Below the pieces are notes generated by a model. It was not told the origin of the DNA, searched no databases, and worked only from the letters and a program-made list of their open reading frames with translations. From an uncultured virus (IMG/VR IMGVR_UViG_3300034101_006118) (Duplodnaviria > Heunggongvirae > Uroviricota > Caudoviricetes), in IMG/VR virus record IMGVR_UViG_3300034101_006118: 57,878 bases of DNA; one strand, 5' to 3'. Made by a program: the position numbers and the translations under genes. Positions 1 through 57,878 of this stretch are shown here, one piece after another. Numbering within the stretch: position 1 is the stretch's first letter; the number at the start of each line of letters is the position of its first letter.

Positions 1-1
1 T

Positions 2-217
2 ATGTTGAGCAGCATCGACAAAGCGCATGGTGGCATAAATGGTAACGAGGACTTGGTTTTCAAGACAAGTCTTGATGGTGTTGATGGTGGGGCAAAAATG
101 ATCATTGATATTTTGAATGATATTTCACTATCCCCTTTTCGCATACCCAAGGAATTCGCTGGTGGCATTTTGTTGTTGCATTTAGAATTAGTTGAGGGGG
201 TTGTTTTTGAATCGTGA
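2..217 (+). CDS. hypothetical protein (5'-truncated)
   Basis: Open frame at window edge; no recognisable motif. Confidence 0.5.
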   Translation: MLSSIDKAHGGINGNEDLVFKTSLDGVDGGAKMIIDILNDISLSPFRIPKEFAGGILLLHLELVEGVVFES

Positions 218-521
218 CTTATTGCTTCTCAGCAGAGAATTTGACAATTATCAGCTTCCAAAGGAAAAGAAATACCTCCTGAATTATTTTGATTCGGTTA
301 TTCAGGAGGCATTTCTCAAATATTATTTTGTATTTCATGATTTTAAGAATTTCACGGATCATACTGGTATTTCTGTTCAGCCAAAGTGGTTGAAGAATTT
401 GCATGAAAAATTGCAAATTATTGAAAAAGCCCACAAAGAAGCAAAATTAAATTTTGATATGGCTGGTGTTTTAGAAATAGAAAATGGAAATTATAAATTT
501 AACAAGCATCGTAGTAAATAA
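192..521 (+). CDS. hypothetical protein
   Basis: ORF tiling with neighbours; no motif. Confidence 0.55.
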   Translation: MRGLFLNRDLLLLSREFDNYQLPKEKKYLLNYFDSVIQEAFLKYYFVFHDFKNFTDHTGISVQPKWLKNLHEKLQIIEKAHKEAKLNFDMAGVLEIENGNYKFNKHRSK

Positions 522-524
522 TTT

Positions 525-755
525 ATGGCACTTATATCATTCAAAGACTGGCGTAATAAATTTGACGAGGCTAGTCCCACAACTCGTTTGAGGGATGAGA
601 TCATGAGGGGCAATCACCCCATGTCAGCCGGTGTTGCGATGTCAAGATCAACTCCACATCCTGAATTTGTTAAGAAGGCAATTAAGGAATTTGGCACACC
701 AGATCATCCTAAGAAAAAACGAAAAAGTAAGCGCAAAAAGAAAAAAGGTCAATAA
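525..755 (+). CDS. small basic protein, possible head-internal protein
   Basis: N-terminus MALISFKDW..DEA, Lys-rich C-terminus, TAAATA at 515-520 upstream. Confidence 0.65.
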   Translation: MALISFKDWRNKFDEASPTTRLRDEIMRGNHPMSAGVAMSRSTPHPEFVKKAIKEFGTPDHPKKKRKSKRKKKKGQ

Positions 756-1150
756 TGCTGTCTTTTCACGAATGGAGAGCAAAAAGGCTTGATGAAGCTG
801 CCAAAAAAGGTAAGCCAAAAAAGGCTCCTGTGGCAAGGCATGACATTGAAACATGGCTTAAGGAAATAGAAAGTCTTAAGAAAGACCTAGAAGAACTTAA
901 AAAAGCCAAGAAAATAGCCGCTCAAAAACTCGCTAGACTGGCAGATATTGAAAAGCTTGATTCTAAGAAACCCGATTCTAAGAAACCCGATTCTAAGAAA
1001 CCCGATTCTAAGAAACCTGATTCTAAGAAACCTGATTCTAAGAAACCTGATTCTAAGAAACCTCTTAAAAAATATGTTTCTAAGAAGATTAAGAAAAAAG
1101 GCGACACAAGATTAAAAAATCCGTCAGAAATTGACAAAGAGAAAAAATGA
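755..1150 (+). CDS. Lys-rich protein with (PDSKK)n repeat, possible DNA-binding head-internal protein
   Basis: MLSFHEW..DEA N-terminus; TAATG overlap with previous gene; tandem repeat. Confidence 0.7.
   Translation: MLSFHEWRAKRLDEAAKKGKPKKAPVARHDIETWLKEIESLKKDLEELKKAKKIAAQKLARLADIEKLDSKKPDSKKPDSKKPDSKKPDSKKPDSKKPDSKKPLKKYVSKKIKKKGDTRLKNPSEIDKEKK
959..1063 (+). repeat. 15-bp tandem repeat x7 (GATTCTAAGAAACCY) encoding DSKKP
   Basis: Read directly: 3 units ending CCC, then 4 ending CCT. Confidence 0.97.
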
Positions 1151-1239
1151 TGATTATTGCAAATGCGTATAATGTCTAAGATAACCAACGCTTGTTAGAA
1201 AGAAGATACTCTCTAAGAGCGAAAATAAGGGGCTATCTT

Positions 1240-1701
1240 ATGTCAGAAGAATCTAGAATATCATCACAAGAAGATATAATTAACGATGTTGAAAAACAGA
1301 GTTTGAAAAATGCTCGGGAAGTTCATGGTAGTATTTCCATAATTCAAGCAGAACAAGAAACATATGTGATTGCAGTCGCAATTTGCTTAGATAAAAGCAA
1401 GAATTTTATCAATAAAATTAATTGCAAGCGTGGAGTACCCATTCAGGGTTATGTCTACGATGCCCAATCAGACAGTTACTTTTTAGAATGTAGTGATTTC
1501 TTGCATATTGGAATTATACCTGCATCATTTGTTGCAACATTCAAAAACTATAGTGGCTGGAAAATGTTTGTCCCAATGCCAGAAAGTGTAATTAAAAGGC
1601 ACCTGAATGATTCTCAAAAGAAAGATTTGAAACAATTTAAGAATCATTTCAAGGCTGATGAATTCATTATAAATTTTATTCAAATGGTAAATCCAAATTA
1701 A
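1240..1701 (+). CDS. hypothetical protein
   Basis: ORF 1192..1701; ATG at 1240 follows AAGGGG. Confidence 0.6.
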   Translation: MSEESRISSQEDIINDVEKQSLKNAREVHGSISIIQAEQETYVIAVAICLDKSKNFINKINCKRGVPIQGYVYDAQSDSYFLECSDFLHIGIIPASFVATFKNYSGWKMFVPMPESVIKRHLNDSQKKDLKQFKNHFKADEFIINFIQMVNPN

Positions 1702-1725
1702 TTCCTCAATAAAATTCCAAAAAAT

Positions 1726-2175
1726 ATGAATTGCTTCCAGAAAAAAAATCTGCAAGAGAAAATAGAAAACCATGATTATTGGATGACCATGGCTTTTATG
1801 TTTGCTGTAAAATCTAAAACCAACCGTGCTTGCGTATTAGTCAACAATGCTAATAGATTGATATCTTATGGCATTGAAAATCCCCCTGAGTTTGCGGAAT
1901 CAACCAAAATATTGATTCCAGCAGAAATACAAGCGATTATTGGATGCAAGAACGAAATCATAAATGCTAATCTTTATATAACCAGCCCTCCAACTAGGGA
2001 TTCTGCAATGACCATAATTGCATGTACGGGAATAAAATCTGTTTATTACTACCCAAAAGAAAACATAGATTTGGATGCAAAAAATAAAATACAATGCGTC
2101 TTTGTAGATGTAAATGAATTGGAAACTAATTTGAATTGGACAAGAGATTATTTTGATTCCTTAGAACATAAATAA
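1726..2175 (+). CDS. dCMP/cytidine deaminase-fold protein lacking Zn ligands
   Basis: Matches dCMP deaminase layout (YWMxMA..KS, ACVLVN, ISYG, LYIT, GIKxVYY), but HAE reads PAE and PCxxC reads PTRDS. Confidence 0.7.
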   Translation: MNCFQKKNLQEKIENHDYWMTMAFMFAVKSKTNRACVLVNNANRLISYGIENPPEFAESTKILIPAEIQAIIGCKNEIINANLYITSPPTRDSAMTIIACTGIKSVYYYPKENIDLDAKNKIQCVFVDVNELETNLNWTRDYFDSLEHK

Positions 2176-2179
2176 TTCC

Positions 2180-3004
2180 ATGGCATGTACATCTACTGGT
2201 ATTGGTTGTGGCTCCTCTTCTGTGCAAACTTGTCCTGATGAGTATGGTTGCATAAGCGGCAAATGCCCTGATTTTACAATAAGAAGACATGATACCAAGC
2301 CTTTTTTCAAGGTGAAGGTCGAGGATTGTGACGGACCTCTTGATCTAACTGACTTGGTTTTAGAAGCAACTATGTGGGCCAAGGGCAAGCTTAAGGTTGC
2401 ATTGGATCAGGATGATACTGTTTTGGCTTTCGCCGATAATATTGGTTTTAACCAAGTAATGCAGGGTGATGTGCTGATTATGGATCAGGCTAGGTTGCCG
2501 GAAAAAATGTTGGTCACAGGATTTGATGAAGTAAATCGCTTAGTTCATGTTCAAAGAGGTTATCACGGAACTCCAGTTCAAAACTGGAAGCGTGGAAATT
2601 CTGTTAAAATTATCAAGTTTACAAATGCTTCTTCTTCGACAGAAATGGTTTATCAAGATGTGATCAACATAGATGGAACTACTACAGAAAATGTTCTGAC
2701 AGAAAGCTTTCTTGTTTATGAGTGGCACTCAGAGGATACATGTTTGCCGGGCTGCTACTATCTTGAGTTTAAGCTCATGAAAATGTTGGTTTTGGGAATA
2801 AACATGCAAACAACTGTTCCTAGCAATCAAATTCCAAGCAATCTCCTTCCTGATGGTGTTGTTCCAAGTTTCACAGACCCTTCTTTCACACCAAGTACAT
2901 TTTCTTGTAGTATGGGAACTGGAATTGATTGGATAAGAAGATTCCCAGTTGATAAAGAAGGATTTTACATAAAAATCGTTGACACTATTACAATTAATGA
3001 TTGA
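2180..3004 (+). CDS. probable virion structural protein (baseplate-upper-like N-terminal motif)
   Basis: FTIRRHDTKP..DGPLDLT and YEWxxEDT..PGxYxLEF motifs; TAAATA at 2169. Confidence 0.5.
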   Translation: MACTSTGIGCGSSSVQTCPDEYGCISGKCPDFTIRRHDTKPFFKVKVEDCDGPLDLTDLVLEATMWAKGKLKVALDQDDTVLAFADNIGFNQVMQGDVLIMDQARLPEKMLVTGFDEVNRLVHVQRGYHGTPVQNWKRGNSVKIIKFTNASSSTEMVYQDVINIDGTTTENVLTESFLVYEWHSEDTCLPGCYYLEFKLMKMLVLGINMQTTVPSNQIPSNLLPDGVVPSFTDPSFTPSTFSCSMGTGIDWIRRFPVDKEGFYIKIVDTITIND

Positions 3005-3029
3005 CATGAGAATTTTGTGGTGTTACATT
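3001..3029 (+). promoter_or_regulatory. sigma70-like promoter upstream of infC
   Basis: TTGACA-17bp-TACATT. Confidence 0.5.
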
Positions 3030-3057
3030 TTTTTGGGGTCTATCTTTACTTAGAAAT

Positions 3058-3074
3058 CCGTCAATATTAGACGG
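3058..3074 (+). promoter_or_regulatory. conserved leader palindrome/hairpin copy 1 (CCGTCA-ATATT-AGACGG)
   Basis: 3 nt upstream of infC ATG; recurs in other leaders. Confidence 0.7.
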
Positions 3075-3077
3075 GAA

Positions 3078-3638
3078 ATGAATATGAATCAAAACAAGTT
3101 TACAAACGCAAATAATCGTCGTGAAGATCAAAACAGAGTGAACTGGCAGATAAGAGTGCCACAAGTTCGTGTTGTTCGTGACGAAGAACAACTCGGAATA
3201 ATGCCGACTGATCAAGCACGAAAATTAGCAATGGACGAAGGTTTGGATTTGGTGGAAATAGCTCCAACAGCCAAGCCTCCAGTTTGCAGAATTATGGATT
3301 ATGGTCGCTTCAAATATGAACAGAATATCAAGAAGAAGGAAGCTTCTAAAAAACAGCGTGAGTCGCAAGTTCAACTTAAGGAAATAAGGCTTCGCCCTGC
3401 AATTCAGGAACATGATATTGAAACAAAATTGAATCAAGCGAAAAAGTTTTTGGAAGAAAAATGTAAGGTTCAGTTCAATTTAATTTTCAAGGGATTCCGT
3501 GAGATGAACAATAAAGAGCAAGGCCACACGGTCATGCGGAAGATTGTTGAGCAAATTCAACAAGTAGCGATCATAGAGAAGTCACCTTCTATGGAAGGCA
3601 ATAGAATAATATGCATAGTGTCACCGAAGGTTTCTTGA
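3078..3638 (+). CDS. infC: translation initiation factor IF-3
   Basis: RVNxQIRxPQVRVV, GLDLVEIAPTAKPPVCRIMDYGRFKY, KEIRLRPxIxEHD; full two-domain IF-3. Confidence 0.96.
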   Translation: MNMNQNKFTNANNRREDQNRVNWQIRVPQVRVVRDEEQLGIMPTDQARKLAMDEGLDLVEIAPTAKPPVCRIMDYGRFKYEQNIKKKEASKKQRESQVQLKEIRLRPAIQEHDIETKLNQAKKFLEEKCKVQFNLIFKGFREMNNKEQGHTVMRKIVEQIQQVAIIEKSPSMEGNRIICIVSPKVS

Positions 3639-3659
3639 ATAAGGAATTAATTGTAATGT

Positions 3660-3676
3660 CCGTCATTTGTGGGCGG
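3660..3676 (+). promoter_or_regulatory. conserved leader hairpin copy 2 (CCGTCA-TTTGT-GGGCGG)
   Basis: 1 nt upstream of ATG at 3678; U-G pair on sense strand. Confidence 0.6.
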
Positions 3677-3677
3677 A

Positions 3678-4892
3678 ATGGACAATCATATGAGTAATGA
3701 TATTTTGTCAGAAAAGATAAACGACCTTCAGAATGAGTTCATTCGTCGTCTCCATGTCCATGGAAACGCTTCTTCGTCTAATCCTCCTCTTCTTCTGAGG
3801 TTGATACACGATTCTAGTCAAGATCTTCTTGAGTATGCATTTGGTCAATTTGGAACCAATCTTCTCCAATTGACAAAAGTTCTGGATATGAGCCATCCAG
3901 ACTTGGCTACTATTTTTGATGGTAATTTTTCAGACAATCAAAATTTCGCCAAAAAATGCATGCAATTTTTGGCCATGGCAGAATACGCTAAAAACAATCA
4001 ATTAAACGAGATATTTCCTTGGATTGGCAGCTTGTTTGTCAAAGAGTCTCTCGATAAAACCGTAATTAAAAAAATAGACAATGCAAATTACAATAAGTCT
4101 TATGTTAGATTGATATTGGACTCTGAGGAAAGAGAAGCAATTAGATTTTGCAAGAAAATGCAAATTATTGATTTGCAAAATTTTTATAAGAAGAGTGATG
4201 AATTATGGAATGCACAAACTGACAACTTCAAACAATTCATCAGGTATGATTCTGCTTATATGCGTGAGTTAAAACAAGCAGAAAAGAAAATGAAAAGGTA
4301 TCAGGAGTTAGGATGTCATAGTCTTGCTTCAGAGATAGCCAAGAGCATTGGAGTTTTCCGTGAAAACATGGAACAAACATATTATGGTTTCAACAGAATC
4401 ACAATGACCAATGCCGCAATTATTCTCGCAAAGTGTTTGGGTTACACATATAGCCCAGCATACCAGCTACATGCTGGTGGACATATTATGAGGATGGATG
4501 CACAAATTAAGGTTCCAAGGATTTTCTTCAAAAATTATTTTTTTGATCATTCCTTGGACTTGAATACCGTTTATGATTATGAGCCAAAGGTTTATCCTTT
4601 TCATGAAGTTGTTGACATTGCGCCAGAACAAGTAATGCAAACAATTAAGTTGTTGGAGAGTTTTCCAGAGGCAAACGACAAGCCTATTTTTGATCATTTT
4701 GGGGTTATTGTTCCATCAATATCTTACAAAAATCATATTTTCAAAAACGAATCAGGTTTGTTGCAGGATTGTGGTTCTCAAGAAGAGTGTTCTAAAGAAC
4801 TAGATAAAGTTTTCATTAAAAACAAGTATATTTATCCTATCATAATTGGAGAAAAAGACGGAAAGTGTTTCTTCATATGTTATTGGGCTTGA
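3678..4892 (+). CDS. hypothetical protein
   Basis: Long ORF (~400 aa); no motif recognised. Confidence 0.75.
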   Translation: MDNHMSNDILSEKINDLQNEFIRRLHVHGNASSSNPPLLLRLIHDSSQDLLEYAFGQFGTNLLQLTKVLDMSHPDLATIFDGNFSDNQNFAKKCMQFLAMAEYAKNNQLNEIFPWIGSLFVKESLDKTVIKKIDNANYNKSYVRLILDSEEREAIRFCKKMQIIDLQNFYKKSDELWNAQTDNFKQFIRYDSAYMRELKQAEKKMKRYQELGCHSLASEIAKSIGVFRENMEQTYYGFNRITMTNAAIILAKCLGYTYSPAYQLHAGGHIMRMDAQIKVPRIFFKNYFFDHSLDLNTVYDYEPKVYPFHEVVDIAPEQVMQTIKLLESFPEANDKPIFDHFGVIVPSISYKNHIFKNESGLLQDCGSQEECSKELDKVFIKNKYIYPIIIGEKDGKCFFICYWA

Positions 4893-4902
4893 GGTTTCTT
4901 TT

Positions 4903-5160
4903 ATGACATACAATCTTACTAGAGAAGAGTTGCTGGATTTTGCTAAAATCGTTTATGAACAATCAATTCATGGCTATCTTGACTTGAAAGATGGTGCCTG
5001 CGAAAGAATGCTTGTGAATTTTTTGTCTGACAAGAAAACTTTATTACCACATACTAATGTAACCATGAGCGCCATCGGCTCTGCTATAGCAAGTCAGACA
5101 TTCAATGCTGATATTTTCACTATTTCAGAGAGTTTTATCGGTGGCCAGAACTTAAATTAA
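4903..5160 (+). CDS. hypothetical protein
   Basis: GAGGT SD before ATG 4903. Confidence 0.6.
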   Translation: MTYNLTREELLDFAKIVYEQSIHGYLDLKDGACERMLVNFLSDKKTLLPHTNVTMSAIGSAIASQTFNADIFTISESFIGGQNLN

Positions 5161-5195
5161 ATTCATCATTAGATGATTTAACGGGAAAGGCAACA

Positions 5196-5558
5196 ATGTC
5201 AAAGAATAAGATTCTCACACCAGCGGGCACGGTTTTTAATTCAGCCGTACCTGTTCCAAAGATCAAGTCAGTGAAGCCTTGTGGCTCACAGGTTTTGATT
5301 GAGTTCCTCACGCAACAGGAAATGTTGGGCACAACTCTTGTTGTTAATGAAAAGATCGATTTGAAAGTTCCTCTTCAGGGATATGTTCGTGCAGTTGGTC
5401 CCAATTTCAAGCCTAGCGATTATGGATTCGATATTGGAGATAGAGTAACGGTTTCCGGCGCTGGAATTCATGTTCCTAATTGGGACGGGATAAATCGTGA
5501 TCGTTTCTTGATGGAGCCCACATCAGTCAAGGGCGTGATTGTCGAAGAAACAGTTTGA
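5196..5558 (+). CDS. GroES/Cpn10-like co-chaperonin
   Basis: VKPCGSQVLIE, QGYVRAVGP, GDRV, FLMEPxxVKGVI match the Cpn10 pattern; divergent. Confidence 0.7.
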   Translation: MSKNKILTPAGTVFNSAVPVPKIKSVKPCGSQVLIEFLTQQEMLGTTLVVNEKIDLKVPLQGYVRAVGPNFKPSDYGFDIGDRVTVSGAGIHVPNWDGINRDRFLMEPTSVKGVIVEETV

Positions 5559-5595
5559 ATCATTACTAATTGAAAATGGATGAAATACCCGATTA

Positions 5596-6663
5596 ATGAA
5601 AGACCCATATTCTGTTCTTGGCGTTGCAAAAAATGCCACTAAAGAAGAGATCGTAAAGGCTTATCGGAAAGGCGCTCAGACACATCATCCAGATCGCAAT
5701 CCCGGCGATAGTGAAGCTGAGGCCCGATTTAGGGAAATTCAAGAAGCATATGACATTCTAAGCGATGATTCTAAGAGATCCCAATATGATAGCAACGGAT
5801 TCTCCATGCACTTCCGAAATAGGGGAAGCGAAGGTAACCCCTTCGGCCCCGATTTCGGGGATGTAATGAATGAAATATTTGGCAAGAGTACATTCCGTGG
5901 CAGGAATATGACTGTCAGGTTAGAAATCGATCTTGAAGAAGCCTATAGCGGCTGTACCAAAGAGATTTCCCTGAAGCTTAAAAATACCTGCAATACTTGC
6001 AAGGGTTTGGGTCAATTAAGTAGTGAAGTTTGCGGTTCATGCCAAGGACAGGGATTCACGAAGGTTAACAATGCGCCATTTGAATTTAGAACAAATTGCC
6101 CAGTTTGTAATGGACTTGGTAAGATAAATCCAATTCCATGTGATGATTGCAATGCCAATGGATTTCTGGCTGGACACAAAGAAAAGAAAATCCAGATACA
6201 AATACCTTGCGGCATAGATGATGCGATGAATCTCAAGTTGGTTGGAGAAGGAGAAGAGTCTGTTCGTGGAGGAAGGCCGGGAGATCTTATTGTTCATGTC
6301 CTTGTTCGTGAACATGCTATTTTTACCAGAGATGGAATCGATCTTTTAATTGATGTGCCAATGACTTATTCACAGCTTGTATTCGGTTGTGATATTGATG
6401 TGGTAACTATCGGAAAAGAAGTTGTAACTGTTAAGATTCCAGAAGGAACTCAAAGTCACGCCAAGTTCAAAATACGAGGCAAGGGTATGATTATGCCGAA
6501 TGGAGTTTACGGTGATCTTTTCATTACTGTGAAAATAGAAATTCCCAAGAATATTTCTCTTGATTATAAAGAAAATATCAAAAAATTGATGCCTTTTGAA
6601 ATGAATAACTTGGGATTCAAGAGAGAACAATGGCTCAAAAATGTAAATAAAAACAGTAAATAA
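5596..6663 (+). CDS. dnaJ: molecular chaperone DnaJ (type I)
   Basis: J domain with HPD, four CxxCxGxG-type Zn repeats, C-terminal GDL motifs. Confidence 0.95.
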   Translation: MKDPYSVLGVAKNATKEEIVKAYRKGAQTHHPDRNPGDSEAEARFREIQEAYDILSDDSKRSQYDSNGFSMHFRNRGSEGNPFGPDFGDVMNEIFGKSTFRGRNMTVRLEIDLEEAYSGCTKEISLKLKNTCNTCKGLGQLSSEVCGSCQGQGFTKVNNAPFEFRTNCPVCNGLGKINPIPCDDCNANGFLAGHKEKKIQIQIPCGIDDAMNLKLVGEGEESVRGGRPGDLIVHVLVREHAIFTRDGIDLLIDVPMTYSQLVFGCDIDVVTIGKEVVTVKIPEGTQSHAKFKIRGKGMIMPNGVYGDLFITVKIEIPKNISLDYKENIKKLMPFEMNNLGFKREQWLKNVNKNSK

Positions 6664-6686
6664 AATACATCATAATTGGAGTTTTT

Positions 6687-6893
6687 ATGAACAATGCAAT
6701 GAACAACAAGTTTTTTTGGATAGTTGCTGGTTTGACAGGAGCCATGCTTGTCATAGGAATAGGCGGCAAGATTTTTGTGGACAAAGTTGCCGATGTTGTG
6801 ATTGATAAGCTCAAGAAAGATTATAGTCCATCTCCATATGGACCCGGAATCGATCCAGACAAGATTGATGTCAGTAAAATTAAGAAATTATAA
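6687..6893 (+). CDS. small membrane protein
   Basis: Single hydrophobic helix; GGAG SD. Confidence 0.65.
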   Translation: MNNAMNNKFFWIVAGLTGAMLVIGIGGKIFVDKVADVVIDKLKKDYSPSPYGPGIDPDKIDVSKIKKL

Positions 6894-6903
6894 TTCCTTT
6901 TTC

Positions 6904-7251
6904 TTACAGAACTTGGCAATTTGTGATTTGTGATGGGTAAGCGCCATTGTCGCTAGCAAGCCTCAACATCTTTACTGCCATTATTTTACCCACTTCTGGT
7001 TGTGGATTGATTCTCCTAAATTCACTATGCGTAAAATAAAGCTTAGTCCCGTCAGATAGCTGGACATAAATTGGGTTTCTTTTGAGTATTATCAAGCTTA
7101 TTTTTGATTTCTTTTCAGTTTCAGGCAAGTCGAGAGACATGTTGGGAAGAACGAATGATTTTGTCCAAGAAAAATTCTCCGAGACGCATATTGCTCCATA
7201 TCTTTCCAAACAATCCATCATATTCGTAAATTCTTTGAAATTGTTCTTCAT
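6904..7251 (-). CDS. hypothetical protein
   Basis: MKNNFKEF N-terminus; TAAATA upstream on minus strand (7259-7264). Confidence 0.65.
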   Translation of the reverse strand: MKNNFKEFTNMMDCLERYGAICVSENFSWTKSFVLPNMSLDLPETEKKSKISLIILKRNPIYVQLSDGTKLYFTHSEFRRINPQPEVGKIMAVKMLRLASDNGAYPSQITNCQVL

Positions 7252-7271
7252 GATTACTTATTTAGTTTTAC

Positions 7272-7574
7272 ATGAGCGGAAAATATAAAATAACATCTTC
7301 TTCCTTTATTTTGACCATGATGGTCGAGTTCCTTGATGAAAATGCTCAATCAAGGTCTTTGAGTGTTGGTGTTGATTACTCAATGAACAAAGTATTCTTT
7401 TTGGACAAGAGTGATCCAAAAATAGATTACGATTATCTTGAGAAAAAAATACTTGATAGCATGAAACCCGAGGATGTTCAGGTTCCTGAAATACCAACTG
7501 ATTTCATGTATAAGGCCGAACAAGTTCGCATGGGCAAATTCAACAATGAAACTTTTTTTGACAAGAAGGAATAA
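7272..7574 (+). CDS. hypothetical protein
   Basis: ORF tiling. Confidence 0.6.
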   Translation: MSGKYKITSSSFILTMMVEFLDENAQSRSLSVGVDYSMNKVFFLDKSDPKIDYDYLEKKILDSMKPEDVQVPEIPTDFMYKAEQVRMGKFNNETFFDKKE

Positions 7575-7576
7575 AA

Positions 7577-7918
7577 ATGCCAACTAATAATGCTGAAAGA
7601 GCAGGATTTTCTGTGTCTTTGAACAACGATGCTGAAAAAGTACCTTGCAAACTGAGAATCATGACCTTGGAGAGGGTCTACAAGATTATCGAAAGTAAGA
7701 ACTATGATGCCAAAGTGAGTTCCGAATTGAAAAAATCTGCCAGCAAGTACCCGCAGCAGGCATTAGAAAATTTTATGCAAAACTTCGATAAACATTTACT
7801 AAGAGCAAGAAAAGCAGTAAGATTAAGTAGCCCTACTGTTTCTCCGGTTGACGATTCAATAGAAACAAAAAACAAAGAAGAAGAGATCCCAAATGCCCCC
7901 CAAGAAACAGAATTCTAA
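7577..7918 (+). CDS. hypothetical protein
   Basis: AAGGA SD; ORF tiling. Confidence 0.65.
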   Translation: MPTNNAERAGFSVSLNNDAEKVPCKLRIMTLERVYKIIESKNYDAKVSSELKKSASKYPQQALENFMQNFDKHLLRARKAVRLSSPTVSPVDDSIETKNKEEEIPNAPQETEF

Positions 7919-8405
7919 TCTCACAAGTCACAACGGTCTTCTTGAAGGCAAGCTGCCAGTGAAGATAGTTGCTGATTCTCCTATGTTCATACCCAAATAT
8001 AAAACAAATGGCGCTGCTGCATGTGATTTAATTGCAAATATCACCACTAACGATGCAGGACACAATTTTGTTTCTATAATGCCAAATCAAGTGGAAACAA
8101 TTGATGTCGGTTTTAGTATGGAGTTGCCATTAGGTTGGGAAGCGCAGATCAGGGTCAGAAGCGGACTTGCTATACAAGGTTTGCAAGTTACCAACTCGCC
8201 CGGAACTATTGATTCAGATTACAGAGGCAGAATTAAAGTAATTGTCAACAGCACAAGTAAAAACATCATAAGAATTACTCATGGAGATAGATTCGCCCAA
8301 ATGCTGGTCAAACCAGTTTGGCAAATCGATTGGCAAGAAGTTAATGAACTTAGCGTCACTGATAGAAATAATGGTGGTTTTGGATCTACAGGAATAAAAT
8401 CATGA
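7893..8405 (+). CDS. dut: dUTP diphosphatase (trimeric dUTPase)
   Basis: AAACDL, RSGLA, NSPGTIDSDYRG, RFAQ, RxxGGFGSTG motifs 1-5. Confidence 0.95.
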   Translation: MPPKKQNSNLTSHNGLLEGKLPVKIVADSPMFIPKYKTNGAAACDLIANITTNDAGHNFVSIMPNQVETIDVGFSMELPLGWEAQIRVRSGLAIQGLQVTNSPGTIDSDYRGRIKVIVNSTSKNIIRITHGDRFAQMLVKPVWQIDWQEVNELSVTDRNNGGFGSTGIKS

Positions 8406-8611
8406 AAGTATTTGCAATTATCAGCATAGCCAGACAAGTCCAAGGTGAATATGTTGTCTGCAAGGTAGAAAAGGCATTCACTAGCTCTACAAAAGCTGGC
8501 GAATACGCTAATTCCTTGGCTAGACAATATGCAGAAACCATACAAACACCATCTGGTCCAATTCCATGTGTTTGTGAAAGAGGCGTATTTGAAATTGATG
8601 TAGTGGAATAA
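8402..8611 (+). CDS. hypothetical protein
   Basis: ATGA overlap with dut. Confidence 0.6.
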   Translation: MKVFAIISIARQVQGEYVVCKVEKAFTSSTKAGEYANSLARQYAETIQTPSGPIPCVCERGVFEIDVVE

Positions 8612-8623
8612 AGGAGCAAAAAA

Positions 8624-9352
8624 ATGAGTACACACAATCCTCTTGAAGGCGACCGTCCTGAAATGACAGTCAAACTTCACGAAAACAGCGATGATCATGT
8701 TTCAATTATTGTCGTCCACAAAGATAGACCAGAATATTTGAACATTTGCCTTCAATCAATTGCTGTCACATCATTCAACAACAACTATGAAATAATTGTT
8801 GTTGATAACGGAAGCGGCAAGGAAAGTCAGGAATTTCTTAAAGATATTGAAGGCGAAGTGAAAGTTGTCAGAAATGACAAAAATTTATATTGGAGCGCAG
8901 CTTGTAACAAGGGAGTTCAAGCTGCCGATAAGAACAGCAAGTATTTTATTTTCATTCATTGTGATGTCGTGATACTCAACCCTGCATGGATCGATCTATT
9001 GATCAATGTTTCCGAGGCTCAAGGCTCCGGTTTTGTTGGAATTGATACCCAATCCTATATGATGGGACAACAGAAGGTTGATTTTCTTCAGGACCATTTG
9101 ACTCTTATCACAAGAGAAGCTTGGAATGATATTGGCCCTTGGCCAGAATCTCTTCCTCAGATAGGAACAACTTTTATTCTGACAATTAGGGCTCAACAAA
9201 AGGGCCATAAACCGCAAATCATGAAAAATCCAATCATTCATCACTATAAGATTTTCAGCATGGATATTTCTGATTATGAAAGAATGACAGAACAAGCAAT
9301 GACAACTTTGCCAAAACTCATGACGGATGTTTATTCCAAGGCAGTTGGATGA
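8624..9352 (+). CDS. glycosyltransferase family 2
   Basis: VSIIVVH, YEIIVVDNGS, SAACNKG, FIHCDV. Confidence 0.85.
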   Translation: MSTHNPLEGDRPEMTVKLHENSDDHVSIIVVHKDRPEYLNICLQSIAVTSFNNNYEIIVVDNGSGKESQEFLKDIEGEVKVVRNDKNLYWSAACNKGVQAADKNSKYFIFIHCDVVILNPAWIDLLINVSEAQGSGFVGIDTQSYMMGQQKVDFLQDHLTLITREAWNDIGPWPESLPQIGTTFILTIRAQQKGHKPQIMKNPIIHHYKIFSMDISDYERMTEQAMTTLPKLMTDVYSKAVG

Positions 9353-10011
9353 GACTAACAGTTAAAAATGATAGTTTTGCCGTTTTTGATAATGTCTTTG
9401 ATCAAGACTTCTATGACTCTTTTGTCAAATTTTTTTGCCAACTAGATTACGCAAAGAATTTAGGAAAACATGAAAAAGTTTGGAGATTGTGTGATGGTGA
9501 TCATTATGCAGGAGAATATTCTCTAACTAGAAAATTGCCATTCAACTCTCCACTTGACGCTCTTCATGAAAATGTGAAGTTCTTGGTTAAAGAGCATGTT
9601 TCACAAATAGTGGGAGAAGAAGGAAAAGATTGGGTCGAAATTTCTTACAGACCTTACATTTACCCACAAGGTTCAAGAATTTCATGGCATAATGATCTTG
9701 GTTATTCTGGAGCATGTATATTCTATTGTCACCAAGAATGGAACCCCAGTTGGGGAGGCGAGCTTATGGTGGCCAATGTGCCATCTAGAGAACTTGCCTG
9801 TATGAACCCCACCCCAGACTGCGAACTTAGTAGAAAACACATTAAACCTATTTTAGACTATTATGGTTTCGGCAATTATATTTCATGTCTTCCAAACAGA
9901 ATGGTATTTACAAAAGGTGATACATGGCACACTATCAACAGAGTTGATAAAGATGCTGGTGAAAACCTTAGATTTTCATTCGTCGCCTTTTTTTTGCAAA
10001 AAAAGAATTAA
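9349..10011 (+). CDS. 2OG-Fe(II) oxygenase (prolyl-4-hydroxylase-like)
   Basis: WHxD, WNPSWGGEL, PNRMV..WH, final RFS. Confidence 0.85.
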   Translation: MRLTVKNDSFAVFDNVFDQDFYDSFVKFFCQLDYAKNLGKHEKVWRLCDGDHYAGEYSLTRKLPFNSPLDALHENVKFLVKEHVSQIVGEEGKDWVEISYRPYIYPQGSRISWHNDLGYSGACIFYCHQEWNPSWGGELMVANVPSRELACMNPTPDCELSRKHIKPILDYYGFGNYISCLPNRMVFTKGDTWHTINRVDKDAGENLRFSFVAFFLQKKN

Positions 10012-10039
10012 TTATTGAACAATCATTCGGGAATGAAAT

Positions 10040-10789
10040 ATGGCCAAGGTAATAGATTGTTTTACATTCTATAATGAATTCAAGATTCTTGATTTAAGAC
10101 TCGCTGAACTAAAAGATGTAGTAGATCATTTTATTTTAGTGGAAGCTACCAAAACTCACTCTGGCGAAAATAAAAGATTGTATTTTGATGAATTAAAAAG
10201 CCAATATGAAGAATATCCAATAATTCATGTTGTAGTTGATGATATGCCAGAAAAAACCGATTCTTGGGTTAGAGAAAACCACCAAAGGCGTTCTATTATA
10301 AAAGGCCTAAAAGACATAATTCTCGATGATCAAGATATTTTAATTTTAACAGATGTTGATGAAATACCTGATCCAGAAACAGTAAAAATTATAGCAAAAC
10401 AAGGATTGGCAGATTGCGTTGCTTTGGAGATGGATTTGTATTATTACAATCTTCACTGCAAATGGCAAATCAAATGGACTCATTCAAAAATATTTACTTA
10501 TTCTAAATTCAAGGAAGTTGGTGATTTTCAGGCAATGAGATTTTATCCTTGCAGAGTATGCATTCCAAAAGGAGGTTGGCATTTTAGTTATTTTGGAGAT
10601 ATTGATTTTATAATCAATAAGATTCAGTCTTTTGCTCATCAAGAATTTAACAAAGAAGAATATAAAAATCGTGAAAAAATTCAGAAATGCATAGATGAAA
10701 AAACAAGCCTTTATGAAAATGTGCAAAATATTGACATAGAACCACATAAAAATGATTATCTGCCAAAAAATTGGAAAATATTGGCTTGA
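10040..10789 (+). CDS. glycosyltransferase family 17 (MGAT3-like GlcNAc transferase)
   Basis: IDCFTFYNE, VDHFILVEA..THSG, DVDEIP, GGWHFSYFG, KIQSFAHQE. Confidence 0.88.
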   Translation: MAKVIDCFTFYNEFKILDLRLAELKDVVDHFILVEATKTHSGENKRLYFDELKSQYEEYPIIHVVVDDMPEKTDSWVRENHQRRSIIKGLKDIILDDQDILILTDVDEIPDPETVKIIAKQGLADCVALEMDLYYYNLHCKWQIKWTHSKIFTYSKFKEVGDFQAMRFYPCRVCIPKGGWHFSYFGDIDFIINKIQSFAHQEFNKEEYKNREKIQKCIDEKTSLYENVQNIDIEPHKNDYLPKNWKILA

Positions 10790-10790
10790 T

Positions 10791-11252
10791 TTAGATTTTC
10801 TTGATGAATTTATTCCATTCGTCATTGACCCAAATGATTGGCGGATGATTGCTATAGTAAGCAGCATAGCTCATGCAGAATATTTCCTCATCATCTTGTC
10901 TTATTGCTTCTTTTTGGGATTTTTTTTGAAACTTGTCTATTTGTTTTTGTTTTGTTCTTTTAATTATTTCACGCCATTCTTTTTTTAGTTCATCTGTAAC
11001 TAGATGCTCCCATATTAAATGAGCAATTTCGTGAAGTGTCGTGAATCCACGACCATAATTCCAAGGCGCTGCTATTACTATTTTGTTTTTATGAATGTAA
11101 CCAATGTGATCGTTATCGCCATCTAAGGTATTGCCTTTGGTGTACTTGAATTTATATCCGTCAAAAAGTTTTCTATGAGATTTCGGCAATGAAGCCAAAA
11201 GTTCTTCAACATTTTTCTTCTCTTCGGATTCTAAAAAAAATCTAAAATTCAT
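10791..11252 (-). CDS. HExxH zinc metallopeptidase-like protein
   Basis: TLHEIAH plus downstream EEIFC..YA. Confidence 0.65.
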   Translation of the reverse strand: MNFRFFLESEEKKNVEELLASLPKSHRKLFDGYKFKYTKGNTLDGDNDHIGYIHKNKIVIAAPWNYGRGFTTLHEIAHLIWEHLVTDELKKEWREIIKRTKQKQIDKFQKKSQKEAIRQDDEEIFCMSYAAYYSNHPPIIWVNDEWNKFIKKI

Positions 11253-11314
11253 CCTTGTTTCTCCTAAAAACTATCTAGTTGAAAATGACTTAAATTAGAA
11301 TATTGTTCAAAAAG

Positions 11315-11322
11315 TATAAATA
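11315..11322 (+). promoter_or_regulatory. T4-like late promoter TATAAATA
   Basis: Exact T4 late consensus before a structural-type gene. Confidence 0.45.
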
Positions 11323-11352
11323 AAATATCATTTGTGGGAGCGCAATTAAATT

Positions 11353-12936
11353 GTGTTGAATATTATGAACCAGCAATCTCTTATCAATTTTCCAAATGGC
11401 CTTCCAAACAATGGCCTTCCACTTCCTGTTGGAATTGTTTCTGGAAACATTTCTGTTTCATCAGGCAATATTTCACTCTACACAGCAAGCGGCGCTGTAA
11501 GCCAAGGAAATCCACTCCCTGTTGATATTGGCGGCGGTACAGTTAACATCAATGTTAATTCAGGCACAAATCTTAATGTTTCTGTTACATCAGGTCTGTT
11601 TGCAATTTTATCAGGTAGGGTAAGCGTTTCATCTGGTAACACTTCGATTTACACAGCAAGTGGCACAGTTAGTCAATTAAATCCATTCCCTGTTTCAATT
11701 TCATCAGGAGCATTTTCTAACAATACTATTCCAGTTAGTTTTGCAGCAGGAACCACAGATGCATTTGGAAGACTTAGGGTAAGTAATCCCTTCACCGTTT
11801 TTGACAGTCAGCATCGTTATCAGATCAATGACAAATGGAATTATGTCACAAGTGGAGGCGGTTCAACTGTTTATGACACCAATGGCAGTCTTGTCAATTT
11901 GAATACTAACTTGGCATCAGGATCTCAAGTAATTGCTGAAACCAAAAGAGTAATGCCTTATCAGCCCGGTAAATCACTTCTTATTTATAGCACATTTACG
12001 ATGTCATCTGCACAAGAAAGCTTGAGACAAAGAATAGGTTATTTTGGCGAACAGAATGGAATTTATTTTGAATTAGATGGGGAATCAGTAAATTTTGTGA
12101 AAAGAAGTTATGTATCTGGTTCTGTTGTCGAAACAAAAGCAACAAGAAATGGGATTTCAGACTGGAATATAGACAACTTGGATGGAACTGGACCTAGTGG
12201 CTACAACTTGTCAAATTACAGCAGTTCTTTGATTTTATATATTGAAATAGAATGGCTTGGAGTTGGTGATGTTCGTGTTGGTTTTGTATTTAATAACACA
12301 TATGTACCATGTCATTCTTTTAAGCATACTCCTGTTGGTGGAAGTCCTATAAGCGGAACATATATGACAACCGCTTGTTTGCCATTAAGGGCTGAAATTA
12401 CAAATAAAGGACCAATTGCTAATTCTGGTAATCTAAAACAAATTTGCAATAGTGTTATTTCAGAAGGTGGATACGAAGGATTTAGCAGAAGATATAATGT
12501 AGATTTAGGAACAACCCCTAAAAATCTTGCAAATGATGATGAGTTATATCCAATTATTTCTTTGCGTCTCGCTTCAGGAAGATTAGATTCAATTATTGTT
12601 CCTTCAAATTTGAATGCAATTGTGACAAGCAATCAAGATGTTCAATATAGAATTATTTTGGACGGCACCACTAGTGGCGCAGTTTGGACTACACATTATA
12701 ATGGCAATGTTCAATATGATACTTCAGCTACATCATTGGCAAGTGGAAGTGGAACAAATGTCATTGGCGGATATATCAACAAGCAAGGATATATTGATAT
12801 TACCAGCCTGAATCAATTTAACTTTCAAATAGGAAGATTACTAGATGGAACAAGTCAAGTGTTGACAATTGCTATGGCTCCTACATCAGCAAACACGAAA
12901 GTTTTAGCTGATTTATCATGGTTTGAAATTATTTGA
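11353..12936 (+). CDS. probable virion structural protein
   Basis: TDAFGRLRVSNPFTxFDSQHRY, YQPGKS, EWLGVGxVR motifs seen in large-phage structural proteins; N-terminal SSG/NPLPV repeats. Confidence 0.7.
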   Translation: MLNIMNQQSLINFPNGLPNNGLPLPVGIVSGNISVSSGNISLYTASGAVSQGNPLPVDIGGGTVNINVNSGTNLNVSVTSGLFAILSGRVSVSSGNTSIYTASGTVSQLNPFPVSISSGAFSNNTIPVSFAAGTTDAFGRLRVSNPFTVFDSQHRYQINDKWNYVTSGGGSTVYDTNGSLVNLNTNLASGSQVIAETKRVMPYQPGKSLLIYSTFTMSSAQESLRQRIGYFGEQNGIYFELDGESVNFVKRSYVSGSVVETKATRNGISDWNIDNLDGTGPSGYNLSNYSSSLILYIEIEWLGVGDVRVGFVFNNTYVPCHSFKHTPVGGSPISGTYMTTACLPLRAEITNKGPIANSGNLKQICNSVISEGGYEGFSRRYNVDLGTTPKNLANDDELYPIISLRLASGRLDSIIVPSNLNAIVTSNQDVQYRIILDGTTSGAVWTTHYNGNVQYDTSATSLASGSGTNVIGGYINKQGYIDITSLNQFNFQIGRLLDGTSQVLTIAMAPTSANTKVLADLSWFEII

Positions 12937-12948
12937 TAATTTGGTAAA

Positions 12949-12982
12949 AAAACCACTCAAATAAAAATATTTGAGTGGTTTT
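12949..12982. terminator. bidirectional intrinsic terminator
   Basis: AAAACCACTCAAATA / TATTTGAGTGGTTTT inverted repeat between convergent genes. Confidence 0.8.
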
Positions 12983-13001
12983 ACTGTAAAAATAAATTTT
13001 T

Positions 13002-13952
13002 TTAGGCTATTACAGATGTGTCAACACTCTTCCATGCACCGCCAACATAGACCTCTATGTTGCTTGTGGCTGTGTTGTAGCAAATCATACCGTTGGTTGC
13101 AGTGCCAGCAGCAGCATCTCTTGCGGTAGCATTAGCATAGACTGGCATGACTGGCATACTTTGGATATAAATGTGACCATTTCTACCAGCACCAGAATTA
13201 GTGCCACAAGAAAGAAACATATCACCAGCACGATCTGTGCCAACACTATTACCAGTAGTAATTTCGATATCGCCACCACGACCATCTACTGTACCAACGC
13301 CAGCTTCGATAAAGATGTCTCCGCCATTCACATCCATAGTAGCGGTTGAATTACCAGCATATATGCCTATGTCGCCTGCTTCTGGATCAGTTTCGCCGCT
13401 GCTGCCATCTCCATTACCGCTATCGCCAGCACGAATAGTTACACCACCAGCTTGACCATCATCGCCAGCATCGCCAGCTTCTAATAAAATACTACCACCA
13501 TCGCTGTCGCCAATGCCAGTAGATGCACTACCGCCATAGATATTTACATCGCCAGCATCGCTATTGTTTGCGCTGTCAGCATTGCCACCTCTAATCGTTA
13601 CACTTCCAGCGTCTGCATCTGGGCCATCTCCAGTATTGCCAGCTTCGATGTTGATGTTTCCGCCATTTCCGTCTCCATTTGCATTACCAGCATAAATATT
13701 TACATTGCCACCATCAGCATCAGTATTATCATCAGCACTTGGGTATCCTGCTCCAGTTTCGATTGTAATGTTTGCTGCATCAACGGAATTTACTGTTCCG
13801 TTTGCGGTAGAAATAATTATTTCCCTATTCAAATTTTCAAAAATTTGACTGACATCGACCAAGTTTTCTTGTTTTACAACATCATTCACGATTTTTGGAA
13901 TGATGTCTACTGCCGATCCCGGTCCTGTGCCCTCAGTTGTTTGTGCGCCCAT
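13002..13952 (-). CDS. Gly-rich repeat tail fibre/spike-like protein
   Basis: About 9 GG[N/D]xxIxAG repeats; C-terminal TARDA..GMICYNT..EVYxGGAW. Confidence 0.7.
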   Translation of the reverse strand: MGAQTTEGTGPGSAVDIIPKIVNDVVKQENLVDVSQIFENLNREIIISTANGTVNSVDAANITIETGAGYPSADDNTDADGGNVNIYAGNANGDGNGGNINIEAGNTGDGPDADAGSVTIRGGNADSANNSDAGDVNIYGGSASTGIGDSDGGSILLEAGDAGDDGQAGGVTIRAGDSGNGDGSSGETDPEAGDIGIYAGNSTATMDVNGGDIFIEAGVGTVDGRGGDIEITTGNSVGTDRAGDMFLSCGTNSGAGRNGHIYIQSMPVMPVYANATARDAAAGTATNGMICYNTATSNIEVYVGGAWKSVDTSVIA

Positions 13953-14034
13953 GTTTTCTCCTCAATAAAATAAAACTATTGTCTTTATATTTATTATTTT
14001 GAAAAAATAAATTATAAGACATCTAAATAAAATC

Positions 14035-14766
14035 ATGGCAAAACCAAGAAAAAAACCTGTCAAGACAGAAAAACAACCTCAAAACAATCAACACGCAAGT
14101 GTTAAAAAACAACAATTTCATGTTGAGTTTTTGAATGCTGCTCAAAAATTAGCTTGGTCGGCATTTGACCAACATGATATTTTGTTTTTATTGGGTGCAG
14201 CAGGCACGGGGAAATCGCACCTCGGTTGCGCTTTTGCAATTAGTGAAGTTTTAGCAAAAAGAAAAGAAAAAATTGTTATCACAAGACCAACTATTGAAGC
14301 TGGGGGAAGAGGTCTTGGGTTCCTTCCCGGCGATGCCGATGCTAAATTAACTCCTTATATGCTTCCTCTTTTTGATTGCATGGATATGTGTTTGGGAACA
14401 TTTTCCCCTCAGCGTGAAGCAATTGCGAAGAGCGTGGAAATTGCACCTTTACAGTTCATGAGAGGCAGAACATTTCATAATTCTGTTTGCATTCTTGATG
14501 AAGCTCAGAACTGTAATTATGGCGAAATTAAATTATTTTTGACAAGATTCGGAAAGAACAGCAAAGTAATTATCACAGGCGACCCTCTGCAAAGCGACTT
14601 GCCTTGGAAAGATAGAGCTTTGATGAATGTTGTTGAAAAGTTGTCTGGTCTTAAGGGTGTTGGTGTCATTCAATTCAAACCTAGTTCAATTGTTCGCCAT
14701 CCATTGATTGCTGGTATTCTTGAAAGGTTGGAGGATAAGGAGGAGAATGGCTCTAGTAGTACCTGA
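14035..14766 (+). CDS. phoH: PhoH family ATPase
   Basis: GAAGTGKS, ITRP, LGFLPG, FMRGRTF, LDEAQN, TGDPxQSD, VRHPL. Confidence 0.95.
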   Translation: MAKPRKKPVKTEKQPQNNQHASVKKQQFHVEFLNAAQKLAWSAFDQHDILFLLGAAGTGKSHLGCAFAISEVLAKRKEKIVITRPTIEAGGRGLGFLPGDADAKLTPYMLPLFDCMDMCLGTFSPQREAIAKSVEIAPLQFMRGRTFHNSVCILDEAQNCNYGEIKLFLTRFGKNSKVIITGDPLQSDLPWKDRALMNVVEKLSGLKGVGVIQFKPSSIVRHPLIAGILERLEDKEENGSSST

Positions 14767-15157
14767 TCTTGGTGAAATTGAACTTCTGACCAAGTTGCTC
14801 ATTAACACAACTGACACAGAAGACTATATTGTAAGATTGTATCAGAATAATTATAGCCCAAGCAATACCACCGTTGTTGGTGATTTTACCGAAGCCAACT
14901 TTACCAATTACACAGCTAAAACTATTGCAAGAAGTGATTGGGCATCTCCTTCAACTTTTGCCACCAAAGCCGAATCGAGTGTTACTGCTCAATCTTGGAC
15001 TTGTGGCATTACTGGTAATACATTATATGGATATTATGTAATTGGCTCGACATCGGGAGTATGTTTGTGGGCAGAACAATTCGCTGCTTCTAGGATTTTA
15101 GTTGACGGAGACATTCTTAATCTTACTCCAAAATTTACTCTTTCAAGCGCAAACTAA
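14747..15157 (+). CDS. probable virion structural protein
   Basis: AGGAGGAG SD; RLYxNN..P, TEAxFxxY, YGYYV, WAEQF pattern. Confidence 0.6.
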   Translation: MALVVPDLGEIELLTKLLINTTDTEDYIVRLYQNNYSPSNTTVVGDFTEANFTNYTAKTIARSDWASPSTFATKAESSVTAQSWTCGITGNTLYGYYVIGSTSGVCLWAEQFAASRILVDGDILNLTPKFTLSSAN

Positions 15158-15188
15158 TTCTTTTGCTGTTGCGTGGTAAATAATTTAT

Positions 15189-16586
15189 ATGACCGTATAC
15201 AATGACACCATGAATGACGGTGTGGAGATAAATGGCTCCGCATTAGTAATAGCAAAAGTCAATGTTGACATTGATTTTTATTGGTCAGTAAACAATACAA
15301 TAGAAGTTGATTTAAGTTTTGAGTGGTCAATTGGAGAAATACCTCTTTACTGGTATGTGATTGAAGGATATTTGAATCCTCCAGATGCCACTCAAGCTTT
15401 GGCGATAACAGTTCCAGAAAAACAAAACTTCATTCAAACAATACTTGCAAGAACTCCGAAGGAAGTTTGTGAGTATTTTGAAAGAGAAAAGTTACCTTGG
15501 CAAATTGTCAATATAAAGCGTTATAGACAGCCAGCAGACATTTATCTTAATGATCCAAATGTTTACACTAATGTTCTTGATCTTTTGAATTTTCAATGTC
15601 CTCAATTTTTAGTAAGCACAAATGCTATTACTTACATAGGAATGTCCGCCTCTGCCATTCCGGTTATTGCAAATTATATTGGAAGCGGAATTGCTAGTTT
15701 TTCTGGTAGCGCCTCAGCCTCTATTACATCTGGCGGCACAACTCCGACATCATCTTCATTTTCATATGCGAGTACAGGTTTAGTTATTACAACAGGTGGA
15801 TATGGATTATACGATTCATCTTTGCAGTTTGATTATTTGACTTATGCCGGAATAACCACTTATTTGGAACAAGAGGTTCTGTTCGGGTTGGGTTCAAGCA
15901 CTGCGACTATTGTCCCAGCAGCCAACACTATCGCAACTGCATGTGGTGCGTGTACGGCATTTCCTTCTGAGCTTTATTTGCAAACAAACTTAGAAAATTC
16001 AAACATTTTCTCTAAATTTCTGCAAAGAAATAATTTAGAGTTTAGCAAAGTCATGTCAATTTTTTATAATAGGCGTTTGGAGTCTTGGCTGGCTTTTCAA
16101 CATTTTGTTGGACTTTCTGATGACAACACCACTGATGAAACATGGAGGTTTCAATTTGAGTGGAGTTGCACAACTAATTTCGGTGACTCGACTGGATTTC
16201 CAATGCTTAAGTTTTCCATGCTTGTTACAAGGAAAAATTTGGAAACAGGACTTAGTATGGATACAAGATTAGCAATTATTTTTACAACAGATTCAGTTTG
16301 TTCTGCAATCAGAAATTTCAAACAAGATTTATTATTTGATTTGAACACTAAAACTAAATATGTCACAAGCATAATAGGAGTTGTGGCCAGCAATGTTTTA
16401 TTGTCTGATAAAATAGGAATATTCGGTTCAACATATTGGCAATCAAAACCAACTTTAAGCGTCAGAATTTCAAGTCAAAACACAACTATTACTACAGAAA
16501 TGCAAGATATTTCTTTCATAGTTCCTCAGAATCCATCTGTATTTCAAGATCAGACTCTTTTCCAGAGATCGGATACTAATGTATAA
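15189..16586 (+). CDS. hypothetical protein, probably structural
   Basis: Ser/Thr/Gly-rich long ORF; TAAATA at 15177. Confidence 0.65.
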   Translation: MTVYNDTMNDGVEINGSALVIAKVNVDIDFYWSVNNTIEVDLSFEWSIGEIPLYWYVIEGYLNPPDATQALAITVPEKQNFIQTILARTPKEVCEYFEREKLPWQIVNIKRYRQPADIYLNDPNVYTNVLDLLNFQCPQFLVSTNAITYIGMSASAIPVIANYIGSGIASFSGSASASITSGGTTPTSSSFSYASTGLVITTGGYGLYDSSLQFDYLTYAGITTYLEQEVLFGLGSSTATIVPAANTIATACGACTAFPSELYLQTNLENSNIFSKFLQRNNLEFSKVMSIFYNRRLESWLAFQHFVGLSDDNTTDETWRFQFEWSCTTNFGDSTGFPMLKFSMLVTRKNLETGLSMDTRLAIIFTTDSVCSAIRNFKQDLLFDLNTKTKYVTSIIGVVASNVLLSDKIGIFGSTYWQSKPTLSVRISSQNTTITTEMQDISFIVPQNPSVFQDQTLFQRSDTNV

Positions 16587-16593
16587 TTGAATT

Positions 16594-16899
16594 ATGGAAA
16601 ACATTCTTTTGAGCATTGTGATCTTTTTATTGATTGTTAATTTGACACTTTATTTTTTCCTTTCCGTTTACATTGTCAGAATGAATAACAGGTTTGATTC
16701 TTTGATATCAGAACTTATACAGTTGATATCATTAAATGATTCGGAGCCTGTTGTTCCTCCTGATCCTGCCAGCAAGCCTAAAACTTGGGATGAGAAATAC
16801 GAGATGGAAATTGAAATGATGACAAGAAGAATGAGGCAAGATTCTGGTCTTGCTGACATACCAACTGTTAGAAGTTACGATTTGTCATCGGAAAATTAA
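16594..16899 (+). CDS. membrane-anchored hypothetical protein
   Basis: N-terminal TM helix. Confidence 0.65.
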   Translation: MENILLSIVIFLLIVNLTLYFFLSVYIVRMNNRFDSLISELIQLISLNDSEPVVPPDPASKPKTWDEKYEMEIEMMTRRMRQDSGLADIPTVRSYDLSSEN

Positions 16900-16974
16900 A
16901 TTGAAAAAAACTTTGTTGCTTATTTTGCAAAAATTTGGTAAAAGGTGATGAGGCGTTAGTTTTTACGAATTGGC

Positions 16975-16991
16975 TCGTCACTAGGTGACGC
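16975..16991 (+). promoter_or_regulatory. conserved leader hairpin copy 3 (TCGTCA-CTAGG-TGACGC)
   Basis: Directly abuts ATG 16992. Confidence 0.6.
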
Positions 16992-17993
16992 ATGGAAACA
17001 CTCAAAATTAAGTATGTCAATTTTTCTAGCATGAGGAGATTCGGCGTTGAAATAGAAGTTGGCCATGAAGTGAAGAAGAAAGATGTTCACTTGGCAATAA
17101 AGTCTTCTTCTCAACACGATGTCTATACAAGCCGATATGGATTGTCGAGCAATAACAGGTATTGGCATGTAAAAGATGATGCTACTTGTGGAATCAAGGG
17201 AAGAAAAGGCCCCAAGGGTGTCGAGATAGCTTCTTTTGTAGGACACGGAAATCAAGACATCGATCATATTTCGCAAATTGCTGGAATTCTTTCTCAAATA
17301 GGATGCAAAACGAATGATAATTGCGGTCTTCACATTCATGCCGAGGCTGTTGATTTTACGATAGAGCAATGCAGTATATTGGTTGCTTACTGGGTTAAGA
17401 TAGAAAAAATTCTCAGTATGGCTTTGCCAATTAGAAGAAATAGAAGCGAATATTGCAAATTCACTTTTCCTCATGATGCTTCTTTTGATTTCAAATTGTG
17501 CAGAGAGACAAAATATTCAGCCGATTTGTTTTGGCAAATAATTTCTCCCAAGAATTTGGGTTTTTTTGATAATGAAGACAGAAGGTTCAATTTGAATCTT
17601 GTTAATTTTGTTCGATCAATTAGAGATCAGAATTTACATAGAAAAACAATTGAGCTTAGATGGCCTGAAGGTTCTCTTGATCCAATAGACATTAGTTGTT
17701 GGACTAGGTTGTTTTTGTCATTTGTTGAAAATTGCAAGTTTATGATCATGCCAAATAATTTGGAGGATCTTTCTTTGCAGCAAACATTGTGTTGTTTTGG
17801 TCTTGAAAATTTACAATCATTTACGATTTTCAGTAGGAATATGCATGAAACTAAGACTTGGTTTCTTGAAAGGATAATCAAGCATGAATCGGATTCTGTT
17901 GAATTTTACAATGATGAAAAAATTCGCAATACGGTAATAGAAGCTAAAGAAATACTGAATAAAATGTGGTCGCCCTTGAGGAGATATGCTTGA
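16992..17993 (+). CDS. putative amidoligase (COOH-NH2 ligase, Amidoligase_2-like)
   Basis: FGVEIE, WxVKxDxT, EIAS, CGLHIH, LN..TIELR. Confidence 0.85.
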   Translation: METLKIKYVNFSSMRRFGVEIEVGHEVKKKDVHLAIKSSSQHDVYTSRYGLSSNNRYWHVKDDATCGIKGRKGPKGVEIASFVGHGNQDIDHISQIAGILSQIGCKTNDNCGLHIHAEAVDFTIEQCSILVAYWVKIEKILSMALPIRRNRSEYCKFTFPHDASFDFKLCRETKYSADLFWQIISPKNLGFFDNEDRRFNLNLVNFVRSIRDQNLHRKTIELRWPEGSLDPIDISCWTRLFLSFVENCKFMIMPNNLEDLSLQQTLCCFGLENLQSFTIFSRNMHETKTWFLERIIKHESDSVEFYNDEKIRNTVIEAKEILNKMWSPLRRYA

Positions 17994-18018
17994 TTTTTAC
18001 TCATGGTCGATATATAAT
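17990..18018 (+). promoter_or_regulatory. sigma70-like promoter
   Basis: TTGATT-17bp-TATAAT. Confidence 0.6.
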
Positions 18019-18086
18019 CTTGATTAGAGCCTTTCTTCAAAAAAGGCGCAACTAACTGCTAACTTTCAAAACTTTCAAGGATTACT

Positions 18087-18629
18087 ATGACTAAACATGA
18101 AATTAACGAACTTATTGTTCGTCACATTGATTTCTCTGAAAAAATAGCGAGATTGAATTGTAAAAAATATCCCGCAATAAGTTTTGACGAGCTTGTTTCT
18201 GCTGCTTACATGGGACTTGTAATTGCAGCAAATAAGTACAAATTAAATAGAAAAACTAAATTTACTACTTATGCATATTTGAAAATTAATTTTTCTATCA
18301 GGATTTACGCCAAAGAAAACTATCCTTCTAGATCTAGAGTGAAGCCTTTTTTACACGAACAAATAGACAGATCGATGATGGAAAGTATTCCTTGTAAAAA
18401 TAAAAATTCAGATGAAAGCGAGATAGTCGAGGCTTTGACTCAGGGCTTGAATCAAAAAGAAAAAGAGATTTTTCTGGATTACTATCTTAATGGCAAAAGA
18501 CTATCAGAAATAGCTGTCGAAAAAATGGTTGATAAATCAAGGATATCTCGAATATTTGAGGATATAAATAAAAAGCTTGCATTAAAATGGGAATACAGGA
18601 AATTTGAATTATATTCTATGATATCCTAA
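18087..18629 (+). CDS. RNA polymerase sigma-70 family factor (small, regions 2+4)
   Basis: DELVSAAYMGLxxAAxKY, FTTYA, C-terminal HTH LSEIA..SRISR. Confidence 0.85.
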   Translation: MTKHEINELIVRHIDFSEKIARLNCKKYPAISFDELVSAAYMGLVIAANKYKLNRKTKFTTYAYLKINFSIRIYAKENYPSRSRVKPFLHEQIDRSMMESIPCKNKNSDESEIVEALTQGLNQKEKEIFLDYYLNGKRLSEIAVEKMVDKSRISRIFEDINKKLALKWEYRKFELYSMIS

Positions 18630-18656
18630 ATAAAGTGAACCCATGATTGGTGAAAT

Positions 18657-19514
18657 ATGATCAAAACTCTTATTTTTGTTTTTATGACAACTTGCTCCTT
18701 ACTAGATCAGGAAAATATTTCTCAAACACCACCATCTGAAGTCAGTGCCCCATTGATGGAATGGAACAGGTATGTTGGCAAAAATTTCACCATTATGAGC
18801 ATCGACAACGAGAAAGGCAAGGAGCTTGTTGATGATCTTGAGAATCTGAAAAAATCAGCCTTAACGAGATGGGGATTTCCTGATGTCAAGTTCACAAAGG
18901 AATGCAGAGTATTTGTTGTTCCAGATTATGATTTGCTCAAAAAATTATTTAATCTAAATGTCGGCAAGGTTCAATTAAGGAAAGAATTGAATGTTATATG
19001 GTGTGTTGGGGATGACAAGCCAAATAAGTCAATTTTTCCTTATTTGACACAAGTTTGTCTTTATGAATATGAAACAGTTGAGTCAACAACTCTGCCAGTT
19101 TGGTTCAAAAGGGGTTGTATCACACTCAGTACAAGTGTTCCAGATGTGCGTGAAACATTGAAACCTTTCAATGAAATAGCAAGAAAAGAGCAATTCAATC
19201 ATTCAGCAGAACAAATGTTCACATTTACAGAGGAAGATTATAATAAGCAGACAACTGAAAACAAGAAGGTTTTTGATCAACAGGCTGCACTTCTTTGCTT
19301 GATGTTGAGAAAAGAGTTCGGCCAATTTAAGTTGCAGGGATTTCTGAGATTGCAAGCTAGAAATAAGCCGGAAGATGTTTTACAATTAGTTTATGGATTC
19401 AAAAGTTTTTCTCAGTTTGATAAGCAATATGTTCGATTTATGAAAGAATTGTGTGCTGATATTGCTGACGATCATACACCAGATTCATATTTGGAAATTA
19501 AAAATAGTTTTTGA
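18657..19514 (+). CDS. secreted hypothetical protein, degenerate peptidase MA-like
   Basis: Hydrophobic N-terminus; LPVWFxxG and QAALLCLML resemble the peptidase MA C-terminal half; no HExxH. Confidence 0.5.
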   Translation: MIKTLIFVFMTTCSLLDQENISQTPPSEVSAPLMEWNRYVGKNFTIMSIDNEKGKELVDDLENLKKSALTRWGFPDVKFTKECRVFVVPDYDLLKKLFNLNVGKVQLRKELNVIWCVGDDKPNKSIFPYLTQVCLYEYETVESTTLPVWFKRGCITLSTSVPDVRETLKPFNEIARKEQFNHSAEQMFTFTEEDYNKQTTENKKVFDQQAALLCLMLRKEFGQFKLQGFLRLQARNKPEDVLQLVYGFKSFSQFDKQYVRFMKELCADIADDHTPDSYLEIKNSF

Positions 19515-19524
19515 GGATTCCCCT

Positions 19525-19824
19525 ATGATTTATCTCATGTCTTGGATTATTTTTGGCTTGATGGTTGGCTATATTGCTAAGGTTTTTCACCCCGGTGAGG
19601 AACCAGTTGGTTATTTGCCGACAATTGGAATTGGCGTTGGAGGGACATTTATTGGCGGGGCCATAAATTATCTACTTGGATATGGAGGAAGTCCATTTCA
19701 AGCTTCTGGTTTTGTGATGTCAATTCTAGGCGGCGTAATATGCTGCGCCTCTTGGAGGTATTATAAACTGAAGACCGAACAGAGTGGACCTAAGTCTTTT
19801 TTAAGTGGAAAGAAAGTTGGTTAA
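19525..19824 (+). CDS. GlsB/YeaQ/YmgE (transglycosylase-associated) membrane protein
   Basis: WIIFGLxxGxIAK..PG..TIxIGxxGxFIGG..SILGGVI. Confidence 0.85.
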   Translation: MIYLMSWIIFGLMVGYIAKVFHPGEEPVGYLPTIGIGVGGTFIGGAINYLLGYGGSPFQASGFVMSILGGVICCASWRYYKLKTEQSGPKSFLSGKKVG

Positions 19825-19878
19825 TTGACTGTCAATTGATACAATTAATCCATGCAAGAAGGCGATGGGTAATAGATC

Positions 19879-20118
19879 ATGCTAGATAAAACTGTTGTAG
19901 AAGCTCTTAAAAAAACATATTCTAATTTGCACCCTCTGCTTTTTTACAGATCAACAGAGAAAGCAAAGAGTAATGGTGATCTTTTCGATATCGTTGATAC
20001 GGTGCCGCACAAGTATCCTCTTATGTGGAACGAAAAGGAAAATAGGTGGTCAAATGTCGCTGATCCTTATTTTGTGGAACAATTTCTAAGCGACTTCAAT
20101 CAGAAAAACACCACTTGA
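19879..20118 (+). CDS. hypothetical protein
   Basis: ORF tiling. Confidence 0.6.
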   Translation: MLDKTVVEALKKTYSNLHPLLFYRSTEKAKSNGDLFDIVDTVPHKYPLMWNEKENRWSNVADPYFVEQFLSDFNQKNTT

Positions 20119-20139
20119 TAAAGCGGTATCATTAAAATC

Positions 20140-20802
20140 ATGCGCTTATACGAAGAATATTTCAAAAGACATAAAATAAATGATGTGCCTCTGGTCCATC
20201 ATGTCAATAATAGTTGCATTGTATTCAGAACTAAAGATTATAAAATTTGGTATGATTTATTGTCAATTGATACAATAGTCAGCAGTAATTTTACTTTACC
20301 ATCTGCTGGAATTCTAAATATAAAATGGATTTATAGTGATCATCATCCCGGTCACTATGAAGTTTCATTACATTGTCAAATACATGATGGCTATCTCAAT
20401 GATAAAATTTTTATGAACAAGATCATTTCAAACATTAAATGGCATGATTATGAAAGTTTTATACATTCTTGCATGAAAAATTTCATGAATGTTGATTTAG
20501 TCAGGGATAAAGATGAAGCTTTCGTTTTATGCTGGGAAATGTTTGTGGCATCTTATGATAGCTGGTTCTCAAAACAAGGAGGAGAAATCAAGTATATGCT
20601 TTTTCAAACCTTGGATGAAGAATTAGATACAGCCACAAGGATTGATTTCATAGCAGAAATTCTAAAAAAATTAGCTTATACTTCTCCCGGTGTGTTTCGC
20701 AATTGGAAATACGAAGTGTTAAATAAAGTGCAGTATTTTGCTGACTGGTTTCTAGAATTGATTGATAAAAATGCTAAAGAACTATTGCCCTGTAAGGATT
20801 AA
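20140..20802 (+). CDS. hypothetical protein
   Basis: Long ORF. Confidence 0.7.
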   Translation: MRLYEEYFKRHKINDVPLVHHVNNSCIVFRTKDYKIWYDLLSIDTIVSSNFTLPSAGILNIKWIYSDHHPGHYEVSLHCQIHDGYLNDKIFMNKIISNIKWHDYESFIHSCMKNFMNVDLVRDKDEAFVLCWEMFVASYDSWFSKQGGEIKYMLFQTLDEELDTATRIDFIAEILKKLAYTSPGVFRNWKYEVLNKVQYFADWFLELIDKNAKELLPCKD

Positions 20803-21601
20803 AAATCCTGTTTCAAAAAACTCTTTAGTTCGTCTTCTGACGGACCAGAAAATGCATATTATTTTCTGTGGTCAACATTTTGCTGATTATAAACTTGATG
20901 TGGTTGGCGATTATATCGAAGTAGAGGAAGTATCAGAGGTAGATGATGGATGGATGGCCTCTATATGTCAAAAAACCAATTTAATTGATTATCACGACAG
21001 CACTCTTCTTCTTGGTGGAATTAATTTTTTTGATAACACCAACAATAAAATGGCATCTTTATGTGTTGTGAGTAGTAGCGACAACAATGATTACCTGAGA
21101 GTGATAAATCCCATCAATTCTTTTTGCAATTTAAGCCCAGATCAAGTATTAGATGTTGTTTTTTATGGTAGCATAAATGATTGTTGGGCTGCACATCTAT
21201 CATCGAAAGATTTGTGCCTTGAAATGATTCAAAGTTCAATCAAACCAACAAAACACATTTTGAAAAATGAAAAAACTCCATTGATGGAATATTTTTTTAG
21301 ATTTAGATTCAATCGTAGCAGCATTGAGACTTTATCTAGTTTGCCATTTGCCAAGATGGATGGTGGATTTATACTTTTCTTAAATTCAAAGCAACAAAGA
21401 AGTGTTTTGAAGGTCACATGTTGCTGGCGTGGAAAAAACTCAATTTACAAAGCTTTATTGCTACCAAAGATTCCGAGTCATAATTTTAATTTTTTTGGCA
21501 AGAAACAAAATAAACAATGTTTGCAATCTAAGGTTTCTTTTGAGAAAATTGAATCGAATTCATTGGATTATGGTTGCACAGTCCTTCTATCAAAGGTGTG
21601 A
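20762..21601 (+). CDS. hypothetical protein
   Basis: Long ORF; start uncertain. Confidence 0.65.
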   Translation: MIKMLKNYCPVRIKNPVSKNSLVRLLTDQKMHIIFCGQHFADYKLDVVGDYIEVEEVSEVDDGWMASICQKTNLIDYHDSTLLLGGINFFDNTNNKMASLCVVSSSDNNDYLRVINPINSFCNLSPDQVLDVVFYGSINDCWAAHLSSKDLCLEMIQSSIKPTKHILKNEKTPLMEYFFRFRFNRSSIETLSSLPFAKMDGGFILFLNSKQQRSVLKVTCCWRGKNSIYKALLLPKIPSHNFNFFGKKQNKQCLQSKVSFEKIESNSLDYGCTVLLSKV

Positions 21602-22278
21602 TAGGTATGGTAAAATTAGATATCATAAATTTGCCTTGTAGGGAAATCACCATGACATATTGCAATCCTCCTTCAGGAGGATTTGCTATAGAGAAGGAAG
21701 CAAACAGATTGGTGAATTGGGACCATTGCCGTGAGCAGTTTGCGGTTAGATTTCTTGAAAAAACAGAAGGTTTTTATTTTTGTCATAAAGCATGTGAAGC
21801 TGATAGCGTTACTTGCTTTCTCAATAAATTTGAAAACATACTTTCGACTAGTGAAGGTTGTGATCTAATGGAAAAAACTCAATTTGCTCACACCAATCAG
21901 GAAAAAGTTCTTTATGTGAAACCAAGTTCTTTTTGGAAGGATTGTTTTTTTAAGAGATCATTGTTTACAATATTAGCTCGTTGCTCTCAAAATTATTTGC
22001 CTCACAAAGACAATTTTGATGAAGCTCTTTTTTCTCCAAACTTCAAAGAATCAACATACACATATGAAACTAAACCTGCTGTATTGAGATTTATGTTTGG
22101 ATTCACCAAGTATACTGGTATATCTCCTGTTACGGCTGAGTCTACAGTTGTCAAGCATGGCTGGAAAGAGGAGTTTTATAAACTTGACGAATCAGAAATA
22201 AGAAATCGCTTAGTTCTGCCAGATGGCGTAAAAAAGAAGTGTAACATTGTTGGATCTGATTCATTGTGGGGGTCATGA
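21574..22278 (+). CDS. hypothetical protein
   Basis: Long ORF; true start probably a downstream ATG. Confidence 0.65.
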   Translation: MHSPSIKGVIGMVKLDIINLPCREITMTYCNPPSGGFAIEKEANRLVNWDHCREQFAVRFLEKTEGFYFCHKACEADSVTCFLNKFENILSTSEGCDLMEKTQFAHTNQEKVLYVKPSSFWKDCFFKRSLFTILARCSQNYLPHKDNFDEALFSPNFKESTYTYETKPAVLRFMFGFTKYTGISPVTAESTVVKHGWKEEFYKLDESEIRNRLVLPDGVKKKCNIVGSDSLWGS

Positions 22279-23065
22279 TATTTTGAGCAACAAATGGTTC
22301 TTCACAGCAGATTGTCATTTTGGTCATGCAAACATCATCAAATATTGCAAAAGACCATTTATTTCAAACAATGACATGAAAATCTGCGATTTGATCAAGA
22401 ATGGCACCATACCCGCATCTGACTACAAGGTTCCTGAAATTAGCATTGATCTGATGGATAAGACAATTGCTAAAAGCATAAACGAAGTAGTAGGTAAAAA
22501 TGACAACTTGGTGATTGTTGGGGATTTCTGTCTCCCTCATGGTGACAAAAATGAAAAATATTATCGTAGCATGATTAATTGCCAAAATGTTTTTCTAGTT
22601 TTGGGCAATCACGATGACAGAGATGCCTGCTCGGATGTTTTCACCGCATGTTACGAAAATTATTTATTCAAGATCGATGGGCAAAAAATATTTGTCAATC
22701 ATTATCCAGCTAGATCTTGGAATAAGTCTAGCCAAGGATCATGGATGCTATATGGACATGTTCATGATGCATTTCATGATGAAGACAATGGTAGTCTTTC
22801 AAAACATGATAAACATGTTTTGTCTGAAAGTTTTGCTTCATTGATAAGAAAAAGAGGAATTCAACAGGATGGTCTTCTAGAAGAATTGCTTGAAATTGTC
22901 GCTTCAATGAACGGTTCTCAATTAACTTTGGATGTAGGTGTCGATAATTTGTTGAGACCAGATTTGCCATTTGGCACTCCTTGGTCAATGTCTGATATTA
23001 GGTCTTATATGCAAGAGAAAATTCCATTATGGAATGCACGAAAAACTGTTCATAGATTGATTTGA
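22247..23065 (+). CDS. calcineurin-like metallophosphoesterase
   Basis: DCHFGH, VGDF, LGNHD, NHYP, YGHVH, DVGVD. Confidence 0.9.
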   Translation: MLDLIHCGGHDILSNKWFFTADCHFGHANIIKYCKRPFISNNDMKICDLIKNGTIPASDYKVPEISIDLMDKTIAKSINEVVGKNDNLVIVGDFCLPHGDKNEKYYRSMINCQNVFLVLGNHDDRDACSDVFTACYENYLFKIDGQKIFVNHYPARSWNKSSQGSWMLYGHVHDAFHDEDNGSLSKHDKHVLSESFASLIRKRGIQQDGLLEELLEIVASMNGSQLTLDVGVDNLLRPDLPFGTPWSMSDIRSYMQEKIPLWNARKTVHRLI

Positions 23066-23176
23066 CATTCTTTTATTTACAACCAATCGAATTCATGGTA
23101 GTTTGCTCCTGTGTGACAGACACACAGGGATAATGCGACCCTGACACTCGCATTGATTTTGGTGAGGATGATCCAC

Positions 23177-23518
23177 ATGAGGATTTTCGCTGCTTTCGCT
23201 TTGGTTCTTGTTGTAGCTTCCAGCGCACAGGCTAAACCTTTCGGTTTGTTTTCGCCACGAAAGACAACTAACAACAGGCCTGTGGCGAACGCTGTTAATT
23301 TTTCGCTAGGCACCGCTCAGTCTGTTGCCAACCATATGGCCAAAATAGGAAGAATAGGCCATTTTGGCGGCAACCCCTATCCCCGTGAAGGGGTTGGAAT
23401 GGGCGCAACTGCACAACAAGCGATTCGTAATTGTTGCTTTTATGGACAATACACCATCAAGGATCAAGGTGTAGCCCAAGGAAATAACGGGATGTGGTAC
23501 GCTTGTAATCGATATTGA
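23177..23518 (+). CDS. small secreted Cys-containing protein (CAP/SCP-like)
   Basis: Signal peptide ending AQA; HMA..GHFGG..EGVGMG..CC..GVAxG..WYAC. Confidence 0.6.
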   Translation: MRIFAAFALVLVVASSAQAKPFGLFSPRKTTNNRPVANAVNFSLGTAQSVANHMAKIGRIGHFGGNPYPREGVGMGATAQQAIRNCCFYGQYTIKDQGVAQGNNGMWYACNRY

Positions 23519-23543
23519 TTTAATAGCAGTATAACAATTTCAA

Positions 23544-23575
23544 AAAAAACCGGGACATTTTTGTCCCGGTTTTTT
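23544..23575 (+). terminator. intrinsic terminator
   Basis: CCGGGACA-TTTT-TGTCCCGG with A/T tracts on both sides. Confidence 0.85.
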
Positions 23576-23643
23576 ATTCTACACACTCTGATAAAATTGA
23601 TGTCGAGGAATCAACTGCTCGATAATTTACAGGATAAAATTCT

Positions 23644-24444
23644 ATGAATAATAAGTTCCTAATCGGACAACGCCTTGTCTTTCAGAACCAAGAAGTTTGT
23701 GTAATCACACATGATTCGGAAAAAAATAAATACTTTTGTCAGGTAGGAGAGGCTGGTTTGCAAATGTGGATTCCTGAAGATCAACTTCAGGAAGGATTGC
23801 CAGATGGTCCTCCAACTACGCATTTCAATAGGCGAACTCCTCATCTCATGATTGTGGATAGCTTTTATAAAAATCCTGATGAAATTCGCAACTTCGCTAT
23901 GCAGCAAGAGTTCGCCTATGATAATCGATTCTATAAGGGACAAAGAACCAAGGAAAGATATCTCTGGCCTTATCTTAAGGAAGAATTTGAAAGAATTATT
24001 GGAAGACCAATTGTTGACTGGTTAGATCAGCCAGCAAATGGATGTTTCCAAATCACTGGCTTTCAAGACCCCTTGGTTTATCATAGTGATGCTCAAAGCT
24101 ATGCCGCTGCAATTTACCTTACTCCATTTGCTCCTCCTTCAGCCGGAACAAGTTTTTGGCGTGATAAGAAGCATCATGTTCGTCGTCCTCCAAATCACCC
24201 TTTGGAATTTGATAGGTTCTCAAGCGATCAGGAAAGAATTCAAGTTGCAGATGAAGTTTACAATGACTACAACATTCTTCATCCTGATAATTGGGAATTA
24301 GTCGATAGGGTTGGAGCAATCTACAATCGTCTTGCTATTTGGGATGCAAAGATGATCCACTCGGCAAGTACATACGAAGGACTAATTAGCGAAGTAGTTG
24401 ATAAGGCAAGATTGGTTCAACTTTTCTTTTTTACTGTTAGATAA
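23644..24444 (+). CDS. 2OG-Fe(II) oxygenase-like protein (DUF6445-like)
   Basis: IVDxFYxNPDxIR, HSD, IYLTP..GTSF, YNRL..H, RLVQLFF. Confidence 0.75.
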   Translation: MNNKFLIGQRLVFQNQEVCVITHDSEKNKYFCQVGEAGLQMWIPEDQLQEGLPDGPPTTHFNRRTPHLMIVDSFYKNPDEIRNFAMQQEFAYDNRFYKGQRTKERYLWPYLKEEFERIIGRPIVDWLDQPANGCFQITGFQDPLVYHSDAQSYAAAIYLTPFAPPSAGTSFWRDKKHHVRRPPNHPLEFDRFSSDQERIQVADEVYNDYNILHPDNWELVDRVGAIYNRLAIWDAKMIHSASTYEGLISEVVDKARLVQLFFFTVR

Positions 24445-24463
24445 TTGGTATTTTTGAGAAAAT

Positions 24464-24505
24464 ATAGAACCCGCATTCTCTTTTTTTAGAGACTGCGGGT
24501 TCTAT
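24464..24505. terminator. strong hairpin, probable terminator
   Basis: ATAGAACCCGCA / TGCGGGTTCTAT inverted repeat. Confidence 0.6.
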
Positions 24506-24543
24506 CATATATAAGTTAGTTATATTTTTCTGAGGAGCAAACC

Positions 24544-25275
24544 GTGGAAAATCAGGAAGAAGTTTTAGCACAAGTTAAATTAAACCATGCCAATCCTCTT
24601 GCCAATAAAAACATTGGCGATACTCCAATCAATTGGGATAGTAGCTCAGGTGATCCAACTGCTGTTGCAAATGCAGAATTTGATGGAACCAACTTCACAG
24701 CTTATTTTGAAAATAATCTAGTAGGAGTTTTTTTAACAGAAGCAACAAGTGACACAAAGGGAAGTATTTATTGGGACAAAACATTTGACTATACGAGAAA
24801 TATACATTTTAGTGGCGTTATTTCTGCTGGCAATGGAGATGGAGCAGACGGCATAACTGTATTTTTTGGTTGTGATAATTCATTGACTTCAAGAGATGAT
24901 GCTACAAATGGAATAGCTATTTATTTCGAGGAATATAATGAAGGTAATCTCGTGCAAATTTTTTGGGACGGCAATCAAATTTTTGATGTTTACGAAGATG
25001 TGGGAACAGGAGATTTCAATACAAATTTTTCTTTAGATGATTTAACATGGAGACAATTTGATATTATTTATCAATATGTTGATACCACAAACTCTTATGT
25101 TACTGTTCTACTAAATGGCGTTTTCATTTGTCGTGTCAGAGTGGATGGCGAATGGGTCGAAACCGCTGGATCTATCGTTGGAATTAGTGGCTTCTGTGGT
25201 GCCAGCAATAATGATCATTATTGCAAAAAGTTTCAGGCGAAAAGTGCAAATCCTTGGCTTTTGATTAATGGGTAA
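24544..25275 (+). CDS. L-type lectin/ConA-fold protein, paralog 1
   Basis: LT..GSIYW, GADGITVFFG, GISG..G..N.H; HANPL...ANPWL termini. Confidence 0.65.
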   Translation: MENQEEVLAQVKLNHANPLANKNIGDTPINWDSSSGDPTAVANAEFDGTNFTAYFENNLVGVFLTEATSDTKGSIYWDKTFDYTRNIHFSGVISAGNGDGADGITVFFGCDNSLTSRDDATNGIAIYFEEYNEGNLVQIFWDGNQIFDVYEDVGTGDFNTNFSLDDLTWRQFDIIYQYVDTTNSYVTVLLNGVFICRVRVDGEWVETAGSIVGISGFCGASNNDHYCKKFQAKSANPWLLING

Positions 25276-25289
25276 AGAAAGAGGTAAAA

Positions 25290-26672
25290 ATGCAAAACAA
25301 TAGCGGACCAAAAAAATCTAGAAATCCACTACAACCAGAAGCTCTTGGTGATTCTCCAATAGTTTGGAACAGTGGAATGGGTGATCCAACTTTACTTGGA
25401 GCCAATCTTAATGGAAATGCGAGTTTCGTTGATGCAGATAAAGGAGTTATACTTTCTACTGATTCGGTAGAAAGTTCAGGAAGTTTGTATTGGCAAAATA
25501 ATTTTGATTATGCAAATGATCTCTACATTAAGATGACCATCCATGCTAGCCATATGTCTGGAAGTGGTGGACTTGGATGGACTTTGTTTTTAGGTTCTGA
25601 TACAAATTATACATTTATAGATGACGAAACAGGCTCAATAAATGTGTTTTTTGACGATGGTTTTTATGGTAATCCTTTTACCGATGCTGTTAGCTTGTGG
25701 GTTGATGGAACGAAAGTAGGAGGAGAAGGGTCGAATTATTATGTAGTTGATCCTCTCGATAATTCGATCTCAAAAAATGTTGAAGTTTTATTCCAACATG
25801 ATAAATCTAATTTTAATTACATAACAGTTTTTATAGATGGTAAATATATTTGCAAAGCAAATTTAGGGACATGGACACCCGGCGGCAACTTTATTGGAGT
25901 AAGTGCTGCAAGTTCATCTGATTCAGAATATGTCAACAACCATTACATAAAATCCATGGAAGTAAGAAGCATAGTTCCATGGATAAATGTCAATTATCCA
26001 AAAATTCCAAAGAAAAATGATAAAATTTTTATTCTCATCAATGACACTTATGTTGATTATGTTGCTGAGGGATCTGACTCTGGAAATGAACCAAACAATA
26101 TTATGGCTTACTTAGATGCTAATTCCATAGCTTATGAAACATTTACGGACATATCTGAATTTGGATGGAACGATTTAGTTTATACAGGTAGAGCTGGTTA
26201 TGTTATTATTCCCGAACTTGAAGATAGTGATATTCTTCCAGATTTGACTTCAGGTGCTAAAAATAAAATCAACAATTTTGTTTTTTCTGGCGGTAAACTG
26301 TTAATGTTTGCCCCTGATAATGGAGATGTTGTTCCTTTCTTGAACGATATATTTAGCTTTAGTATCATCAGTGGTGGAGAGGGTGGTATTAGCGAGCCAA
26401 TAAGCCTCACAGTCGCTGGTTCTGCTCTTTTCCCAAGTGAAAGTGCTACTATTCCAAGTTTAAGTGATACTAGTTTTTTGGACACCTCTACTTTGCCAGC
26501 AGAGTCTGTGACAATTTATGAAGGAAGTGGTCCGAATCAATCTGTAGTAACCATGATTCCATATGGTTCTGGGAAAATATATGTTCTTGGCTGGGATTGG
26601 TTTGATGCTGCGCCGATAGGTCCAGAAGATGGTGGTTGGCTTAATTTGCTTGAATCTATTTTGCAATCTTGA
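25290..26672 (+). CDS. L-type lectin/ConA-fold protein with C-terminal alpha/beta domain, paralog 2
   Basis: NPL..LGDSPIVW..GDPT, GSLYW; C-terminal IPELE..FVxSGG.L..YGSGKIxVLGWDW. Confidence 0.65.
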   Translation: MQNNSGPKKSRNPLQPEALGDSPIVWNSGMGDPTLLGANLNGNASFVDADKGVILSTDSVESSGSLYWQNNFDYANDLYIKMTIHASHMSGSGGLGWTLFLGSDTNYTFIDDETGSINVFFDDGFYGNPFTDAVSLWVDGTKVGGEGSNYYVVDPLDNSISKNVEVLFQHDKSNFNYITVFIDGKYICKANLGTWTPGGNFIGVSAASSSDSEYVNNHYIKSMEVRSIVPWINVNYPKIPKKNDKIFILINDTYVDYVAEGSDSGNEPNNIMAYLDANSIAYETFTDISEFGWNDLVYTGRAGYVIIPELEDSDILPDLTSGAKNKINNFVFSGGKLLMFAPDNGDVVPFLNDIFSFSIISGGEGGISEPISLTVAGSALFPSESATIPSLSDTSFLDTSTLPAESVTIYEGSGPNQSVVTMIPYGSGKIYVLGWDWFDAAPIGPEDGGWLNLLESILQS

Positions 26673-26680
26673 GGAGTGAA

Positions 26681-27553
26681 ATGTTAAATCTTGATGTATC
26701 AACGGATAAATTTGCAGATTTGAAAAAACTTTTCAACAATGCTAATGTTCATTATCGAATATTTGGCACAAGCTCTGATGGTTTGACTACCACTTTGAAA
26801 TTCAACAAAAAAGTTAATTTTGAAAAAGCCAAAGAAATAATTGATGGAAAAGTAGTTGCCCAAGGTAATCTTATTCATGCAAATCCACTGGGTAGTATAA
26901 ACATTGGAGATAATCACATCGATTGGCTTGGAGATATGGGTAGCCCCACTTTGTTTGGTGGCACTGTGAATGGAGATGCTTCATATTTAGACGATATTTT
27001 TTCTGGTCAGCAAAAAAGGAATTTCGTGCTTCTTACTCCAGACTCAAATAATCAGTTGGGCAGTATTGCTTGGGAAAAAAATTATAATTATTCTAAAAAT
27101 ATTTTAGTTAAGGCGACAACATACAGTTCGGGTGATAGCGGAGATGGAATAACATTCTTTTTTGGAGCCGATTCAGAGAATCATAGTGGTTCTGATGATA
27201 ATGGAGCCCTTGCTGTTTACATTGATGAATTAAATGACAATACAATTAAAGTTTATATTGCAGGATCTTTACAAACTACATTTTATACAAACCAAAATTT
27301 GGATGATTCAAGAGCAACGAGTTGGATTTTTTTGATAAATTGGGAGTATGATTTTGCAGGCGATCTAAAAGGTTATTTGTCAGTTTACATCAACAATTCA
27401 TTTCAATTGAAAATTGATATCACTTCTTGGGCACAAGAAGGTGGACCATACATTGGCGCTTCTGCTAAAACATCAGCAGGCACAGACAATATTCATTCGA
27501 TAGGTCAATTTCAAGTTATGGGCGCTAATCCATGGCTTGCTATCAACAAGTAA
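26681..27553 (+). CDS. L-type lectin/ConA-fold protein, paralog 3
   Basis: HANPL..IGD, LLTP..QLGSIAW, GDGITFFFG, IGASAxT, ANPWL; GAGGAG SD. Confidence 0.7.
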   Translation: MLNLDVSTDKFADLKKLFNNANVHYRIFGTSSDGLTTTLKFNKKVNFEKAKEIIDGKVVAQGNLIHANPLGSINIGDNHIDWLGDMGSPTLFGGTVNGDASYLDDIFSGQQKRNFVLLTPDSNNQLGSIAWEKNYNYSKNILVKATTYSSGDSGDGITFFFGADSENHSGSDDNGALAVYIDELNDNTIKVYIAGSLQTTFYTNQNLDDSRATSWIFLINWEYDFAGDLKGYLSVYINNSFQLKIDITSWAQEGGPYIGASAKTSAGTDNIHSIGQFQVMGANPWLAINK

Positions 27554-27589
27554 AAAAAGTTTGAAAAATTTTATCTATCCAACTGAATG

Positions 27590-27630
27590 AACTGCTTCCT
27601 TGATCGAATTAGATTAGGGAGCAGTTTTTT
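27590..27630 (+). terminator. intrinsic terminator
   Basis: AACTGCTTCCT...AGGGAGCAGTT followed by T tract. Confidence 0.7.
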
Positions 27631-27638
27631 GGTTTGGA

Positions 27639-27833
27639 GTGCTAATCATGGCAAAGATCATGTTCTGGATTCATCGTTTTGATTCTGCAAAAACGGCTCA
27701 AATAATGACCAAGATCTTAAGAAGTAAGCCTTACATCAAGGTTCCCGTGCAGAAATACCGGGATATACAGATATATAATTCAGAGCATTCGTGCTTCGAC
27801 TCGCCTATGACAACCAGTCTTATGGACAGTTAA
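27639..27833 (+). CDS. hypothetical small protein
   Basis: GGAG SD, probable ATG at 27648. Confidence 0.4.
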   Translation: MLIMAKIMFWIHRFDSAKTAQIMTKILRSKPYIKVPVQKYRDIQIYNSEHSCFDSPMTTSLMDS

Positions 27834-28306
27834 ATCTTTTGCTCTTCGGAGCTAAAAGAACTGGTCGAGGCGGTCTTTTCTTGATAGTTTCCAAGAATTG
27901 GTAATGTTAGATTTTTATTGTCATTTAGACTCCAAACAACATTCATTAAATTAGATTTTTGTAATGCTATTTCGCATTTGTAGCATGGTTTTGCTAGTCT
28001 GAATTTTCCATGTCTATTTATTTTCATGCTAAGTATTGTTGTTTTTCTGTTGTAATACTTTTCATCAAGTTTGAGGAGAAGATCTGCTTCAGCATGAAGG
28101 AATGGGTATTTTTTCCAGTGTGCGATATTAAATTTTTGAGCTAATTTATATGCCTTCGCTGACATCATGACGGGATTGTTCTTCCCCATTTCTATAATTC
28201 TATTTTTTCTTATTGCAAAAGCATAATGAAAACCAGTGCGGCTTTTGTCTTCTCCCCAATCATCCAGCATGAGGCAAACACATTTATGGAGAGTAGAAGC
28301 TTTCAT
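27830..28306 (-). CDS. zinc-dependent nucleoside/nucleotide deaminase (CDA fold)
   Basis: Intact HAE and PCxxC motifs; GxN motif. Confidence 0.82.
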   Translation of the reverse strand: MKASTLHKCVCLMLDDWGEDKSRTGFHYAFAIRKNRIIEMGKNNPVMMSAKAYKLAQKFNIAHWKKYPFLHAEADLLLKLDEKYYNRKTTILSMKINRHGKFRLAKPCYKCEIALQKSNLMNVVWSLNDNKNLTLPILGNYQEKTASTSSFSSEEQKI

Positions 28307-28328
28307 GAAAAATTATAACCACATTCAA

Positions 28329-28357
28329 TTGACATAGCCATTACTTATTTGTAAAAT
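28329..28357 (+). promoter_or_regulatory. sigma70-like promoter for tRNA
   Basis: TTGACA-17bp-TAAAAT. Confidence 0.7.
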
Positions 28358-28377
28358 TGAGAAGTCGAAAGACAATT

Positions 28378-28451
28378 GCCCCCGTAACTCAGGTGAATAG
28401 AGTAGCGTTTTTCTAAAGCGCAAGTCGTTGGTTTGAATCCAACCGGGGGTA
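28378..28451 (+). tRNA. tRNA-Arg(UCU), CCA not encoded
   Basis: Acceptor GCCCCCG/CGGGGGT, D stem ACTC/GAGT, anticodon arm GCGTT-TTTCTAA-AGCGC, T arm GTTGG-TTTGAAT-CCAAC. Confidence 0.9.
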
Positions 28452-28505
28452 TTTTTATTTTTTATCATATGATTTTTTCCATTTTCTTATTGCATTGGTG
28501 CCATT

Positions 28506-28742
28506 ATGACGGAAGACAATGAAATTGAGAAAACTTACACTGCTGCTGGAGCATTATTTTTGGGATTGATTGGTTTGTTATTTGGATCAATGTTATTTGC
28601 TTTTCCATTTATGTATTTTTGGAATAATGTTTTGATTGAGGTTTCTACAATTCTCAAAGAAATTAATTATTGGCAAAGTGTTAGCACGATTATTTTTATT
28701 TTCTTTATTGGAAGATTATTTAATTTTTCAGGGAACAAGTGA
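28506..28742 (+). CDS. small membrane protein
   Basis: Two hydrophobic segments; WN..I.YWQ pattern. Confidence 0.65.
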   Translation: MTEDNEIEKTYTAAGALFLGLIGLLFGSMLFAFPFMYFWNNVLIEVSTILKEINYWQSVSTIIFIFFIGRLFNFSGNK

Positions 28743-29756
28743 AATAAATTCTTCGTGTTTGTAGTTCTTGAAATCATTCACATATGTTATTCTTGTTTTG
28801 ATATCAACTCCCAAAGCATTTTTTACATCTGAAATTAAATTATTTTCATCAAAGTCTTTTGTCTTGATAAGTTGTAGTTCTAGATCATCCAATTCATGCT
28901 GAATGGCTTTGAATCTTGTGATTCCATATTTTTCATAATATGTGATTGAGGCGACAAGTGGCCATTTTTTTCTGCCATCTGGCATTGTGAATAAATTTCT
29001 AACTCTGCCATGTATCTTGGTTATTGTTTGCAGAGTTCTTCCACAACTGCATTCCCCTAACTCAATCACATCGCCATTTTTATATTTTTTGATATAAGGA
29101 TTTGTGAGTGTTGTTATTATTGCATTTCCTTCATCGTCTGCTTCAACAATTTGATTTTCCATGACATGATAATTTTGAGGATTGTCTGGACAACTAATTG
29201 CTATTGTTCCGCATTCTTCAGAGGAATACATAGTTCCTCCTAACTCTCCTGTTGATTTTGCATCAATAAAGTTTGTAATTTTTGTTAAATCAAGCTGCTT
29301 GATTATGCTTGGATAAGAGTGTATGTAATGTGGATTTGCGTATTCAAGTAAAGATTGGATTGATGGTATTGGTTCAAATCCTATTTTGTATACGCTTCCT
29401 TGATTGACAAATATTTCTTTTGGAAATCCCCAATCGTGTTCTGTTTCAAAAGACTTATAGACAGGCTTGATTACTGCGATGTTTTTACTGAAATCCCATT
29501 TTCTCCATTGAATTTCTCGAATATTAGTGGCTATGTACCAGCAATGGTCTGGAATGTATTTTTGTACTATGACAGGTTCACCAGTTGATCCAGAACTTCG
29601 GCATGAAAACAAGCCTTTTTTCATGGGCATTTTTTGTAATTCTGCTCTTGTTAGAATTGGTAGATTTTTGACTAAATCAAAATTTGGCTTATGTTTCCAT
29701 TGAGAATCTTCAAGTAATCGCAAAATGTCTTTTATGATGTCGATGTCTCTTCTCAT
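28728..29756 (-). CDS. phenylacetate-CoA ligase-like adenylate-forming enzyme (PaaK/CapK-like)
   Basis: LPILTR, SSGSTGEP, YPS, YSSEECG, ITTLTN..YxNGD, CSCGRTL..I.GR. Confidence 0.8.
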   Translation of the reverse strand: MRRDIDIIKDILRLLEDSQWKHKPNFDLVKNLPILTRAELQKMPMKKGLFSCRSSGSTGEPVIVQKYIPDHCWYIATNIREIQWRKWDFSKNIAVIKPVYKSFETEHDWGFPKEIFVNQGSVYKIGFEPIPSIQSLLEYANPHYIHSYPSIIKQLDLTKITNFIDAKSTGELGGTMYSSEECGTIAISCPDNPQNYHVMENQIVEADDEGNAIITTLTNPYIKKYKNGDVIELGECSCGRTLQTITKIHGRVRNLFTMPDGRKKWPLVASITYYEKYGITRFKAIQHELDDLELQLIKTKDFDENNLISDVKNALGVDIKTRITYVNDFKNYKHEEFISLVP

Positions 29757-30205
29757 TGGAATCTCCAGACGAAAAAGTAATATTCTTGAAGGTGTCTGGT
29801 AATATAAGGAGTTATCTTAAATTCTTTGGGTTCTGGGAAATATTCGGCTATTCTCATTTCTGGTTGTTTTCTCTTAAAGCTGCGAACTACAAAATTTTTG
29901 CAGCATTTTTGTGCCATTTTGAAAACATTCTTGGCCAATTCCTTATTCAGATTAAGGACTCCATCACCAATGATGTTTTGGTAAAATTCTTTGTTTTCAA
30001 TCCAGTTTCCCTGAATGACATTTGGCCCCTTGATCCAAGGTTCTAAATCCATTTGTTTATCGGAAATAGTAACAAGTTTTTTTGTACATCCCAAAAGAAG
30101 AGTTGATCCTCCTATTGAATATTCTTGATATATTCTGACATCTTCTTTATTGGGATTGAGTGGGTGTGGCTGAGGTTTTTTCCAGTATTCTTGATTTACT
30201 TTCAT
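29753..30205 (-). CDS. hypothetical protein, methyltransferase-like remnant
   Basis: LLLGCTxxL, QGNW, IIGDGVLN; ATGA overlap with ligase gene. Confidence 0.5.
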   Translation of the reverse strand: MKVNQEYWKKPQPHPLNPNKEDVRIYQEYSIGGSTLLLGCTKKLVTISDKQMDLEPWIKGPNVIQGNWIENKEFYQNIIGDGVLNLNKELAKNVFKMAQKCCKNFVVRSFKRKQPEMRIAEYFPEPKEFKITPYITRHLQEYYFFVWRFQ

Positions 30206-30277
30206 GGTTATTCCAAAATGATTTTTTACATGATATATAAGTATTATAGATCATTATCGCTCTGATCGGAGAAAATT

Positions 30278-31312
30278 ATGCTCAATATTGAAGCAGTTTT
30301 GACAAAATTGAATCTTGGATATCAAACAATCACTGAAAACATTATCAATCCATATTATTTCAGCGACAAACCAGATGATACAGGAGTTAACACCAACATT
30401 GATGATGGTGGCGGCGACATGTATGATGATGGAAATTGCCTAAATACAAATCTAACTCAGCTTTATGCCAATATAGATAATGATGGTGCGGATAATGATA
30501 CTGTTCGTGCTAATTCCATTCCATACACTCATACTGTTGCAGTTGCACAAGGAAGTGGAAATTACACCAATCCTCCCATGGATGGAATAATTGCCGATGG
30601 CAGTTCATATTTTGGTGCTGGGAGCCAATATTTTACAAATATGTATCCAGACATGTTTGTAATGGGAGCAACTGGTATTGATATTGAAGAGTTTTCAATC
30701 ACAGGGAATATTGGCGCTGATGAAAATGGTAGTTATGAAGTTAATGTGTTTACTTTGACAAGTAAAGGTCGCCAATTTACATGTTTTAATAAGCAAGTTT
30801 ATGACTCTGGCGATCCATCTATCAATCATTTTATTTTTGTACCCGGAAACGGAAGTGGAATTGTTCATCTTTATGATGATAGCAATGATTATGATGATCA
30901 TTGTTTGCAAAATTTAACTGGAATTGATGAAATTTATTTTCTACTAATTGCAAAAGACGAAAACGAATACATGGACAATTCTGAGCGGCAAATTATTGCT
31001 CAGGCTTTTTTAGATGCTATTGCTGGATCACAAGGATCAAGAGGTCCAACTTATCTTAATCCAAGAATTACATTTAGAGCTAAAACTTATGATGCCACTA
31101 CTCTTATGGGGCAATTGCCACCTGATGGCAATATAGAGAACATCATTAATCAGCTTAAGAATAAAACTGTGTTTGTTCCCGGTTGGCCTAATGCTTTGAA
31201 AAATGGAGATACATTTACCCTTCACGGTCAAGCAGCAAGTGATTTGAAAAGAAAACTTCCACAAATCAATTCAGGTGGAACAGTTCTTGAAATTTTCGAT
31301 GATTCTAATTGA
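30278..31312 (+). CDS. acidic Asp/Asn-rich protein, probably structural
   Basis: IDDGGGDMYDDGN, ITGNIGAD; C-terminal domain shared with 51695..51991. Confidence 0.65.
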   Translation: MLNIEAVLTKLNLGYQTITENIINPYYFSDKPDDTGVNTNIDDGGGDMYDDGNCLNTNLTQLYANIDNDGADNDTVRANSIPYTHTVAVAQGSGNYTNPPMDGIIADGSSYFGAGSQYFTNMYPDMFVMGATGIDIEEFSITGNIGADENGSYEVNVFTLTSKGRQFTCFNKQVYDSGDPSINHFIFVPGNGSGIVHLYDDSNDYDDHCLQNLTGIDEIYFLLIAKDENEYMDNSERQIIAQAFLDAIAGSQGSRGPTYLNPRITFRAKTYDATTLMGQLPPDGNIENIINQLKNKTVFVPGWPNALKNGDTFTLHGQAASDLKRKLPQINSGGTVLEIFDDSN

Positions 31313-31443
31313 ATATAAATTATAAAAGATAAAATTATCACATTTTTTATTTCTCTTCTTTTTTAAGATATATAATATATTCATAAATTTGAAATGAAAA
31401 ATAAAACTTTGTAAAATTTTATTTTCTGTAGAAAGGTAATTTA

Positions 31444-32187
31444 ATGGACTGCACAGTAATCATTCCCACTCTTGAAATGGCCTTGCCAGCAACTGATTTA
31501 ATTGTACAAGAATTAGTTCATAATTCTGAAAATGTAAAGAAGATAATTTTTATAAATAACAGAAAAGAACCAACTTTAGCGGCAAGATATTCAGATTTTT
31601 CTAAGATAGTTTTTTTAGATAATTTGCCAAATTTGATTGTAAATCCTGCATGGAATTATGGCATGAATTTGGTTGAAACCAAGTATTACATTTTACTCAA
31701 TGATGATTTAATTGTAAGTGGAAAATTGATAGATGAGATTATAAAATTACATGAATCTAATGATTCTTTTAATCTTACAACAATAAACACTCATCGAATA
31801 TTTGGCATGACTCCTGATAATTTAGCAAATGCAAAAAAAGAGTTTTCTCAAAGTAAATTATCTATTCCTTTGAAATATAAAAAAGTTCATTACCCCAATT
31901 ATCGTCAAGGATGGTTCATGCTTGGCAAAACTGCTGAGTGGACTCCAATTTATATACCAGCATGTGGTGTGTTGATGAATGGAGATGATTGGATTTATCA
32001 AAGAAATCTTGAAAAATTTGGAGCAGCTATTTTTATTGAAAATAATTATTTATGGCATTTTGAAAGTACATCTTCCAATCATGTGTCTCATGGAAGAAAT
32101 GATGTAATTGAAAGTGTTGCAAAACCATTAGAACTAGACCATGAATTGATTGTTAGAAATTATGGAAATATTTTTTTGGGCAAATAA
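31444..32187 (+). CDS. glycosyltransferase family 2-like
   Basis: VIIPT, VNPAWNYG, LLNDD, GDDW. Confidence 0.75.
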   Translation: MDCTVIIPTLEMALPATDLIVQELVHNSENVKKIIFINNRKEPTLAARYSDFSKIVFLDNLPNLIVNPAWNYGMNLVETKYYILLNDDLIVSGKLIDEIIKLHESNDSFNLTTINTHRIFGMTPDNLANAKKEFSQSKLSIPLKYKKVHYPNYRQGWFMLGKTAEWTPIYIPACGVLMNGDDWIYQRNLEKFGAAIFIENNYLWHFESTSSNHVSHGRNDVIESVAKPLELDHELIVRNYGNIFLGK

Positions 32188-32192
32188 TTAAG

Positions 32193-32666
32193 ATGAAAAC
32201 TTTAGTTTTAGCGAGATATAATGAAAACATTTCATGGTCAAGTAAATATGACCATGTTTATATTGTTCAGAAGGAAAGAGATTTGCCAAATAAAGGAAGA
32301 GAGTCTTCATCTTATATTTGGTGGGTAATTCAAAATTATGAAAAATTACCAGAAAAAGTGCATTTTTTACAAGGCAATCCATTTGCTCACACAAACGATA
32401 ATTTGGAATCGACTTATTTTCCTGAAACTGATAGAAATGGCTGTGCGCTTCATTGCGGTTTGAAATTTGAAGAAATAACTATACCTCTTGGAATAGAGTT
32501 GCCAGAAAGATGGTCATTTCCTGCTGGAGCAAATTTTGAAGTCACTAAAAGTGAAATTTTGAAATATAAGTATGATTGGTATAAAAAAGCTTATAATCTG
32601 TCTATGAATCACGAACAAGCGCCTTGGATTTTTGAGCGTTTATGGTGTTTGATATACAAATTATAA
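32193..32666 (+). CDS. DUF3431-like protein
   Basis: LVLARYNE, NKGRE, NYExLP..FLQGxPFxH, GANF, FERLW. Confidence 0.75.
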   Translation: MKTLVLARYNENISWSSKYDHVYIVQKERDLPNKGRESSSYIWWVIQNYEKLPEKVHFLQGNPFAHTNDNLESTYFPETDRNGCALHCGLKFEEITIPLGIELPERWSFPAGANFEVTKSEILKYKYDWYKKAYNLSMNHEQAPWIFERLWCLIYKL

Positions 32667-32683
32667 AAAAGGAAAAATTAAAT

Positions 32684-33766
32684 TTGAAAAGAGTATTAGT
32701 TGTTGGTTGCGGGTTGTATGGGGCAACAGTAGCCAGATTGTTATGTAAAAATTTTCGAGTGTATTTAATTGATAAAAGAAATCATATAGGCGGTAATTGT
32801 TATTCAGAATTCAAAAATAACATACATGTTCACAAATATGGACCACATGCATTTCATACCAATAGTGTAAAAATATGGGATTTTATAAGACAATATTCGG
32901 ATTTTAACGATTTTAGGCTTAAAGTTATAGTAAATTATGATGGAAAGTACTATAACTTCCCAATAAATCTTATAACTCTGAATAATATTCTAGGCATAAA
33001 GAATTTGAAAGAAGCCGAAGAGTTTATTCAAAATAGAAAAGAAAATAATCAAAATTTTCAAGATTTTGTTATATCAAAGGTCGGCGTAAATTTGTATAAA
33101 ATATTTTATGAAGGTTATACGACTAAACAATGGAATAAAAACCCAATTGAATTACCGGCATCAATAGCAAAAAGAATTCCTATAAGACTGGATTTTGATG
33201 AAAATTATTTTACAGATAAATATCAAGGCGTTCCGATAAATGGTTATACTAGAATGTTTGAAAATATGCTGGATCATAAAAATATAGAATTTAATTTGAA
33301 TGTGGATTTTTTTGATAACAAGAAATCATTAATTAATGATTTCGACCATGTGATTTATACTGGAAAAATTGATCAATTTTTTGATTATCAAGATGGAGTT
33401 CTTGAATATAGGTCTTTGAAATTTCGAGAAGAGTATCACGATTCTACTTTTCAAGGAAACGCTCAAATTAATTATACAAACGCAGAAATACCTTACACAA
33501 GAATAGTTGAACATAAATTTTTTCACAATCCATCAATTAAACACACAATTGTAACTTACGAATATCCAGATGACTATAATCCAGAAAAAATACCTTATTA
33601 CCCTATTGAAACTGAAAACAATAAATTATTGTATTTCAAATATAAGTCACTTGCAGATGAGATGGAAAATTTTACATTCGGAGGTCGCCTTGGCACATAT
33701 TCATATATGAACATGGATCAAATAATTGGCAAGGCGATGAATGATTGTGAAAAAATAAATATTTAG
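32684..33766 (+). CDS. glf: UDP-galactopyranose mutase
   Basis: GCGLYG, HIGGNCY, HKYGPHxFHT, YTTKQW, YQGVP, LEYRSL, RIVEHK, PYYP, GRLGTYxYxNMD. Confidence 0.95.
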   Translation: MKRVLVVGCGLYGATVARLLCKNFRVYLIDKRNHIGGNCYSEFKNNIHVHKYGPHAFHTNSVKIWDFIRQYSDFNDFRLKVIVNYDGKYYNFPINLITLNNILGIKNLKEAEEFIQNRKENNQNFQDFVISKVGVNLYKIFYEGYTTKQWNKNPIELPASIAKRIPIRLDFDENYFTDKYQGVPINGYTRMFENMLDHKNIEFNLNVDFFDNKKSLINDFDHVIYTGKIDQFFDYQDGVLEYRSLKFREEYHDSTFQGNAQINYTNAEIPYTRIVEHKFFHNPSIKHTIVTYEYPDDYNPEKIPYYPIETENNKLLYFKYKSLADEMENFTFGGRLGTYSYMNMDQIIGKAMNDCEKINI

Positions 33767-34530
33767 TTTTTTTGCCAAAAAACTCCGCAGCCATCTATGT
33801 GTGTTAAAGGTGTTGTTATTTTATTTCTTTCTCTAAACACAATTGTTGCTCTTTGACATCCTCTTACTGCGCTGTAGTCATCAATAATTACAAATCCTTG
33901 GTTCTCAACTTTATGATAGCAAGAATCAAAAACATCCATAGTTGATTTATACATGTCTCCATCCATGCGTAAAATGCATAGTTTTTTTATGTCTTGGTTA
34001 TTTGGCAATGTATCTGAAAACCAGCCTTTCAAAAATATGACATTCTCGTCCAATTCTTGATGCATTTCAAAGTTTTTCTTAACTTCTTCCAGAGAAACCT
34101 GAAGAAATTCCATTGTGTGATGATGATCTCCTTCATCTTCTGGATGTTCAGGTTTTGGCAATCCTTCAAATGAATCGGCAACAAAAACTTTTTTGTTCAT
34201 ATTGTATAGTTGAAAATATTTTTTGACGAATATACATGCTCCGCCACGCCATACTCCAGTTTCTATAAAGTCGCCATCAATATTATTTATTCTGACTTCA
34301 TCAAGACATTTGTGCAAGTTATTCAAGCGCATGATTCCTATCATAGTTTGCGCTCTTTGAGGCCAGTCAGAGCCATTTTTCCTATTGGCTGGTACTGAAG
34401 TTTTTAGAATATTTTGAATTTCTTGATCATTTGGGTATTGATTTGTTTCAAAATATTTTTGAAAAATGTCTTCATCATTGACGGTATCTGTTAAAATTCT
34501 TTTTAGGAATTCCAGTTTCAAATCAATCAC
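33763..34530 (-). CDS. TylF/MycF/NovP-type O-methyltransferase
   Basis: TMIG, GDFIETGVWRGG, DSFEGLP, GWFxDTLP, LRMDGDMY, IIDDY. Confidence 0.92.
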   Translation of the reverse strand: MIDLKLEFLKRILTDTVNDEDIFQKYFETNQYPNDQEIQNILKTSVPANRKNGSDWPQRAQTMIGIMRLNNLHKCLDEVRINNIDGDFIETGVWRGGACIFVKKYFQLYNMNKKVFVADSFEGLPKPEHPEDEGDHHHTMEFLQVSLEEVKKNFEMHQELDENVIFLKGWFSDTLPNNQDIKKLCILRMDGDMYKSTMDVFDSCYHKVENQGFVIIDDYSAVRGCQRATIVFRERNKITTPLTHIDGCGVFWQKN

Positions 34531-35104
34531 AAATTCTCCTTAGGATTGTTAATCCGTTGTTGTTGACATAAACTTTATGGATTTCCCATTTTTTGCCTTC
34601 ATGTGTATGCAAGAATTCATCAATTGCAGGAAGAAGTCCTTGTTTATCAGAATCGATATTTTTTAGTTTACAATCTGGCCAATATATTGGTTCATCTAAA
34701 TTTCCATATGTTGTTGTATCATGCAAGATAATATATTTTTTTGTTTTATGTGAATGTAATTCAAGTTCTTTTTTAAGCTGAAGATATCTGTGTAAGGTGT
34801 CTATGAAAAGCAATTCTGTTTCTTCAATTTCTACATCAAGAACATCAGCATTGATGTATTGAAAATTAATTTCTTCTTTTTCCGCTTCTCTCTTTACATC
34901 GCTCATGTCAATAACTGATATATCATAGCATTTGAATGTTTTTGGTTTGCCTGCGAGTAGAGCCCATGTAGACACAATTCCTCTTACTCCCATTTCGGTG
35001 ATATGTTGGCATTTTGCCGCATAGTTTTTCAGCGTTTCAAGATGCTGATTAATGTCTGATTCTGTGTTTTTTTTAAGTTCGTAATTTTGGTTTATTATCG
35101 ACAT
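34523..35104 (-). CDS. class I SAM-dependent methyltransferase (Methyltransf_24-like)
   Basis: EMGVRGxVST, LFIDTLH, IILHDT, NNNGLT. Confidence 0.8.
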   Translation of the reverse strand: MSIINQNYELKKNTESDINQHLETLKNYAAKCQHITEMGVRGIVSTWALLAGKPKTFKCYDISVIDMSDVKREAEKEEINFQYINADVLDVEIEETELLFIDTLHRYLQLKKELELHSHKTKKYIILHDTTTYGNLDEPIYWPDCKLKNIDSDKQGLLPAIDEFLHTHEGKKWEIHKVYVNNNGLTILRRICD

Positions 35105-35133
35105 AATTCCTCAATTGTTGTTTACATATAATT

Positions 35134-35547
35134 ATGGCAGCAAAGTTAGGTTTTCAAGAATATGTTCTATTAAAAGAGGGCAACAGCCGTACCGCTCTCA
35201 AGACATTGCTTTATCCTCTTTCGTATGGAGGATTGGGCAATTATCCTCCTGCTCACTACCTTCCTCAAGCAGCGGATGCTATTCTCTATGTTTCTCAAGA
35301 TGAAAGATTGTACTGTAATGGCGACAAGTCTCCGTTCGATATAACTCATATTCCCGGTCATAAACAATATGGAGACAAGGTCAATAACGGTGAGGGCAAG
35401 CCTTGGGATATTCATTTAGTTCCCGGCAAGCCAAGAGAGCCGCTTGATCATGATCTTCCCGGCAAACAAATTCCTTACAAAGGATTTGTGAGGCTCATTA
35501 CTAACATAAAATGTATTAGTCCCAAAGGACATAATTTGCCTGATTGA
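35134..35547 (+). CDS. hypothetical protein, possible head-internal protein
   Basis: LGFQEYVLLKE N-terminus. Confidence 0.65.
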   Translation: MAAKLGFQEYVLLKEGNSRTALKTLLYPLSYGGLGNYPPAHYLPQAADAILYVSQDERLYCNGDKSPFDITHIPGHKQYGDKVNNGEGKPWDIHLVPGKPREPLDHDLPGKQIPYKGFVRLITNIKCISPKGHNLPD

Positions 35548-35552
35548 ACATT

Positions 35553-35569
35553 CCGTCAACTCCTGACGG
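35553..35569 (+). promoter_or_regulatory. conserved leader hairpin copy 4 (CCGTCA-ACTCC-TGACGG)
   Basis: Perfect palindrome, just upstream of GGAG SD. Confidence 0.75.
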
Positions 35570-35582
35570 ATGGAGAGTAAAA

Positions 35583-35810
35583 ATGAATGATAAACACATG
35601 AGAACATTGGCCGCTTTTGAGCAAGTCGGGGCCTTTCTGAACATATTTGCCAATTTCCTTTATTCTTATCACAAAGACCTCGTCAACGCTGGATTCCAAA
35701 GAGACGAAGCATTAAAATTGGTTAGGCAGCTACAAGCGACAATATTTAAGGAATCATTTAACAATAGCACAACAAATGATCCTGATTTGGATCGGGATTA
35801 CGAAGAATAA
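35583..35810 (+). CDS. hypothetical protein
   Basis: GGAG SD; LVxAGFxRxEA motif. Confidence 0.65.
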   Translation: MNDKHMRTLAAFEQVGAFLNIFANFLYSYHKDLVNAGFQRDEALKLVRQLQATIFKESFNNSTTNDPDLDRDYEE

Positions 35811-35892
35811 TTCTTAGTGTTTGGTGAAAATATATCGCCATGCTGAATCATTTTTTTAGACATCGCCTTCAGAATCTTAAATAGATTAGGAG

Positions 35893-36489
35893 GTGACTGT
35901 GTTTGCACATCGGAAAGTGCTTGTTCTCAATAAATCTTGGAGAGCCATTGGCATTATCACTCTTGAAAAGGCCATGGCAAAGATATTTTCTACTTATGAT
36001 GATGGAACACCAAAGGCGAAAATTATTGATCCTAGCAATAATTTCATGCTTTTTGAGTGGGAAGAATGGTCGATGATAAGACCATCTGAAGGCGAGTTGA
36101 AAATAAGGACAATTAACAACTCTTTTAGAGTTCCAGAGGTTATTCAGTATACCAAATACGATAAAATGCCTTCTACCAAGGCGCACTTCAATAGAAAGAG
36201 TTTGTATCGAAGAGACAGAAGTACATGTCAATATTGCGGCGAGAAAAAAATAGCCGAGCAGCTTTCATTGGATCATGTTTTGCCAAGATGTCAGGGAGGC
36301 ATGACTAATTGGGAAAACATTGTTGTTGCTTGCAAGGATTGCAATTCAAAGAAGGCTGGAAGAACTCCCAAGCAAGCTGGCATGAAATTATTGAAAGAAC
36401 CCAAAAGGCCATTGTCAAGTTTGTATCTTGATGAATTGCATATTGAATCATGGTCGCATTTCTTGAATTTTGATGACATTATTTCTTGA
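35893..36489 (+). CDS. HNH endonuclease
   Basis: VLVLNxSW, RDxxTCQYCG, DHVLP..GG..WENIVxACxxCNxxK. Confidence 0.9.
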   Translation: MTVFAHRKVLVLNKSWRAIGIITLEKAMAKIFSTYDDGTPKAKIIDPSNNFMLFEWEEWSMIRPSEGELKIRTINNSFRVPEVIQYTKYDKMPSTKAHFNRKSLYRRDRSTCQYCGEKKIAEQLSLDHVLPRCQGGMTNWENIVVACKDCNSKKAGRTPKQAGMKLLKEPKRPLSSLYLDELHIESWSHFLNFDDIIS

Positions 36490-36514
36490 TTTGATTTGCC
36501 GATCATGCTAAAAT
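36486..36514 (+). promoter_or_regulatory. sigma70-like promoter (extended -10)
   Basis: TTGATT-17bp-TAAAAT with TG extension. Confidence 0.55.
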
Positions 36515-36526
36515 CAAGTTGATAAA

Positions 36527-36543
36527 CCGTCTTTTTCAGACGG
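36527..36543 (+). promoter_or_regulatory. conserved leader hairpin copy 5 (CCGTCT-TTTTC-AGACGG)
   Basis: Compensatory T-A pair; lies just after the promoter. Confidence 0.7.
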
Positions 36544-36569
36544 CGCAACAGTAAAAAAGAGATTTGTCT

Positions 36570-36779
36570 ATGTGGTTAAAACTTTCTACAAGCTGGCTCA
36601 ACATGAGCAATATTGTTCGTGTTGAGTTTATTGAGGAAAAGACGAGCCGTTTAGCAACTGTTATTTCAGTAAAACCGGGTGGATCAGATAAGACTGTTTA
36701 CGGTTCTGATGATGCTTTGCTAATCGAAAAATATTTGACTTCTACTCAAAGTCAAAAAAGTAAAAAAAGCTCTTCATGA
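36570..36779 (+). CDS. hypothetical protein
   Basis: MWLK..WLNMxNI pattern. Confidence 0.55.
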   Translation: MWLKLSTSWLNMSNIVRVEFIEEKTSRLATVISVKPGGSDKTVYGSDDALLIEKYLTSTQSQKSKKSSS

Positions 36780-36786
36780 GGCTGAT

Positions 36787-37869
36787 ATGATACCAACAAT
36801 ATTCACTCTACTTGCTTCTGCTGTAGGATTTTGGGCTTTTTGCAAATACATCTTACTTGTTGAGATCAGAGTGGACTCTGATATCTACAAGACTTTGTTT
36901 GACCATTTTAGGAATTCAAATAAATTTACCTTGAACGAAGAGTTTACATCGGAATCGAGACATCCAGTCCTTTACATAGCATTCGTTTTTTCTGATAAGA
37001 CTCCTTGGTTTTTACTTTCACATAGTGAAAGATTGTTACAGGCTGGTTGGCACGGTAAAGATCATGTCACCATGATTTTTTGTTTGCGTTGGAATTATAA
37101 GGCAATAAAGCAATTTCTTTCTCACGAATTAAAGGAATCAAGCCTTAAAACATTAGGAATTCCAGTCCGCATTTTGCTTCCTTATAGTGTTGATAAAATT
37201 GGTTCAATTAAGCAGAAAGCTCCAGAGCCAATAATGAATCGTTCTTTATGGGGTGATATTGATGATGATATTTATGAGATGTTACAAGGTAAAAGGTTAA
37301 AGACAGGTGCTATTTTGTATGGTCTGCCGGGAAATGGCAAAAGTAGTTTAGTTAAATATATTTCAACCAAATATAACTTGCCAATCATGATTTTCACTCT
37401 AAATCCAGAGTGGAGTAATCACGATTTATTGATTATGTTTTCAAACATTCCCAAAAAATGCATTGTTTTAATGGAAGATTTTGACAATTATTTTGACAAG
37501 AGACAATGCATTATGGGCTCATCTGATAAGGTTGGAGTTAAATTTACCTTTGATATTTTCTTGAATGGTCTTGATGGTGTTTACAACACATATGAGAATG
37601 TCGTTTTTATCATGACTGCAAACGACATTGAAAAGATAGATGATGCCATCAAGCAAAGGCCTAGTAGGTTCAAGTTTCTAAAGCATTTCCATAATCCAGA
37701 TATGGAAACAAGATTGAAACTTCTTCCTCAAGATTGGGCAAAATCAACAGATGGCCTTAATCTTGATCAGATTTTCAAGATATCTGAATTGCATCGAAAT
37801 GGATGCGAATTTGAATTGGCCTTACAGAAAATTGATCGTCGCCAACAGATTCAGCCTACTGTTGGCTGA
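36787..37869 (+). CDS. BCS1-like AAA+ ATPase with N-terminal TM anchor
   Basis: LYGLPGNGKSS, LMEDFD, LNGLDG, MTAN, DxAxxxRPSRF. Confidence 0.85.
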   Translation: MIPTIFTLLASAVGFWAFCKYILLVEIRVDSDIYKTLFDHFRNSNKFTLNEEFTSESRHPVLYIAFVFSDKTPWFLLSHSERLLQAGWHGKDHVTMIFCLRWNYKAIKQFLSHELKESSLKTLGIPVRILLPYSVDKIGSIKQKAPEPIMNRSLWGDIDDDIYEMLQGKRLKTGAILYGLPGNGKSSLVKYISTKYNLPIMIFTLNPEWSNHDLLIMFSNIPKKCIVLMEDFDNYFDKRQCIMGSSDKVGVKFTFDIFLNGLDGVYNTYENVVFIMTANDIEKIDDAIKQRPSRFKFLKHFHNPDMETRLKLLPQDWAKSTDGLNLDQIFKISELHRNGCEFELALQKIDRRQQIQPTVG

Positions 37870-38491
37870 TCGTCCACATAAATTTATTATTGCTAAATGT
37901 GGTGACTCGTCCCAAGGTGTCTGCAACAGCTTGTTTTATTGGTGGATGAAACCAGTCATCTCCAACAAGTATTCCTCCTTGTTTGACTAGTTTTGAGTAG
38001 TTCGTAAGATCATTTTTAACCGAATCGTATTCATGACCAGCATCGATGTATATAAAATCTGCTTGAATGCCATATTTTTTCAAAACTAAAGCTCCATTTA
38101 TTGAATCAATTGGAAATGGAGTGATATATTCTGTTGTTTCAGTGTGGATTACATTTGAAATAAACTGATCGTAAATTGTTGGCTTTCCATTTTTGAATTT
38201 GGAAATGGGTAATTTTTCATCTTCGTGAGTCCAATGTTCGACAGAGCCGAGCCAAGTATCAATGCAAAGAATTTCTGTATTAAGACCTAATCTTTTACAT
38301 ATTTTTGCCATGTTGATGGCCGATCTTCCTTTCCATGATCCAACCTCAATAATTCTTTGAGGTTTGAAATTTTGGATTACAAAATCAAAGATTGGAGAAT
38401 CGCTTGCCCAGCCCTGCAAGTCAATTTCTAAAGGTTGAAAATCTGCATATATGTCGTGATTTCCATAAATTATTTTCCTCATTTCTTTCAT
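37856..38491 (-). CDS. class I SAM-dependent methyltransferase (Methyltransf_24)
   Basis: IEVGSWKGRS, CIDTW, IYIDAGHxY, GGILVGDD. Confidence 0.88.
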   Translation of the reverse strand: MKEMRKIIYGNHDIYADFQPLEIDLQGWASDSPIFDFVIQNFKPQRIIEVGSWKGRSAINMAKICKRLGLNTEILCIDTWLGSVEHWTHEDEKLPISKFKNGKPTIYDQFISNVIHTETTEYITPFPIDSINGALVLKKYGIQADFIYIDAGHEYDSVKNDLTNYSKLVKQGGILVGDDWFHPPIKQAVADTLGRVTTFSNNKFMWTISQQ

Positions 38492-38512
38492 GAAAAATTT
38501 CTCCCTCTAAAT

Positions 38513-39844
38513 CTAAATTAGAGTAAAGTCAACAAATTCAATCTCCATGAATTCTCTAGGGAATTTAATTCCACTTGCATATTCTGAATTACTACTGCTA
38601 TTCCATTTTTCCTTAATCCTTTTAAGGATAACGGGATTGTGTGCGAAAAATAGTTCTACCTCCCTTGTCATGATTTTTTCATTTTGAATAGTAAGACCAG
38701 CAGCCTTGAAAAGCCTATGATAAGCTGTTAATGGGTCGAGAAGTCGGTTTGTTAAAGTAGGTTTGATTCCCATTCCAAAAAGCTCATCTTCGCTGAATAT
38801 CAAATGAAGAAAAGCTTTGTTGACTTGAAGATGTGTGTGGCATCCATGTCTGCTTGTCCAAGGATGGCATCTTATAAAAATCTTTCCTGTTGGGTTTTTT
38901 ACGGAAATTATTTTCTGGAATGATTTTTCAAATTCTTGTGCATGATCGATAATATCGTGAATGATAATCGCATCATATGGCCCTTCTTTCTCGATATCGC
39001 TCCATTTGTCTGAATAGATGAGTGATTTATCTTGGCAATATTTGCTCCAGTTATCACTTTTTTCAATGTCATATGACACAAATTTTTTGGTGTTGAATAA
39101 AGTTTTAGCAACATAGCCGACATGTCCTTCTTTGCATCCAAATTGAAGAACATTTTTTTCTAATAGATCAACTTTGACCAAAGTACTTAGAATTGCCGCT
39201 GCCTGATGCAGTTTTTCTTCTTCGTTGTCATGAACGATGTCTCCTTCTTCCATTGCTTCTGGCCAATGATCGCTTTTCATAAGGAACCGTAAATCTGTGA
39301 ATTCTTTGAGTGAGTCATTGCTTGTAATTGTGACTTCATTCACTAAGTTTTCCTGATCAAGGAATTTCTGCATGAATGCTTTGAGAGAGTCCAATGTTTG
39401 GATGAAGTGTTGAACATCTTTTATTTCACTTTCTGTGTAGTTTTTGTGTTGTTGGTTTACTTTTCTAGGTGCCATTTTCTTTTGAATTTGAGTTTGGTCT
39501 GGAAACATGAAGTTGGGGAATGGTGGTTGCATGGGAGGCATCCCTTGCATTTGTGGAGGATAAGGAGGCATTCCATGCATTTGTGGAGGATAAGGAGGCA
39601 TCCCTTGCATTTGTGGATGGAATGGAATTGGGAGGTTTTGAGGCGAGGCGGGTTGCCTTGATGCTAAATTTACCTTATCAGGAGAAGTTGCATTTTTTTG
39701 TGCTTCTTCTTTTTTTATCTTTTCCAATTCCTGCTTCATAAGTTCGTGTCTTTTCCTGAACTCACGGAATTCTTTGCCTACTTCTTCATTATTTTCGCTC
39801 ATGGTGAACTCTTTTATGGTTAGAAATTCGTCACTAAATGACAA
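38513..39844 (-). CDS. methyltransferase-domain protein with Pro/Gln/Met-rich linker
   Basis: VLQFGCxEG, SYDI, YDAIIxHDxxDH, GKIFIRCHPW; true start probably 39802. Confidence 0.7.
   Translation of the reverse strand: MSFSDEFLTIKEFTMSENNEEVGKEFREFRKRHELMKQELEKIKKEEAQKNATSPDKVNLASRQPASPQNLPIPFHPQMQGMPPYPPQMHGMPPYPPQMQGMPPMQPPFPNFMFPDQTQIQKKMAPRKVNQQHKNYTESEIKDVQHFIQTLDSLKAFMQKFLDQENLVNEVTITSNDSLKEFTDLRFLMKSDHWPEAMEEGDIVHDNEEEKLHQAAAILSTLVKVDLLEKNVLQFGCKEGHVGYVAKTLFNTKKFVSYDIEKSDNWSKYCQDKSLIYSDKWSDIEKEGPYDAIIIHDIIDHAQEFEKSFQKIISVKNPTGKIFIRCHPWTSRHGCHTHLQVNKAFLHLIFSEDELFGMGIKPTLTNRLLDPLTAYHRLFKAAGLTIQNEKIMTREVELFFAHNPVILKRIKEKWNSSSNSEYASGIKFPREFMEIEFVDFTLI
39534..39617 (-). repeat. 30-bp coding tandem repeat (~2.8 copies) encoding PQMxGMPPYP
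   Basis: Read directly on + strand: GGAGGCATYCCWTGCATTTGTGGAGGATAA units. Confidence 0.9.
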
Positions 39845-40125
39845 AGTATATATCCATGAAAAAATTACAAGTTTTGTCTGATTATAGCGAAGAGTTTAAG
39901 CGTGAGATAAAATATCTTTCTGTTGATGGTGAGATTTTTGATTGGGGTATGGATTTGGATTCTTTGGCTGAGGCCAAAAAAGTGATTTCTCAGCATAGGG
40001 ATTTGGCAGAATCTGTTTCTATGTCAATTATCAATCACTTTCTTGAAAGTTTTTCAGATTTTATTGGTCAGCAAATATCACTCAGAAAATTACTCGATTC
40101 AATCGAGAAGGGGTTTATTGAATGA
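39838..40125 (+). CDS. hypothetical protein
   Basis: ORF tiling. Confidence 0.6.
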   Translation: MTKYISMKKLQVLSDYSEEFKREIKYLSVDGEIFDWGMDLDSLAEAKKVISQHRDLAESVSMSIINHFLESFSDFIGQQISLRKLLDSIEKGFIE

Positions 40126-40655
40126 TTCTTTTTGAAGAAAATGATGATAGGTTTTATATAAAAGAATCTACATTGCAAAATGCTGGTAAGGGTGTTTTTG
40201 CATCTCGTGATATTTCTAAAGACGAATATTTGCCCATTTCTGGAGTTATGGTCAAAAGAGACTCGGATGCAGATCAATGCACATATTTTTTCAATTCCTA
40301 TAAATTTGCAGCTAATGTCAAGAGATGTGGCGATATAGTTGATATAGGAGAAAATGTCATAGTTCCTCTTGGCTTTGCAGCCATAGTCAACCACATCAAT
40401 GATCAGAGGCAATCTGTTGAAATCAGATATGTTGGCGATCAGTTTCCACAAAAGTCTTCTCATTCTGGAAAAGCTGTTTATTGGTTTATCAGAGATGTGA
40501 AAAAAGACGAGGAAATTTTTGGCAACTATGGCAAAGGATGGAACGATGTCCTCAATTGGGCCAACGATGTCAGATCAACTAATCAAATAGAAAAGCAAGA
40601 TTGGGAAAAGTTTATTTTGATTGATCTTTATGGACTCAAAGAATTGGTTCAATAA
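40122..40655 (+). CDS. SET domain protein (lysine methyltransferase-like)
   Basis: KESTLxNAGKGVFAxRDI, VNH, RDVKKDEEIFGNYG. Confidence 0.8.
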   Translation: MILFEENDDRFYIKESTLQNAGKGVFASRDISKDEYLPISGVMVKRDSDADQCTYFFNSYKFAANVKRCGDIVDIGENVIVPLGFAAIVNHINDQRQSVEIRYVGDQFPQKSSHSGKAVYWFIRDVKKDEEIFGNYGKGWNDVLNWANDVRSTNQIEKQDWEKFILIDLYGLKELVQ

Positions 40656-40670
40656 TTATTTGGAGAGAAA

Positions 40671-41204
40671 TTGGAAAAATTTGATTTTAGTAGGCGCAAG
40701 ATTGTCGGCTTGGTTTTTGATTTATCAATCAGGCATGATAAGAATGGGCAGAGAATAATTGATTTGGTCAAAGAATCATTGAAAAAAAGAGTCGTCGATA
40801 ATGACGAAGACTTGTTTTTCTTTGTGTCCAATTTATCGAATAAGATGCCAAAAGGTGTCGGAGAGACCATTCAACAGATTGACTCATATGATGATCCAAT
40901 AGATTTTAATTATGGACAATCAGTAAAGTACATCATTAATTGCTTTGATGATTCAGTTGAAGATGTGGACAAGATTTTTCTTGCTATTACAGATAGATTT
41001 GATAAAAAATATAAAGGTCATTATAAATCTGTTTTTGATATAAGTAATTCAAAAAACATGGAAATTAAGGTGATTTATTTGGGAGTTGGCAATCATTATG
41101 ATAAAGATGTTTTAGAAAAAGAAATTTCCAATCGAGGTGGCTATTTTGCTCATGTTGATGATTTGAAAAATTTAATTGATATTCTTAAAAAAGCAGGGGT
41201 GTAA
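40671..41204 (+). CDS. vWA-like domain protein
   Basis: LVFDLS, AITD, VIYLGVG, GGYFAHV; MIDAS degenerate. Confidence 0.5.
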   Translation: MEKFDFSRRKIVGLVFDLSIRHDKNGQRIIDLVKESLKKRVVDNDEDLFFFVSNLSNKMPKGVGETIQQIDSYDDPIDFNYGQSVKYIINCFDDSVEDVDKIFLAITDRFDKKYKGHYKSVFDISNSKNMEIKVIYLGVGNHYDKDVLEKEISNRGGYFAHVDDLKNLIDILKKAGV

Positions 41205-41206
41205 AG

Positions 41207-41980
41207 ATGACAGATAAAGTGTTTGTTGCAAAAACGATAGAGTCGAAACCTTTTTATATGTCTCCTGTTGAAATTATCATTCCTTTTCATAATGAGCAGG
41301 CCAAAGTAATATCTTTGATTAATGATATTTTTATAACTGTGCAAAAAAATCGCTATCTGATAACATTAGTTGATGATGGTTCTGGAAATAAAGATTTCAC
41401 TAAGGAATTAGAAAAAAAGAAAATACCCGGATTACGATTCTTGAATCATGATGATTGCAAAGGATTTGGTGCTTCTGTAAATACTGCTCTCAAAAATCCA
41501 TTCAGCAATCAAATTCCATTTGTTGCCATATTGCACTCTGATGTGCGTATTCGTGATCAAAACTGGCTTTTCAATCTGGGTCAAACCTTGTCTTCTCTTA
41601 AGCAAACAGGCGTTAAAATGATCTCTTCTTTAACCGACAATCCAGTTGTCGAAAATGAGTTTTTGAAAGCAAGTCATGGAGAGAAGAAAAAAGATCATGT
41701 TTTAACAGATGGCTTTTTACCAATGTACTGTGTTTTATCACATAGAGATTTATTTAACAGGGTTGGTTTTTTGAAAGAATATCCATATGCGGGTGGAGAG
41801 GTAGAAGATTTCGCACAAAGAATGAAAAAAATGGGATTTAAGCAGGGAGTTTGCGGAAGCAGTTGGGTACAGCATGAAGGAAGAGGAACCCTATCACAGT
41901 TTGCAAAAAATAAAAAAGTTCAAGAAATATTGCGAAATGTCGAGAATGAAAGAAACAAAGAGTATAAAAATGGTAGTTGA
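41207..41980 (+). CDS. glycosyltransferase family 2
   Basis: IIIPFHN, LVDDGS, GFGASVN, LHSDV, VGFL, EDF, VQH. Confidence 0.85.
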   Translation: MTDKVFVAKTIESKPFYMSPVEIIIPFHNEQAKVISLINDIFITVQKNRYLITLVDDGSGNKDFTKELEKKKIPGLRFLNHDDCKGFGASVNTALKNPFSNQIPFVAILHSDVRIRDQNWLFNLGQTLSSLKQTGVKMISSLTDNPVVENEFLKASHGEKKKDHVLTDGFLPMYCVLSHRDLFNRVGFLKEYPYAGGEVEDFAQRMKKMGFKQGVCGSSWVQHEGRGTLSQFAKNKKVQEILRNVENERNKEYKNGS

Positions 41981-42019
41981 ATAGTGTATATACTATGATC
42001 AGATTCATAGGAGGTCATA

Positions 42020-42175
42020 ATGCGTTGCAAAAAAAATGACGGCACTTTCACAACCACTACTTGGAAATTTTACACAGCAGCTTGCTCAAAAGTTCAACAG
42101 TCTCTTGGAATTTGCTCTGGTGTATCAGGTGCGTGGGTTCCCGCTGTGACTGTTTGCAATCTTCGTCTTTTCTGA
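42020..42175 (+). CDS. 51-aa Cys/Thr/Ser-rich peptide (below ORF-track cutoff)
   Basis: AGGAGG SD; MRCKKNDGTFTTTTWKFYTAACSKVQQSLGICSGVSGAWVPAVTVCNLRLF; own terminator. Confidence 0.75.
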   Translation: MRCKKNDGTFTTTTWKFYTAACSKVQQSLGICSGVSGAWVPAVTVCNLRLF

Positions 42176-42200
42176 TTTCTATTTTCCAATTATTTCCATG

Positions 42201-42233
42201 AATCATGGCTGGGTAACCAGCCATGATTTTTTT
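42201..42233 (+). terminator. intrinsic terminator
   Basis: AATCATGGCTGG-GTAA-CCAGCCATGATT followed by T tract. Confidence 0.88.
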
Positions 42234-42234
42234 G

Positions 42235-42263
42235 TTGACTTGATATTTGAATATTTGTAATAT
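42235..42263 (+). promoter_or_regulatory. sigma70-like promoter
   Basis: TTGACT-17bp-TAATAT. Confidence 0.5.
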
Positions 42264-42289
42264 AAATCCTCTATGTCCAAGAGGGTTTT

Positions 42290-42940
42290 TTGATGCTTTC
42301 TTTTGTTCTGGCTTGTTTTTCTTATTTCAACAATAATTTTTTTGAAAATCATCTTGTTATTCCTGAATTACAAATTGATCTGACCAAAAAATTCGCAATG
42401 CGTTTTGATGGGATTACAAATCAGCTTGTCGTTGGAAGCGGCATCTTGCATGTAAAAAATAAATATGATTTTTCAAATCATGTATTGCACGAAATGATTC
42501 ATATTGACAACCATATAAATCACATTGAAGATGTGAACAACAACCAATATCACACCATGAAGTTTGCAAGCCATGCATTAAGAATTGGACTTGGTGTCCA
42601 GAAAGATAAAAATCAAGGATGGTCACTTACCAAAATAATCGCACAAGGTAAGATGAGGAAAGATTTCAAAATAAATCATGAAGCCAATCGCAGAATGAAT
42701 GATTTAGTTGAGAATTTAGACTTTGATGAAAAAAATTATTTGAATTGTTTGGAATTGCTGATTGAACAGGCAAAGCTTTTGAAGCCAAGCAAATTATTTT
42801 TTCTTAAATATGAATGTTCATGTCCGCCACCACACAACTCAATCAGGTCTGGCAGAAGACCTGATGGCAATAATCCAATTGATATAATTTGCGATCATTG
42901 TAAATATAAGTTTATTTGTGTTTCTCCTTTAGATGACTGA
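42290..42940 (+). CDS. SprT-like zinc metalloprotease
   Basis: FNxxFF..L, LHEMIH, YHxxKF, C-terminal YxCxC..CxxC Zn ribbon. Confidence 0.75.
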   Translation: MMLSFVLACFSYFNNNFFENHLVIPELQIDLTKKFAMRFDGITNQLVVGSGILHVKNKYDFSNHVLHEMIHIDNHINHIEDVNNNQYHTMKFASHALRIGLGVQKDKNQGWSLTKIIAQGKMRKDFKINHEANRRMNDLVENLDFDEKNYLNCLELLIEQAKLLKPSKLFFLKYECSCPPPHNSIRSGRRPDGNNPIDIICDHCKYKFICVSPLDD

Positions 42941-43319
42941 CATGCGGCATTTCAAACTCAGCATCTGGATCAATTCTTTTGATGACTTTTTGAAAGACTA
43001 GGTAAAGTATTGTCGTGATAATCGTGAACTCAAGGAATGAGTTCAAAAGATTGCCTACTTCTATGTCCATTCCTTCTATTGGCGTAAAGACAAGGTGCCT
43101 CCAGTTGCCACTTGTTTTGGATAGAAGGAAATTAATTATTGGCATGAGGAATGATTCGGTTATAGAAGAAGCAAATTTCTGTGTTTGAGTCGCCAAAACA
43201 AGGGCCAATGCCATGACAAAGAAGTTTTTCTTGTAAGCGAAATTCTTGTATTCGTTGAATTCTTGCTTCAGTTTGTCTTGACTGATGAAATTTTTTTCAG
43301 TCGAAGAATTTTCCTGCAT
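42912..43319 (-). CDS. mscL: large-conductance mechanosensitive channel MscL-like
   Basis: EYKNFAYKKN..MALAxVLA..SITESxLMPII..GNLLNSxLEFxII; divergent. Confidence 0.75.
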   Translation of the reverse strand: MQENSSTEKNFISQDKLKQEFNEYKNFAYKKNFFVMALALVLATQTQKFASSITESFLMPIINFLLSKTSGNWRHLVFTPIEGMDIEVGNLLNSFLEFTIITTILYLVFQKVIKRIDPDAEFEMPHVSHLKEKHK

Positions 43320-43370
43320 TACTTAAACTCCATTTTACTTCCAAACAAAAACCGTGTATGGTCGCTATTG

Positions 43371-43387
43371 CCATCATCGTGTGATGG
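43371..43387 (+). promoter_or_regulatory. conserved leader hairpin copy 6 (CCATCA-TCGTG-TGATGG)
   Basis: Compensatory A-T pair replaces G-C. Confidence 0.6.
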
Positions 43388-43497
43388 CGCTGTTCATAGA
43401 TCATTATACCTGATCCGTGACTCATGGGCAATTCTTGTAAATCTGTCGTGATTCAACAGGACAGAATGGAACCGCTATTTTTAGCCGGGGAGGCACG

Positions 43498-44763
43498 ATG
43501 TCTACCAATATGATCAATTCAAGAAGCTCGTCAAAGGATGATGGGCTAAAGATGATGCAAATGCCGAATGGCACTAAGCATCTGACTGGGAATCTCTACA
43601 TGATTCCATTTGCCAGCATTCGTTCTCCGCAAAACAATCCTCGTCTCTTGACTGAACAGGGCAGGAATGACCTTCTTGATAGGGAGCTTTCGAGTCAGCT
43701 TCGTGATTCGATTCGTCGTAACACCTTGCTTAATCCGCTTGTTTGTCGATGGGTTATCGAGGATGGCAAAGCCATCCCAACAATAGTAGGTGGTGATCGT
43801 CGTCATCGGGCCTTGGATGTTCTTATTAGGCAGAAGGTTGAGGTCGTTGACCCTCGCAGCCCTCGACATAGCGATAACGGGCATTTTGTCAATTCTTCGG
43901 TAACAACAGCCGATCTTGCTTACGAATTTGTGCCATGCCAAGTTTTTATTTGTAACGATGACATTGATGCACTCACTTTAGCATGGGCAGAAAATAAGAA
44001 CAGGATTAACTTAACTGATGGCCATGAGATAGCCCAAGTTATCCAGCTTCGTGAGAATGGGGCTACAGATTCTCAGATAGTTGATATTCTCCAGCGCAAC
44101 CAAAAATGGCTTGCCGATACTGACAGGTTGATTGCTTCTCTTGATTCTCACACCTTGACCGACTTGCTTGAAGGCCGTCTGGAAAGGACCGCTGCTGTTG
44201 AATTGGCCGCAATTGAAGATCTTGCTGTTCGTGACAGCGTAAGGCTTGAGGCAAACGAACAGGCAGTAGCATCTTGGTCGAAGAAGATTAATCGTTTGAG
44301 GAACAAGGTTGATGCTGCCAATGCCAATATTGAGAGAGCAGAAGGCAGAATGGTGCTTGCCATGGACGATGAGGAAGTCGAAGAGGCAAGGGAGGAGCTT
44401 GCAGTAGCACAGGCAAATTCCCGTGATGCTCGAAGAGAAATGTCTGAGAACGAAAATCCAGTTACAACAACTGGTAATATTAGGACTGCATCAAGATCAC
44501 AAACAGGATCAGTTCCAACTACTGGAAACAAGCGTGGACCAAAGGGCGGTTCAAGGAAGATGAGGGAATCTAAGATTCAGGAGGGTCTTGAGTTCTTCGT
44601 GAATCTGGTGAAATCTAAAGGTCTTCCTCCTGATGCCTCTTTCACAGCAGATGTAAACGCCATTAAACTTGTGGCCAACATTTTCCGTGATAATATTATC
44701 GGCAACAATCCTGATTGGATGGGAACCCTGAGACGGTTCTACTCAGATCGTGATTCAAAATGA
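43498..44763 (+). CDS. ParB/Srx-like N-terminal domain protein with coiled coil
   Basis: NPR, LxxSI..LLNPL, GDRRxRA, AENxxRxNL, HTH-like segment; GGGAGG SD. Confidence 0.75.
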   Translation: MSTNMINSRSSSKDDGLKMMQMPNGTKHLTGNLYMIPFASIRSPQNNPRLLTEQGRNDLLDRELSSQLRDSIRRNTLLNPLVCRWVIEDGKAIPTIVGGDRRHRALDVLIRQKVEVVDPRSPRHSDNGHFVNSSVTTADLAYEFVPCQVFICNDDIDALTLAWAENKNRINLTDGHEIAQVIQLRENGATDSQIVDILQRNQKWLADTDRLIASLDSHTLTDLLEGRLERTAAVELAAIEDLAVRDSVRLEANEQAVASWSKKINRLRNKVDAANANIERAEGRMVLAMDDEEVEEAREELAVAQANSRDARREMSENENPVTTTGNIRTASRSQTGSVPTTGNKRGPKGGSRKMRESKIQEGLEFFVNLVKSKGLPPDASFTADVNAIKLVANIFRDNIIGNNPDWMGTLRRFYSDRDSK

Positions 44764-44780
44764 TAAATTGAATTGTTTGA

Positions 44781-44821
44781 ATAAATGCAAACAGGCCAAA
44801 AACCTGTTTGCATTTATTTTT
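44781..44821 (+). terminator. intrinsic terminator
   Basis: ATAAATGCAAACAGG / CCTGTTTGCATTTAT followed by T tract. Confidence 0.85.
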
Positions 44822-44844
44822 GATAAATGATTTGAATATATATT

Positions 44845-45156
44845 TTGATGATTAAATCTTGCCCATTTTGTGGTCACAGTTTGCAAAAAGAATTGCAAGA
44901 TGGTTTGACATCTTGCTGCAATTGTGAACAGGTATTCGATACGAGCGAATTAAACAAACTATTGTCTGCTTCTTGGTTGGTTCGCAAGAACCATTATAAT
45001 CGAGAGCAACTTAAATGGCACACCAAATTGGATGACGAACTAATCACTTTGGTTATGACATTTGTTTCAGAAAATAGTTATTCACATCAGGAATTTGTTC
45101 AATTCCTGAAAAGATTAGGTCGATTTGCCATTCATCAAAAATCAGCCAATCGATGA
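44845..45156 (+). CDS. zinc-ribbon hypothetical protein
   Basis: CPFCG...CCNC. Confidence 0.65.
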   Translation: MMIKSCPFCGHSLQKELQDGLTSCCNCEQVFDTSELNKLLSASWLVRKNHYNREQLKWHTKLDDELITLVMTFVSENSYSHQEFVQFLKRLGRFAIHQKSANR

Positions 45157-45159
45157 TTT

Positions 45160-45414
45160 TTAGTTATCTGCCAATTGATCATCTGAGTCTGTAATGGCAG
45201 ATATCTGTCCTTTTGGGGCACGGCTATCGATTTCAACCGAATTGGATGCTGATGCCAATTCAGATCGAAGAACCATGACCTTTTTGGGGGCTTCGATACC
45301 AATCCTTACCTTATTACGATTATCGATTCTTACAATTGTTAGGGTTATGGGTTCCTCAAGACCGGGAACCCGAACGATTATTTGCTCATCCTTTTTGCGA
45401 CTTAGTACCAACAT
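45160..45414 (-). CDS. csrA: carbon storage regulator CsrA
   Basis: MLVLSRK, KVRIGIEAP..VxRxEL; AAGGA SD. Confidence 0.9.
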   Translation of the reverse strand: MLVLSRKKDEQIIVRVPGLEEPITLTIVRIDNRNKVRIGIEAPKKVMVLRSELASASNSVEIDSRAPKGQISAITDSDDQLADN

Positions 45415-45437
45415 TTTTATTTCCTTTGTGGTATTCC

Positions 45438-45450
45438 CCGTATATGACGG
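45438..45450 (-). promoter_or_regulatory. shortened leader hairpin variant (CCGTCATATACGG) upstream of csrA
   Basis: Contains CCGTCA half-site; 4-bp stem only. Confidence 0.45.
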
Positions 45451-45593
45451 TTTTCTAAGTTAAGTTAGTTTTGTTTCATAGAAATTTTTCACTTCTGGCA
45501 AAAAAAAACGATTTTGGTATTTACAACCAAAAGTAATCAAATTACAAATGAGTTAATGGCACGAAATAAACCTTTCTATTGTTTGGAAGGTAG

Positions 45594-46073
45594 GTGTCAT
45601 TAACTTTAGTTACTGGTGTCACTATGAAGCACAATAATAACAGCAACGGCGAATTTCGCCTTTTTTCTGAACAACTCAATCAGATTCGGGATTCTATTCG
45701 GGATCATGAAAAGGAAATTGAGACTCATATCGAGCATATTAGAAAGCTTCGACTCCAACAGAGGCGTTATGAAAAATGCAATCGTCTTCTTTCTGAAAAT
45801 GATGATGACAACAAACCAGCCGCTACTCGATCCCGCTCTGCGTCAACAAATGATCCAAAACGCATGGCCTTGCCAGCACTTTTGGAAATGATCGGCCAAC
45901 AACAGAACAAGGGAATCAGGTATAAGGATATGGCTGTTCTTGTGAAGAACTCTGGATATCGGAGCCATTCCAAGAACTTTAGCAACATGGTATATCAAGC
46001 ACTTGAAAAACTTGTCAATAAAGGTAGGTTTCAGAAAGACAGGGAAACTCTTGAGTACACATACGCAGGTTGA
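45594..46073 (+). CDS. coiled-coil plus winged-helix-like protein
   Basis: N-terminal coiled coil; C-terminal VYQALxKLVxKGRF. Confidence 0.6.
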   Translation: MSLTLVTGVTMKHNNNSNGEFRLFSEQLNQIRDSIRDHEKEIETHIEHIRKLRLQQRRYEKCNRLLSENDDDNKPAATRSRSASTNDPKRMALPALLEMIGQQQNKGIRYKDMAVLVKNSGYRSHSKNFSNMVYQALEKLVNKGRFQKDRETLEYTYAG

Positions 46074-46096
46074 TTCAAGATGTTGTTGAATATTTC

Positions 46097-46127
46097 AAGC
46101 AGACAGGTCAATCCTGTCTGCTTTTTT
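46097..46127 (+). terminator. intrinsic terminator
   Basis: AAGCAGACAGG-TCAAT-CCTGTCTGCTT followed by T tract. Confidence 0.85.
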
Positions 46128-46232
46128 GTTTGCCCTCGAATAATAAGAAAAAACATATATACTCCGACAGGCCAATGAGGTAGATTACATCTGGAAATCC
46201 ATCGAAAGATGTGGCTCTGTAAGGAGTTTCGC

Positions 46233-47495
46233 ATGGCTAGGAAAAAGGGGCCTTTTTGTGATTATTGCGGTCTTGCTAGTTCTCAAGTTGGTACACTTGT
46301 AGAAGGCCCAACAATTGACAAAGAGCAGAATGGCAGACCAGCAGGAAATAAGGTTTACATTTGTGCTGAGTGTATAGATGTTTGCCAGTCGATGGTTCGC
46401 AAAAAGTCTTCAACCAAGTTCAAGCTGGATGATTTGCCAACCCCAAAGCAAATTGTTGAAGAGCTTGATAAATCAATCATTGGTCAAGATAAGGCCAAGA
46501 AATCGCTTGCAGTCGCAATTATCAATCACTACAAGCGTTTGTCCCAAAATGTCGAAGTGACTGATGATGATCCATTTTCGGATGTGACAATTGAAAAGTC
46601 CAACATTCTTTTAATTGGCCCAACAGGAAGCGGCAAAACATCTCTTGCCAGAACAATATCGAAAATGTTGCGTGTTCCATTTGCAATTGGAGATGCCACT
46701 ACTCTCACCGAAGCTGGATATGTGGGAGAAGATGTGGAAAACCTCGTCCTCAAGATATTGAGGGAGGCCGACTTTGATGTCGATTTGGCTCAGACTGGAA
46801 TCATCTTTTTAGACGAAATCGACAAGATTGGGAAGACATCCCACAATGTGAGCATTACTAGGGATGTGAGCGGAGAAGGAGTGCAGCAAGCACTTTTGAA
46901 AATGCTTGAAGGAACAATATGCAATGTGCCACCGGGAGGAGGCAGAAAGCATCCTGAACAACAGTTTGTTCAGGTTGATACCACAAATGTGCTTTTCGTT
47001 TGCGGAGGTGCATTTAATGGTCTTGATGATATTGTTAAACGCAGAATCGGTAAAAAAAGCATGGGATTCAATAGCACTGCCAAAAATGAAAATGAAGATT
47101 GGTTTCTCGAACAAGTCACTCAAGAGGACTTGATTGAATACGGTATGATTCCTGAGCTTGTTGGCAGGCTTCCAATCGTGACTCCTTTGCGGGGTCTTGA
47201 TGAAGAAGCTTTATTGAAAATTTTGACTGAACCTAAAGACGCATTGATTAAGCAATATCAAAAAATGTGTTGGCAGGACGATGTTAAGCTCGTATTTACG
47301 AATGATTCCTTGAGATCCATAGCAAAGAAAGCTATTGATATAGGAACTGGAGCTAGGGGTCTGAGAACAGTCATGGAGGGATTTATGATTGAAATTATGT
47401 ACAATTTGTCCGAACATCAGGGAGAAAAAGTCACTGTGACTAAGGAAGTAGTGGATGGACAACCAGCTAAATTTAGCAAAAATTTGGCAGCATAG
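46233..47495 (+). CDS. clpX: ATP-dependent Clp protease ATP-binding subunit ClpX
   Basis: Zn-binding domain CxxC..Cxx[42 protein letters not shown] loop, GARGLR. Confidence 0.97.
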
Positions 47496-47521
47496 TTGAC
47501 AAAAATAAGGCATTCTGTCTT

Positions 47522-48178
47522 ATGGACAAACAATTAAAAAAACTTACTCTTTGCGGGGATGTTCATGGCAATATCCCCGCATATCTTGATCTTGTCAAAA
47601 ATTCAGATTATTCAATACAACTTGGCGATCTCGGCTTTATTTACAAGCCGATTATATTTAATGTTTCATCTGAATTTCACAAAATTGTAGCTGGAAATCA
47701 TGATAATTATACTATAGAGAAAGGTGTGTTCGTTGATCAAACATCACATTTTCTTGGTGATTTTGGTGTTCATGTTGTTCCTGAAATCGGCTCTTTCTTT
47801 TTCATTCGTGGAGGACAAAGCATCGACAGGGATCAAAGGCTTGTTGGGATAGATTGGTGGCATGAAGAGGAATTGAGCTACGAAAAATGTGTTCAGGCTT
47901 GCAATTATTACCAAGAAATCAAGCCAGAAATCGTAATATCTCATGAATGCCCAAAAGAAGTAATTCCTTATGTGTCTAAAATGGAGAGATATAACGGAAG
48001 GCCTATAAGGGAAAGCAGGACTTCTTTGATTTTGCAAAATATGATTGAAATCCATAGACCTAGGCATTGGTTTTTTGGTCATTATCATGTAAGTTGGTCT
48101 ATGATGATAGGTAGAACGCAATTTCGTTGCCTGAACGAGCTTGAAACATTTAACATATTTGAAGGCGGTCTTTCATGA
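47522..48178 (+). CDS. calcineurin-like metallophosphoesterase
   Basis: GDVHG, LGDLG, GNHD, SHECP, FGHYH. Confidence 0.9.
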   Translation: MDKQLKKLTLCGDVHGNIPAYLDLVKNSDYSIQLGDLGFIYKPIIFNVSSEFHKIVAGNHDNYTIEKGVFVDQTSHFLGDFGVHVVPEIGSFFFIRGGQSIDRDQRLVGIDWWHEEELSYEKCVQACNYYQEIKPEIVISHECPKEVIPYVSKMERYNGRPIRESRTSLILQNMIEIHRPRHWFFGHYHVSWSMMIGRTQFRCLNELETFNIFEGGLS

Positions 48179-48771
48179 ACTACTTGGTGTCAACATTTCT
48201 TGATGAAGAGAGTTGGGAAAAGTTTGGACTTAATTGGTTGAGAAGCGCCAAATCTGCTTCATTACAGGCTTTGATTATTGGCAAGAATTTGCCTGAAGTC
48301 GCACAACAGAAAATTAAAGAGTTGAATTACAAATTTGTTCCAGTCGAAAATAAATTCAAGACTGATTGTAATTTTCATTACACTCTTTCACGCAATCTTG
48401 AAAAAGGACAAAGATGTTTGTGGACAAGACCTGATTTGTTGCCAAAGGCAGGATTTGAAACCGATGCAGATGTTACATGCTCTTATTCTAATATAAATAT
48501 AAATGATTTGGTTTCTCCAGTCATCAATCTTTATGACAGAGCAGCCATGATCCAGTCTTTGCAACAGAATATTGAAAAAATACATGGAAAATATTTGTCG
48601 AGTAATTACATGCTCGGAACATCTGATTTTTGGAATGGTCTTTTTGGATGCAGGGCTTACTTATTTGAGAAAGGATATTTGCAAGGAAGTGGACACAGCG
48701 ATGATTTGGTATTAAACTTTTTCATAGTCTTTGCAAACTCTTTTTCTGTAGAAGTGAAAAACTATGCCTGA
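48175..48771 (+). CDS. hypothetical protein
   Basis: ATGA overlap; no motif. Confidence 0.65.
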   Translation: MNYLVSTFLDEESWEKFGLNWLRSAKSASLQALIIGKNLPEVAQQKIKELNYKFVPVENKFKTDCNFHYTLSRNLEKGQRCLWTRPDLLPKAGFETDADVTCSYSNININDLVSPVINLYDRAAMIQSLQQNIEKIHGKYLSSNYMLGTSDFWNGLFGCRAYLFEKGYLQGSGHSDDLVLNFFIVFANSFSVEVKNYA

Positions 48772-48883
48772 TTTCATACCAATGACACTATTTCATATTG
48801 GGTCTTTTGTTTTTTTTATGATTGCAATGACCTTTGTATGTCTTTTTTTTATGGTAATATCGGAGCCCAGTGATAAAGAATGA
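48764..48883 (+). CDS. 39-aa hydrophobic peptide
   Basis: Fills the gap, overlaps both neighbours, one TM segment. Confidence 0.45.
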   Translation: MPDFIPMTLFHIGSFVFFMIAMTFVCLFFMVISEPSDKE

Positions 48884-49311
48884 GCATTCTCTTATTTGTT
48901 TATGGAACTTTGAAAAATAATTTCTCTCGTTCCCTTGCAAATTTCAATCAGCACTATTTGGGAACAGCAAAGACAACACCAGAATACGCCATGTTTGCTC
49001 TCGGTGGTTATCCAGCCTTGCTAAATAAAAAGCTAGCAGTGCAAAATGATGTCGTTGCTGATAGGTCAATTTTTGGTGAAATATGGGAAATCGATGATGA
49101 GTGTGTCGTAAAATGTGATAAAATTGAAGGTGTTGATTTTGACCTCTTTGAAAGAAGCCGCATTGATATTGAGGAATTCACTTTGTTAAATTTGCCTCTT
49201 CATAAAAGTGTATGGCAAGATGTCGAACTTAAAAAATCTTGGGCTTATTTGTACAAAAAGCCGATTAGAGGTGCTGCAAACTGTGGCTCATATTGGCCTC
49301 GTCATGGATGA
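48880..49311 (+). CDS. gamma-glutamylcyclotransferase (AIG2-like)
   Basis: LFVYGTLK, GxYPAL, GEIW, DxIEG, AYLY. Confidence 0.88.
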   Translation: MSILLFVYGTLKNNFSRSLANFNQHYLGTAKTTPEYAMFALGGYPALLNKKLAVQNDVVADRSIFGEIWEIDDECVVKCDKIEGVDFDLFERSRIDIEEFTLLNLPLHKSVWQDVELKKSWAYLYKKPIRGAANCGSYWPRHG

Positions 49312-49336
49312 TTAAAATTTACGGAAATTAATTAAA

Positions 49337-49705
49337 ATGGTTATTTTTTTATCTTTTCTTGGCGGAATTTTATTTGCATCAACTATTTTCTTTTTGTACA
49401 GAATTTTTCTTGTTGGTCAAATTGAATCACTGCAAAATAAATCGGTTCTCGATGATCTTGAAATAGCTACCAAGGAGCAATTGCTCAAGGAATTCAGGAG
49501 CAGACCAAATAATTCATATATTCTTTTGATGCCTCTCAATAAAAAAGATGAAGCTGGCATGAATATTGAACTGAATTCATTCTCGCCATACGACAGCGTT
49601 AGTCTTTTGCATTTGGCAACTTGTCTTATATTCCGTGACATGAAAAATAGAGGAATGAGTGTGCCTGATTTGCCTCCAATTGATGAATATGACGATCAAT
49701 TATGA
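49337..49705 (+). CDS. membrane-anchored hypothetical protein
   Basis: N-terminal TM helix. Confidence 0.65.
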   Translation: MVIFLSFLGGILFASTIFFLYRIFLVGQIESLQNKSVLDDLEIATKEQLLKEFRSRPNNSYILLMPLNKKDEAGMNIELNSFSPYDSVSLLHLATCLIFRDMKNRGMSVPDLPPIDEYDDQL

Positions 49706-50844
49706 AAAAAAAAGCAAAAATATGTCTTAACACAATGGTCGCAAATGAATCTCATGTTATTTTGAGAATGTTGGAATCTTGTTGGAAATATATTGATTAT
49801 TGGATTATTCAGGACAACGGCTCCAAAGATGGAACTCAGCAACTTATCACTAATTTTTTTGCTGAAAAAGAAATCGAAGGATTTCTTTATGAAACTAATT
49901 GGCAATATCCCGGTATCAACAGAGATGATGCTTTGCAAAAATGTCTTGTCGCCAATCATGGTTGCGACTGGATTTTGAGAATAGATGCTGACGAATCAAT
50001 TCAAGTAAGCGATGATTTCGATTGGAGTCTTCTAGAAGATAATTCCATTCAAAGTTTTAACATTATGGCTTCTCAAGGAAATTGCATTTACCATAGGTGT
50101 TGGTTGTGGAATGCTAAACTGCCTTGGAAGTTCAAGCACGACAAAAGACATGAAATTATTTACCTAGATGGAGTTGGGGAAGGATTCCAAAGATATCCTA
50201 TGCCTGATGGATTTAGGCATGTTGTATTTGGTGATGGAAAATCTTGGTTCAATCCTACTAAGTTCTATGGCGATGCTCTTGAAATAGAAAAAGATTTGTT
50301 AACATCTGGCAAAATGAAATCTGACTTTTATCATTTGTTTTACATTGCCAAAAGCTATCGTGATGCAGTTCTCAGCACGGATTCAAATTGGCCTTTTGGT
50401 GTGATCCATAGGGATGAATGCACAAGAAGAGCAATTTTCTTCTTTGAAAGATACCTTGATACTGCTCATGATTATGGAAAAAACAAAGATCCTAAATATA
50501 TTGATGAAATGGGTTACATATCATTAATTTCAATTTCAGAATGTTATAGATTGATGGGCCAACACGAAAAATCACTCAATTGTCTCAGTGAAGCCGAAAA
50601 ATTCTGCCCTGAGAGAAATGAACATTTATTGGAAATGGCTCATGTTTTTCTTGATATTGGTGAAAATCTAGATGCTTTAAGAGTTTTGATAAGAGCTTCT
50701 TCTCCTGAGAGAAAAAATCCTTTCCCTAATTATACTTTATTTTTGAATAATGACGCTTATTGCGACACAGGAGACTACATCCATCATCTTTGCCAAGAAA
50801 TTCATCAGATTATTGTTGAAAAATCTTTGATAATTCAACAATAG
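49702..50844 (+). CDS. glycosyltransferase family 2 with TPR-like C-terminus
   Basis: ICLNxMVxNE, QDNGSxDGT, IDADE, HE, FYIAKSYRD, PERxE. Confidence 0.85.
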   Translation: MKKKAKICLNTMVANESHVILRMLESCWKYIDYWIIQDNGSKDGTQQLITNFFAEKEIEGFLYETNWQYPGINRDDALQKCLVANHGCDWILRIDADESIQVSDDFDWSLLEDNSIQSFNIMASQGNCIYHRCWLWNAKLPWKFKHDKRHEIIYLDGVGEGFQRYPMPDGFRHVVFGDGKSWFNPTKFYGDALEIEKDLLTSGKMKSDFYHLFYIAKSYRDAVLSTDSNWPFGVIHRDECTRRAIFFFERYLDTAHDYGKNKDPKYIDEMGYISLISISECYRLMGQHEKSLNCLSEAEKFCPERNEHLLEMAHVFLDIGENLDALRVLIRASSPERKNPFPNYTLFLNNDAYCDTGDYIHHLCQEIHQIIVEKSLIIQQ

Positions 50845-51286
50845 TTTCATCGGCATTCTTGTGTCTAATCGCTTTGCCGCCCATTTCTTTCCATTCTTTG
50901 ATATTAATGTCAAGATCATCAATTAAAATGTTGTTTTCGCAGGAGTATTTCTTTTTCTTATCACTATGAGAAACGCACAATATTCTTGATGATGGGATGC
51001 CAAGATTGTTTTTGCACCATATTTTTTTACCTCTGGCAGCAGCACGATATCCAGAACAAGATGTTAGGATAAATGGATTGTATTTTTTGATATGGTCCCA
51101 TAAAGTCGTGCAATCTTCTGTTCTAGGTAGATTTGCCCAGAAATCACAGTTTTCCTTTTCGCTAAGACTTTCCATGTGTTCGTAAAATTTGATACTGAAA
51201 ATTGGCAAAATGTCATATCCGTATAAATCATTCATATGTTTTTGTAAATCAACTAAAACTCCATCTAAGTCGCAAAAAATAACCAT
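50810..51286 (-). CDS. HAD-family 5'(3')-deoxyribonucleotidase-like protein
   Basis: FCDLDGVLVD, ILTS, GKxxW, LIDD..NIxEW..GG. Confidence 0.85.
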   Translation of the reverse strand: MVIFCDLDGVLVDLQKHMNDLYGYDILPIFSIKFYEHMESLSEKENCDFWANLPRTEDCTTLWDHIKKYNPFILTSCSGYRAAARGKKIWCKNNLGIPSSRILCVSHSDKKKKYSCENNILIDDLDINIKEWKEMGGKAIRHKNADETIVELSKIFQQ

Positions 51287-51399
51287 GTGTTTTTCCCTCG
51301 TTGCTCAATATTAACTTAAAACTGTTTGAAATGCTAGTTTACTATTTTTTCAAAACGCTGTATATTGAACCCACTAGATGACAGAAACGCCATGATGGC

Positions 51400-51687
51400 A
51401 TGAGGAATCAGATGAAAAATCTTATGGGAAAAAACCAAACCTTGCAGCTATACAAGGTGATAGCATCTTATGATAAAGATATAGACGATTGGTTTGTCGA
51501 AAGATTAGAAGCTACAGATACTTTTTTTGAAATCAAAGTTCCTAGCCAAGAGGAAATTTGCAAAAAAGTTGGAGTGAATAGGAAAAGGCACATAGCATTA
51601 GTTAGTAAGAATGATGTTTTCATTTGTGAAAAGTCAACCAATCGTCCAGTGGCATACATGAAAAAGGCAACCAAAGTTGATGATTAG
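51400..51687 (+). CDS. hypothetical protein
   Basis: ORF tiling. Confidence 0.6.
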   Translation: MRNQMKNLMGKNQTLQLYKVIASYDKDIDDWFVERLEATDTFFEIKVPSQEEICKKVGVNRKRHIALVSKNDVFICEKSTNRPVAYMKKATKVDD

Positions 51688-51694
51688 CCGGGAT

Positions 51695-51991
51695 TCACGG
51701 ATTAGTTTTATTTTCTTGCACTAATTCAAGAACCTTTGGCTTTTGGCCGATATATGTTTCATAACATTGAATGGCTTTTGTGCCATACAGAGTAAATGTA
51801 TCTCCATATTTTAACGGTTTGTTCCAGTATGGAATAATAACTTGGACGCTTTTAAGTCCAAGTATTATATTTTCCATGCTGTTTGGCAATGTCTGACTTG
51901 CAAGTTCAACAGGATCAATTGGATTGACCCTGAATGTGTACTTGGGTTCTAACTTCATGTTTTTTGGTTTGCCCACGATTTCTCCTTTCAA
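51695..51991 (-). CDS. small protein homologous to C-terminal domain of 30278..31312
   Basis: TFR..ENII..LK..P.W..LKxGDTFTLxG shared. Confidence 0.7.
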   Translation of the reverse strand: MKGEIVGKPKNMKLEPKYTFRVNPIDPVELASQTLPNSMENIILGLKSVQVIIPYWNKPLKYGDTFTLYGTKAIQCYETYIGQKPKVLELVQENKTNP

Positions 51992-52020
51992 TATTTAAGT
52001 TAAAAAAATCAAATATTGAT

Positions 52021-52049
52021 TTGACATGATCAATTTATGGAAATATTCT
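52021..52049 (+). promoter_or_regulatory. sigma70-like promoter
   Basis: TTGACA-17bp-TATTCT. Confidence 0.6.
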
Positions 52050-52059
52050 TAATATAAAT

Positions 52060-52076
52060 CTGTCATCAAATGACGG
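52060..52076 (+). promoter_or_regulatory. conserved leader hairpin copy 7 (CTGTCA-TCAAA-TGACGG)
   Basis: U-G pair on sense strand; between promoter and GGAGG SD. Confidence 0.7.
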
Positions 52077-52103
52077 ATATTCGTTTAAGAATCGGAGGTC
52101 GAT

Positions 52104-53018
52104 ATGAGCGAGAAAAAGACTGATTCAGTAATTAAATTTTTTTCTGATGAAAATTCTTTCTCAAATCTAAAAATGAGGGTAGCTATACTTGGAAAGATGC
52201 CTGATTTTGTTTCTTTTCAAAAAGGCATTCAAAAAATTGAAAAGATCAAGATGGAAAAGATAAATCCTGAAATGATGCCTTGTTACAAATCTCCTCTTTT
52301 GACTAAGGAACAAGAGGTTCATTTATTCAGAAAGTTTAATTATCTCAAATATAAAGCCAATAGTCTTTATGGAATTGAAAAAGAATCCAAATTCTTTGAT
52401 GTAAAGAAGAAATTAGCGGATCACATCTATAAAAAAGCCATCCAAACCAGAAACTTGATTGCTGAAAGTAATTTCAGGCTGGCTACTCAAATCATGAAAC
52501 ACAAGAAGGGCAATCAAGACTCCAACACAGAATCCGTATTGAGCGATGCTTACTGGGATGTACTCAAAGCGGTAGAATATTTCAACTGGACATTGGGACT
52601 CAGATTCAGCACTTATGCTACATGGGTAGTTAAGAAGAACTATTTTAGAGAAGCCAAGAACAAACAGACCAACTCGGAAAAGTTGACATTTCTTGATGAT
52701 TCAAGAGCCGAAAATATTGAAGATCGAAATGGAATTAGTTCAGAAGAAAAAAATCAAGAAGCTAGGCAATATATGGTCAATAAGCTTATAAACTTATTGA
52801 TTAAAGAAAATATAGGAACAGATAGGGCTAGGCAAGCTTATGTGCTTGAAAACTACTTTGGTGTCAACGGAAGAAAAAAGCTCACCCTTGAGCAGATTAG
52901 CGCACAGATTGGCGTAACAAAAGAAAGAGTGCGTCAATTGAAGGAAAAAGGATTGCAGTGGATAAGGCAAAAGGTAAACGATCTTAATCTTAACATGGAA
53001 GATGCTAGTTACTTTTGA
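52104..53018 (+). CDS. RNA polymerase sigma-70 family factor (RpoD/RpoS-like)
   Basis: PLLTxEQEVHLFRKFNYLKYKA, ESNFRL, GLRFSTYATW, TLEQI..GVTKERVRQ. Confidence 0.92.
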   Translation: MSEKKTDSVIKFFSDENSFSNLKMRVAILGKMPDFVSFQKGIQKIEKIKMEKINPEMMPCYKSPLLTKEQEVHLFRKFNYLKYKANSLYGIEKESKFFDVKKKLADHIYKKAIQTRNLIAESNFRLATQIMKHKKGNQDSNTESVLSDAYWDVLKAVEYFNWTLGLRFSTYATWVVKKNYFREAKNKQTNSEKLTFLDDSRAENIEDRNGISSEEKNQEARQYMVNKLINLLIKENIGTDRARQAYVLENYFGVNGRKKLTLEQISAQIGVTKERVRQLKEKGLQWIRQKVNDLNLNMEDASYF

Positions 53019-53716
53019 AAAACAACATCCAAAAACTTGATGTTATAATTCTTTCTTATACGAAAGATTTGTGTTACTATGGAATAACACAAAGATGCAT
53101 ATCATCTTTGTTTAGAAATAATATAAATTTATCATTGAATGTTATAGTTGTAGAAACAAATAGTAATTTAGAAAATGAATATTTGTTTTATAACGGATGT
53201 AAGGTTGTTTTACCTTGCGAAGAATTTAATTACAATAAATTTATGAATATAGGACTTCAATATTGTAATTCAGAATTTGTTATGATGTGTAATAATGATT
53301 TGATATTTGGACACAATTCGGCAGAAAACCTTTTACAAACTATGATAAGCAATGACATGAAAAGCGCATGTCCTCTTGAGCCAAACTGGCATAAAACAAA
53401 ACTGAGCGAAGTGGAATATCAGTCGCCAATTTTGGAAGGATATGAGGTTGAAAAACATATTGTTGGTTGGTGTATTTGCGCTGATAGAAAGATGTTGTGT
53501 GATAATCAAATTTTGGATGAAAAGTTTTCTTTTTGGTATCAAGATAATGATTATGCCAATACATTGAAGAAATTAAACATAAAGCACTTTCTTGTAAAAT
53601 CCAGTCATGTCTATCATGAATTTAGCATTTCGCACAAACTACTAGGAAACAGAGCGCACGAATTAACACATGGCTTAAAAAGCGTTTACGAAGAAAAGTG
53701 GCAAGGCAACTATTGA
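53015..53716 (+). CDS. glycosyltransferase family 2
   Basis: DVIILS, FNYNKFMNxG, CNNDL, LDExFxFWYQDND, VYH. Confidence 0.82.
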   Translation: MKNNIQKLDVIILSYTKDLCYYGITQRCISSLFRNNINLSLNVIVVETNSNLENEYLFYNGCKVVLPCEEFNYNKFMNIGLQYCNSEFVMMCNNDLIFGHNSAENLLQTMISNDMKSACPLEPNWHKTKLSEVEYQSPILEGYEVEKHIVGWCICADRKMLCDNQILDEKFSFWYQDNDYANTLKKLNIKHFLVKSSHVYHEFSISHKLLGNRAHELTHGLKSVYEEKWQGNY

Positions 53717-53755
53717 CAATTTATTTTGAAATGAGACAATGAGTTTCTAGTAGTT

Positions 53756-54334
53756 TTGTTGAATATGCAAGGAAGTAATATGTTACAAGATGGACTTTCT
53801 GCTTGTAAATCATGGAAGGGCAAAGCCCTTCTTGTTAACGATTTTTATCAGTCTAGGAGAATTGATAGTTCACTTGAGCCAATGTGGATTCATGGAGCAT
53901 ATGAAATTGTTAAAAATTATATTGATGATACTTTGCAAAAGGATCAAATTAAATTTTTCTATGATATCATTAGAAGTCATGAGTTGCCTGATGGATTTGA
54001 AGTCCCATCCATGCCCAATGTTCCAAGTAGCCCAATTAGGATTATGCACGAAGGCTGGAAGATAGGTAGTCCAACTTGGATATTTATGGGTCGTAACCAA
54101 CCGGGAGCAGCAGTCCATGTTAATGGAGATTGGATCGCAGTAAAAAGAACAATTCCTGCCGAAATGTACAAATTTTTCGATCCTCAACTCCCAGATTCTA
54201 TTTGGATGGCTTACAGCACTAAAAATCAAATGGCGAGTATGAATTCTTCTCAAGATGATGGTGGAATAGGTCCGGCCATGGATTTTGAAGACCTAGTTGA
54301 AGCAATTGAAAAGAAGATTGCACAGAAAGTTTGA
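53756..54334 (+). CDS. hypothetical protein
   Basis: Long ORF after TTGACA (53713) promoter-like element. Confidence 0.65.
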   Translation: MLNMQGSNMLQDGLSACKSWKGKALLVNDFYQSRRIDSSLEPMWIHGAYEIVKNYIDDTLQKDQIKFFYDIIRSHELPDGFEVPSMPNVPSSPIRIMHEGWKIGSPTWIFMGRNQPGAAVHVNGDWIAVKRTIPAEMYKFFDPQLPDSIWMAYSTKNQMASMNSSQDDGGIGPAMDFEDLVEAIEKKIAQKV

Positions 54335-54375
54335 TTTTAGAAATCATTAAAATTAGGATTATTCTTATCAAAATG

Positions 54376-54405
54376 ATAAGCCCCTTGTTGAAAAAAGGGG
54401 CTTAT
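54376..54405. terminator. bidirectional terminator-like hairpin
   Basis: ATAAGCCCCTT / AAGGGGCTTAT between convergent genes. Confidence 0.75.
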
Positions 54406-54429
54406 TTGAATTTTTACTTATATGTAAGA

Positions 54430-55506
54430 TCAATCAAGGTTTGTAATAATACCATCTGTTGCGCCAACAATTGCCTTCAATGTTAATGCGTTTGTGGTGT
54501 CTTTGATAGCTCTAACAGATCCGTCACACATGACTGCATTAGCAACGCCACTGTGGAAACTAAAAGGTTCATCGTTAGGACCACAGTTGTTTACGCTCCA
54601 AGGACAGCTAGAAGGACCGCCAATTGGTGTTTGATTATTGTTAATTCTAGCCGTTTTATCAGAAGTGCTATTACTCGGACCAGACAAGCCGTTTCCGCTC
54701 GCATCGGGGTCAGCCCACGCATAAACACGACGAGCAGTTGTTAGGCTTAAATCACCAATTACGGGATGACCGGGAGCAGATACAGGTGAACTTCTTGCAG
54801 AACCAGCACCGAACATAGTCATTGTTGGATGCGCTCTACCAGCATCTTCAATTACAAGCAAAGTATTGCTTGTTCCATCTAAAATACTTGTAATAGTAGA
54901 TCCTTGAGCAGTTAAAGGTCCATAATATTTTCCTTTATAGCTAGCAGAACCAGTTCCAGATACTCTTGAATTTGTGCCTTCATCAATATCGCTAACACAA
55001 GCAACCATATAGTCAATAACACCAAGATTTTCACCATTTGATCGAGCAGTAGATCCAAGTGGTGTAGAAGGACAAACAAATGTCTTTACTTGTGTTTGAG
55101 AGGCAGTCCAACCGCTAGGATAAGCTGGATCATCATAATCTCTTCCTTTTGCCAATGCGTGTAAAAGCGTTGTGTTGTATCCAGTCCAGTTTGTGTTCGT
55201 GTGATCAAACATTTTATATGTTGATTCTTGTTCGATGTAAGGAAGAATTTGCGTACACCAAGAATGAATCATATAAGTAGTAGTATTAGATCCAGTGCTA
55301 TCAATTTGACCGGGATGAGGCAACTTGCTATATCCTGATTCAAATGCGTGAAATCCTAGACCAATTTGTTTCAAGTTGTTAGTGCAACTCATGCGATTAG
55401 CTGCTTCACGAACCTTTTGTACTGCTGGGACAAGAAGTCCGATAAGCACAGCAATGATGGCAATAACAACTAACAATTCAATCAATGTAAAACCCTTGCG
55501 CTTCAT
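54430..55506 (-). CDS. DUF1559 prepilin-type N-terminal cleavage/methylation protein with H-X9-DG motif
   Basis: KRKG/FTLIELLVVIAIIAVLIGLLVPAVQKVREAA..CxNNLKQIGL, ILPYIEQ, DGTSNT, SFHSGVANAVMCDGSV. Confidence 0.95.
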   Translation of the reverse strand: MKRKGFTLIELLVVIAIIAVLIGLLVPAVQKVREAANRMSCTNNLKQIGLGFHAFESGYSKLPHPGQIDSTGSNTTTYMIHSWCTQILPYIEQESTYKMFDHTNTNWTGYNTTLLHALAKGRDYDDPAYPSGWTASQTQVKTFVCPSTPLGSTARSNGENLGVIDYMVACVSDIDEGTNSRVSGTGSASYKGKYYGPLTAQGSTITSILDGTSNTLLVIEDAGRAHPTMTMFGAGSARSSPVSAPGHPVIGDLSLTTARRVYAWADPDASGNGLSGPSNSTSDKTARINNNQTPIGGPSSCPWSVNNCGPNDEPFSFHSGVANAVMCDGSVRAIKDTTNALTLKAIVGATDGIITNLD

Positions 55507-55521
55507 TTTCTATTTCTCCTC

Positions 55522-55538
55522 CCGCCATATAATGACGG
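55522..55538 (-). promoter_or_regulatory. conserved leader hairpin copy 8 (CCGTCA-TTATA-TGGCGG)
   Basis: U-G pair only on the sense (minus) strand; abuts GAGGAG SD. Confidence 0.7.
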
Positions 55539-55699
55539 ATTTTTCCCAATAAAGTAACGATGATATAGTAGCCAATAAAAATATAGGATTAAAAGTGTTT
55601 TCGGAGAATAAAAATTGAAGATTTGATGAAGAAAATTTTTCCAAAATAACACTTTGTTTCAATTAAAATGTTTGCTAAAATTAAAATGAAAGAAAAATA

Positions 55700-56194
55700 T
55701 TGTCGATGAGGTGTTTTCAAATGAAAGTGAAATTTTTCAAAAATATACTTCGCAATGGCGGTAAAGTTAGCTTTTTATTGCCAGAAAAAAAGTATTTTCC
55801 CGGTCATTTCCATGTGACTGAAGTCGCAAAAGTGACAAAAAATTGCATTGATTGCGGCGGAGAATCAAGGCAATTTAATTTTGTAACATTGCAGCTATGG
55901 CTTGGAGATGATTTTGATCATAGGATTAATTCCCAAACCATGAAAAATATCATGGAAAATATTGAATCTTGTTGTGATGAATGGGACATAAAAGTTGAAC
56001 TAGACAGCGGAACAACTGGTTTATACGATATAGAGGAGGTTATCCTTTACTCAAACCAAATTAACAACTCTAATAAAACTGGTTACGACAACGAGAACAT
56101 TACTTTTCAACTAGAAAGAACTTATACCAACTGTCTTGCTCCACAAAAGTGTGGCTTGAAAGACCAAAGAGAATGCAGCGATTCTTGCTTCTGA
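55700..56194 (+). CDS. DUF6428-like protein
   Basis: PxHFHVTEV..IDCGG..LQLW, TxCLAPxKC; true start probably ATG 55721. Confidence 0.75.
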   Translation: MSMRCFQMKVKFFKNILRNGGKVSFLLPEKKYFPGHFHVTEVAKVTKNCIDCGGESRQFNFVTLQLWLGDDFDHRINSQTMKNIMENIESCCDEWDIKVELDSGTTGLYDIEEVILYSNQINNSNKTGYDNENITFQLERTYTNCLAPQKCGLKDQRECSDSCF

Positions 56195-56219
56195 AAAGAA
56201 TACTGCTAGGGAGTGAAAA

Positions 56220-56477
56220 ATGCTTGATGCCATCATGCCAGTTGTGCAACCAGAAATTTGCTTTTCAATCGAAGATGAATGCAAAGATTTTTCAGACGCT
56301 GATACAGTTAAAAGACTTTATAAAAAAGTCAAAGATGAAAATCCAATTGTTGCCATGTGGATAAAGAATTGGGCAAAGCAAACCAAGGATCGAATTGGTT
56401 CTATGGCATGCGCTTTGATTACCTATCGTCTCATTCAAAGCCAAATTGAAGCAGACATCATGAATAGCAACTACTAA
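56220..56477 (+). CDS. hypothetical protein
   Basis: GGGAG SD. Confidence 0.6.
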   Translation: MLDAIMPVVQPEICFSIEDECKDFSDADTVKRLYKKVKDENPIVAMWIKNWAKQTKDRIGSMACALITYRLIQSQIEADIMNSNY

Positions 56478-56544
56478 AATTCTTGGTTATCGATACATTT
56501 TTGATCTGTTTATACATATCTAAATGTGTCAATAACCAAGGAGC

Positions 56545-56949
56545 ATGATGGAACAAGACTGCCGAACCTTGGGCGAAAAAGTGAGTGACGGAGTAGCCAA
56601 ATTTGGCGGGTCTTGGTATTTTATCATAACTGGTTTTTTTGTTATTCTTTTTTGGGTTTTTTTCAACACAATACCTTTCTTTTACCATTATGATGGTTAT
56701 CCTTTTATTTTACTCAATTTGTTACTTTCGCTTATAGCAGCTTTTCAAGCTCCATTCATTTTGATGGCGCAAAGAAGAGTTGAAGTCAAACAAGATGCCA
56801 TTTACAGGGCCTTGTTTAGGGAAATAAAAGAACTAGTCGAAATTGATCTAAGTCTTGAAAATGAGGTATTGGAAACAAACAAGAAAATGGAGCAAGAAAT
56901 ACAAGTTTTGAAAGAAATGCTCAAGCAACAACAAAAAGAGAGCCAATGA
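56545..56949 (+). CDS. DUF1003 membrane protein
   Basis: AKFGGSW, YPFILLNLLLSxxAAxQAPxILMAQ. Confidence 0.9.
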   Translation: MMEQDCRTLGEKVSDGVAKFGGSWYFIITGFFVILFWVFFNTIPFFYHYDGYPFILLNLLLSLIAAFQAPFILMAQRRVEVKQDAIYRALFREIKELVEIDLSLENEVLETNKKMEQEIQVLKEMLKQQQKESQ

Positions 56950-57845
56950 AATACCGTTGCACATCTACTATAATTTTTGATTTTGAAACTGATTTGCCTT
57001 ATGAGCAAGCAATCAACTTGGCCAAGAATTATCTCGATGAGATACCAATCAAAGAAGGCCTAGAAAACACCAGAACAGTTTTGCAACTCGATAAATTGAA
57101 ATCAAAAGTAGAAAAAATTAAATTGGGCGAATTCAAACTTGATGAAGTATTTCCTTTTCTTACAGAAGAAAATTCTAAAAAACAATTCATAGTAGACGAT
57201 AAAACTTATGATGTTAAGATGAATACTGACAGGTATCATCTTTTCAAAAACAATTTATCTTGTGTTTCCTGCGGACTAACCGGAACCAGACTTTTCCTTG
57301 AATGTCATCCAGCAGATATGAAACCTCATTTTAATCTATATGGGGAAGAGGACAGAAAATTGGTTCTCTTTACCAAAGATCATATTACCGCAAGGGCATT
57401 CGGAGGAGAAAACACATTAGAAAATTATCAAACCATGTGCAGCACATGCAATAGCTTGAAAGCTCACAGCAACTTATCGTTAGAATCAGTATCAAAACTG
57501 AGGAAAATTTACAACGATAATAGGAAAAAAATCACCAAGAAAAAATTGCATGTTCTGATTGAAGATGAAAGAAAAAAACTTGAATTACCTTGGCCTCATT
57601 TGATATATGAGCAAAAAAACATCATACCAAAAAATGGAATACAAGTTAATTGTGACTTGGCTATTATTGAAGAGGATGCAAATTTGATCTGCATTCCAGA
57701 AAAACAATTGCCAGAATCAATATTGTCAAGAGGTTATATAAAGGATCAGTCTTATCTGGAAGAAATTGTTGAAATAAACGGAATGATTATTTGTAAATTG
57801 ACAGATGGAAGAATTGTTCGCTTGAATAAGAAATATATGAAATAA
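56946..57845 (+). CDS. HNH endonuclease domain protein
   Basis: CVSCG, TKDHI..GG..ENYQTMCxxCNxLK. Confidence 0.85.
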   Translation: MKYRCTSTIIFDFETDLPYEQAINLAKNYLDEIPIKEGLENTRTVLQLDKLKSKVEKIKLGEFKLDEVFPFLTEENSKKQFIVDDKTYDVKMNTDRYHLFKNNLSCVSCGLTGTRLFLECHPADMKPHFNLYGEEDRKLVLFTKDHITARAFGGENTLENYQTMCSTCNSLKAHSNLSLESVSKLRKIYNDNRKKITKKKLHVLIEDERKKLELPWPHLIYEQKNIIPKNGIQVNCDLAIIEEDANLICIPEKQLPESILSRGYIKDQSYLEEIVEINGMIICKLTDGRIVRLNKKYMK

Positions 57846-57878
57846 TAAATAACTGGTCTAAATATCTGTGTAAAATAG

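Follow-up and report, generated by a model that had tools for sequence, protein, structure and literature searches.

The mature repeat of Cas12i2, the effector of a type V-I CRISPR system, is 23 nt long and consists of a 6-nt tail and a stem-loop. In the portions of the report drawn on here (PMC7567891), A(-23), G(-22) and A(-21) of the tail, AGAAAU, are needed for processing, and processing is reported to be important for DNA cleavage. Residue K537 reads G(-15) and U(-14) via the major groove, and bases of the bulge and the loop are read additionally. The RNA anti-CRISPRs known as Racr (Camara-Wilpert et al. 2023, PMC10651486) are, in the parts of that report used here, repeat-like hairpins in viral non-coding DNA, lying just after promoters and able to share a transcript with a protein gene; they are single units which mimic a host system. 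The SRUFinder thresholds given there are a repeat coverage of at least 50% and a bit score of 41.1, and the words V-I and Cas12 do not occur in its main text. CreA/CreR-type RNAs and mini-arrays are CRISPR repeats exapted for regulation, and these RNAs guide the effector to a partly complementary, PAM-adjacent promoter; the sections cited here (Shmakov et al. 2023, 10.1101/2023.03.03.530964) name types I and V-A, not V-I.

The DNA analysed in this study, referred to as the window, is a stretch of 57,878 nucleotides from an uncultured virus (IMGVR_UViG_3300034101_006118). Together with the overlapping records G001 and G003, which derive from the same phage, it spans 128,533 bases, referred to as the composite. 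The initial annotation had reported a dispersed element, CCGTCA-N5-TGACGG, in the leaders of eight genes, and all eight positions (3058, 3660, 16975, 35553, 36527, 43371, 52060 and 55522) do hold the motif. With up to two mismatches allowed there are 11 matches in the window and 0.54 expected (100 shuffles, largest count 3); the perfect form is found once, compared to an expectation of 0.00 from the shuffles. Twelve of the 16 matches in the composite lie in leaders, and non-coding DNA makes up 10.1% of the composite by a crude ORF caller (binomial P 1.4e-9). All 12 non-coding copies are placed 5' of genes. The dispersed leader placement and the enrichment over coding and shuffled sequence were thus both borne out. 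Variants included, there are about 14 units per 128 kb of this phage.

The unit before infC, which encodes IF3, is on the plus strand at 3052..3074 and has a full 23-nt handle-like form, in which an AGAAAT tail precedes a stem of 5 bp (CCGTC/GACGG) with a loop of 7 nt; the ATG is 3 nt further on. At 3660..3676 (+) the unit combines a U4-G14 wobble with an A6/G12 mismatch, and its ATG, 1 nt on, opens ORF 3678, a 404-aa product with no Pfam family. The amidoligase unit (16975..16991, +) has lost its outermost pair and is followed immediately by the ATG. Three units therefore abut the start codon; the initial annotation had placed three copies at the position of the ribosome-binding site. The unit of ORF 35583 (75 aa) at 35553..35569 (+) is perfect, with the ATG 13 nt on, past a GGAGAG Shine-Dalgarno sequence. 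That of ORF 36570 (36527..36543, +) carries the compensatory change A6T/T12A, giving CCGTCT/AGACGG. An additional member, absent from the earlier list, is the methyltransferase unit TTGTCATTTAGTGACGA at 39828..39844 (-), with a double change to U1-A17 and a U2-G16 wobble, 25 nt before the start at 39802; its strand was chosen partly by pairing, and a plus-strand gene follows the unit as well. The unit at 43371..43387 is ambiguous in strand, as it lies between divergent genes, 110 nt before a ParB-like gene (+) and 51 nt before an MscL gene (-); it has the compensatory change G3A/C15T (CCATCA/TGATGG). The shorter variant listed before csrA at 45438-45450 exists, and its placement needs restating: csrA (45160..45414, 84 aa, Pfam CsrA E 6.1e-15) sits on the minus strand, and the variant is 23 nt upstream of its ATG. 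In full the variant (45438..45456, -) reads AGAAAA-CCGT-CATAT-ACGG, its stem (CCGT/ACGG) being 4 bp and its loop 5 nt long. The sigma-factor gene has its unit at 52060..52076 (+), with a U2-G16 wobble and the ATG 27 nt on. Finally, the unit at 55522..55538 (-), which has U4-G14 on the minus strand, lies directly before the GAGGAG Shine-Dalgarno sequence of a DUF1559/N-methyl pilin-like gene, with the ATG 15 nt on; both gene and unit are missing from the strain variant G001.

The genes which follow the units are mixed: IF3, sigma factor, CsrA, ParB-like, amidoligase, methyltransferase, SNF2 helicase, pilin-like DUF1559 and unknowns. For 13 of the 14 units, the 0-27 nt 3' of the hairpin hold both ribosome-binding site and start codon, though the shortness of the intergenic regions makes this weak evidence. 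Three other matches were rejected as units, all of them inside coding sequence and with no strand assigned. The one at 1121..1137 has two mismatches which break outer pairs and is probably not a member; that at 8653..8669, inside a glycosyltransferase gene, is found also in the relatives G004 and G006 without the AAAT tail and is probably a coding coincidence; and the pattern match at 43528..43544, inside the ParB-like gene, is probably due to chance.

The units are solitary and in leaders, and some of them do lie just past sigma70-like promoters, as had been suggested. The -10 of TTGATT-17-TAAAAT (36486..36514, +) ends 12 nt before the unit at 36527, and that of TTGACA-17-TATTCT (52021..52049, +) ends 10 nt before the unit at 52060. 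A minus-strand promoter-like site stops 15 nt before 43371..43387, and 22 nt separate TTGACA-17-TACATT (3001..3029, +) from the infC unit's tail further on. Promoter-like matches overall show no excess (77 compared to 67.9 in shuffles). Relatives keep the sigma70-like site before the sigma-factor gene yet have no unit there. A TTGAC-type -35 was seen by eye, without a scan, in the infC leaders of G002, G004 and G006.

A palindrome of two six-base arms around five free bases could also be the operator of a dimeric phage transcription factor, bound at or just after the promoter. Conserved half-sites, a free spacer and overlap with +1 to +20 of the promoter-like sites are classic features of such operators. 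The pattern of base changes is difficult to reconcile with that explanation. Among 12 aligned units 91.7% of the cells pair, compared to 31-49% when the partners are slid, and changes on both sides occur at four pairs, a number reached by one of 500 shuffles. These symmetric double changes argue against an operator. The two compensatory copies already claimed (36527 and 43371) are as described. Pairs 2-5 are never broken, and mismatch is confined to the terminal pairs. The five units stranded by the downstream gene alone contain five transitions, each producing G-U when read on the sense strand and C-A when read on the opposite one; four G-U cases share one A14-to-G change and may not be independent. 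The three copies said to have U-G pairs, at 3660, 52060 and 55522 (minus strand), do have them. Nor is the spacing of the half-sites fixed. The distance between the arms shifts by +4 and -4 in two members, a variant at L028:522-542, which has an 8-bp stem (CCGTCCTT/AAGGACGG), and the csrA copy, and both keep the stem base. Given the varying arm distance, an asymmetry which tracks gene direction and the element's homology to an RNA handle, described below, a DNA operator is highly improbable. The earlier proposal of an RNA hairpin on the transcribed strand fits the covarying pairs and the sense-strand G-U signature, and to judge from these substitutions the element behaves as a sense-strand hairpin, not as a dimer operator. 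Its loop is broadly of free sequence, as proposed, with the qualification that 5 of 12 units gain a 7-bp stem and a triloop through pairing between loop positions 1 and 5.

The element had been put forward as undescribed. An Rfam search of 26 kb of leaders gave no match on any unit at E up to 5, and the only match in the window was a tRNA; the Cas12i repeat itself is likewise without a match in Rfam. A search with a model built from the units (R1) matched a regular repeat series in the related huge phage G004. This series has 13 repeats, the 36-nt unit ending AGAAAT-CCGTC-CTACGTT-GACGG, with unique spacers of 19-41 nt, and comes directly after a 1080-aa protein matching Cas12i2 (PDB 6LTP, E 1e-101). 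The same handle (AGAAAT-CCGTC-N7-GACGG) is found in three further metagenomic Cas12i loci. With a covariance model made from array repeats only (R2), G004 and G006 then yielded 11 solitary handles, scoring 17-36 bits. Nine were inspected: for seven the next ATG comes 0-35 nt on, and the other two, G004:145202 and G006:44970, abut only a 20-24-aa ORF and are farther from the ParB-like start. In this phage R2 gave 24.8 bits (E 0.008) for the infC unit, the sole significant one of the 14, the rest scoring 12.5 bits or less (the csrA variant 12.4) or going unreported, and the best control match in 270 kb was 16.2 bits. The low scores of the 13 are explained by divergence of the apical part and the loss, in most, of the AGA of the tail. 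Placement is orthologous in several cases: the window phage shares the unit of ORF 36570 with G004 and G006, that of the amidoligase gene with G004, and that of the ParB-like gene with G006. On these sequence comparisons the leader hairpins are homologous to the 3' handle of the type V-I (Cas12i) CRISPR repeats of related huge phages. The element is therefore no longer without a described relative, and this homology makes the solitary repeat unit its nearest known kind.

The resemblance to the 5' handle of the type V-I crRNA lies in the stem base CCGUC/GACGG, a span of 17 nt and a tail rich in A with U as its last base. The stem base over 17 nt, which the arrays share, is exact in 4 of the 12 aligned units, and the remaining 8 have one to three changes each, all wobble, compensatory or in the outermost pair. 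The AGA of the tail is present only at infC (AGAAAU) and csrA (AGAAAA); AAAU alone occurs in four more units, and the tails of the rest differ. The handle has an apical C-G pair, a 2-nt UU bulge and a 3-nt loop (CNNNGUU in the array consensus), all absent from the window units, which have instead a continuous stem of 6-7 bp and a free loop. The units here are also solitary, and what comes after them is a ribosome-binding site, not a spacer.

That the Cas12i-specific tail, bulge and loop have decayed in the window units while the stem is kept would fit a 5' hairpin of CRISPR-handle descent which now works independently of Cas, stabilising or insulating the mRNA or being read by, for example, the phage CsrA or IF3. 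Three units lie at about +4 to +9 of promoter-like sites, and unrelated hairpins occupy the same place before cas12i and the amidoligase gene of G002 and before csrA of G004, as such a role would allow. However, structure alone needs no fixed stem sequence, and nearly every copy retains CCGTC/GACGG. G3 and T4, which hardly vary and are the most invariant positions of the units, are the counterparts of the Cas12i2-read bases G(-15) and U(-14). CsrA/RsmA sites typically present GGA in the loop of a short hairpin. In these units GGA is found in none of 12 loops and after only 5 of 12 units, which leaves the link to CsrA made in the initial annotation without support and argues against CsrA as the reader. 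A Cas-independent hairpin is accordingly distinctly unlikely.

The explanation towards which we lean, with some reserve, is that these solitary Cas12i-handle units on mRNA 5' ends dock a Cas12i-family protein, with a regulatory effect. In this huge freshwater phage about 14 genes would have such a hairpin transcribed within their 5' leaders, each hairpin a solitary and diverged copy of the type V-I repeat's 3' end, the part that remains on the mature crRNA as the 5' handle and is held by Cas12i. As docking sites they would load a Cas12i-family protein onto the mRNA 5' end. The ribosome-binding site and start codon would then occupy the position of the spacer, and with the translation start as near as it is in 13 units, the bound protein would cover it. 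The outcome may be control of the translation or stability of the IF3, sigma factor, CsrA, ParB-like, SNF2 helicase and other messages. A component of CRISPR may here have found a second use, in the control or protection of messages of the phage itself. Phage translational operators include the T4 RegA targets and the MS2 coat-protein hairpin. The arrangement proposed here is similar in that many early mRNAs would have a phage protein bound at or beside the start codon; it differs in that the binder would be a CRISPR effector and the site a hairpin derived from a repeat.

Some observations count against docking. Neither a cas12i gene nor a CRISPR array was found in the 128 kb of this phage, about 29% of an estimated genome of about 440 kb. 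The divergent apical part of the units and the reported reading of bulge and loop bases by Cas12i2 are likewise unfavourable. Cas12i relatives were likewise not found by a pattern scan of bacterial and archaeal species genomes, and the cognate enzyme is therefore probably phage-borne. The closest relative, G002 (68% aa), has an array-less Cas12i, followed by a terminator, in which two RuvC catalytic residues are lost (D599N and E833T) and the equivalents of K18, H485/H486 and K537 are retained; the RuvC substitutions are common to two further homologs (66% and 56% identity). A Cas12i of this kind, probably repurposed, speaks for docking. Against it, no units were found in 57.7 kb of G002, including before the infC, ORF 3678 and amidoligase orthologs.

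The purpose may be regulation or decoy. As Racr-like decoys mimicking the Cas12i handle, the units would sequester the Cas12i of rival huge phages present in the same host, and with so many leaders carrying them the dose would be high as soon as infection enters its first minutes. The apparent lack of cas12i in the 128 kb of this phage and a probably phage-borne enzyme suit this explanation, and related lake phages have a Cas12i, called active, their arrays numbering 6 to 28 repeats over the stretches examined. As the units are mostly without the AGA needed for processing, bound complexes could be unproductive. Against this, G004 has at least seven solitary handles together with its own Cas12i, called active, and an array with the same handle, and a decoy would disable that enzyme. 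Units are also kept at orthologous genes over 55-60% aa divergence, and a generic decoy needs no fixed positions. Four arrays supplied 55 spacers, and not one has a match in the available sequence of this phage, a weak point with 1.8 Mb searched. We consider a decoy unlikely. Compared to Racr as described in the parts of PMC10651486 used here, this phage has about 14 truncated copies per 128 kb, each of which abuts a translation start, in a clade encoding the cognate effector. The units would presumably fail the SRUFinder thresholds.

Guiding of the CreA/CreR type received no support from the sequences which follow the hairpins. Seeds of 9-12 nt taken from the 30 nt which follow the hairpin, in all 14 units, match their own locus only, with CGG-type bases at the PAM position; two 12-of-20 matches elsewhere look like chance, and no TTN precedes either. 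A degenerate repeat does occur in the leader of the cas12i gene of another relative, G009, and it resembles the standalone repeats described in the cited sections of Shmakov et al. (10.1101/2023.03.03.530964).

The palindrome CCGTCA-N5-TGACGG occurs once in perfect form in the window, against 0.00 copies expected, and 11 times with two or fewer mismatches, against 0.54 expected and a maximum of 3 in any shuffle, expectations being taken from 100 dinucleotide-preserving shuffles. The eight coordinates listed for it in the initial annotation were all correct by pattern search. Generic hairpins with six base-pairs and a 5-nt loop are not unusual (50 in the window, mainly AT-rich), so the signal is specific to the CCGTCA/TGACGG stem. 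The search was extended to a 128,533-base composite of the same phage, made up of the window and two overlapping records: G001, a strain variant about 99% identical to the window with a few indels, and G003, which is identical over 51480-57878 and extends 65 kb beyond. The composite contains 16 matches at two or fewer mismatches, and 12 of these sit 5' of genes (binomial P 1.4e-9, with a non-coding share of 10.1% from a crude ORF caller); the suspected enrichment in leaders was thus confirmed. One of the 12, at 35553, is inside a TTG-extended ORF yet upstream of its ATG. When recurrent hairpin families were sought de novo, only the CCGTC family stood out in the window phage, and none did in its relative G002.

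Fourteen units were accepted, those past the window end being given in window-equivalent coordinates, and the hairpin-to-start-codon distance was determined for all of them. On the plus strand, the units at 3058, 3660, 16975, 35553, 36527, 52060, 82159 and 92001 (a variant with an 8-bp stem) are 3, 1, 0, 13, 26, 27, 24 and 18 nt from the start codon, respectively. On the minus strand, the units at 39828, 45438 (the csrA variant), 55522, 67891 and 74024 are 25, 23, 15, 22 and 20 nt away. The strand of unit 43371 is ambiguous, its distance being 110 nt, or 51 nt on the other strand. Coding matches at 1121, 8653, 43528 and 93649 were omitted, as was a degenerate copy at -307, the first 13 bases of which are identical to those of unit 82159. 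A 6-codon mini-ORF (ATG GAG AGT AAA AAT GAA TGA, 35570-35590) begins right after unit 35553, and its stop overlaps the ATG of ORF 35583. A 47-63-nt element that includes CTGCTTCGGA(A/T)TCCGAAGAAGCAAAGCCGA is also present four times in G003 (L027:10520-10669 and L029:8271-8392), twice directly upstream of unit 82159, before the SNF2 helicase gene; no Rfam match to this element was seen in sub-region L003.

Pairing was analysed in 12 aligned units oriented by the downstream gene. In this alignment 91.7% of cells pair, compared to 31-49% when the partners are slid by 1-3 columns, and four of the seven pairs show changes on both sides, a result that one shuffle in 500 equals. No unit has a break in pairs 2-5, mismatches being confined to the outermost or innermost pair. 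In units 3660, 52060, 55522, 67891 and 74024, whose strand was set by the gene alone, every transition creates a G-U pair in the sense orientation and C-A in the opposite one; four of these five are the same A14-to-G change, so the cases may not be independent. Unit 39828 shows the same asymmetry, its strand having been chosen partly by pairing. The 8-bp variant (CCGTCCTT-GTTTG-AAGGACGG, followed directly by AAGGAGAG) and the csrA-leader variant (CCGT-CATAT-ACGG) keep the stem base and alter the distance between the arms. Such changes would be tolerable to a hairpin and not to a dimeric DNA-binding protein, which disfavours the alternative that the palindrome is a DNA operator. Predicted RNA energies are -4.6 to -7.3 kcal/mol for the units, -12.7 for the 8-bp form, -2.7 for the csrA form and -5.2 for a true CRISPR handle. 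The proposal of an RNA hairpin in leaders was therefore borne out by pairing, both-side changes, sense-strand G-U pairs and variable arm distance. The Rfam search that had been suggested matched no known family to any unit.

In gene content the window looks like part of a huge phage, with IF3, DnaJ, a ClpX-like protein, PhoH, two sigma-70-family factors at 18087-18629 and 52104-53018, numerous glycosyltransferases, CsrA and a DUF1559 pilin-like protein. The viral records that overlap it are 57-80 kb long and have a completeness rating of 13-18%, and contigs of up to 673 kb carry 338 homologs of the 304-aa sigma factor (E up to 1e-5), indicating a large huge-phage clade. A covariance model built from 12 window-phage units (R1) gave 13 distinct sites of at least 20 bits in 149 kb of this phage, ie the 12 units and one more in G001, and no site at that threshold in the 270 kb of relatives first examined. 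On the whole records of five relatives, it matched a regular series in one huge phage, G004. This series is a CRISPR array of 13 copies of a 36-nt repeat ending AGAAAT-CCGTC-CTACGTT-GACGG, with 12 unique spacers of 19-41 nt, and it starts about 130 nt past the end of a 1080-aa gene whose product matches Cas12i2 (PDB 6LTP, E 1e-101) and Cas12i1 (E 9e-66). The same handle, the 3' end of the type V-I repeat which is retained as the 5' part of the mature crRNA, is found in the arrays of three further metagenome Cas12i loci, and its three central loop bases vary even inside one array. Phage-encoded type V-I systems have been reported in huge phages (PMC7162821). The mature Cas12i2 repeat is described as 23 nt, a 6-nt tail plus a stem-loop, with processing requiring A(-23), G(-22) and A(-21) (PMC7567891); G3 and T4, the most invariant columns of the units, are the counterparts of its G(-15) and U(-14). 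We judge the unit to be a CRISPR-repeat derivative; the hairpin of the initial annotation stands, its undescribed class does not, and the suggested connection with CsrA found no support.

None of the 12 spacers of the G004 array matches the sequence searched, and for a total of 55 spacers, taken from four arrays, a search of 1.8 Mb yielded nothing beyond matches of 14-18 nt. Neither cas12i nor a CRISPR array is present within the 128-kb composite of the window phage. When viral contigs were searched for an array with the window-type hairpin, the sole match to the exact double pattern fell on a tandem repeat within coding sequence, on an unrelated contig of high G+C. In G004, PrkA, DUF444 and an intein-containing SpoVR gene lie before the type V-I locus (L112:1418-2297, L119:14639-17881), with a CxxCxxCC protein and a PHP/DnaE fragment after it.

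A second covariance model, R2, was built from 11 distinct array handles only. Among the units of the window phage only one was significant with it, that of infC at 3052-3074, which has the complete AGAAAT tail and scored 24.8 bits (E 0.008). The csrA, DUF1559, ORF35583 (an opposite-strand match) and 74024 units scored 9.5-12.5 bits, with the remaining units not reported, and the best control match in 270 kb was 16.2 bits. The units of the window phage are without the apical C-G pair and UU bulge, and the AGA tail is mostly gone, so that the proposed link to the handle rests on four other things: the stem base and span, an AAAU tail in about half of the units, the infC unit, and orthologous positions. 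In 252 kb of G004 and a second relative, G006, R2 scored the 13 array repeats 38-41 bits and also found 11 solitary copies, which scored 17-36 bits. The (A/G)GAAAT tail is kept in all nine solitary handles inspected, and the next ATG is 0-35 nt after seven of them; those at G004:145202 and G006:44970 abut only a 20-24-aa ORF, with the ParB-like start further downstream. Two R1 matches in G002 and one R2 match in another relative, G009, fell in terminator-like hairpins or coding sequence and were not accepted as units.

Units precede the orthologs of ORF36570 in the window phage, G004 and G006, of the amidoligase in the window phage and G004, and of the ParB-like gene in the window phage and G006. 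At infC, ORF3678, ORF35583, sigma, csrA and two further genes, units occur only in the window's lineage; the infC and sigma leaders of G002, G004 and G006 have no unit, nor do the other sigma relatives inspected. At these genes, the leaders of the window's lineage are 16-18 nt longer than those of the relatives, downstream of the promoter, and the promoter upstream of the sigma and infC leaders is, by eye, conserved in most relatives. Solitary repeat units and RNA anti-CRISPRs (Racrs) have been described (PMC10651486), and the units could alternatively be decoys of this kind, which we regard as a serious rival explanation; RNA anti-CRISPRs would then also exist for type V-I and serve in conflicts between phages. 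Against decoys, units are retained at orthologous genes, and G004 carries an active-looking Cas12i, its array and solitary handles of the same sequence together. G009 encodes Cas12i with a 16-repeat array whose handle stem, GUGUC/GACAC, differs from CCGUC/GACGG by two compensatory pair changes. A degenerate, internally deleted repeat is found about 44 nt before the G009 cas12i start (L149:4680-4720, minus strand), and the csrA leader of G004 has a hairpin, GTGTC-AGAG-GACAC, with the same stem as the G009 array handle.

G002 is the closest relative (68% amino acid identity, syntenic with window 1-18.7 kb). Its Cas12i homolog (G002:16381-19416 = L123:1513-4548) is 1011 aa long and matches Cas12i2 at E 2e-86. 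The gene is followed by a terminator and then by the same neighbours as those following the array in G004, and no CRISPR array lies in the 57.7 kb of G002. In an alignment to Cas12i2, the residue at D599 is N and that at E833 is T, and the protein keeps the third catalytic Asp along with counterparts of K18, H485/H486 (processing) and K537 (handle reading); the roles of the RuvC residues in catalysis are those reported in the Cas12i literature. Two further homologs (66% and 56% identity) have the same RuvC substitutions. Throughout the clade, which includes P0122 and P0123, there is Asn at D599 and Thr or Val at E833, with the processing His-His, the Lys and the K537 equivalent conserved, and this conserved clade is probably nuclease-dead. 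The G004 protein, P0124 and L141 retain D, E and D, and the G009 protein keeps the first and third Asp, the two positions checked. Protein scans with the G002 Cas12i and P0122 for a cas12i of the window phage found only G002 and a 7.6-kb fragment, and tblastn with P0122 found no homolog in GenBank phages. A metagenome scan found seven Cas12i loci, all at 38-42% identity to the G002 protein. G002 itself is without units in its 57.7 kb, which counts against a link between Cas12i and the units.

Units 52060, 36527 and 43371 (minus strand) are preceded by promoter-like sites that end 10, 12 and 15 nt away, respectively, and the site upstream of infC ends 22 nt short of that unit's tail; such matches are overall no commoner than in shuffles, so their placement is only suggestive. 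Given these sites, most hairpins would lie at about +4 to +9 of the mRNA, which would then begin like a mature crRNA. The infC unit, farther from its promoter, keeps the AGA tail needed for processing, as does the csrA unit; with so few cases, a relation between tail and promoter distance is no more than hinted at. A terminator-like hairpin (ACTGTGGCGA...TCGCCACAG plus a T run; L026:16436-16475, minus strand, window-equivalent about 67915-67950) ends 7 nt before unit 67891, leaving the latter with no obvious promoter of its own. An ECF-type promoter with CGTC as the -10 was dropped when no common -35 was seen by eye, and a split ribosome-binding site, with the Shine-Dalgarno upstream of the hairpin, was not seen in three abutting units. 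The 30 nt after each hairpin match only their own locus in 128 kb, where the position of a TTN PAM is occupied by CGG-type bases, so that a guide function against a second site is unsupported.

Our preferred reading, held with moderate confidence, is a regulatory use of Cas12i in leaders, in which a Cas12i-family protein would dock on the handle and cover the adjacent ribosome-binding site and start codon. In its full form, which we offer tentatively and consider rather improbable, a huge freshwater phage lineage would have exapted Cas12i, including a RuvC-defective form with no array, as a post-transcriptional regulator with the crRNA handle as a cis-acting leader operator. About 14 mRNAs would begin crRNA-like with their ribosome-binding site in place of the spacer, and the effector would capture the translation start of a regulon with IF3, a sigma factor and CsrA among its members. 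Repeat-derived RNAs are reported as decoys and as guides that direct transcriptional control in the vicinity of cas genes, and standalone repeats and mini-arrays are described for type I and V-A (10.1101/2023.03.03.530964, the available text of which does not mention 'V-I' or 'Cas12i'). Compared to these, the handles here are many and truncated, each one adjoins the site where translation of an unrelated gene begins, and they are spread over the genome of a phage from a clade that has the cognate Cas12i, one form of which lacks two RuvC catalytic residues and an adjacent array. In the main texts searched, neither dispersed Cas12i handles in phage leaders nor a natural RuvC-defective Cas12i is described; solitary units of type V-I could be listed in supplements, eg in the Supplementary Data of PMC10651486. 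If binding is real, nature would here offer an example of a class 2 effector that acts in cis on mRNA, and the units would form a natural set of handle variants showing what Cas12i tolerates.

The window, which has a G+C content of 36%, is present in lake-water and freshwater metagenome runs from 15 studies, and none of the 24 runs listed is an RNA run; there are no near-identical GenBank phage records for 1-20000. DNA contigs from 4 runs showed 167 differences over 35550-55545 (about 0.8% divergence). Among the 40 of these listed, none is within a unit and one, at 36526, is just before a unit; roughly one in-unit difference would be expected at this divergence, so the variants are uninformative on the units. 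The variant G001 lacks the DUF1559/N-methyl pilin-like gene together with its unit (54319-55615), and window segments 12950-13990 and 31308-33762 are replaced or absent in it. The sole Rfam or ARAGORN match in the window is a tRNA-Arg(TCT) gene (28377-28452). ORF 755-1150 contains a tandem 15-nt coding repeat (GATTCTAAGAAACC[C/T]) at 929-1077, and low-complexity Lys/Asp-rich repeats similar to those of this ORF are found in G002 (L032:706-939).
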